Assembly (NCBI GenBank): GCA_964463155.1
Contig: CAYXAY010000003.1
Location: 1-32,000, forward strand
Source of the DNA: an uncultured archaeon
GTDB taxonomy: Archaea > Iainarchaeota > Iainarchaeia > Iainarchaeales > CSSED10-239
Direction: 5' to 3'
Length of the DNA stretch: 32,000 bases
The notes under the pieces were generated by a model. The model was not told the origin of the DNA. It made no database searches and worked only from the letters and a program-made list of their open reading frames with translations. Positions 1-32,000 of the stretch are shown in pieces. Each line of letters begins with the position of its first letter. Position 1 is the stretch's first letter. The position numbers were made by a program, and so were the translations under genes.

Positions 1-178
1 TCCTAAGACCTCTGACTTTTGTTGTGAAGGTAGGATGTCTGTTTCTTTTTATTTGGTCAACAATATCTTTTGCTATATGAAGAGTTTTTGTTTCTATTTC
101 CTTTGTTGTCTCGGTCTCATATTTGTCAAGACCTTTGTGCTCGTGCTTTTTCCCTTTAGTTTCTTTTTTTGCAGCCAT
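1..178 (-). CDS. top6A: DNA topoisomerase VI subunit A, N-terminal fragment (continues past window start)
   Basis: ATG at 176-178 lies 15 nt downstream of the top6B stop, and the frame stays open to base 2 (MAAKKETKGKKHEHKGLDKYETE...RHPTFTTKVRGLR). The identity rests on the conserved archaeal top6B-top6A gene order. Only 59 codons are visible and no catalytic motif is in view. Confidence 0.5.
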   Translation of the reverse strand, partial: MAAKKETKGKKHEHKGLDKYETETTKEIETKTLHIAKDIVDQIKRNRHPTFTTKVRGLR

Positions 179-193
179 AAATAATCACTTTAT

Positions 194-1906
194 CTATTCT
201 TCAAACTCCTCATCCTCAACAACATTGTTTTCTTCACCAACAATCTCGTCTTCTTGAGAAACTATTCCTTGCTCTTCCATTTTTAGTTTTTCAAGAACCA
301 TGCGGTTTAGGTTTTTTAATAGAAACTCTTTATTTTTTTCTCCAGTTGTATGAACTAATGCATCAACAACATATGGAGTGTATTTCGCAAAGACCTTTTT
401 CTTTTCCTTTTTCTCTTCTTCTCTTTTCTTTTCAATAATATAGATTCCAACCTTTCTTGCAACATCCATCAATGCTAGTTTTATTTCACCAACAATGTCA
501 GGGTCATCAGAAACTGCAGATTTACCTGCTGATGTGTAAGGGATATGAACAGAGATTAGATTTACAAACACAGTAATTGGGCTAGTATCAAAATTTCCAA
601 TACCGTATCTTTTCCAATCAACTGATTCTACTGTTTTAGTTATTGAACAGCCACCGGCATCAAATAATAATGGGGCTTTGTTTGCATATCTTATGATTTC
701 TGAAGCCCTTACTTCTTCAGTTACTACTTCTTTACCATGTGTTTTTTCAACAGAAATTAATTTTCCAGCTCTACCACCATAAGCAACTGCAGCTTCTATC
801 TGGAAAGCATAACCGCCTTGATACACTGTTGGTTTTCTTGTAACAACTGCTAAAAATTCAGGTTCAACAATTGACTTTAATGATTTTTTAATATGTTCTT
901 CGCCTATTGGAACAAGATTGTCTGTGCTTGGCGCAATGAATTTTGTTTGCTTAATTGCTTTTATCAAATCCTCGGCTTCTTCCCAGGTTAATGCTCTTGG
1001 GTCCTTGTTTAAATCAAAATGGACCAATGATTGAACATTGTCAACAGAAGTTTGTCCAAACCTGTCAAAGGTTGTCATCAAAAAAGAATTTATTTTTCTG
1101 GAACCTGTTGCGTGTCTTGCATAGCTTAGCATCTCATCAACTGTTAATCCTTTTGGATGAGGTTTAACAGCTGTTGGAATATTTGGAAGCTTATTAACTG
1201 TTCTTGTGTATTTTATTACTTCATTAAATGGGTCTTGGAAAGATAATATTAGGTGAGGATTTGCTATTGCTGTTCTTCTTAGATACTCGTCAACACTTGA
1301 TTGTCCTTTCTTATATATTATGTCTTTGAATTTACATTTGATTGCAAGCCCTTTAAATTTGTTTTCAAGATGATGTTTGTCAGAAACCTTTGGTGTGTTT
1401 GTCTTACTATCTATTAATATCTCCATAGACACCGCTTTTCCTTTGTTTGTTCCAGAAATTATTTTTGTTGGTTTTCCTGTTGTCATTTGTGACAAAAGAA
1501 TAATTCCACTAACGCCGATTCCTTGCTGTCCTCTTGTTTGAACTAATCTGTGGAATTTTGTTCCTGCAAGAAGTTTTCCCATTGCACTAGCTAATTTATC
1601 TTCTGGTATTCCTGGACCATTGTCTGTTACTGATATTTCATAATATTCTGAACCAAGTTCAGAGATGGCAACCTGGATATCAGGAAGGATGCCTGCTTCT
1701 TCACAAGCGTCTAGGGAATTAGTCACAAGCTCGTGGATAATTGTTGTCATTGTCCTTTGCTTACCGGAAAGGCCAAGCATCTGCTTGTTTTTCTTAAAGA
1801 AATCAGCTACAGAATGCTCTTTAAACTCTGTGAATAGCTGGTCTGCTCCAATTTCCTTTCTTGACTCTTCTTTTGCTTGCACTTTGGTGTTTTCTTTTAC
1901 TGGCAT
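194..1906 (-). CDS. top6B: DNA topoisomerase VI subunit B (GHKL/Bergerat-fold ATPase)
   Basis: 570 aa from ATG 1904-1906 (MPVKENTK...). GHKL motifs are readable: ELVTNSLDA (N box), DNGPGI (G1), GQQGIGVSG (G2). The 28 Y/I/F-rich codons upstream in the track ORF (1907-1990) look like AT-rich promoter, not protein. TAG stop. Confidence 0.93.
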   Translation of the reverse strand: MPVKENTKVQAKEESRKEIGADQLFTEFKEHSVADFFKKNKQMLGLSGKQRTMTTIIHELVTNSLDACEEAGILPDIQVAISELGSEYYEISVTDNGPGIPEDKLASAMGKLLAGTKFHRLVQTRGQQGIGVSGIILLSQMTTGKPTKIISGTNKGKAVSMEILIDSKTNTPKVSDKHHLENKFKGLAIKCKFKDIIYKKGQSSVDEYLRRTAIANPHLILSFQDPFNEVIKYTRTVNKLPNIPTAVKPHPKGLTVDEMLSYARHATGSRKINSFLMTTFDRFGQTSVDNVQSLVHFDLNKDPRALTWEEAEDLIKAIKQTKFIAPSTDNLVPIGEEHIKKSLKSIVEPEFLAVVTRKPTVYQGGYAFQIEAAVAYGGRAGKLISVEKTHGKEVVTEEVRASEIIRYANKAPLLFDAGGCSITKTVESVDWKRYGIGNFDTSPITVFVNLISVHIPYTSAGKSAVSDDPDIVGEIKLALMDVARKVGIYIIEKKREEEKKEKKKVFAKYTPYVVDALVHTTGEKNKEFLLKNLNRMVLEKLKMEEQGIVSQEDEIVGEENNVVEDEEFEE

Positions 1907-2033
1907 AATTATCACATAAAAATGGTATGTTGTCGTTATATTGTATATTATATATATTATATTTATAAATATATAGTAGTAGAAAAACAAACTATTTGTG
2001 AAACTCGTGCTTTATGTCATGTAATAGCATATC

Positions 2034-2480
2034 CTATTCTGATAATTGCTCTTTAGGAATATCTTTGTTTTGTGTTGCTTTCTTTTGTGCGGTTAAAACA
2101 TATTCTAATAATTTTTCTAAAGTGCGATGTTTGTTTTTGCGATGTTTTATAATTTCTCTAAAAGCAGTAGAGTAAGTGTGCATATCTCTTTCTATTATTG
2201 GATGTAGTTCTATAATCTGTTTTTCAAGTTCTTTTTCTATTTCTTTGATTAATTTATCATATTTTTTTATAATTTTTGAATCATTAGTATTGATGCTTGT
2301 TTTTGCTTTTGTTATATAACGAATCAATTTTGATAACTTGTACTTGTTTTTGCTTTGATTAGGATGCATACAAATTTCTCTAAAAGCAACACTATACATA
2401 TGTATGTCTCTATCTACTTGCTTATTTATTATTCTATTATTAATAATTCCTTGACGTTTGCGTTTTATATTTTTAAACAT
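2034..2480 (-). CDS. hypothetical alpha-helical protein with an internal duplication (two Rx4H-containing repeats)
   Basis: 148-aa ORF with an ATG start and TAG stop. Two about 19-aa blocks are near-identical: RDIHMYSVAFREICMH and RDMHTYSTAFREIIKH. I recognised no family. Confidence 0.55.
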   Translation of the reverse strand: MFKNIKRKRQGIINNRIINKQVDRDIHMYSVAFREICMHPNQSKNKYKLSKLIRYITKAKTSINTNDSKIIKKYDKLIKEIEKELEKQIIELHPIIERDMHTYSTAFREIIKHRKNKHRTLEKLLEYVLTAQKKATQNKDIPKEQLSE

Positions 2481-2485
2481 AGTGC

Positions 2486-3052
2486 TTATTCCTTAAAATC
2501 AATGTCATCAATTGGAGTTTCTTCTGTTTCTTTATAATTTTTTAAGGACCTATTGGATTTTAGCATTCTAAAGACAGTTGTGTGCTTACAGCCACCAATG
2601 ATTGCTTCTATTATTTCTTGAACCTTTACCATATCATCGGCTTTAGCAATCACAGAAACGGTTTTCCCAAAAACACTTATCTGGCAATTAAATTGTCTTT
2701 CTATCATGTTCTTTATTGAGCCCTCTCTACCAATAATTCTGCCTTTTATCTGCTCAAGACGACTTTCGTTTTTACCAATAACTTCTGGTATTGAAATTAT
2801 TTCAATTGTGTAATCATCTTTAAGAATAAGAAACGCATGCTCTGGAGAAAAGCCTCTAGAGATTGCAGAAATTATTTTTTTTGCATTATAGATGTCATAG
2901 TAATTGTTCCAACCAACAATAGTTATATCCCCTGTATGGCTGTCTATTTCCAGTTTTGTTTTTGTTTTCTTTTCAATTACTCTTTTTATTTGACCATTAG
3001 GGCCAATTATTACAGGTATTCTTTGATGAGTGACTTTAATTATCTCTTCCAT
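2486..3052 (-). CDS. KH-domain RNA-binding protein (archaeal Dim2/Pno1-like)
   Basis: 188 aa with two KH-type GxxG loops (IIGPNGQIKRVIE and IIGREGSIKNMIE). It overlaps the RIO kinase gene by 17 nt. The aIF1A - RIO - KH gene order is a conserved archaeal cluster. Confidence 0.8.
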   Translation of the reverse strand: MEEIIKVTHQRIPVIIGPNGQIKRVIEKKTKTKLEIDSHTGDITIVGWNNYYDIYNAKKIISAISRGFSPEHAFLILKDDYTIEIISIPEVIGKNESRLEQIKGRIIGREGSIKNMIERQFNCQISVFGKTVSVIAKADDMVKVQEIIEAIIGGCKHTTVFRMLKSNRSLKNYKETEETPIDDIDFKE

Positions 3053-3770
3053 AAATTTCTTTTTTCTTGTTTTTGATGTCTTCTAAAAACTTTTTAGGAG
3101 TTGTGTTTTTTTCTGGAAATCTTTTTGTTAGGAATTCTGTAATGTTTAGAATGTCTCTTTTTAAAAACTCTTTTGCTTTTGGATGGTTTTGCAAAACCGC
3201 TTGGCCAACATCAATTATGGTAATCTTTTGTGTTTTTGGATTAATCAAGATATTGAATGCAGAAAAGTCTGCATGAACTAGCCTTGCACCATAAAGCATT
3301 TTTGAATAGTTGTCAACTATTTGCTGATAGACGGTGTCAAAATCAAAATCTATTTTTGTAAGTTGGGGATGAGGGATGTTATCTTTACCAATAAAGGACA
3401 TTATTAGAATGTTTTTTTCTCTTGCTATAGGAACAGGAACAACTACTCCGTTGTTAAGAGCCAGAGTAAGGTTTTTGTATTCTTTACTTGCCCATATCAA
3501 GATTGTGTCTCTTTTGTCTTTTTTTAAATATTTAAATCTGTAGTCCCCCTTTATATATTTGTTCATGTTTTTGAATTTACTTGTTTCTATCTTGTAAATC
3601 TTAGCAACAAGAGAAGTGTCTCCTAGGTGACCTAAGAAAGTAACTGCCTCTTTTCCTGATGAGATTGGAGAATCTATTGAATCAAAAATGTGGTTGTTTG
3701 ATAACTTAAATAATGCTTCGTGTGTCTGTGCATCAAAAACATAATTTTCTATTCTTTTTGTGTCTAACAT
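3036..3770 (-). CDS. rio1: RIO-type serine/threonine protein kinase (Rio1-like, no N-terminal wHTH)
   Basis: 244 aa. Readable motifs are the nucleotide-binding stretch ISSGKEAVTF...VAKIYK, the catalytic loop LVHADFSAFNILI and the metal-binding IIDVGQAV. Confidence 0.9.
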   Translation of the reverse strand: MLDTKRIENYVFDAQTHEALFKLSNNHIFDSIDSPISSGKEAVTFLGHLGDTSLVAKIYKIETSKFKNMNKYIKGDYRFKYLKKDKRDTILIWASKEYKNLTLALNNGVVVPVPIAREKNILIMSFIGKDNIPHPQLTKIDFDFDTVYQQIVDNYSKMLYGARLVHADFSAFNILINPKTQKITIIDVGQAVLQNHPKAKEFLKRDILNITEFLTKRFPEKNTTPKKFLEDIKNKKKEIYGRDN

Positions 3771-3796
3771 AATTATCTAAAATAAGAGAAGATAAT

Positions 3797-4270
3797 TTAT
3801 TCTTTATCTTCAATATTCTCTTCTTCTGTTTCTTCTTTAACAGTTTCGTCTTTTGTTTTTAGAATTTCTCTTGGAATATTACTGACTTCATCGTGAGTGT
3901 ACTCATAAAGCTTTGTTAGTTCGCCTTTTCTTTCAAGATAATTCTTTTGAAAACCTTGATATCTCCAAATAACATCTGCTTTTCTTGGCTGGAAATCCCA
4001 TAGTTTTACAATCACTATGTCATTTGCCTTTAGCCAGACGTGCTTGAAAAGTTTTCCAGGAATTCTGCACATTCGGTCTTGGTCGTCTTCACAAGCAATC
4101 TTGACTTGGTTTGAACCCATCAATTGTATGACTTTTCCATACATTTCTAATTCTTTTCTAAATGGGGTTCTTATTTTTCTGAAAGCATTTGGGTCTTGTT
4201 CTGCTACCCTTTGTTGCTTGTTAAAATATGCGGGCTTGTGTGCTCCTGTTGTTGGCTTGTTAAATTTCAT
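3797..4270 (-). CDS. eif1a: translation initiation factor aIF-1A
   Basis: 157 aa. The S1/OB core reads YGKVIQLMGSNQVKIACEDDQDRMCRIPGKLFKHVWLKANDIVIVKLWDF...KADVIWRY, followed by an acidic C-terminal tail. Confidence 0.9.
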   Translation of the reverse strand: MKFNKPTTGAHKPAYFNKQQRVAEQDPNAFRKIRTPFRKELEMYGKVIQLMGSNQVKIACEDDQDRMCRIPGKLFKHVWLKANDIVIVKLWDFQPRKADVIWRYQGFQKNYLERKGELTKLYEYTHDEVSNIPREILKTKDETVKEETEEENIEDKE

Positions 4271-4285
4271 TTATTTTCTTTCTCC

Positions 4286-4486
4286 TTATTTTATTTTAAA
4301 TTTATTAAAACCGTTTTTCGTTATTTTGATTATTGCTTCTAATGCCTTTTTCTCTTCTTCTGAAATATTGCTTGGTTTTATTTCTCTTTCATTTATTAAT
4401 TCTAATTGCAACTCTAATAATTTTAATTTTGCTTCGTATGTCTTTTTGCCGTAATATTCTTCTTTTTTAAATATTCTATTAACCAT
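4286..4486 (-). CDS. hypothetical small coiled-coil protein
   Basis: 66-aa ORF from ATG 4484-4486, K/E-rich. The same frame is open for 40 further codons upstream without a canonical start, so the true N-terminus is uncertain. Confidence 0.4.
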   Translation of the reverse strand: MVNRIFKKEEYYGKKTYEAKLKLLELQLELINEREIKPSNISEEEKKALEAIIKITKNGFNKFKIK

Positions 4487-4609
4487 TGCTTCTATTTGTT
4501 TATTAAAGTCATTGAATGCCTCAGATCTTTTTTGTTGCTTGAATTGTGTAATTTCTATGCCTCTTTGGTGTTTTGAAAATTGCTTTGGTTTTTTCGGTGC
4601 CGTAGATCA

Positions 4610-4900
4610 TCACATTTTATATATTTGTGTGTGAGATATTTTATTTATTTTAATTATGTGGGTCTTTGTAATTATGTTTTTTTCTAATAGTTTTTTACAA
4701 ATCTTGTTCCCAAAAATGTTGGCACAATCACAAGTGTCTAGATTTTTAAATAAATCCTTTTCTGTAATTGGTTTATCTCCATAAAAAGACTTAGAGAGAT
4801 GTATTTCAAAATCTTTAGTTTTTATTTTAGTATCTAATAATTCTTTATCACAACAAGCAAATATTTTTTTATCCAAAAGATTATGAACTTTTCCAATCAT
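4610..4900 (-). CDS. DUF424-like small archaeal protein
   Basis: 96 aa. The pattern ...FACCDKELLDTK...HLSKSFYGDKPITEKDL...ANIFGNKI...INKISHTQIY resembles the archaeal DUF424 family. It sits next to aIF-2 beta and ends in tandem TGA TGA stops. Confidence 0.55.
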   Translation of the reverse strand: MIGKVHNLLDKKIFACCDKELLDTKIKTKDFEIHLSKSFYGDKPITEKDLFKNLDTCDCANIFGNKICKKLLEKNIITKTHIIKINKISHTQIYKM

Positions 4901-4912
4901 CTATCTATCTCC

Positions 4913-5359
4913 TTATAGCTTTGGGAGGGGGGTTACTGCTCCGCAAGCTGTGCATCTTAATATCTTGATGTTGTTTTTTGTTGATATTTGTGTGTCTGGT
5001 TTTTTACATGCAGAACACAAGACATAAGTATTAATAAACTTGTCAAGCATGTTATTGATCTTGTTGTTATCAAAGGTTCCGTTTAGAACCAATGATTGGT
5101 TGTTAACTATTGTTGAAGAAGTGCTGATTTCCTTCATAACAAACTTGTAAAGTAAATCTGTTTCTCTGTTTAGGTCTTTACTAATCTTTACAAAGTTTTT
5201 CCAGATAGTTTGCTTTCCTTGAATCATTGATTGAGCTCTTGGTATCTCAAATCTTGTGCCTTCTTTTGCCTTTGAAGACAAGGACATATATAGTCTGTCA
5301 AGTAGCATATTATAGTCTAAATCTATTTTTTCAGTACCTTTTTCTTTTGCTTTTACCAT
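4913..5359 (-). CDS. eif2b: translation initiation factor aIF-2 subunit beta
   Basis: 148 aa. The central eIF2beta/eIF5-type region reads LYKFVMKEISTSSTI...LVLNGTF. The C-terminal zinc ribbon reads CSACKKPDT...LRCTACGA. Confidence 0.9.
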   Translation of the reverse strand: MVKAKEKGTEKIDLDYNMLLDRLYMSLSSKAKEGTRFEIPRAQSMIQGKQTIWKNFVKISKDLNRETDLLYKFVMKEISTSSTIVNNQSLVLNGTFDNNKINNMLDKFINTYVLCSACKKPDTQISTKNNIKILRCTACGAVTPLPKL

Positions 5360-5446
5360 ATATATAATATAGCATAAATGCTTTTATAAAGCTATTTAGT
5401 TAAGACAACAAATCTGTTTTTAATTGTTAGCATAATAGAAATATAT

Positions 5447-5836
5447 GTGTCAAAAAAAAATAAACGCTTGGTTTCTGAATTGTTTAAACCAGGAAAAATC
5501 GCAATATATGTTTTTGTGGTTGTTATTTCTTTGATTATTGGTTTTGCAATTTTGAGTTTTGTTTATAGTTTTAATAAAGGATACAAATACAAAGATGAAG
5601 CTATTGTTAATTGTATTGCCACTTGTAAAGAAAAGATAGGGAAAGGAGAAATGATGGCTTCTGGTCCTTGCATCTCTAATTCTGTTGCTCCTGATTGGGT
5701 TTGTGATTCTATTAGTGTTCCTAGAAATAAGTTTGTTGATAACCAATCGGAAAACCAATGTGAGGCATATAGGGATGGAACAAATAAACATTTTGTAGAA
5801 GTTAGCACAACTTGTGAGTTTATTAGGGCCCATTAA
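5447..5836 (+). CDS. hypothetical membrane-anchored Cys-rich protein
   Basis: 129-aa ORF with a GTG start, one N-terminal TM helix (IAIYVFVVVISLIIGFAILSFVY) and 8 Cys in the extracytoplasmic part. It converges on, and overlaps by 4 nt, the presenilin-like gene. Confidence 0.5.
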   Translation: MSKKNKRLVSELFKPGKIAIYVFVVVISLIIGFAILSFVYSFNKGYKYKDEAIVNCIATCKEKIGKGEMMASGPCISNSVAPDWVCDSISVPRNKFVDNQSENQCEAYRDGTNKHFVEVSTTCEFIRAH

Positions 5837-6681
5837 AATATTATTAATGTTAGCATAATGACTATTATCATTAATACAACTTGTATTGGAAGAGCAGGAA
5901 GCGCCTTTACTTTTTTTCTGTATCTGTCAAGTATGTAAAAGGTTATTGCAAGACCTGCAATTGATGCTATCCAGATAAGTGTTACTGGAATTATGGTTGT
6001 TGTGATTGTGTGCTTTTTTATCAGTATTGAAAAAAGACTTGAAGACACAACTGCAGGAATCACCAGATCTCCGCCTCCAAGCTTGTATTCTCTTTTCTTG
6101 CTTGGAAGAACAAAGATTAGAGATATTTTCTTTTTTATAATCATTTGGGCAAGAGTTACCATGTGCTTTGTGTAGAACACTGCTACGATATCATAGATTG
6201 CAAGAAGAATCAAAAGAGCAATGACTGGGATTATTCCAAGACCGAGCCCCATTATTGTTCCTGCTCCAGATATTGCGATTGCAAGAAGGGTATTGTTGTA
6301 CCATTTTGTGTAGCTGTTTTCTTTTTTTAAAAAATATTTAAGCATTAAAAGATAGATTGTGGAGATGTATGCAAGAACTACTGGAAGAACTATTGAAAAG
6401 ACCAGAGATATTCCTGTAAATAACGCTAAAAACTCAACAATAAACAAATAGTTTTGTGATTTGAATATTTTTCTTAAAACTATTATTGCGGTTGTAAAGA
6501 AAATTATGTAGCCTACAATGAATAGGGCGTTCCATATGCTATTTGGGTTTTTGCTAACAATTGATAGTTGTAGGTTTTGCGGTAGAAAATAAATGGTGAT
6601 AACTATACATAGTATTTGAACAAATAAAAATAATAACAGAAAAGAAACTATAAAGTTCTTATCCTTTAATGCGTTGTCCAT
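5833..6681 (-). CDS. presenilin/signal-peptide-peptidase-like intramembrane aspartyl protease
   Basis: 282 aa and polytopic. The signature triad is in the right order: YD (LAIYDIVAVF), GxGD (KLGGGDLVIP) and PAL (KALPALPIQ). Confidence 0.85.
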   Translation of the reverse strand: MDNALKDKNFIVSFLLLFLFVQILCIVITIYFLPQNLQLSIVSKNPNSIWNALFIVGYIIFFTTAIIVLRKIFKSQNYLFIVEFLALFTGISLVFSIVLPVVLAYISTIYLLMLKYFLKKENSYTKWYNNTLLAIAISGAGTIMGLGLGIIPVIALLILLAIYDIVAVFYTKHMVTLAQMIIKKKISLIFVLPSKKREYKLGGGDLVIPAVVSSSLFSILIKKHTITTTIIPVTLIWIASIAGLAITFYILDRYRKKVKALPALPIQVVLMIIVIMLTLIIF

Positions 6682-6694
6682 GGTTTTTTGTCCT

Positions 6695-8821
6695 TTACAG
6701 AGATGTGTTATCCACAGGTTTTAAATAACCATTCTTTGGCTCGTAAAGCTCACCTGATTTTTTTAGCTTTGATATGGCATCCATTAACTTGTCTCTTCCT
6801 ATATTTTGCTTTTCCATAGTATCTATTATGTTTGATAATGTCACTGGGTTTCCGTCTGATGTCAGATCTTTAATGATGTTTAGTACTCTTTTAATAAATT
6901 GCCTTTCGCTTGTTGAGGTTCCTGTTGTTATTATGTCAATGTCAATTTTTCCGGTCTCAAGGTCTATTGCTGTTTGTTCAAGAGAAATCTTAAAGATTCT
7001 TATTGCTCTTTGGGCGTCTTCAAGCTCTATTTCGTGTTTTAGTCTTACTTTTGCGCTTGCCTCTGATAATCTTATTAAACCTTCAAGCTGTCTTGGCGTT
7101 GCTCCAAAGCTTTCTGATTTTCTTCCAAGATCTCTTAAGTCAATGTAATAGTTTAGGATTTTTTCAGAAGCGTCTTTGCTTAGTTTTGGTCTTATCTGTT
7201 GACGAGCATAGGCAACATATTTCTTAAAGACATTTGGGTCAATCTTTGGAAGAACTGTGTCTTGGATTTTTTCCATTTCTTCTTTTGTTAGTTCTCCTTC
7301 GGGAGCCGCTAATTTTTGTGCTGCTTCTTGGACATCAATTATGTGTTTTCCAAGCTCTATATCAAGATTTCTATTAAGAACATCTCTAATAATGAAATAT
7401 AAATCAAATCTTGAAAGAAGAGAGAATGGTAAATCTATTTGCTCTATTGGGTTTTTGTATTTATCAAATCTGTTTAGTTTTGGATTTGCTGCTGCAAGAA
7501 TAGATGTGTCTGCTCTAAACTTTGCATAAAGCCCAGCTTTAGAAACAGAAACTGTTGCTTGAGCCATTGCTTCATGAAGAGTGCTTCTATCTTCTGTCTC
7601 CATCTTATCAAACTCATCAATCATTGCTATTCCACCAGAAGCTAAAATTACTGCTCCTGCTTTTAATGTCCAGCCGCCTTCTCCAAAATCATCTTTTACT
7701 GCTGAGACTGTTAAACCTGCTCCACTTGCGCTTTTTCCTGAAACAAAGATTGATTTTGGTGCAATTGTTGCTGCGTTTCTTAAAAGTTCGGACTTTCCGG
7801 TTGATGGGTCACCGACTAGAAGGATGTGAATGTTCCCTCTAAACTCCTGCTTTTGAACTTTCTTTTTTACGCCACCAAACATTTGAAGAGTAATTGCTTC
7901 TTTAACAACTTCGTGACCGTAGATTTTTGGAGCAATTGACTGGGCTAATAATTCGTAGATGTCTTCCTTTTTTGAAAGCTGTTTGATTTCATCTACTTCA
8001 TCAGGAGAGATATCAAGCTCTTCAAACTCTTGGTCGACTTTTTCAACATGGTTTGCTATCATGTATTTGTTAAACATGTTTGTGTCTTTTTGCGGTTTTA
8101 GTTTTACAATGCCAGTCACTATTATTTTGTCACCTGCCGAACATGAATTAACAAGGTCATCAGAGATATATACTTCAACATGGTTTGCTTGCTCGCTACC
8201 CTTTAAATTTTCAATTGGTTCTTGGATTTCTATTTTTTGATAATCTATGAATTTGCTTTGCTCCAAGTCTAAATCAAACTCCCTTGATTTACAATCACAC
8301 ATTGCTGGTTTTGTTAATTGTTGTGTTGTTTGCTTGATGTTGTAGCTGTTCTGGCATTTTCTACAAACAAAATGCGCTTCAATCATCTTTTGTAGTCTTT
8401 CTGTAATTTGTCTTATCATTCCTTCTGCTGAGATTAATGATGTTAGGTGCTTGGAACCAATGTCTCTTATCTCTACTCTGTATTCCTCAGGGAGATTAAA
8501 AAATCTAATGTGCGGCTCAAACTTTTGATCTGTTTGTTCAAGGATACCAACATCAATCTTTCTTAGAGCAGCAGTTGCTGCTTCAATAATTAGGTTTGGG
8601 TTTTCAATTAATCTTTCTGCTATGTTTAAATCAAAAGCTTCAAGTTTTTTGTAATCTATATCTTGGCTTTTCTTTTCTGGATAATTAGATGCTAGGATTT
8701 CAATTTCTCTTTTGTAAACGGCATTAAGAAACTCTTCAAAAATAGAAATGTATTCGTCAAGTGCAAGATTGGTTGATTCGGTTGTTATCTGATCTAGTTC
8801 ATCAAAATCAAATTCACTCAT
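6695..8821 (-). CDS. mcm: MCM replicative helicase
   Basis: 708 aa from ATG 8819-8821, preceded by GGTG; the track ORF begins 3 codons earlier at GTG. Readable motifs are the zinc motif CRKCQN...CDCKS, Walker A GDPSTGKS, Walker B MIDEFDKM and the arginine finger SRFDL. Confidence 0.95.
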   Translation of the reverse strand: MSEFDFDELDQITTESTNLALDEYISIFEEFLNAVYKREIEILASNYPEKKSQDIDYKKLEAFDLNIAERLIENPNLIIEAATAALRKIDVGILEQTDQKFEPHIRFFNLPEEYRVEIRDIGSKHLTSLISAEGMIRQITERLQKMIEAHFVCRKCQNSYNIKQTTQQLTKPAMCDCKSREFDLDLEQSKFIDYQKIEIQEPIENLKGSEQANHVEVYISDDLVNSCSAGDKIIVTGIVKLKPQKDTNMFNKYMIANHVEKVDQEFEELDISPDEVDEIKQLSKKEDIYELLAQSIAPKIYGHEVVKEAITLQMFGGVKKKVQKQEFRGNIHILLVGDPSTGKSELLRNAATIAPKSIFVSGKSASGAGLTVSAVKDDFGEGGWTLKAGAVILASGGIAMIDEFDKMETEDRSTLHEAMAQATVSVSKAGLYAKFRADTSILAAANPKLNRFDKYKNPIEQIDLPFSLLSRFDLYFIIRDVLNRNLDIELGKHIIDVQEAAQKLAAPEGELTKEEMEKIQDTVLPKIDPNVFKKYVAYARQQIRPKLSKDASEKILNYYIDLRDLGRKSESFGATPRQLEGLIRLSEASAKVRLKHEIELEDAQRAIRIFKISLEQTAIDLETGKIDIDIITTGTSTSERQFIKRVLNIIKDLTSDGNPVTLSNIIDTMEKQNIGRDKLMDAISKLKKSGELYEPKNGYLKPVDNTSL

Positions 8822-8934
8822 TTTTTGCACCTTTATATTATATTTGCATCAAAGTAGTTATATGGTTGCTTATTTAGGTTTTCTTGTAATTACGCATAAA
8901 AACTAACAAAATCAATACAGGAAGTAAGGGGGAT

Positions 8935-10257
8935 TTATTCTAAATCTAGACTATTTGCCATAAACTCCAGCTGGTTGGAGAAACCATTTATCTTTGCCTT
9001 GCCAACAACTATTGCTTTTTTTCCAAGAAGCTTTCCTTCTGCTTTTGAAAAGATTTTGTTTTTGTCTTCTTCTGTCAGGTCTTTTTTTAGGTATTCTTTT
9101 TTAATATCATAAACTGATTCAAGAAGCTGATTGAATAATGTTACTCTTATTACTCCTGTTCCGTCATCTAGGTTTATTGAAGAAAAGATGTTTATTTTTG
9201 GGTCTACTTGCTTGTTACAGCTTTCACAAATGAACTCGTTGTTTATAAAGAACACTTTTTCTTTACAGTCTGGGCATTTAAAAGACCTTAGTCCTCCTTT
9301 CTTGTTTATCTCAAGAACTGTTCCTGTAATCTTATAGTTGTTGTTGTTTTCAAGATTGATTATTTTTTCCTCTTTTATATCTTGGTTTGTTATTTCTACA
9401 ATTGATGGTATCTTAAATTTTGTTTTTGGGTTTTTTGTTATTGTTGAATTCCAGTTGACATAGGCCTCTAAATCATAAAGCCCATCTTTTATTGTAATGT
9501 CGCTAAGTCTTACAAGATCTCCTTTTTTATAGTTTTTAGAAATCTCTTGAGCCCAGGCGTCAAATGCAGTGCATCTTAAGTATTTTATGCCATCTGATAT
9601 TTCAAAATTTATTGCTTGTCTTTCCTTGTCTTCTCTTTTAAAGGTTTTAATAGGATAGATGTTTGTTATTCTTCCAATAACATCTATTGGCTGTCCAGGG
9701 TTTTCATTAATCTCTGAAATCTTAAGTATTGTTTCTTTTAGTTTTGTAACATTTATTCCTTCAGGGTCTTTTATTATTTGTCCGCCTTGTCTTAAAGACA
9801 ATTCTATTTTTTCATTGTATTGATTGACTGCTGCGTCTTTTATCAGAACTAAATCGTTCTTTTCAAAGCCTTGCTCAGGTATTAGTTCTGCTTTGTCTTG
9901 CCATAAGTTTAATTTTATTAAACCTGTTTCATCAGAAAGATAAAGACTTTGTATCTTTCCTTCAGTTCCGTCCTTTGTTTTGTATTTTTTTACTGGAGGT
10001 ATTGATTTTATTCTTGCATAAAGTGATACTGAATCAATAGAAGGATTGATTTCAGAAATCTTTGTTATTGAGCTGGTTTTTGACTTGAGGTCAAGATTTA
10101 CTCCAAGTTGCTTAGAAAGGAGAATGTTTGCTCCAACATCGCTTAAGAGGCCTTGGTACTTGTCCTTTATCTCCTCAAGCTTTTGATTAAGCTCATCATC
10201 GCTTAGCCCGCTTTGAGTTTTAATAATAGAATAAATTTGTTCGCTAGTAAGTTGCAT
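8935..10257 (-). CDS. rpa: replication protein A-like ssDNA-binding protein (multiple OB folds plus zinc ribbon)
   Basis: 440 aa. It has repeated OB-like blocks (e.g. VSLYARIKSI..., IDVIGRITNIYPIKTF...) and a CPDCKEKV-x11-CESCNK zinc ribbon embedded in the last OB fold. It is adjacent to mcm. Confidence 0.78.
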   Translation of the reverse strand: MQLTSEQIYSIIKTQSGLSDDELNQKLEEIKDKYQGLLSDVGANILLSKQLGVNLDLKSKTSSITKISEINPSIDSVSLYARIKSIPPVKKYKTKDGTEGKIQSLYLSDETGLIKLNLWQDKAELIPEQGFEKNDLVLIKDAAVNQYNEKIELSLRQGGQIIKDPEGINVTKLKETILKISEINENPGQPIDVIGRITNIYPIKTFKREDKERQAINFEISDGIKYLRCTAFDAWAQEISKNYKKGDLVRLSDITIKDGLYDLEAYVNWNSTITKNPKTKFKIPSIVEITNQDIKEEKIINLENNNNYKITGTVLEINKKGGLRSFKCPDCKEKVFFINNEFICESCNKQVDPKINIFSSINLDDGTGVIRVTLFNQLLESVYDIKKEYLKKDLTEEDKNKIFSKAEGKLLGKKAIVVGKAKINGFSNQLEFMANSLDLE

Positions 10258-10336
10258 AATCTTTCACCTAATATGTATTTAGGAAGCCAATATATTAAAA
10301 AGTTACCTAGAGTGGCTGTTAAATAACAAGACATCA

Positions 10337-10654
10337 TTAAATTTTCTTAATCATCTCTTCTAATTTTAAATAAACTTCTTTTCTTTCTTCATTTAAATAA
10401 CAAACGCGTCTAATTGCAGACTGTTTTGGCATTGTAAAAATATAGTTTAATTTAAGTCTGCTGTCTTTGAATAGTCCGTCTTTTTTTGGTAATAAAATCC
10501 CTTTCATTTGCAAATTGCTAGTTATTCCTATTAACACAATATCATTAAAATCAGAAAATACTATAAGTGCGGGATGTATTTTAGATTCGGAGTTATCAAT
10601 AAATGTAAAATTTACAAGAACTACTTCTCCTGCTTTAAATGCCATTTCTCTCAT
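10337..10654 (-). CDS. PemK/MazF-family toxin-like protein
   Basis: 105 aa. The SH3-like N-terminal pattern reads KAGEVVLVNFTF...SKIHPALIV...IVLIGITSN. Its ATG overlaps the upstream antitoxin stop (ATGA). Confidence 0.68.
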   Translation of the reverse strand: MREMAFKAGEVVLVNFTFIDNSESKIHPALIVFSDFNDIVLIGITSNLQMKGILLPKKDGLFKDSRLKLNYIFTMPKQSAIRRVCYLNEERKEVYLKLEEMIKKI

Positions 10655-10857
10655 TCTTCATCTTCTTTGTTGTCCCAAAGTTCTTTTAGCTTTATCTTTT
10701 GAGCATTCATCATTAGTTTAAAATAATCGTCTTTTGCGGATTTTGATTTCAATAGATTAGAAATTACATCGTCAAATGACTGTCTAGGATGCATTTTTAA
10801 TTTTTTTAAATTATTTACAACGGTTTTTGACAACTGGACAGTTGTATATTCGTTCAT
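10651..10857 (-). CDS. small antitoxin-like protein (archaeal putative-antitoxin / VapB-like type)
   Basis: 68 aa. The stretch TTVQLSKTVVNNLKKLKMHPRQSFDDVISNLL matches the pattern of the archaeal small antitoxin family usually paired with PIN toxins. It is translationally coupled to the toxin gene and has a GGGGG RBS upstream. Confidence 0.6.
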   Translation of the reverse strand: MNEYTTVQLSKTVVNNLKKLKMHPRQSFDDVISNLLKSKSAKDDYFKLMMNAQKIKLKELWDNKEDEE

Positions 10858-10954
10858 GTTATAACCCCCTATAAGTAATTATAGTTAGTTATATTAAGCC
10901 CCTCTTTTTAATTACATAAATATATTATAACCCTCATTTGATATCTGTTTTTCG

Positions 10955-10984
10955 GGAGGGTGGCTGTCCAGTGTGAAAAGAAAG
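10955..10984. repeat. GC-rich 30-nt motif, copy A (GGAGGGTGGCTGTCCAGTGTGAAAAGAAAG)
   Basis: It matches copy B at 15282-15311 in 23 of 30 positions (21 of the first 25). It stands out against AT-rich intergenic DNA. On the minus strand it lies about 100 nt upstream of the antitoxin start. Confidence 0.6.
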
Positions 10985-11032
10985 CTATTTAAATAGTATT
11001 TTTATATTTTTTTATTATATGGAGGTATAAAT

Positions 11033-11548
11033 ATGTCAGTTCTTATTATAGTTTTAGTGTCAATAGTCGTATTGCTTATCATAGGTTATTTTTGGGTGAA
11101 ATTTGCAAAAAGCGGTTTTGGAAAAGGCAAGATGGAAATAGTTATTGGAAAAACAAATTATAATTCTGGAGAAACAATAACTGGTAAAATAATAATTACT
11201 GCAAAGAAAAACTTTGTTGCAAAAACACTAACTGCAGACCTTACTTGTAAAAGACAAACAACAAGCAATAGTAATGGTAAAACAAGTAGCAGTTCTGATT
11301 TGGTTTTTAAAAAAACTGCAGAGATTGCTAAAAACCTTTCTTTCTTGGCAGGAGAAACCAAAGAGTTTGATTTTAAGATAGATATACCTGATGATGCTTT
11401 TATTAAGACAACAACAAATAAAACACTTAATATGGCTCTAGGAATCTTGACAAAACAACATAACAAATTATCTTGGAAACTTGATGGTAAAGCAGAGATA
11501 AGTAGCTTGATTAAAGTGTCTGAAACAAAAAAAATATACGTTAATTAG
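11033..11548 (+). CDS. hypothetical membrane-anchored protein with beta-sandwich-like ectodomain
   Basis: 171 aa. GGAGGT RBS 7 nt upstream and an N-terminal TM helix (VLIIVLVSIVVLLIIGYFWV). The remainder alternates beta-like segments (YNSGETITGKIIITAKK...), reminiscent of arrestin/SpoOM-type folds. TAG stop. Confidence 0.55.
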   Translation: MSVLIIVLVSIVVLLIIGYFWVKFAKSGFGKGKMEIVIGKTNYNSGETITGKIIITAKKNFVAKTLTADLTCKRQTTSNSNGKTSSSSDLVFKKTAEIAKNLSFLAGETKEFDFKIDIPDDAFIKTTTNKTLNMALGILTKQHNKLSWKLDGKAEISSLIKVSETKKIYVN

Positions 11549-11599
11549 ATATTAATATAAATATAAGGCACAATAAATATTTAGCAATAATTGATAACC

Positions 11600-11941
11600 A
11601 TGGCAAAAGTAAAATTCATGTCTTTTAAGGTTGAAGAACATCTACAAAAAGAAGCAGCTAAAAACAAAGAATTAAGGTTAGCAAAGAACAAAAATAATTA
11701 TCAAAGAATAGTTAAATCATTGATACATGATATTATTGATGAAATTGATGTTATTTTTGAAAATACAGAAAGAAGAAAACCTACTGGTGTTGAGAAAAAC
11801 AGATTGTCTGAATTAAGAGTAAGGGGTTTAGAGATTATTGATAAAATTAAAAAAACAAAAATATTAACAACCATTGAAAAAGAAGAATTGATATATTGGA
11901 TATCACAAAGGGTTGTAAGACCTATAGAAAACGGAAAATAG
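11600..11941 (+). CDS. hypothetical coiled-coil protein
   Basis: 113 aa from ATG 11600; the track ORF starts at TTG 11591. It ends 7 nt before the ATPase start, so it is probably co-transcribed. TAG stop. Confidence 0.5.
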   Translation: MAKVKFMSFKVEEHLQKEAAKNKELRLAKNKNNYQRIVKSLIHDIIDEIDVIFENTERRKPTGVEKNRLSELRVRGLEIIDKIKKTKILTTIEKEELIYWISQRVVRPIENGK

Positions 11942-11948
11942 ATAAAAA

Positions 11949-14255
11949 ATGAAGATAGGAAACTACACTGTTGGAGATCATCTTGTAGATACTGAGGGCG
12001 GAAAGAAAAAGCTTATCTTTGACTGTAGACATTGTGTTTATGGAACTTCTATTTCTGATGACCCTAGATGTAGATATCATGTCATGAAGACACTTGAGAC
12101 TGTTGAAGCAGACGAAGTAATCTTAGCTGAAGTCTATGAAAGAGTTTATTCTCAAAAACAGGTTTCTTTTCTTAAAGATGTGGTAGATTTGCTTCTTGAT
12201 TTTGAGAATAGGGCTGTTTGGGTGTCCTCTCATCTTGGTATTGAGGATATGGATTGTGATGAGTGTTATCCTCAAAGACACAATAATATTATTAGGTTTG
12301 CAAGAGATCTTCTTGCTTATGATCCTATTGCTTCTTATATTTCACTAGTTAAAGAAATAGAAAACACAAGAAGCAGAGGAGAAGAACAGATTGGAAGGGC
12401 TTGCGAAAAATGTTTTAAGGCGAATTTAAAACATTTGTTGTCATTAAAGGAACAATATGAGAGAACTGAGTTTATTGGGATATTAAAACCGATACTTACA
12501 AAAGTAAAAGACTTTAATGACCTTACCGAGGTTTACAAGACCTTGTTTGAAGCGCAGATAAAGCCTGCGTTTATTGGTTCACAACTACTTAGAAGCGATG
12601 CTGAGAAATTTGAGCTTGTTGATGAGTATCAGGTTCTTACTACTAATGTCCAAATATTTAAGCATCCTGAAAGGATTGAATATATCTACAATATCAATCC
12701 TCCAGAGTATACTTTGTCACCAGACCATTATTTTGTTTTATCAAAAACAAAAGAAACTGTTGCAAACTACCAGCCAGGAAAAGTAACATTAACTTCTGGA
12801 GCAGGAACAAGAAAATATTTTCAAAGGATTTATCAAAGCACTATTGCAGATGTTGCAAGAAAGTACGGGATATCTTTGGGACCAGATGATATTATTTCTC
12901 TTTCAGAGATTGTGACCAGATACACTATTGGTTATGGGATACTTGAGATGGTGTTATCTGACAGAAACCTAACAGATGTTTTTATTGACTCTCCAATTGG
13001 GGGAAAACCAATCTATGTCTCTCATAGTAAATATGGACAATGCCAGACAAACATTCTTTATACTGACAAAGAAGCAGAATCCTTTGTAGGAAAAATGAGA
13101 GCAATGTCTGGACGTCCTTTTGATGATGCTCATCCAATTTTGGATTATGATTTGCCTGATCTTAATACTAGAGTTGCAGCTATTGGAAGACCTCTAGCAA
13201 CTGATGGCACTGCTTTTGCATTTAGATTACATAAAGATACTCCTTGGACATTGCCTCAGTTGATTGCTGTTAAGTCTTTATCGCCACTAGCTGCAGGGAT
13301 GTTGTCTTTCTTTATTGATAATAGTTCAACAATACTTGTGGCAGGTTCTAGAGGTGCAGGAAAGACATCACTAATGACTGCTTTAATACAAGAGATACTT
13401 CAAAATAAAAGAATAATTGCTCAGGAAGACACGCTTGAACTTCCTGTTATGTATTTTAAGGATATAGGTTTTAATATTCAAAGACTAAAAACTAAATCCG
13501 CAATTGGTTCTAATGAAGAGTCTACTGAAGTTAAGCCAGAAGACGCACTTAGAACGGCTTTAAGACTTGGAGACTCTGCTATCATTGTTGGAGAAGTCAG
13601 AAGTGTTGAAGCTAAAGTACTTTATGAAGCTATGAGAATTGGTGCAGCGGGAAATGTTGTTATGGGAACAATACATGCTGATTCTGCTTATGCTGTTTGG
13701 GACAGAGTTGTTAATGATCTTGGAGTTCCAACAACCTCCTTTAAGGCAACAGACTTAGTAGTAGTCACAAAACCAATTAGATTTAAGGGCTCATTAAAGA
13801 GTTATAGAAGAGTGGTTCAAATTACTGAAGTAAAGAAACACTGGAACACCGACCCTGACGCAGAGGGTGGACTAATTGATCTTATGACTTATGATGCTAG
13901 TAAGGACGCATTGATATTAAATGAAGATGCAATCAAGGACTCTGATCTTTTTACAAAAATCTCAACCTTGTCAGGTTTATCAATTGAAGAGATTTGGGAT
14001 TATATTAAGCTACTTGCAGATGAGAAAGAATATCAGGTTAGTTTGTCAAGAGAACTTAAATGCCCTGAGATTTTGGAAGCAGAGAACACCCTTGCAGCTC
14101 ATAATAAACTACTTTTAATCAAGGAAGAATGGATAGAAGAGCATGGCAAGATTGATTTTAAGACAGTTTTGGATGATTGGAAAAAATGGGTAAAAGAAGA
14201 CTTTGCTCCAAGAATAGTAAAAAGAATAAAAGACAATAAAGGAAAAGAAGAATAA
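11949..14255 (+). CDS. type II/IV secretion-system family ATPase (FlaI/ArlI/VirB11-like) with long Cys-rich N-terminal extension
   Basis: 768 aa. Readable motifs are Walker A GSRGAGKTS, Asp box IIAQEDTLEL, Walker B-like AIIVGEVRS and His box GTIHADS. The N-terminal 330 aa carry CRHC...CRYH, CDEC and CEKC clusters. Confidence 0.85.
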   Translation: MKIGNYTVGDHLVDTEGGKKKLIFDCRHCVYGTSISDDPRCRYHVMKTLETVEADEVILAEVYERVYSQKQVSFLKDVVDLLLDFENRAVWVSSHLGIEDMDCDECYPQRHNNIIRFARDLLAYDPIASYISLVKEIENTRSRGEEQIGRACEKCFKANLKHLLSLKEQYERTEFIGILKPILTKVKDFNDLTEVYKTLFEAQIKPAFIGSQLLRSDAEKFELVDEYQVLTTNVQIFKHPERIEYIYNINPPEYTLSPDHYFVLSKTKETVANYQPGKVTLTSGAGTRKYFQRIYQSTIADVARKYGISLGPDDIISLSEIVTRYTIGYGILEMVLSDRNLTDVFIDSPIGGKPIYVSHSKYGQCQTNILYTDKEAESFVGKMRAMSGRPFDDAHPILDYDLPDLNTRVAAIGRPLATDGTAFAFRLHKDTPWTLPQLIAVKSLSPLAAGMLSFFIDNSSTILVAGSRGAGKTSLMTALIQEILQNKRIIAQEDTLELPVMYFKDIGFNIQRLKTKSAIGSNEESTEVKPEDALRTALRLGDSAIIVGEVRSVEAKVLYEAMRIGAAGNVVMGTIHADSAYAVWDRVVNDLGVPTTSFKATDLVVVTKPIRFKGSLKSYRRVVQITEVKKHWNTDPDAEGGLIDLMTYDASKDALILNEDAIKDSDLFTKISTLSGLSIEEIWDYIKLLADEKEYQVSLSRELKCPEILEAENTLAAHNKLLLIKEEWIEEHGKIDFKTVLDDWKKWVKEDFAPRIVKRIKDNKGKEE

Positions 14256-14257
14256 AA

Positions 14258-15247
14258 TCAATTCTTCTTTTTAGTTCTATATTTTATCTTTGGTTTTTTA
14301 GATTTTAATTGTTTCTTTTTTATTATTTCTCTATCCCATAGTTCTGCTCTAGTTTTAGGCATCTTGCCTTTAACTTTTACTGGATTATTTAAACATTCTT
14401 CTAATATTTTTTGTTTTTCTTCTAGTTTCTTCTTTTCTGAGAAATAATTGTCTGATGTTATTACTGATTCGCCTATTGCTTTTTCTAGTTCTTTTCTTGC
14501 ATTTCCTGCAATTGTCCCTCCTTTCTTTGTGACATTCTCTGTTGGAATAAAACCTTTTGGATTATCTACTTTTGAAATTTCGGTTGTTGAAACTTCTGCA
14601 AGCATATTTAGAACTAACTCTGTGTTAGTCATATTGTCTCTTAAGTTTTCTTTTTTTAAACCTTTTAGATCTTTATATTCTCTTATGTTTCTATCTGACC
14701 AGGCTTTTGTTAAGGTGTTTGTTAAGGATGCAAAATCTGATGGTTTGTCCATACCGCTTCTTTGCCATTCATCAGTTAGTTCTTTTCTTATCTCTATTGA
14801 TCTTAGTCTTTGGTTAATCCATTCTTTTGAGTATCCTTTTTTTAGATAAGTTTGTAAGGCTCTGGTTATTGCTAGTTCTGGATCGTAATTCTCTTCAATT
14901 CTTTGGTATCCCACTCTTGCAAGCCATAGCTTGAAAGGTTCCGCTTTTTTTGAAGGAATTGATTGAATTATTCTAAACATTCCTTCAAGATTAGCACAGT
15001 CGGTTTTGTAATACTTACCATCAGAAGACTGTAATTTCAGTTGTACGCAATTTGTGTACAACTCAACATCATTTTCTAATTCTCTAGCTTTTAACATATT
15101 CCAGTAGTTACGGGGGTTTTCACTATTTGTTAATGCGCCCACCACATCAACTACTGAAAACTACCAATCTTCTTCATGCCATATCCTTCTAATATTTTTA
15201 TTTTCAAAAATCGCAATTCCGTTTTTTTCAACCACACAAATCACCAA
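14258..15247 (-). pseudogene. DinD-like / BRO-N domain protein interrupted by one in-frame TAG
   Basis: The track ORF 14258-15145 starts mid-domain. The same frame upstream reads (L/V)VICVVEKNGIAIFENKNIRRIWHEEDW-TAG-FSVVDVVGALTNSENPRNYW..., a continuous BRO-N domain with TAG at 15161-15163. The C-terminal part (MTNTELVLNMLAEVSTTEISK...KKGGTIAGNARKELEK) is DinD-like. Confidence 0.75.
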
Positions 15248-15281
15248 ATATACGCTTATATCTGGAGGTTTATAAGACTTT

Positions 15282-15311
15282 GGAGGGTAGGTGTCCAATG
15301 CGAAAATAAGA
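15282..15311. repeat. GC-rich 30-nt motif, copy B (GGAGGGTAGGTGTCCAATGCGAAAATAAGA)
   Basis: See copy A. On the minus strand it lies about 35 nt upstream of the likely DinD/BRO-N start. Confidence 0.6.
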
Positions 15312-15331
15312 TGTTTGGGTTTTTGAGTATA

Positions 15332-16102
15332 CTATATTTTATCTATAAAATCATTTAGTTCTCTTAGTAAACCAGAAAATAGTTGTCTTTTTGATTTTGG
15401 GATATAGTGATTTATTGAATTTTCTAAATATCTTAATTGTGTTTTGTCATTTAATAGTTGAGTCATCTTGTTTTTTGATTGCGTTATTAGGTCGCTGTTG
15501 TTTTCTTTATTAAATTCTTTAATTATTGTGTTTAGTGTATTTTTATTATACTCTAATTGTAATAGGAAATATAAATCATAGCTGTCTTTACCGTCTGTTC
15601 TGTTTACAAAAGCATATAGCTTTTGTAGAATAAATTCTTCTAAGATATATGTAAGATATTGTGTGGTTTTATGAGGCACAAAACCAAAATCTACTATTTT
15701 TGTTGTTGTTTTTGCATTTGTATTTTTGCTGATAATTTTAAACTCTAATTTTATCTTGTCTTTTTGTAGGCCTTGGAAAAAAATATCAAATCTTATTGTT
15801 TCATTCATTATTCTTGGTTTTTCTATTTGATATTCTGGCAATAGTTTTTTTAGTTTTTCATATAGTTCTGCTTTTATTACGTTTATGTTTTTATTAGAAT
15901 ATATATCAAAGTCTATGTCTTCAGAAAATCGTCTTTCTTCTTTTTTTAGATAGACTCTGTTTATCCCTGTTCCGCCTTTTAATACTATATTTAGTTTGTT
16001 TTCTAGTTTTTCAAATATTTTGGATATTTCTAAGTCTTTTAAAATATAGTTAATAGATAGTTCGTTAGTTAATGCAAGTTTTCTTATATTTGTCATATCC
16101 AT
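15332..16102 (-). CDS. AbiEii-like nucleotidyltransferase (type IV TA toxin family), pair 1
   Basis: 256 aa. The pol-beta NTase signature reads LKGGTGINRVYLKKEERRFSEDIDFD. It starts 3 nt after the AbiEi-like gene. TAG stop. Confidence 0.8.
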   Translation of the reverse strand: MDMTNIRKLALTNELSINYILKDLEISKIFEKLENKLNIVLKGGTGINRVYLKKEERRFSEDIDFDIYSNKNINVIKAELYEKLKKLLPEYQIEKPRIMNETIRFDIFFQGLQKDKIKLEFKIISKNTNAKTTTKIVDFGFVPHKTTQYLTYILEEFILQKLYAFVNRTDGKDSYDLYFLLQLEYNKNTLNTIIKEFNKENNSDLITQSKNKMTQLLNDKTQLRYLENSINHYIPKSKRQLFSGLLRELNDFIDKI

Positions 16103-16105
16103 TAT

Positions 16106-16885
16106 TTACCACCAAGAAAGTATTTCCTTTTCTCCAAGATTGTCTTGGAGCAACCATTTTGATATATATATTGATTTGCTGTTGGTGTTTATTAACTTTA
16201 CTTTTGATTTTTTTTTAGAATTGAAATAAAACAGTATGTTTTTTGGGATTTTACAATTTGTCTTGGTTTTTAGCAATTCCAGTATGTAGCCGGTTATTTG
16301 AAATTGTCTTGCTGTTGCGTATTTGTCGTATATTTGTTTTAGTTTATTCCAGTCAATTATTTCTGCGCTATCAAAGATTGCTTTTGATAGTACGCAATAA
16401 CTTCCGCAATACTGCGGCTTATAAAAACAATCAAAGATTGTTTTTTCTAAATTAGAAACAAAGACTCCGTCTTTAAGCAAATAATCAGAATATTTGTTTT
16501 TTAGATTTATGTATTTAAATACGAAATTTCCTTCATATATTGTTTTTGATTTGTTTGTGGTAGAGATAAATATTGTTGTTGGTTCATAGTCTATAAGATT
16601 ATAGTATCTTAATGCTGAGAGAAAGGATATGTAGCCAGGATATATAGATAATGCGTTTTTGTATAGTTCTAGGTTTGTTTTTGCAATAGTTAATGCGTAT
16701 ACGCCTTTTTTTAGGGATATTATGCGCCCTTTGTCCTTTAGTGATTTTAGTAACTCATTGATTCTTTGTCTTGTAAAGTTTGGAAACATCTCTGATATTT
16801 GTTTTGTGGTTATTGCTAAAGGTGTGTCTTTTATGATCTCAAATATCATTTGCTCTTGTTTAGTCAAATAGTTTTTAGTTTCCAT
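16106..16885 (-). CDS. AbiEi-like winged-helix antitoxin/transcriptional regulator, pair 1
   Basis: 259 aa. The N-terminal wHTH ends in the KGVYAL signature (ITTKQISEMFPNFTRQRINELLKSLKDKGRIISLKKGVYAL). It is immediately upstream of the NTase. Confidence 0.7.
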   Translation of the reverse strand: METKNYLTKQEQMIFEIIKDTPLAITTKQISEMFPNFTRQRINELLKSLKDKGRIISLKKGVYALTIAKTNLELYKNALSIYPGYISFLSALRYYNLIDYEPTTIFISTTNKSKTIYEGNFVFKYINLKNKYSDYLLKDGVFVSNLEKTIFDCFYKPQYCGSYCVLSKAIFDSAEIIDWNKLKQIYDKYATARQFQITGYILELLKTKTNCKIPKNILFYFNSKKKSKVKLINTNSKSIYISKWLLQDNLGEKEILSWW

Positions 16886-16982
16886 ATAATATAATTATAG
16901 TACATTTTCTTTAAAAAATTAACTATTTGTGTTTTTAGAAAGTAAACTATCATAAATTAGTTATAGCAGGTTGACAAAAGAG

Positions 16983-17033
16983 GCATTCAAATATTTATAG
17001 GGGTTATCTAATTATAAATTGTCTGATAGCAAG
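16983..17033 (-). repeat. 51-nt intergenic repeat, copy R1
   Basis: GCATTCAAATATTTATAGGGGTTATCTAATTATAAATTGTCTGATAGCAAG. It matches R2 in 47 of 51 positions and lies 98 nt upstream of the AbiEi start (minus strand). A purine-rich tract and a hairpin copy extend the similarity to R3 as far as 17099. Confidence 0.85.
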
Positions 17034-17070
17034 AAGAAAATTTAGAAATTAAAAGAAAAAGAAAAGAAAA

Positions 17071-17099
17071 ATTGTAAGTTATTTATGTTGTTTTACAAT
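17071..17099 (-). terminator. weak hairpin (ATTGTAA-15 nt-TTACAAT), degenerate copy of the S-layer terminator
   Basis: It has 7-bp arms, and the right arm abuts or overlaps the ATPase-1 stop codon. It is alignable with the 20011-20038 hairpin. Confidence 0.35.
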
Positions 17100-18295
17100 C
17101 AATATAAAAAACCAAATAAAAATAAAGGAATTTTATTATATTCACAAACTAAACTATCAACTACAAAATAATCCGCTTTTTGTGTAGTTTTCTTGTTTTC
17201 CCCACCTATTTCAAAAATTTTATTGCCAATAATAAAATCAGCAGATTTTGTTTTTCCGGTCTTAATGTAACATTCTGCATTAGCAGAATATACAAAGAAG
17301 TCTTCCCTTAAAGCGCCGAGATTTGGTGTTTTATTTAGTGTGTGATTAAAAAAATATCTAAATGGTAAATTAAGAAATATTTTTGGATCGGTTCGTATTA
17401 ATGGATATCCTGAATTACAAGATTTTAGTTGTTTAAGTATATTGATTTTTTCTAAATCCCCAATAATAGAAATGATTGTGTTTCTACTTACGCGGTTTAT
17501 TGATTTAGACAAATTAGAATAATTCATTTCAAAAGGAGAAGAGGTTGCTAATAAATATAAAATATTATAAATATCTGTTTCTACTTTCGGATTAATGGAT
17601 CTTAAATTACTAATATCAGAGTATATTATTTTTTTAAACACATTATCTATTGATTTATAAAATTCAGATAGATCTTTACTTTTATTATATAAGAAACCCC
17701 CAAATTTATAATATTCTTGATAATGGGTATAATACCTAGAGTAGTTATTTACTAATTCTTTTCGCGTTTTATAATCTAATATCTCTTCTAGTCTTATTTT
17801 CCTTATATCTTGATCATACATTATGTTTATGTATTCTCTTAAAGAAGCTTGCTTTAATTCATATAATAAAACCCTTCTAGATAAATCCACTCCGCTTAGT
17901 ATGTTTAAAGAAGAAGAGCTTGTAAAATATATTTTTATTTTATTTTCGTCATATATGTTTTTTAGGTGCTGTTGCCAATTTTCTTTGTAGGCAATTTCAT
18001 CTATAAATATATATTTGTATTCTTTTTTTATTAAAAATTTGAGTATATCATAGAGGTTATATTTAGATAAATATATGGAATCTGCAGAAAAATATATTGC
18101 TTCTTTTTTTTTATCAAATAATTGTAATAATAAAGTGGTTTTTCCTATTCCTCTAAGTCCAGTAACGCCTATAAAATAATCTGAATTATAGTTTATTAGT
18201 TCTTCATAAAGATATCTTGTTTTTGGATAATTTTTTATTTGCTCTTTTTTATTTTGGCTTTCCAAAAGCATTTTAGAAAATATTACTTCATTCAT
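17099..18295 (-). CDS. COG1373-type AAA ATPase with DUF4143-like C-terminus (ATPase-1)
   Basis: 398 aa. Walker A is GLRGIGKTT and Walker B is IFIDEI. The C-terminal block is SADFIIGNKIFEIGGE, where the nuclease-like D...ExK reads D...E-I-G. Confidence 0.8.
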   Translation of the reverse strand: MNEVIFSKMLLESQNKKEQIKNYPKTRYLYEELINYNSDYFIGVTGLRGIGKTTLLLQLFDKKKEAIYFSADSIYLSKYNLYDILKFLIKKEYKYIFIDEIAYKENWQQHLKNIYDENKIKIYFTSSSSLNILSGVDLSRRVLLYELKQASLREYINIMYDQDIRKIRLEEILDYKTRKELVNNYSRYYTHYQEYYKFGGFLYNKSKDLSEFYKSIDNVFKKIIYSDISNLRSINPKVETDIYNILYLLATSSPFEMNYSNLSKSINRVSRNTIISIIGDLEKINILKQLKSCNSGYPLIRTDPKIFLNLPFRYFFNHTLNKTPNLGALREDFFVYSANAECYIKTGKTKSADFIIGNKIFEIGGENKKTTQKADYFVVDSLVCEYNKIPLFLFGFLY

Positions 18296-18346
18296 TAGTT
18301 TTCACATATATATATGAACGCAAACAGTTATAAATTGGTCAGCAGA

Positions 18347-18385
18347 TTGACAAAAATGGCGTCCTTTTTGTCAACCTGTTGACAA
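18347..18385. promoter_or_regulatory. overlapping inverted repeats built on TTGACAA half-sites
   Basis: TTGACAAAAA (18347-18356) is the exact reverse complement of TTTTTGTCAA (18365-18374). TTGTCAAC (18368-18375) is the exact reverse complement of GTTGACAA (18378-18385). The middle arm is shared. The site lies 52-90 nt upstream of the ATPase-1 start. Confidence 0.7.
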
Positions 18386-18389
18386 CGGG

Positions 18390-18440
18390 GCATTCAAATA
18401 TTTATATGGGTCATCTAATTATAAATAGTCTGATAGAAAG
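18390..18440 (-). repeat. 51-nt intergenic repeat, copy R2
   Basis: GCATTCAAATATTTATATGGGTCATCTAATTATAAATAGTCTGATAGAAAG. It lies 95 nt upstream of the ATPase-1 start and contains two TATA-like boxes on the minus strand. Confidence 0.85.
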
Positions 18441-18496
18441 GATATTGCGCGTGAACTCATGACAACCAAGATATTTAAAACAATTCATAGATACAA

Positions 18497-19831
18497 CTAT
18501 AAAAAACTAAGTGGCTGTTCAAGCATAACTAAAAATGCACTTACTGGTATTGCTAATGTGTTGTTTTTTTCTAATTCTGTTAAATTTTGTGCATATCTTG
18601 TAAGAAGCAAATGCTCTAAATTTTCATTAATTTTATTTGGAGCAATAATATTTGCTCTGTATTTTACTTCTATTGCTTTGTTATATATTATGAAATCGGT
18701 TTCTTTATTATTTTCAAACACATATTTTAAATTATAGGAATATATGTTGTGTAAATGGCCGGCAACTACATTTTCAACTAAAGTCCCTTTTGTACTTTCA
18801 TTCAATATATAATTTGTAGATTCCATAAATGGATCTAAATTAGAATAGTGTGCATTTATTGAATGTATTATGAAGGGATCTTTAAAATAGAATTTTTTCA
18901 ATCTATCTGTTTGTTTTTCTTTAACTTCAAATAACAGCAATAATTCATCTAAATTAAACAAGTATTCTTTTATTGTGTTTATTGGTAGGTTTGATTTTTG
19001 AGAAATTGTAGTGTATTTTAATGAATTAGATGTGCTTTTGTTTAAAACAGATAATATTGCTATTGCTTTTTGTTTATCTAATTTTTCAAAAATCTTTTGA
19101 ATTAAATCCTCGTAGTAATTTTTTGTAATTGTGTTGTTTGTAAAATATGAATTTATTGTTTCTGGAAATCCACCAGTTAATAAATATATGTCAAAGTATT
19201 TTTCTATTTCTACGGTGTGTGCCTCTAATAGCAGGTATTTTTTTTTAATCATTTCATTGTATTCCTTAGGAGAAGACGTGTTTTCTAATATTAACTGATG
19301 TAGTTTTGGGTTTTTATTTTTTGTAATGGTTAGTAAAAACTGTCTAAAGGTTAATGGGGCCATTATTTTTTGTTCTTCAGATCTGCCTATTAATTTTTGT
19401 TTACATCTTTCAATTGCTCTGGGGTCTGAGCCAGTAACAAAAACGGTTGTTTCTTTTAATATATTCAAGTCACACATTGATTTTAAAAAAGAACAATTGT
19501 CTTTTAGGTTTTGTATTTCATCTAATAATATTATTGAGTTTTTTTTTATATTTATAAAGCCGTCTATTTCTCTTATTAGTTCATTTGGTTTTGTAGTTAT
19601 AAATGCATCTAGATTAAGGTATAGTGCTCTGTCTTTATAGGTATTTGCGATTTGTTTTAGATATATGGTTTTACCTACTCTTCTTGGTCCTTTTATTAGG
19701 TATAGTTTTCCTTGTTCTATTGGTAAAGCAATTCGTTCTATATTGATTGTTGATTTTTTTATATTTGATAAATCCGCATCCTCTAGTTCCCCCCACCAAG
19801 GGTTTTGTTGAATTATTTTGTTTCTTTCCAT
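18497..19831 (-). CDS. COG1373-type AAA ATPase with DUF4143 nuclease-like C-terminus (ATPase-2)
   Basis: 444 aa. It has an N-terminal NPWW, Walker A GPRRVGKT and Walker B ILLDEIQ. The C-terminal block ETDFIIYNKAIEVKY has an intact D...E-x-K. TAG stop. Confidence 0.85.
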   Translation of the reverse strand: MERNKIIQQNPWWGELEDADLSNIKKSTINIERIALPIEQGKLYLIKGPRRVGKTIYLKQIANTYKDRALYLNLDAFITTKPNELIREIDGFINIKKNSIILLDEIQNLKDNCSFLKSMCDLNILKETTVFVTGSDPRAIERCKQKLIGRSEEQKIMAPLTFRQFLLTITKNKNPKLHQLILENTSSPKEYNEMIKKKYLLLEAHTVEIEKYFDIYLLTGGFPETINSYFTNNTITKNYYEDLIQKIFEKLDKQKAIAILSVLNKSTSNSLKYTTISQKSNLPINTIKEYLFNLDELLLLFEVKEKQTDRLKKFYFKDPFIIHSINAHYSNLDPFMESTNYILNESTKGTLVENVVAGHLHNIYSYNLKYVFENNKETDFIIYNKAIEVKYRANIIAPNKINENLEHLLLTRYAQNLTELEKNNTLAIPVSAFLVMLEQPLSFL

Positions 19832-19934
19832 ATATAGTATATTACATAACTCATATATAAATATTTCTAATTATCGTTTATTTTTTAGGTGTTATTTGTA
19901 AAATAACAACTAAATTAGTTAGTTTAATTAAATA

Positions 19935-19985
19935 ATATTCAAATATTTATATCTATCATTTAATTATAAATAGTCTGATAGAAAG
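19935..19985 (-). repeat. 51-nt intergenic repeat, copy R3
   Basis: ATATTCAAATATTTATATCTATCATTTAATTATAAATAGTCTGATAGAAAG. It matches R2 in 45 of 51 positions and lies 104 nt upstream of the ATPase-2 start. Confidence 0.85.
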
Positions 19986-20010
19986 AAAAAAATTAAAAAA
20001 TAAGAAAAAG

Positions 20011-20038
20011 AAAATTGTAAGTTATTGCTTACAATTTT
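20011..20038 (-). terminator. hairpin terminator downstream of the S-layer gene
   Basis: AAAATTGTAAG-TTATTG-CTTACAATTTT has an 11-bp stem. On the minus strand it begins 11 nt after the stop codon and is followed by a T-rich run (TTTTCTTTTTCTTATTTTTT). Confidence 0.6.
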
Positions 20039-20048
20039 TTGGACGATT

Positions 20049-22436
20049 TTACATTGATCTGATTGCAGCTATTAACTCTTTAGCAGCTGTTTCTGTATCA
20101 GTGGCAGTCCAACCCGCAACATAGATGTTACCGTTAGCATGCATACCCATTACATAATCTCCTGATTGAGTTAAGTAACTCTCAGTTATGCCAAGAGCCA
20201 ATGTATTAACGATATGCCCACCTACAACAATCCTAGTGCCTGTTACATTAGCAGTATCTAACCTTACCAATGTATTTGGATCCCAAGTAGCTGGAACTTG
20301 TGTTGTATATGTTCGTGTTGCGGCTGGTGTTCCGCCTGGTGTTCCGCCTGGTGTTGAAATTTCTCCTTTACCAACGAATATTTTACCATACAATTGATCC
20401 TCAGGAACTGTTACAGTTAATGTTTCACCATCAACTTCTACCTTTGTACCAAAAATTGTGTATCCGAAACTTAAATCGTCGGATTCTTCTTGGTTTAAGT
20501 TGAAACTTGTAGCAACTACTTGATCTAATCCTGCATCATATGCTGAATCATCAGTATCTACAAGACCACCAGTGTATGCGTCGATATATGCTGTTACATT
20601 TTCGTCTGAATCGTTTATTCTTAATGCAAACATTGATTTTAGGTCTGTATCTGTTACTGTTGTAGCGCTAGAATTAGTCATACCTACATAACCCGTAGCA
20701 TTTGCATCATTTGTTTGGATGTTATAAAATATATTTCCAACAGTCCATGATTGACCAGTATCTAAAGTGTCTGTTGCATTCGAATCTAAGGCTATAGCTA
20801 ATTCTGTAATTTTATTCTGGGTGTTTTCTCTCAGATATACACCATAAGCTATTTTCCTGCTTTCGTTTTTATATAATGGTATTGTTATTGGGACAAATCC
20901 TGTAAAACTACTTGCATTACTTTCTGATGAGTTACCATCGAAATAGAATTTTTCCTGTGCTCCCGCTGTTGATATCGACTTCCATGACCAATTATCAGCA
21001 TTGTCTTTTGATAAAAACTTACCATCTTCATCTTCTAATTGAACTGTGAAATACCCTGATTCATTTGCGGCAGGCTGATTTAAATCATCAGTTGTGTTGA
21101 AGTCAAAGTATAAACTTTTACCATCAATTTCTTGTGTGGTAGTATAGTTGTCTCCGGTTTCGTATGTTCCGTCTTCGTATTCGTAAATGAATATTTTGTG
21201 GTCTTTATCTGATGCGTCAGTATATGATAGATATCCGTCTTCAACAATTATTTCTTTCTCAGATTCATCACTTAAACCAAGGAAACTTATTTTTGCAAAA
21301 TTGTAAGGTAATGATATTTCGTTTCCTCTTCGTAATGCATCATCATCTTTATAACGTATATCTTGATCGTGGTTGTATAAACTTATGGTTGTTATTGTGT
21401 CTCCTTGGGAATAAGTTGTGCCATTAAATTCTACTTTCCATAACTCGTCACCAATATTTGGAAAGTCTTTAACGATCTGGCCATCAGTTAATTTAATTCT
21501 CGCGCTTGTTCCTGAAACAACAGTTACTCTTGAATTGTATACCGTATCTATCTCTGTATCTATTGTTAAAAACTCGTCGAAAATTGTGTCGCCATCGCCA
21601 TATATTTCTGTTGCTAAAGTTATTCCATTTTTACTAATACTCATTTCAACTTCGTAGTTTGTTCCAGAACCAGAACTTTCTAGAATTTCTAATACTGCAA
21701 TGGTGTGTCCTTCTACTTCAAAATTAGCTCCTACACCATAAGGTGTTGTAGATTTGTTTTGTACTAAATCCATTGTTCTGCCGGTATACTTTTCTAAAGT
21801 GTATTGTTTACCGAACAGATTGAATTTTAAATCAGGACTGCCACTATCATTAGTATCTTTTATAATTCCTGGAGTGAATTCTAATTTATACTCTATCCCG
21901 TCTCTGTCTATTGTAGCTATTAAGTCTGCGATATCTTTGTCATCATTAAATTCAATTTTTGCGGTAATATTTAATAATTCTTCAACATTTATTTTATCGT
22001 CTCTGAAAATATCGTCATCTACCCTTACATCGTAGTCTCCAAGTAATGTATAGTCGCTATCATCTAGTTCTAATCTTCTTTGCGTTCCTAAGTCAAATAA
22101 ATCATCACTTAGTTTACCGTCGCCTGTTACTGTAGTTGTTGGAGTTGTTGTTCCTGGTACTGCTGGGATCTCAATTGTGTGTGTTTCTGTCGTGTATGCT
22201 TTTTGTGCGATTGCTGCTGCTATGTTGCCTGCCCAAATACTGTCGCTACCTAATGAATTCAAACCAACGACAATAGTTGCTGCAGGTGCGCCGTCTGCTC
22301 TTATGACATTTCCTTTTGTTACAGGACCGAAATTTGTTCCGCCTGTATTAGCTGCTATTGCTACTGCAAGACCACTTACACCTAATGCAAGTGCTGCCGC
22401 TCCAGCAACTACTTTCTTTACATTTATGTTCTTCAT
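20049..22436 (-). CDS. S-layer (surface-layer) protein
   Basis: 795 aa with a signal peptide (MKNINVKKVVAGAAALALGVSGLAVAIA) and an acidic T/D/N/G-rich body. The N-terminal IVVGLNSLGSDSIWAGNIAAAIA and C-terminal IVVGGHIVNTLA...YVAGWTATDTETAAKELI blocks resemble the N and C domains of methanogen-type S-layer proteins. GC content is visibly higher than in the neighbouring genes. Confidence 0.8.
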   Translation of the reverse strand: MKNINVKKVVAGAAALALGVSGLAVAIAANTGGTNFGPVTKGNVIRADGAPAATIVVGLNSLGSDSIWAGNIAAAIAQKAYTTETHTIEIPAVPGTTTPTTTVTGDGKLSDDLFDLGTQRRLELDDSDYTLLGDYDVRVDDDIFRDDKINVEELLNITAKIEFNDDKDIADLIATIDRDGIEYKLEFTPGIIKDTNDSGSPDLKFNLFGKQYTLEKYTGRTMDLVQNKSTTPYGVGANFEVEGHTIAVLEILESSGSGTNYEVEMSISKNGITLATEIYGDGDTIFDEFLTIDTEIDTVYNSRVTVVSGTSARIKLTDGQIVKDFPNIGDELWKVEFNGTTYSQGDTITTISLYNHDQDIRYKDDDALRRGNEISLPYNFAKISFLGLSDESEKEIIVEDGYLSYTDASDKDHKIFIYEYEDGTYETGDNYTTTQEIDGKSLYFDFNTTDDLNQPAANESGYFTVQLEDEDGKFLSKDNADNWSWKSISTAGAQEKFYFDGNSSESNASSFTGFVPITIPLYKNESRKIAYGVYLRENTQNKITELAIALDSNATDTLDTGQSWTVGNIFYNIQTNDANATGYVGMTNSSATTVTDTDLKSMFALRINDSDENVTAYIDAYTGGLVDTDDSAYDAGLDQVVATSFNLNQEESDDLSFGYTIFGTKVEVDGETLTVTVPEDQLYGKIFVGKGEISTPGGTPGGTPAATRTYTTQVPATWDPNTLVRLDTANVTGTRIVVGGHIVNTLALGITESYLTQSGDYVMGMHANGNIYVAGWTATDTETAAKELIAAIRSM
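20324..20355. repeat. 12-nt tandem repeat (CTGGTGTTCCGC x about 2.7) inside the S-layer gene
   Basis: It encodes GTPGGTPGGTP near the C-terminal domain boundary. Read directly from the sequence. Confidence 0.8.
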
Positions 22437-22644
22437 TTATTTCTCCTCCATTTTTGTCTCCGTCTCTGGACAGAAACCTTTTTGCTTTATGAAGATTGAA
22501 TCTGCATTTATATTTGACTGGTTTAAAAAAATAACTTCCAGTACGAAACAGACTCTGTTATTCCATTGTTGGAATATAGAACTTAAGGAGCAGTTATGTT
22601 TATAAATAGTTTGTTTTTACTTAACAAACCAGTATTGTTTATAA

Positions 22645-22663
22645 ACCAAGGTAATTCCTTGGT
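22645..22663. other. perfect 7-bp hairpin ACCAAGG-TAATT-CCTTGGT in the S-layer upstream region
   Basis: Read directly. It lies about 210 nt upstream of the S-layer start and about 250 nt downstream of the ATPase-3 stop. Confidence 0.5.
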
Positions 22664-22911
22664 ACAGAGACAAAAATCTATTGTTTTTATGTATAACTTG
22701 TTGTGTTTTTTATGAATTTTACTAAAAATTAAAAATCGGCTATATTATATATAATATTATAACTATTATCTTCAAGACAATTAAACTTCATTAACTTAGT
22801 AAAAACTGGAAGCATCCCTTTTACTTTATAGTTTTTGATAATTTATAAAAATCACCATTAATTACTAAAAATATAATAAAAGTGTATAAAAAACATAAAT
22901 AATTGGTAATT

Positions 22912-24189
22912 TTATATAAGTAGCCACTTATATAATGGAATATAAGATATGAGCTTATTGTCAATTTTTTCCTCTTTAGAGACGTCCCTAGTTATAATTG
23001 TGCCAGTTTTAAGATTTAAAGCAGACATTGCCTCCAAAAGTCCATTAATCTCTCTACTTTCAGTTAAATCATTTATATCTGAACAAACCTGTATTGCTTG
23101 TAGTTGTTTGTTATCTATTATTATAAAATCACACTCTCCTTTTCCTTTATAATAATAAACCTCTTTATTTCGTCTTTTTAATTCTATAAATACAACATTT
23201 TCAAAATTACGACCGGTGTTTGTTCCTGGCCTTTTCAATAAACAATTTGAAAGACCAGTGTCTATTATGTATGCTTTTTTAGGGTTGCTGTTTTGTTTTC
23301 TTTTAGAGTTAGAATATATAGGCACAAAGAAAAAATACATTGTATTATCTATATAATCAGAAAACAAATATAAAGAATCCTTGCTTATTGCTCTATTTTG
23401 GGATTTTAGATAATTGTAATATGCGTTTACTGAAAATAATTGCGAAGGCGCATTCACTAAATATATTAACATATCTTTAATTATATCTGTTTGATTTATG
23501 GAATATCTCTCTATTATGTCTCTAAATACTAATACATTAAAATAATTTTGCAAAATTTCACACCTTATTTGTGGCTCCATATTTATTACTTCTGGAAAGC
23601 CGCCTGTGTATAAGTAATTATCTAATTCTTTTAAAAGAATATATCTTTTTGAAGAATAAACTTCTTCTTTATCTGCTTTTAACCCGTTATATTCTAAATA
23701 TTCCTTAAAACTAAAAGGGTATACATAAATATCATAAGTTCTACCCCTCAACTCAGTAGCTATTTCTTTACTTAACAATTTAGCTGAAGAACCAGTTATG
23801 AATATTGTGCAATTTTCTTTATCGTATAACCGCCTTACAAATTTTTGCCAATTAGAAACACATTGAATTTCATCAAAAAAGAAATGAATGTGTTTTTCTT
23901 TATTTTTTGGATATAATTCAAAATAATAATCTAATATCTTTTGAAAATCTTCAGTTTTAAAATCGTAAAATCTTTCATCTTCAAAATTAAGATAAACTAT
24001 TTGATCTTTAGAAGCGTCTTTTAGATTTGTATATATTATTTGATATAATAGGCTTGTTTTTCCGGATCTTCTTGGGCCTATTACCGCAAATATTTTGTTT
24101 ATATTAGGTATTTTGTAATCTCTGTATAATAATTTTTTTTCTGGACAGCCTTCTAATAACATTATTTTAAATAATTCCTTATCTAACAT
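22912..24189 (-). CDS. COG1373-type AAA ATPase with DUF4143-like C-terminus (ATPase-3)
   Basis: 425 aa from ATG 24187-24189 (MLDKELF...), preceded by GGTGGG. Walker A is GPRRSGKTS and Walker B is FFFDEIQ. In the C-terminal block GECDFIIIDNKQLQAIQVC the ExK position reads Q-V-C. The 48 extra codons in the track ORF translate the operator repeats and are not credible. Confidence 0.85.
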   Translation of the reverse strand: MLDKELFKIMLLEGCPEKKLLYRDYKIPNINKIFAVIGPRRSGKTSLLYQIIYTNLKDASKDQIVYLNFEDERFYDFKTEDFQKILDYYFELYPKNKEKHIHFFFDEIQCVSNWQKFVRRLYDKENCTIFITGSSAKLLSKEIATELRGRTYDIYVYPFSFKEYLEYNGLKADKEEVYSSKRYILLKELDNYLYTGGFPEVINMEPQIRCEILQNYFNVLVFRDIIERYSINQTDIIKDMLIYLVNAPSQLFSVNAYYNYLKSQNRAISKDSLYLFSDYIDNTMYFFFVPIYSNSKRKQNSNPKKAYIIDTGLSNCLLKRPGTNTGRNFENVVFIELKRRNKEVYYYKGKGECDFIIIDNKQLQAIQVCSDINDLTESREINGLLEAMSALNLKTGTIITRDVSKEEKIDNKLISYIPLYKWLLI

Positions 24190-24230
24190 AATCCCACCTA
24201 TAATATTTATAATGCAAACAAAATAAAAAG

Positions 24231-24281
24231 GTTTCCTTCTAAAAAGGATACCTTCGGGGAAACGTTTCCTTCTAAAAAGGA
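24231..24281. promoter_or_regulatory. operator-like repeats in the divergent ATPase-3 / AbiEii promoter region
   Basis: There are two identical 18-mers GTTTCCTTCTAAAAAGGA (24231-24248 and 24264-24281), each containing TCCTT-N5-AAGGA. A perfect 12-bp palindrome GGAAACGTTTCC lies at 24258-24269. GGATACC occurs at 24246-24252 and 24293-24299. TATA-like boxes flank the region on both sides. Confidence 0.7.
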
Positions 24282-24341
24282 CACTTGTCACAGGATACCT
24301 AAAATTATATATTTTTATAATTTTCGGTATCATATATATTT

Positions 24342-24998
24342 ATGGAAATAAAAATACTAAATCAATTAAAAAAACAACTACATAAAGATATTGGACTTTT
24401 ACAAGACGAAGTTATGGATATCTTGATATCTTGTTTTCCAGAAACATTAGTGTTTCATGGAGGCACTAGCATCTGGAGATGCTATAATGGCAAAAGATTC
24501 TCAGAAGATTTGGATTTTTATCTAAATAATGAGAAATACAACGAAGAGCTATTAAAAGAAAAAATAAAAAGCGCAGGATTAACCATAAATAAAATAAAAA
24601 CAACAGACAATGTTGTTTTCTCAAAAATAACAGCCGGAAAAACAGAAATAAGAGTGGAAATCAGACTACTACTAAAAACAAACAAAATATTTACAAAAAA
24701 AACAATAACTGAATATCAAAGAATAAATGGTACAACAACCACGATTTACGCTCTGTCAATAGACCATCTTATAATAGAAAAGGCACAAGCCTACAAAAAT
24801 AGAAAACTAATAAGAGACGTTTATGATGTTTATTTCCTATCTACAAACAATATAAAACAAGAAACAAAACAAGAACTAAAAGAAATAATAAACAACTGGG
24901 AAAAACCAATAGATGAAGAAAACCTAAAAACCATAATATACACTGGAATTGCTCCAAAATACACAGAAATGCTTTATGCAATAAACCGGAGAATATAA
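24342..24998 (+). CDS. AbiEii-like nucleotidyltransferase, pair 2 (upstream gene of the pair)
   Basis: 218 aa. The NTase signature reads FHGGTSIWRCYNGKRFSEDLDFY. Its TAA stop shares one base with the ATG of the next gene (TAATG). Confidence 0.8.
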   Translation: MEIKILNQLKKQLHKDIGLLQDEVMDILISCFPETLVFHGGTSIWRCYNGKRFSEDLDFYLNNEKYNEELLKEKIKSAGLTINKIKTTDNVVFSKITAGKTEIRVEIRLLLKTNKIFTKKTITEYQRINGTTTTIYALSIDHLIIEKAQAYKNRKLIRDVYDVYFLSTNNIKQETKQELKEIINNWEKPIDEENLKTIIYTGIAPKYTEMLYAINRRI

Positions 24999-25576
24999 TG
25001 AACTATACAAAAGAGATAATAAAAAAATACAAAAACAAGAAATTATTCACTACAAGAGACATCAGACTAAACTTTAAGATTAAGCCAAACTATCTTAACC
25101 TATTAATACATAATCTATTAAAACAAAAAAAAATAACAAAACTTGCAAAAGGAACATATACTTTTAGAGAAGAACTAGAAATAGTCGGATTTGCATATTT
25201 CCCTTTCTATTATGGATTACAAGACGCACTATCGTATCACGGACTTTGGAAACAAGAAACTATACCTGTAATTATAACCTCTAAAAAAATAAAACCAGGC
25301 ATAAGGCAAATAAACAACAATAACATATTACTAAGAAGAATAAACAGAAAATATCTGTTTGGAGTAGAGTATAAACAAATTAATGATATTGATATACCTA
25401 TTAGCGACATAGAAAAAACATTAATAGATTTGGTGTATTACAGACAACCAATAAATAAAGAAACAATAACTGAATTTAGAAAAAGAATAAACAAAGAAAA
25501 ACTAAATAACTATTTAGAAAAATACCCAGTTACTTTTAAAAAAAAGGCACTTACTAAAATCAATTTTTTGATTTAA
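24998..25576 (+). CDS. AbiEi-like winged-helix protein, pair 2 (downstream gene of the pair)
   Basis: 192 aa. The N-terminal wHTH ends in KGTYTF (LFTTRDIRLNFKIKPNYLNLLIHNLLKQKKITKLAKGTYTF). The C-terminal half resembles the other two AbiEi-like proteins (IEKTLIDL, compared with LEKTIFDC and KEKLFIDC). Confidence 0.62.
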   Translation: MNYTKEIIKKYKNKKLFTTRDIRLNFKIKPNYLNLLIHNLLKQKKITKLAKGTYTFREELEIVGFAYFPFYYGLQDALSYHGLWKQETIPVIITSKKIKPGIRQINNNNILLRRINRKYLFGVEYKQINDIDIPISDIEKTLIDLVYYRQPINKETITEFRKRINKEKLNNYLEKYPVTFKKKALTKINFLI

Positions 25577-25780
25577 AAGATTTTGCTTCACGACCGAATT
25601 GAATAGCAATTTAGAATGGGTTTATACAAGTAATATTGAAGAAATAAAACACGAATTAACTGATTTCCTGAAAACTGTTTTTTAAAAGATTTTAAAAATT
25701 ATTTTGAATATTAAAGTAAGACAGAATAGCCCTCCCCCCGATTATTGTATTAAATTATACAAAAAGGTATAATTCAGCGT

Positions 25781-26497
25781 ATGAAATGGGTTTATAAATG
25801 CATATATACTATAAGTATAAATATGGATTTAGCTAAACTTAAAAAATTAGCCATATTTACCAGTAAGGATTTAAAACTACACTACGGAATTAATTATCCA
25901 GAAATGTATATTTGTAGAAATAAAACAAAAATTATAACTATAGAGAAAGGAAAATATACACTTTGCAAAGACCCTTTTTGCTACGCTACACAAATTATTA
26001 ATCCATCATATATCTCTTTTCTATCTGCACTTAATTTTTACGGATATTCTACTCAAATACCACTAAAAATTACAGTCGCAGTAAAAAAACAAAAAAAAGA
26101 ATTAACGCAAATAAACTTCGTAAAAATAAACACAAATTACTTTTTTGGATATAATAAAATTAAATATGGAGATTTTGATTTATTTATTGCAGACAAAGAA
26201 AAGTTGTTTATTGATTGTTTAGCATATCAAAAACAAGTACAAGTAAATGATCTTGCCGGGCTATTAAAAGACAATTTAGATAAAAATAAACTGATCAAAT
26301 ATCTGAACAAAATCGGTAATCTTAATCTAATAAGAAGGGCGGGTTATCTTTTAGACATTATTGGAATAGACATTTACGATAACTACGCCAAAATTACTAA
26401 AATTAATAATTATATACTACTTAATAGAAATCTTAAAAAATCAAAGATATATAATAAGAAATGGAAATTAAATATAAATGAGGAGATTAATTTATGA
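25781..26497 (+). CDS. AbiEi-like winged-helix protein, pair 3
   Basis: 238 aa as given in the track. An alternative leaderless start at ATG 25823 (MDLAKLKKL...) gives 224 aa. The wHTH ends in KGKYTL, and the YISFLSALNFYG block is shared with pair 1 (YISFLSALRYYN). It overlaps the next gene by ATGA. Confidence 0.65.
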   Translation: MKWVYKCIYTISINMDLAKLKKLAIFTSKDLKLHYGINYPEMYICRNKTKIITIEKGKYTLCKDPFCYATQIINPSYISFLSALNFYGYSTQIPLKITVAVKKQKKELTQINFVKINTNYFFGYNKIKYGDFDLFIADKEKLFIDCLAYQKQVQVNDLAGLLKDNLDKNKLIKYLNKIGNLNLIRRAGYLLDIIGIDIYDNYAKITKINNYILLNRNLKKSKIYNKKWKLNINEEINL

Positions 26498-27252
26498 TAG
26501 ATATAAATGAATTAAAGGAATATCAAAAAAAATTAAACCTTAATCTAGGACAAACAGAAAAGAATTACATACATTCTGCGATTCTTTTTGCAATATCTAA
26601 ATTGTATCCTGAAAAATTTATATTCAAAGGGGGCACTTGCCTAATGTTGTGTTATAGTTTAGATAGATTTTCCGAAGCTCTTGACTTCACATTATTGGAA
26701 CCGAATTTGGACATAGATGTTTGTTTAAATCAAATAAAAGCATTTTTGCAAAATTATGATTTTATTATAGATTACAAAGTTGAAAAAAAAGAAAAATACG
26801 AAGACATCTTTGTTTATTTTTATGGCCCATTGTACAAACACACAAATAACACTAGATGTAAGATAGTACTTGATTTTTCTAACCGAAAAGATAATCTACT
26901 GCCTGGTATCCCGCGCCCTGTAAATCACATATATAGAGAATTTCCTTTGTTTTATGTAAACACATTAGATATAAATGAAATATTTGCTGAAAAAATTAGA
27001 GCAATCATAACTAGAAACAAAGCAAGAGACCTATTTGATTTATATTTTTTACTTAAAAAAGGAGCCAAGGCAGACATAGAATTAATCAATAAAAAATTAG
27101 ATGTTTATGGGTATAAATTTAATTTAAATAAATTAATTGAAGCAATAAACAATAAAGAAACAATATGGAAATCCGAATTGTCACAATTAATTATTAATGT
27201 CCCTGATTTTAAAACGGTGTCTACAGAAGTTATTACAAATCTTAAGAAATAA
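26494..27252 (+). CDS. AbiEii-like nucleotidyltransferase, pair 3 (variant metal-binding motif)
   Basis: 252 aa with a GAGGAG RBS. The signature reads FKGGTCLMLCYSLDRFSEALDF. The first Asp of the DxD seen in the two paralogues is Ala here. Confidence 0.78.
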   Translation: MIDINELKEYQKKLNLNLGQTEKNYIHSAILFAISKLYPEKFIFKGGTCLMLCYSLDRFSEALDFTLLEPNLDIDVCLNQIKAFLQNYDFIIDYKVEKKEKYEDIFVYFYGPLYKHTNNTRCKIVLDFSNRKDNLLPGIPRPVNHIYREFPLFYVNTLDINEIFAEKIRAIITRNKARDLFDLYFLLKKGAKADIELINKKLDVYGYKFNLNKLIEAINNKETIWKSELSQLIINVPDFKTVSTEVITNLKK

Positions 27253-27927
27253 CTATTTTCTTAGCTTTGCTAGTTCACTATTCTGCTTTCTTAAGTCATA
27301 TATCATCTGAGCATAGCCGTGAGTCATATCTGTTATTATTTGAGCGCTTTGCTGAAGATCATAGATAGTTACAACAAATTTATCTGGCTTTAATATCTCA
27401 ACAGAGGTTGCTCCATAAAAGTAAATAAGCCTAAATAATGCGTTTATTGAGTTACAGGATAATTCCGCAGAAATATATGTTGAAAATAGATCATCATGAA
27501 CAACAATCTCTGCAATATCTATATTATATATCAGATATTGCTCATCTTTCTTTAAAGCATCAGTTATCTGTTCCATTCCTTTCCTTAACTCTATCTTGTC
27601 GTTTGATTTAGACTCAATCAATAATGTTAGTTTTATTAGGTTTTTATCGTTTTCAGAAATCTTCTTTCTTTCTAGGAGCTTCTCCTTAATACCAGAAGCT
27701 AAGGAATACTTTACTGGGAACCCCTCTTTTGTTATTAGTTTTAAAAATAACATATTTTTTAGAACAGAGACTATCTGGTCATAATTAGCATTAGGTATTA
27801 GTTTTAATAGCTCGTCTTCAGTCTTTGGACTTTCAGACAAAGACTTACCTATTATTGCTTGCAGTTCCTGCATCTCTCTTGCTTCCTTTAGTTTTTGAGA
27901 CTCATGGTCTAGTTGTTTTTCTTCCAT
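27253..27927 (-). CDS. hypothetical protein with predicted winged-helix region
   Basis: 224 aa with an N-terminal coiled coil, a wHTH-like stretch (EDELLKLIPNANYDQIVSVLKNMLFLKLITKEGFPVKYSL) and an alpha/beta C-terminal half. I recognised no family. The TAG stop abuts the stop of the convergent pair-3 NTase. Confidence 0.5.
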   Translation of the reverse strand: MEEKQLDHESQKLKEAREMQELQAIIGKSLSESPKTEDELLKLIPNANYDQIVSVLKNMLFLKLITKEGFPVKYSLASGIKEKLLERKKISENDKNLIKLTLLIESKSNDKIELRKGMEQITDALKKDEQYLIYNIDIAEIVVHDDLFSTYISAELSCNSINALFRLIYFYGATSVEILKPDKFVVTIYDLQQSAQIITDMTHGYAQMIYDLRKQNSELAKLRK

Positions 27928-28004
27928 AGATTATCTTTTTTAGAAATTATATATAATTTGTGATTAAAAAAGTATTTAAAAGGGTTATAATATATTAAGG
28001 AGAG

Positions 28005-28238
28005 ATGAACTATCTGATATTGGTTATTGGAATAATACTAATTGCAATAACCATATAGCTTTTGGGGATATTAAAAAACACAGTATCAAACAGCATATTT
28101 CTGGCATTGGGCTTTCTTATATGTTAGTTTATCCCAGGGATAAAATTACCAATCTTTGTGACATTATTAGCGTCTGTAATCTTTGGACCTGCTGGTCTTG
28201 GTGTAATGTTTATATTATGGTTTTTTAAGATTGTTTAA
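28005..28238 (+). pseudogene. small hydrophobic ORF interrupted by two in-frame TAG codons
   Basis: An AAGGAGAG sequence immediately precedes ATG 28005. A single frame reads MNYLILVIGIILIAITI-TAG-LLGILKNTVSNSIFLALGFLIC-TAG-FIPGIKLPIFVTLLASVIFGPAGLGVMFILWFFKIV-TAA. The TAGs are at 28056-28058 and 28125-28127. All three segments are TM-like. Confidence 0.35.
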
Positions 28239-29672
28239 TAATTGCTTAGTACTTTCATAAATCACTAAATCAGCAGAATAGTTACTATAGTTTTCAATTT
28301 CCAAAGACGGCAGTTTAGGTAAACTCTTTAATTCAACAACATAAACATTCATTTTTGAACCTTTGTTTGCAACTAGTATTTGTAATTTTAGCGGTTTTGA
28401 ATATTCAAAACTACATATTTTTTCTTTTATAATTATTTGGTTAGAATTTAACCTCAATTCTTCATATATTTCTCGTGTTAATGCACCTTCATCAGTTTCA
28501 TTTTCTTCTATGCCGCCATGAATTATATCATAAAATGGGATTCTTTGTTTTTTAAATAAAATTAGCTCTCCATTATAATAACATAAAGCCCCGACCACTT
28601 TTCTAAATGGGAAATGATTAATTGCATTTCTAATAAATGACAACCGATATTGCATTGCTACACATTCAAAAGTAAACATATTACAATATGATTTTTGTTT
28701 ATTAAAATCATATTTGGCCAAAATCTCTCTTATATTAGAAATATAATTATAAAGAGCGTCCCAATTATTATACATTAGTATAAAATCCAGATACAATAGA
28801 TAGAAATACTCTTTGGCGATTACCGGTAATCCGTGATATATGTAATCAGTAATTGTTGCGCGTTCTGTAAGTGTACAATGAGTCGATATGCCGACATCTA
28901 TTTCATTAAAAAACTGATTGTAAGAATCTATGTTTTCATCTACAATTTCTATACAAATGTGACTGTCATTATATTTTTCTATATTGTTTTTATATTCTCT
29001 GCGATACGGGGTTTGTCTATCCTTACGTAAGAAAAATCTTGCTTTAATAACTATATTTTTATCAATAAATAATTCTTTATTTTTCTTTGAAAATTCAAAT
29101 AAATCTTCATAGGTCTTTGCTTTATGTAAAAAACCAACAATTCCTAAAATTATTTGTTTTTTATTTTTATAATCTATATTTTTATCTGTATAGTTTATCT
29201 CCTTTGCTGGCAATAATGGGGCAAAATTTCTGGGATATAACGGATTGTGTGTAATCTTTCGTTTTTCGCTCTCTGTAGTTATATATTCTATAATTTTGTT
29301 AAATTTAGATGTGTCTTTATTCAATACAGCCATTAATTTTTTAAAAACTTTTGGATCATTATGAACCGATACTGTATATGCTACTGATTTTGATTTTAAT
29401 AAATTTATTAGATTTAACAATGGAATACACCCAAAATTAACCCCAAAATACCCATAATCAAATTCTAAATGAACCAAATTTATCTTATTTTTAATAACAA
29501 AATCTAATAGTGTGTGATTTTCTGTGTCATATTCTGTTTCTGAAGGATATTCAGAATATTCTTTTTCAAATATGTCTATATCTGAAAAATATTTGCGTAT
29601 CGCAAAAATCATATTTTTAGAATGTACTCGCATACCAGATGGCATGTCTGGATAAACAAATAAAACATTCAT
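28215..29672 (-). CDS. GT-B-fold glycosyltransferase fused to a C-terminal NUDIX hydrolase domain
   Basis: 485 aa. The N-terminal two-thirds resemble GT4-type enzymes (MNVLFVYPDMPSG..., ILGIVGFLHKAKTYEDL..., TERATITDYIYHGLPVIAKE). The C-terminus has a NUDIX box GGIEENETDEGALTREIYEELRL, which fits Gx5Ex7REUxEExGU except for the last G. Confidence 0.75.
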   Translation of the reverse strand: MNVLFVYPDMPSGMRVHSKNMIFAIRKYFSDIDIFEKEYSEYPSETEYDTENHTLLDFVIKNKINLVHLEFDYGYFGVNFGCIPLLNLINLLKSKSVAYTVSVHNDPKVFKKLMAVLNKDTSKFNKIIEYITTESEKRKITHNPLYPRNFAPLLPAKEINYTDKNIDYKNKKQIILGIVGFLHKAKTYEDLFEFSKKNKELFIDKNIVIKARFFLRKDRQTPYRREYKNNIEKYNDSHICIEIVDENIDSYNQFFNEIDVGISTHCTLTERATITDYIYHGLPVIAKEYFYLLYLDFILMYNNWDALYNYISNIREILAKYDFNKQKSYCNMFTFECVAMQYRLSFIRNAINHFPFRKVVGALCYYNGELILFKKQRIPFYDIIHGGIEENETDEGALTREIYEELRLNSNQIIIKEKICSFEYSKPLKLQILVANKGSKMNVYVVELKSLPKLPSLEIENYSNYSADLVIYESTKQLLNNLKKP

Positions 29673-30229
29673 TTTATCTTCCTCTTATTTTTAAATAATT
29701 TTTTAACTAATTCATCACCGCTATTTTTAGAGTTGTTTTTATGAATAATGTCGCATTGTATTTTTGTCATCCCTAATTTCGATCTAATTGCATTAACTAA
29801 TGCTGTGCGGATCAATGCGTAGCGTTTATCTTTTAGATTTTCTCTTTTCATTAATCTCCTGACTCTTACATTTAAATCGGCAGTTAAATAAATCGTATAA
29901 CATTTAGAACCATACCGATCCCCAAAAAAAATTCTTGATGGCGTCTATTTCTAATTGATTATAGGCACTTTCTATACAAATTATATCGTTTTGGGAAATA
30001 ATTGGTTCTAAATTTTTAATAATACAATTTATTTTTTTTGTTGTAGAACCTTTCAAATATTTTTCTACAAATTTTGCAGCAGTTGGAATGCCGTGTTTTT
30101 CTCCTTCTTTCCTTAATATTGTACTTATGCTTATTAATACTGCACCAAACTCGGATTGTAATTTTTAGATATCGTGGTTTTACCTACGGCTGTTGGACCA
30201 TTAATAAAAAGAATTATTTTTTCTGACAT
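29669..30229 (-). pseudogene. P-loop nucleoside/nucleotide kinase-like gene with two frameshifts
   Basis: My hand translation gives three pieces. Piece 1 is MSEKIILFINGPTAVGKTTIS. After a shift near the A5 run, piece 2 is KLQSEFGAVLISISTILRKEGEKHGIPTAAKFVEKYLKG...IICIESAYNQLEIDAIKNFF. After a shift at the T8 run (29924-29931), piece 3 is GDRYGSKCYTIYLTADLNVRVRRLMKREN..., which is the track ORF 29669-29851. Its stop overlaps the glycosyltransferase ATG (ATGA). Confidence 0.6.
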
Positions 30230-30569
30230 TTTATCCCCCCTGAATAATGAGACAATATGTTAAAATAGATTTCCTTCGCACAATTATATAATTTGTTGAA
30301 ATCACTGTCTGGCATGTTTTTTTTATCCTTCTTTAAGTTCCATAATTTTTTTAAAAGTCGCGCATTTGTCGGCAGTCTTTTTTTAATGGCAGTTATTATG
30401 TCGTCATACTCTTCAACATACAAATTATAATTTAATAATATGTGCCTTCTCATTAAATTGGGTCGCTAAGAAAAACCACCTCTGCCCCCTTTTCTAATTG
30501 TAGCAAATTTAGTATGTGTCTACCAATTCTGCCCAATCCGCTTATTCCAATTCGTATAGGTTTTTGCAT
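30214..30569 (-). pseudogene. Rossmann-fold (Gfo/Idh/MocA-like) oxidoreductase N-terminal remnant with a frameshift
   Basis: ATG 30567-30569 gives MQKPIRIGISGLGRIGRHILNLLQLEKGAEVVFLSDPI-stop. A one-base shift continues into the track ORF 30214-30453 (..NLMRRHILLNYNLYVEEYDDIITAIKK..). After about 60 residues the similarity to dehydrogenases is lost. Confidence 0.4.
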
Positions 30570-30700
30570 ATCATGTCCTATTTAACGACCAGTATTCGTC
30601 AAAAATAAAAACAATCTACATAATAAGTAATATACAATGAATTAGATATATAAATCTTGTGCTTTAATTTTTTGTAAAAATGCAAAAACTTGTAAATTTA

Positions 30701-31564
30701 TTAGACATTACCAAGATAGATGGTCTCTAAACCTTTGTCTTTTGCTATCTTTTCAGCAAGTCTTAGAGTATCTAGTTTTGTTGGAATAATATCTGTTAAT
30801 CTATAATATGGAAAGGCCCTTGAGAAATGTAAAGGAATCTTAGGAGAAACAGAATAAACAAAATCCACTATCTCTTGAACATTTTCTTGTTTAGTGTTGT
30901 GGCCTTCAATCAATAAATTTGTTATCTCTATATGTATTTTGTTTTTGTGTATTGCTAGAATGTTATCTTTTATTTTATCTACATTTATTCCTTTAATCAA
31001 CTTATTATAAAACTCTTGATTGCCTTTTAGATCAACATTAATGGCATCAAGATATGGGGTTATATCATCTAATACCTCTTTAGACATATAGCCGTTACTT
31101 ACCCAGATGTTTTTTAGATTTTCCTTGTGAGCTAGTTTCATAATATCTAAAGCATAATCAACAAAGATTGTTGGCTCGGTATAGGTATAAGATATTGATG
31201 GGGTTTTGTATTTTTTTGCAAGAACTATTATCTCTTTTGGAGAAACTTCTAGCAGAGAATCTATATTAATATTTTTACAATTAGAAATTTCAAAATTTTG
31301 GCAAAAAGAGCAATCAAAATTACAGCCAGGAGTTCCAAAGGACAATGTTTTTGTGCGAGGTAAGAACTGAAAAAGCGGTTTTTTCTCTATTGGGTCAACA
31401 CAAACAGAAATTGGTTTACCATAAACCAAAGAAACTAGCTTATTGTTTTGATTTCTACGAACATTACAAAAGCCGGTTTTACCGTCCTCAATCAAACAAA
31501 ACCTATAGCAAGCAGTACATTGAATAGTTTTAGAATCAATTATCTTAAAATATTTTGAAAACAT
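30701..31564 (-). CDS. AmmeMemoRadiSam-type radical SAM enzyme
   Basis: 287 aa. The N-terminal Cys cluster reads CTACYRFCLIEDGKTGFCNVR, followed by DPIEKKPLFQF and the CNFDCSFCQN radical SAM CxxxCxxC motif. Confidence 0.85.
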   Translation of the reverse strand: MFSKYFKIIDSKTIQCTACYRFCLIEDGKTGFCNVRRNQNNKLVSLVYGKPISVCVDPIEKKPLFQFLPRTKTLSFGTPGCNFDCSFCQNFEISNCKNINIDSLLEVSPKEIIVLAKKYKTPSISYTYTEPTIFVDYALDIMKLAHKENLKNIWVSNGYMSKEVLDDITPYLDAINVDLKGNQEFYNKLIKGINVDKIKDNILAIHKNKIHIEITNLLIEGHNTKQENVQEIVDFVYSVSPKIPLHFSRAFPYYRLTDIIPTKLDTLRLAEKIAKDKGLETIYLGNV

Positions 31565-31600
31565 AAAAAAGAAAGAAAGGAAAAAGGTTATTTAAACCCT

Positions 31601-32000
31601 TTACTTCTTTTTAAAAAACAGGAAATAACCTGCTGTTCCAAGGATTAGCAAAGCAACAACTATTAAAGCTGTTGTACTTGCTGCGCCTCCTGGAAGCCCC
31701 AAGAAACCTGTTGCACCTGCTGTTGCAGCAGGAGCTGTTTCAGTTAATGCAGGGGTTGTAGTATCTGTTGGTGTTGGTTCTATTATTACCGCTGGTGGCA
31801 TTGTTGTAACGATTGGTGGGCTAATGATAGTATCTGGTGGCATTTCCGCAGTAACAACTGTTACTATTGGTTCAGGTGTTGGAATTACAGTTACTCTTGT
31901 GCCCCCGCCGCCACCTCCGCCAGTAGGGGTTATTACTATCTTTATTAAATTTTCTTGAGCAGCAACAATATTTGCAGTTGCAGTGTCAACTTCTGCTTGA
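31601..32000 (-). CDS. cell-surface protein, C-terminal fragment with T/P-rich stalk and membrane anchor (continues past window end)
   Basis: The frame is open from base 31999 (QAEVDTATANIVAAQENLIKIVITPTGGGGGGGTRVTVIPTPEPIVTVV...). The track starts it at an internal Met. It ends ...GFLGLPGGAASTTALIVVALLILGTAGYFLFFKKK, which is a TM helix plus a basic tail. Confidence 0.6.
   Translation of the reverse strand, partial: QAEVDTATANIVAAQENLIKIVITPTGGGGGGGTRVTVIPTPEPIVTVVTAEMPPDTIISPPIVTTMPPAVIIEPTPTDTTTPALTETAPAATAGATGFLGLPGGAASTTALIVVALLILGTAGYFLFFKKK

What the first reader, a model, noticed from the sequence alone, without database searches (positions are those of the whole stretch)
15332..27252. 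Defence-like island: three AbiEi/AbiEii-like pairs plus three COG1373-type ATPase paralogues wrapped around the S-layer gene
Seen: within 12 kb there are three two-gene modules. Each pairs a winged-helix protein whose HTH ends in KGxY (16106-16885, 24998-25576, 25781-26497) with a pol-beta-type nucleotidyltransferase carrying GGT...RFSE(D/A)(I/L)DF (15332-16102, 24342-24998, 26494-27252). There are also three paralogous P-loop ATPases (17099-18295, 18497-19831, 22912-24189) with GxRxxGKT, hhhDEI and a C-terminal DFII...ExK-like end. Established: AbiEi/AbiEii is a type IV toxin-antitoxin and abortive-infection pair characterised in Lactococcus and Streptococcus. COG1373 ATPases (AAA_14 plus DUF4143) have been reported as enriched in defence islands but have no assigned mechanism. 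Inference: an ATPase gene sits directly beside an AbiE pair on both flanks of the S-layer gene. On the left they are co-directional. On the right they are divergent and share an operator-rich promoter. This suggests a functional ATPase-AbiE partnership rather than chance clustering, in a lineage where, to my knowledge, neither has been studied.
Basis: partly seen in the sequence, partly recalled or inferred. Interest (0 to 1): 0.7.

Follow-up and report, generated by a model that had tools for sequence, protein, structure and literature searches.

The report
Archaeal defence hotspot of independent modules
This stretch of an uncultured archaeon's chromosome is a variable "defence island" around the cell-surface-layer gene, made of three AbiE toxin-antitoxin pairs and three ATPase-nuclease genes of known families; comparison with relatives shows these are swapped in and out independently, so they are not a dedicated ATPase-AbiE partnership.

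Summary
All nine ORFs exist at the stated coordinates. Three are AbiEii nucleotidyltransferases, three are AbiEi-type winged-helix partners, and three are AAA_14(/DUF4143) ATPases, which PADLOC calls candidate system PDC-S01.

The proposed ATPase-AbiE partnership is not supported:
- Two related genomes share the same frame (S-layer gene to MJ0538-family gene) but carry different cargo. AbiE pair 3 occurs without the ATPase. The ATPase-3 orthologue occurs without AbiE pairs 2 and 3. All are under purifying selection.
- Relatives of AbiE pair 2 keep their reversed gene order and their TATA-bracketing operator but have no ATPase neighbour.
- Only about 4-6% of loci in either direction hold the other family within 5-10 kb, and the architecture is never the same.

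Co-localisation is above random placement, as expected for defence islands. ATPase paralogues cluster with each other more often (14-19% of loci) than with AbiE.

A 2026 survey already reports AbiE and PDC-S01 as enriched in DPANN archaea.

Extra findings: AbiEii-3 carries Asp-to-Ala at a catalytic residue whose mutation abolishes toxicity in Streptococcus. An unexplained ~50-nt element recurs upstream of ATPase-2, ATPase-1 and AbiEi-1.

Verdict: a new member of known kinds, of modest interest.

The parts
14258..15145 (-). Bro-N domain protein, which matches PADLOC candidate PDC-S13. It marks the left edge of the accessory island.
   Evidence: Pfam Bro-N 4e-06. PADLOC PDC-S13 PDLC04920 3e-110.
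15332..16102 (-). AbiEii-1, a pol-beta-type nucleotidyltransferase toxin. Motifs I-IV are intact (GGT; RFSEDIDF; K..R; KDSYD).
   Evidence: Pfam AbiEii 4e-22. PADLOC AbiEii 2e-20. Alignment.
16106..16885 (-). AbiEi-1, the winged-helix antitoxin/repressor partner. It lies upstream of AbiEii-1, which is the canonical order.
   Evidence: PADLOC AbiEi PDLC02267 3e-41. Pfam AbiEi_1 22.2 bits, exactly at the cut-off. NCBIfam TAA_AbiEi only 21.6 bits against a 150 cut-off.
16982..17031 (-). Copy 3 of the repeated ~50-nt upstream element 'E'. It lies about 97 nt upstream of the AbiEi-1 ATG. The full similarity extends over about 16942-17096.
   Evidence: 3 copies against 0.02 expected. Weak terminal inverted repeats of 22 nt at 77%.
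17099..18295 (-). ATPase-1, with an AAA_14 domain only. Walker A (GLRGIGKT) and Walker B (IFIDEI) are intact. The GGFPE motif and the C-terminal nuclease motif are degenerate (D...EIG).
   Evidence: Pfam AAA_14 3e-23 with no DUF4143 hit. PADLOC PDC-S01 2e-20. hmmalign.
18335..18438 (-). Copy 2 of element E (core 18389-18438), followed by two palindromic TTGTCAAC/GTTGACAA-type sites (18335-18385). All of this lies upstream of ATPase-1.
   Evidence: As RNA the region folds at -39.1 kcal/mol, z = -5.5.
18497..19831 (-). ATPase-2, with AAA_14 and DUF4143. It is the only copy with a canonical D...ExK nuclease motif (TDFII...EVK).
   Evidence: Pfam AAA_14 1e-21 and DUF4143 5e-13. PDC-S01 1.5e-24..
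19934..19983 (-). Copy 1 of element E. It lies about 103 nt upstream of the ATPase-2 ATG and directly downstream of the S-layer gene stop codon and a T-rich tract.
20049..22436 (-). Putative S-layer or surface protein of 795 aa with a signal-peptide-like N-terminus. It has higher G+C than its flanks and is the conserved left anchor of the right-hand hotspot.
   Evidence: Pfam S_layer_C 18.1 bits, below the 23.9 cut-off. G+C 0.33-0.37 against 0.25-0.28 in the flanks. N-terminal homologues occupy the same position in L086 (2e-61) and L002 (2e-41).
22912..24189 (-). ATPase-3, with AAA_14 and DUF4143. The fold is Orc1/Cdc6-like AAA+ plus lid plus winged helix plus a C-terminal PD-(D/E)xK-like module. 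The third nuclease motif reads QVC instead of ExK.
   Evidence: Pfam AAA_14 1e-39 and DUF4143 2e-14. PDC-S01 5e-111. AF2 pLDDT 89.9. Foldseek top hit 2qby_A, Orc1/Cdc6..
24227..24331 (.). Operator-like sites in the divergent intergenic region. There are two 25-nt near-palindromic direct repeats (24227-24251 and 24260-24284). There is also an inverted repeat, GATACC...GGTATC (24294-24309 / 24316-24331), that brackets a TATA-like box about 10 nt before the AbiEii-2 ATG.
   Evidence: 2 hits against 0.01 expected. The same ATACC..TATA..TATA..GGTAT repeat lies upstream of AbiEii-2 homologues that have no ATPase (L170, L171, L172).
24342..24998 (+). AbiEii-2, a short-form (218 aa) nucleotidyltransferase toxin. 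It is encoded first in its operon, which is the reversed order.
   Evidence: Pfam AbiEii 3e-18. The subfamily of ~213-219-aa proteins is shown. The reversed order is conserved in L170-L174.
24998..25576 (+). AbiEi-2, a 192-aa winged-helix partner encoded downstream of the toxin, with an ATGA start/stop overlap.
   Evidence: Pfam AbiEi_4 25.3 bits against a 25 cut-off. PADLOC AbiEi 1e-20.
25823..26497 (+). It is 80% identical to the orthologue in relative A.
   Evidence: PADLOC AbiEi 6e-36. BLASTP against L086 starts at Met15. The ~100 bp just upstream is conserved.
26494..27252 (+). AbiEii-3, full length and canonical except for Ala62 (codon GCT at 26677-26679) in place of the first Asp of the DxD catalytic motif. 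It is predicted to be non-toxic.
   Evidence: Pfam AbiEii 1e-33. D62 is present in 33 of 33 other family members, including the 79% orthologue. The codon is shown. The equivalent D67A mutation abolishes toxicity in S. agalactiae AbiEii (PMC3985639).
27253..27927 (-). MJ0538-family gene, the conserved right anchor of the hotspot.
   Evidence: 71% identical to L086 5722-6399, which is annotated PF27325 MJ0538. 69% identical to L002 2-619.

Best explanation
The region is a chromosomal hotspot for accessory defence and toxin-antitoxin genes in an uncultured, AT-rich archaeon. Homologues of its accessory genes come mainly from DPANN lineages. The hotspot flanks the putative S-layer gene and contains self-contained modules that were acquired, kept or lost independently.

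(1) Three AbiE pairs. Each encodes a DUF1814/pol-beta nucleotidyltransferase toxin (AbiEii). By analogy with the Streptococcus and Mycobacterium homologues, the toxin blocks growth by nucleotidylating a cellular target, probably tRNA. Each pair also encodes a winged-helix partner (AbiEi) that neutralises the toxin and represses its own promoter through inverted repeats. Pair 2 belongs to a subfamily with toxin-first gene order and an operator that brackets the TATA box. The toxin of pair 3 carries a catalytic Asp-to-Ala change and is probably inactive.

(2) Three solitary PDC-S01/COG1373 genes. Each encodes an Orc1/Cdc6-like AAA+ ATPase with a winged helix and a C-terminal PD-(D/E)xK-type module. 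These are most plausibly ATP-dependent nucleic-acid sensors or cutters that act alone. Only ATPase-2 keeps the canonical D...ExK motif.

(3) A Bro-N/PDC-S13 gene.

The ATPase-AbiE adjacency comes from accretion of the gene families that are most abundant in such genomes into one permissive site. It does not reflect a dedicated two-family system.

Shown: family membership, motif state, synteny with variable cargo, purifying selection on each module without the other, operator conservation in the pair-2 subfamily, and the census frequencies.

Inferred: toxicity, autoregulation, nuclease activity and antiviral role. None of these was tested here.
For: -
- The paralogues are only 24-30% identical, which fits separate acquisitions and rules out recent local duplication.
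- The hotspot frame is shared by three genomes with different cargo. The window has ATPase-3 | AbiE-2 | AbiE-3. Relative A (L086/L088) has a 252/200-aa pair | Fic | AbiE-3. Relative B (L002) has a 253/199-aa pair | ORF6N (PDC-S05) | ATPase-3 orthologue.
- dN/dS is 0.09-0.16 for AbiEi-3, AbiEii-3, ATPase-3 and the flanking core genes, so each module is maintained without the other.
- AbiE-2 relatives keep the reversed order and the ATACC..TATA..GGTAT operator but have no ATPase beside them.
- Forward census: 3 of 79 ATPase loci have AbiE within 10 kb. No AbiE family appears in the top-25 PADLOC or Pfam lists for 143 flanking ORFs.
- Reverse census: 5 of 80 AbiEii loci have an ATPase within 5 kb. 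Density is flat from 0 to 5 kb, and there are five different architectures.
- Viral contigs: 1 of 32 AbiEii loci has an ATPase nearby.
- The ATPases cluster with divergent paralogues of their own family more often. Eleven of 79 loci hold two or more full-length copies at 23-39% identity.
- One homologue sits alone inside an ABC-transporter operon.
- Literature: PDC-S01 is the fourth commonest defence candidate, with 9,986 copies in 7,747 archaeal genomes. DPANN archaea are enriched in AbiE, SoFic and PDCs (PMC12988326).
- Structure: the ATPase-3 model has pLDDT 89.9 and its best matches are Orc1/Cdc6 and RFC. DUF4143/COG1373 is listed as a PD-(D/E)XK family (PMC3424549).
Against: - Co-localisation is not zero. 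The reverse census found about 14 ATPase genes per Mb of AbiE flank. The archaeal average computed from the figures in PMC12988326 is roughly 0.7 per Mb. AAA_14 is the single commonest Pfam family among AbiE neighbours, at 5 of 145. Some selective or mechanistic link beyond shared island residence therefore cannot be excluded.
- Every version of the hotspot contains at least one nucleotidyltransferase-type pair. The 252/253-aa protein in the relatives is a sub-threshold AbiEii-like protein, so relative B is not strictly 'AbiE-free'.
- On the left flank, ATPase-2, ATPase-1 and AbiEi-1 share a ~50-nt upstream element, which could impose common regulation.
- The censuses are small (about 80 loci each) and are biased to one ATPase clade and one AbiEii clade. 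Many of the contigs are short.
- Partners encoded elsewhere in those genomes would not be seen.
- No function was tested. A PDC-S01 representative gave no protection in E. coli (bioRxiv 10.1101/2024.09.26.614923), so 'defence' is itself unproven for the ATPases.
Confidence: 0.8

Rival explanations
1. The COG1373 ATPase and the AbiE pair form a functional three-gene system. For example, the ATPase-nuclease could sense infection and release or back up the AbiEii toxin, and the adjacency would be selected for that reason.
For: - An ATPase lies next to an AbiE pair on both sides of the S-layer gene.
- AAA_14 is the commonest Pfam family among AbiE neighbours (5 of 145), and PDC-S01 models hit 3 of 145.
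- Five of 80 AbiEii loci and 3 of 79 ATPase loci show co-localisation, which is above random placement.
- L156 repeats the pattern 'two tandem ATPases then an AbiE pair'.
- L179 has an AbiEii-like ORF 219 bp upstream of an ATPase.
- Operator-like repeats sit between ATPase-3 and AbiEii-2.
Against: - Penetrance is about 4-6%, and orientation and spacing differ in every case.
- The ATPase-3 orthologue persists under purifying selection without AbiE-2 or AbiE-3, and AbiE-3 persists without the ATPase.
- AbiE-2 relatives never have the ATPase in the three independent neighbourhoods examined, yet they keep the operator. The operator therefore belongs to AbiE.
- The three ATPases and the three AbiE pairs are each deeply divergent, with no sign of co-divergence.
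- The ATPases occur alone in housekeeping contexts.
Confidence: 0.06
2. Local, strain-specific co-regulation or a cassette array. The repeated ~50-nt (up to ~150-nt) element upstream of ATPase-2, ATPase-1 and AbiEi-1 would be a shared promoter/operator, or a recombination or MITE-like junction. In that case the left-flank units are transcribed under common control or were assembled as cassettes. On the right, AbiEi-2 bound to its operators might also influence ATPase-3.
For: - There are three copies of the element against 0.02 expected. All are on the coding strand, each 96-106 nt upstream of the next start codon.
- The element is about 90% identical between copies, while the genes it precedes are only about 26% identical or are unrelated.
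- The copy upstream of ATPase-1 carries additional palindromes and a stable hairpin, z = -5.5.
- The pair-2 operators lie 38-95 bp from the ATPase-3 start.
Against: - The element is seen only in this strain among 213 fetched loci, so its conservation cannot be assessed.
- Terminal inverted repeats are found for one copy only.
- There are no transcript data.
- The sigma-70-type scan is uninformative for archaea.
- Co-regulation would be a by-product of assembly and would not be evidence of a joint mechanism.
Confidence: 0.15
3. The island is not an antiviral system at all. The AbiE pairs would act as addiction or stabilisation modules, and the COG1373 genes as selfish or otherwise non-defence DNA-binding ATPases. 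Both would simply accumulate in a recombination-permissive region next to a fast-evolving surface-protein gene.
For: - AbiE stabilises mobile elements as well as giving phage resistance (PMC3985639; PMC11062541, listed).
- PDC-S01 gave no protection against T4, T5 or T7 in E. coli.
- PDCs are described as often not associated with known defence islands.
- ATPase homologues are inserted among housekeeping genes, and pseudogenised fragments are common.
- AbiEii-3 carries an inactivating-type substitution.
Against: - Other neighbours in the three versions of the hotspot are defence-associated: Fic/SoFic-like, ORF6N/PDC-S05 (which protected E. coli) and Bro-N/PDC-S13.
- Purifying selection acts on the ATPase and AbiE genes.
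- A single negative heterologous assay of one PDC-S01 member says little about archaeal viruses.
Confidence: 0.25

Closest known systems
AbiE (AbiEi/AbiEii) of Lactococcus lactis and Streptococcus agalactiae. It was described as a type IV toxin-antitoxin and abortive-infection system, and a 2026 preprint argues it is type VII.
   Same: - The toxin is a DUF1814/pol-beta nucleotidyltransferase with motifs I-IV.
- The partner is a winged-helix protein.
- The operons are bicistronic and overlapping.
- Inverted repeats lie in the promoter.
   Different: - The host is an archaeon.
- Pair 2 has toxin-first order, a short 218-aa toxin, and an operator that brackets a TATA-like box instead of a bacterial promoter.
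- Pair 3 carries a natural D-to-A change at the position equivalent to D67.
- The AbiEi proteins are barely detected by Pfam or NCBIfam models.
- No function was tested.
MenAT (MenT nucleotidyltransferase toxins) of Mycobacterium tuberculosis
   Same: The toxins belong to the same DUF1814 superfamily. [quoted passage not shown] The AbiEi homologue there autoregulates through multiple inverted repeats (PMC7319586).
   Different: The relationship is distant. Target and nucleotide specificity are unknown for the archaeal proteins.
PDC-S01 (a PADLOC 'phage defence candidate'), equivalent to COG1373 and to AAA_14 + DUF4143 ATPases
   Same: - The architecture is a single gene encoding an ATPase fused to a PD-(D/E)XK-superfamily domain.
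- The family is abundant in Archaea.
- ATPase-3 matches model PDLC04787 end to end, at 5e-111.
   Different: - ATPase-1 lacks a detectable DUF4143 domain.
- ATPase-1 and ATPase-3 depart from the canonical D...ExK motif.
- Antiviral function is unproven for the family.
Orc1/Cdc6 replication initiators and RFC clamp-loader subunits (structural neighbours only)
   Same: The AAA+ core, lid and winged-helix arrangement is the same. The best Foldseek hit is 2qby_A, bound to DNA.
   Different: - No sequence-level relationship was detected beyond the P-loop.
- The archaeal proteins have an extra C-terminal nuclease-like module.
- TM-scores are low (0.25-0.37), so this is resemblance at the domain level.
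Defence islands and integration hotspots between conserved core genes (Makarova et al. 2011, as cited in PMC12988326)
   Same: Anchors are conserved and cargo is variable. Unrelated defence and TA modules are mixed together, and G+C is lower than in neighbouring core genes.
   Different: - No integrase, transposase or tRNA gene lies in the window.
- One anchor is the putative S-layer gene itself.

Membership tests
AbiEii (DUF1814 nucleotidyltransferase toxin) | A significant match to the family profile (Pfam PF08843) above the curated cut-off. | tested here: met
   The scores are 79.7, 67.1 and 117.6 bits against a cut-off of 22.5.
AbiEii (DUF1814 nucleotidyltransferase toxin) | Catalytic motifs I (hG[G/S]), II (R..DhD), III (K..R) and IV (+DxxD), each of which is required for toxicity in S. 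agalactiae (PMC3985639). | tested here: inconclusive
   AbiEii-1 and AbiEii-2 have all four motifs. AbiEii-3 has ALD instead of DLD in motif II, where A62 corresponds to D67. Two of the three copies meet this feature, and the third does not.
AbiEii (DUF1814 nucleotidyltransferase toxin) | Growth inhibition on expression, and nucleotide binding or transfer. | not testable with these tools
   This needs expression and biochemical assays.
AbiEi (antitoxin/repressor) | An N-terminal winged-helix domain plus a C-terminal AbiEi domain, detected by family profiles. | tested here: met
   PADLOC AbiEi PDLC02267 scores 3e-41, 1e-20 and 6e-36 over nearly full length. Pfam support is only borderline (22.2 bits, 25.3 bits, none), and NCBIfam is far below its cut-off.
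AbiE system | A bicistronic operon with abiEi upstream of abiEii. | tested here: inconclusive
   Pairs 1 and 3 are canonical, with a 3-nt gap and a 4-nt overlap respectively. Pair 2 is reversed, and this order is conserved in its subfamily.
AbiE system | Inverted-repeat operators in the promoter, bound by AbiEi for autorepression. | tested here: inconclusive
   Pair 2 has conserved operator-like repeats, both in the window and in its homologues. For pairs 1 and 3 there are only weak or unassigned repeats. Binding was not tested.
AbiE system | Protection against virus infection (the abortive-infection phenotype). | not testable with these tools
PDC-S01 / COG1373 (AAA_14 + DUF4143) | An AAA_14 P-loop domain with intact Walker A and B motifs. 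| tested here: met
   All three copies match: 3e-23, 1e-21 and 1e-39. GxRxxGKT and hhhDEI are present.
PDC-S01 / COG1373 (AAA_14 + DUF4143) | A DUF4143 region with a C-terminal PD-(D/E)xK-type fold and motif. | tested here: inconclusive
   DUF4143 is detected in ATPase-2 and ATPase-3 but not in ATPase-1. The alpha-beta-beta-beta-alpha-beta module is predicted in ATPase-3. The canonical D...ExK motif is found only in ATPase-2; ATPase-3 reads QVC and ATPase-1 reads EIG.
PDC-S01 / COG1373 (AAA_14 + DUF4143) | Demonstrated anti-phage activity. | not testable with these tools
   The one published test I found gave no protection in E. coli B against T4, T5 or T7.
   The rates are 3 of 79, 5 of 80 and 1 of 32 loci, and the architectures are all different. 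Close relatives carry one family without the other.
Defence island / variable hotspot | Conserved flanking genes with differing accessory cargo in related genomes, where the cargo is enriched in defence or TA families. | tested here: met
   The S-layer gene and the MJ0538-family gene act as anchors, and there are three different cargo sets.
Archaeal S-layer protein | A profile match above the family cut-off. | tested here: not met
   Pfam S_layer_C scores 18.1 bits against a 23.9 cut-off, and there is no NCBIfam hit. 'Putative surface protein' is the safer label.

The most novel reading that the evidence does not exclude
The left flank may be an organised array: [E]-ATPase-2-[E]-ATPase-1-[E]-AbiEi-1/AbiEii-1. 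In it, a shared ~50-150-nt element acts as a common promoter/operator or as a cassette-junction recombination site. Divergent PDC-S01 ATPase-nucleases and an AbiE pair would then be assembled and expressed as one co-regulated defence array. The clustering of deeply divergent PDC-S01 paralogues seen in 14-19% of loci across bacteria, archaea and viral contigs would reflect a diversified sensor repertoire and not mere accretion.
Probability: 0.12. Interest if true: 0.55.

Novelty: new member of a known kind. Interest (0 to 1): 0.3.

Why it matters
If the partnership had held, it would have given a first functional context for one of the commonest uncharacterised "defence candidate" families (PDC-S01/COG1373). 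The evidence points the other way: these genes and AbiE pairs are independent residents of a variable hotspot. That is useful as a caution against reading adjacency inside defence islands as mechanism.

Several smaller leads come out of the work:
- There is a well-delimited three-genome hotspot next to a surface-layer gene in DPANN-like archaea.
- There is an archaeal AbiE subfamily with toxin-first order and a conserved operator that brackets the TATA box.
- AbiEii-3 is a natural catalytic-site variant suitable for a simple toxicity test.
- PDC-S01 genes tend to occur as clusters of very divergent paralogues.
- An unexplained repeated upstream element could reveal how such islands are assembled or regulated.

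Tried and rejected
- The exact-sequence look-up of AbiEii-3 found nothing on record, either from the window sequence or as P0121. I never recovered the source NCBI contig (34,716 bp) or an organism name.
- tRNA and Rfam scans found nothing in the window.
- The sigma-70 promoter and intrinsic-terminator scan gave counts equal to shuffled expectation, and it is not applicable to archaea.
- The profile search of solved structures with the ATPase alignment returned only P-loop matches to RecA.
- The first literature search was swamped by unrelated matches to 'AAA14'.
- I considered that the 199/253-aa pair in the relatives was unrelated to AbiE. I rejected that as too strong, because the larger protein scores 21.8 bits on Pfam AbiEii, just under the cut-off. 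hhalign against my AbiEii-3-clade alignment gave nothing (probability 1.8%).
- I considered recent tandem duplication as the origin of the three ATPases and three AbiE pairs. I rejected it because they are only 24-30% identical.
- I considered the repeated element E to be a MITE. This is inconclusive: one copy has weak 22-nt terminal inverted repeats and the others have none. There were no matches in the viral contigs.
- I considered the pair-2 operators to be a shared ATPase/AbiE regulatory device. I rejected this as the primary reading because homologous operators occur where no ATPase is present.

Full report
**Observation**

The window is an AT-rich archaeal chromosome segment. Positions 194-10257 carry core genes: Topo VI-B, a KH-domain protein, RIO kinase, aIF1A, aIF2-beta, a presenilin-type peptidase, MCM and RPA. 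An accessory stretch follows, and core-like genes resume at 27253. No tRNA or Rfam family is present.

- Pfam assigns AbiEii (PF08843) to 15332-16102(-), 24342-24998(+) and 26494-27252(+).
- Pfam assigns AAA_14 to all three ATPases, and DUF4143 to two of them.
- The three winged-helix partners are weak or absent in Pfam, but they match PADLOC's AbiEi model PDLC02267 at 3e-41, 1e-20 and 6e-36.
- The ATPases match PADLOC's candidate system PDC-S01. ATPase-3 matches at 5e-111.

The copies within each family are only 24-30% identical. They are ancient relatives, not local duplicates.

Pair 2 has the toxin gene first. AbiEi-3 probably starts at 25823. The S-layer label rests on a sub-threshold profile hit.

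**What the parts are**

An alignment with 31 homologues shows that AbiEii-1 and AbiEii-2 keep all the nucleotidyltransferase motifs. AbiEii-3 reads RFSEALDF where all 33 other sequences read RFSED(L/I)DF, including its own 79% orthologue. The codon is GCT, where relatives encode Asp (GAT is one base away). The position corresponds exactly to D67 of S. agalactiae AbiEii: R63-x3-D67-x-D69 there, against R58-x3-A62-x-D64 here. In that protein, D67A alone abolished toxicity (PMC3985639). AbiEii-3 is therefore probably a dead toxin, although the gene as a whole has evolved under purifying selection (dN/dS about 0.09).

For the ATPases, an AlphaFold model of ATPase-3 (pLDDT 89.9, pTM 0.89) shows an AAA+ core, a helical lid, a winged-helix region and a C-terminal alpha-beta-beta-beta-alpha-beta module. 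The best PDB matches are DNA-bound Orc1/Cdc6 and the RFC subunits. Weaker matches go to Can2/Cdn1 nucleases and to Avs4. DUF4143/COG1373 was already catalogued as a PD-(D/E)XK family (PMC3424549), and PDC-S01 has been described as an ATPase fused to such a domain (PMC12988326). Walker A and B motifs are intact in all three copies. Only ATPase-2 keeps the canonical D...ExK motif.

**Test of the partnership: close relatives**

ATPase-3 and AbiE pair 2 occur together only in the window and in an 8.3-kb contig from the same sample.

A related genome (L086/L087/L088) carries AbiE pair 3 at 79-80% identity in the same place. It lies next to the MJ0538-family gene (71% identical) and the radical-SAM gene. 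Its upstream neighbours there are a Fic gene and a 200/252-aa gene pair, followed by the S-layer gene.

A second relative (L002) has the ATPase-3 orthologue (76% identical) directly beside the MJ0538-family gene. An ORF6N/PDC-S05 gene, a 199/253-aa pair and the S-layer gene follow.

One frame therefore holds three cargo sets:
- The window has ATPase-3 | AbiE-2 | AbiE-3.
- Relative A has a 252/200-aa pair | Fic | AbiE-3.
- Relative B has a 253/199-aa pair | ORF6N | ATPase-3.

AbiE-3 and ATPase-3 each persist without the other, with dN/dS of 0.09-0.14. That is similar to the flanking core genes, although dS is near saturation.

One caveat must be stated. The 252/253-aa protein is a sub-threshold AbiEii-like nucleotidyltransferase (21.8 and 15.1 bits against a cut-off of 22.5), and its partner looks weakly like a winged-helix protein. 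Every version of the hotspot therefore holds some nucleotidyltransferase-type pair.

**Test of the partnership: the divergent promoter**

The 152-bp region between ATPase-3 and AbiEii-2 contains two 25-nt near-palindromic repeats. They give 2 hits against 0.01 expected and occur nowhere else in the window. The region also has an inverted repeat, GATACC...GGTATC, around a TATA-like box about 10 nt before the AbiEii-2 start.

Three independent relatives of AbiEii-2 (51-55% identical; L170, L171 and L172-L174) keep three things. They keep the toxin-first order, a 191-192-aa partner, and the same ATACC..TATA..TATA..GGTAT repeat at the same distance from the start codon. None of them has an ATPase neighbour. 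Their neighbours are Fic, a PDDEXK_1 protein, Kae1/TsaD, pyrophosphatase and CysRS.

The operator is therefore a property of this AbiE subfamily and not a device shared with the ATPase.

**Test of the partnership: census**

Forward census. I took 80 loci of ATPase-3-like genes from one genome per species (36-51% identical, bacteria and archaea).
- Seventy-nine loci had a recognisable ATPase ORF.
- AbiE genes lay within 10 kb in three of them (L067, L068, L084).
- Among 143 ORFs at +/-2 gene positions, the top-25 PADLOC and Pfam family lists contained no AbiE family. The top entries were glycosyltransferases, methyltransferases, minimal nucleotidyltransferases and housekeeping genes.
- A 54% homologue sits between the binding-protein and permease genes of an ABC transporter.

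Reverse census. I took 80 AbiEii loci from metagenome contigs, with 424 kb of flank in total.
- Five loci hold an ATPase within 5 kb.
- The density is flat at about 19 per Mb from 0 to 5 kb.
- The five arrangements are all different: convergent and abutting, downstream co-directional, two tandem copies upstream, and two on the opposite strand 2-3 kb away.
- AAA_14 was the commonest Pfam family among 145 neighbours (5 hits, and 3 for the PDC-S01 models). This is comparable to mad2 (5), PIN (3) and Polbeta (3).

Viral contigs. One of 32 AbiEii loci had an ATPase 5 kb away, and one ATPase locus had an adjacent AbiEii-like ORF.

Background rate. PMC12988326 reports 9,986 PDC-S01 genes in 7,747 archaeal genomes averaging 1.8 Mb. 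By my arithmetic that is about 0.7 per Mb. The observed co-localisation is therefore well above random placement. It has low penetrance and no fixed architecture, which is the signature of defence-island co-residence.

The ATPases' commonest special neighbour is another ATPase. Fifteen of 79 loci hold a second AAA_14 ORF. Eleven of those hold two or more full-length copies at 23-39% identity, with up to four full-length copies in tandem (five AAA_14 ORFs counting a fragment). Tandem copies recur in the viral contigs.

**Context from the literature**

The 2026 survey of 7,747 archaeal genomes reports the following.
- PDC-S01 is the fourth commonest defence candidate overall, and it is enriched in Archaea.
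- DPANN archaea are poor in CRISPR and restriction-modification systems but enriched in AbiE, SoFic and several PDCs.
- PDCs are often outside classical defence islands.

A cold-seep study tested one PDC-S01 representative in E. coli against T4, T5 and T7. It was not among the four candidates that protected. PDC-S05 did protect.

AbiE was defined as a type IV toxin-antitoxin and abortive-infection system. A 2026 preprint argues that it is type VII, with neutralisation by antitoxin-induced toxin auto-phosphorylation.

The homologues of the window's accessory genes come mostly from Woese-, Nano-, Micr-, Aenigm- and Diapherotrites-type archaea. This fits that picture, but I could not recover the organism's name.

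**An unexplained feature**

The three consecutive intergenic regions on the left flank share a 50-nt core, (T/G)CTATCAGAC(A/T)ATTTATAATTA(G/A)AT...TATAAATATTTGAAT. The copies lie at 16982-17031, 18389-18438 and 19934-19983. All are on the coding strand, and each is 96-106 nt upstream of the start codon of AbiEi-1, ATPase-1 or ATPase-2 respectively. That is 3 hits against 0.02 expected.

The similarity extends further in pairs. The ATPase-1 copy has an extra 31-nt palindrome insert and folds into a stable hairpin (z = -5.5).

The element is about 90% identical between copies, while the genes it precedes are about 26% identical or unrelated. It has therefore been spread or homogenised recently, or it is strongly constrained.

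It occurs in none of the other 212 loci except the same-strain contig. It has no Rfam match and shows terminal inverted repeats for one copy only.

It could be a shared promoter/operator, a cassette junction or a small repeat element. This is the one piece of evidence that leaves room for local co-regulation of the ATPases and AbiE pair 1, and I could not test it further.

**Verdict**

The island is a variable hotspot that flanks a putative S-layer gene and is built from autonomous modules of known kinds. The proposed dedicated ATPase-AbiE partnership is not supported.

What remains is defence-island-level co-localisation, which is already consistent with published surveys, plus a strain-specific repeated upstream element of unknown meaning.

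Novelty: a new member of known kinds. Interest: modest.

Noticed in passing
window 26677-26679 (codon 62 of AbiEii-3, gene 26494-27252): AbiEii-3 has Ala (GCT) where all 33 aligned relatives, including its 79% orthologue, have the first Asp of the catalytic DxD motif. The equivalent D67A mutation abolishes toxicity in S. agalactiae AbiEii. The gene otherwise shows purifying selection, so the change is probably recent, or it could be an assembly error.
   Followed up: yes
window 16982-17031, 18389-18438 and 19934-19983 (all on the - strand): A ~50-nt core element is repeated upstream of AbiEi-1, ATPase-1 and ATPase-2, and the similarity extends to about 150 nt in pairs. Each copy lies 96-106 nt before the start codon (3 copies against 0.02 expected). 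It was found only in this strain, and its nature is unresolved: promoter/operator, cassette junction or MITE-like repeat.
   Followed up: partly
window 18335-18385: Two palindromic sites of the TTGTCAAC..GTTGACAA type lie 32 nt apart just upstream of ATPase-1. They form a stable hairpin if transcribed (z = -5.5). This may be an operator or attenuator specific to ATPase-1.
   Followed up: partly
L005-L084 (e.g. L020, L035, L014); L176-L178 and L180-L181: PDC-S01-type ATPase genes often occur as clusters of very divergent paralogues (23-39% identity). Eleven of 79 species-level loci have two or more full-length copies within 10 kb, and several more have fragments or frameshifted copies. The same pattern appears in viral/proviral contigs.
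   Followed up: partly
L086 1281-2619 (-); L002 3419-4757 (+): A conserved overlapping gene pair (200 + 252 aa, 60% identical between the two relatives) occupies the same hotspot. The larger protein has IGGWA / SRDIDLGF / KDxCD motifs and a sub-threshold Pfam AbiEii score (21.8 bits). The smaller protein has weak winged-helix hits. It is probably a very divergent AbiE-like pair that the PADLOC search missed and that scores below Pfam's cut-off.
   Followed up: partly
window 10337-10857 (-): A MazF/PemK-like toxin gene (10337-10654; Pfam 8e-07) has an overlapping upstream 68-aa ORF (10651-10857) that could be its antitoxin. The pair lies right after the RPA gene, at the boundary between core and accessory DNA.
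   Followed up: no
window 24342-25576; L170, L171, L172-L174: This is an archaeal AbiE subfamily with toxin-first gene order, a short toxin of ~213-219 aa and a 191-192-aa partner. An inverted repeat, ATACC-N9-TATA..TATA-N9-GGTAT, lies about 10 nt upstream of the toxin start codon. That position suggests repression by occluding the TATA box of a near-leaderless transcript.
   Followed up: partly
L004 8747-12167: A 54%-identical homologue of ATPase-3 is inserted between the substrate-binding-protein and permease genes of an ABC transporter operon. This suggests that these single genes can insert on their own.
   Followed up: no
window 11033-14255 (+): A 768-aa FlaI/VirB11-type secretion ATPase (T2SSE, 2.5e-19; NCBIfam FlaI far below its cut-off) is preceded by a small membrane protein with arrestin/Spo0M-like hits and a 116-aa ORF. 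This cluster lies between the MazF-like pair and the Bro-N gene, and its role is unknown.
   Followed up: no
window 20049-22436 compared with L086 3-728 and L002 5160-6158: The putative S-layer protein is conserved at its N-terminus (40-50% identity over about 240-290 aa) but diverges quickly beyond that. This fits a fast-evolving surface protein that sits next to a defence hotspot.
   Followed up: partly
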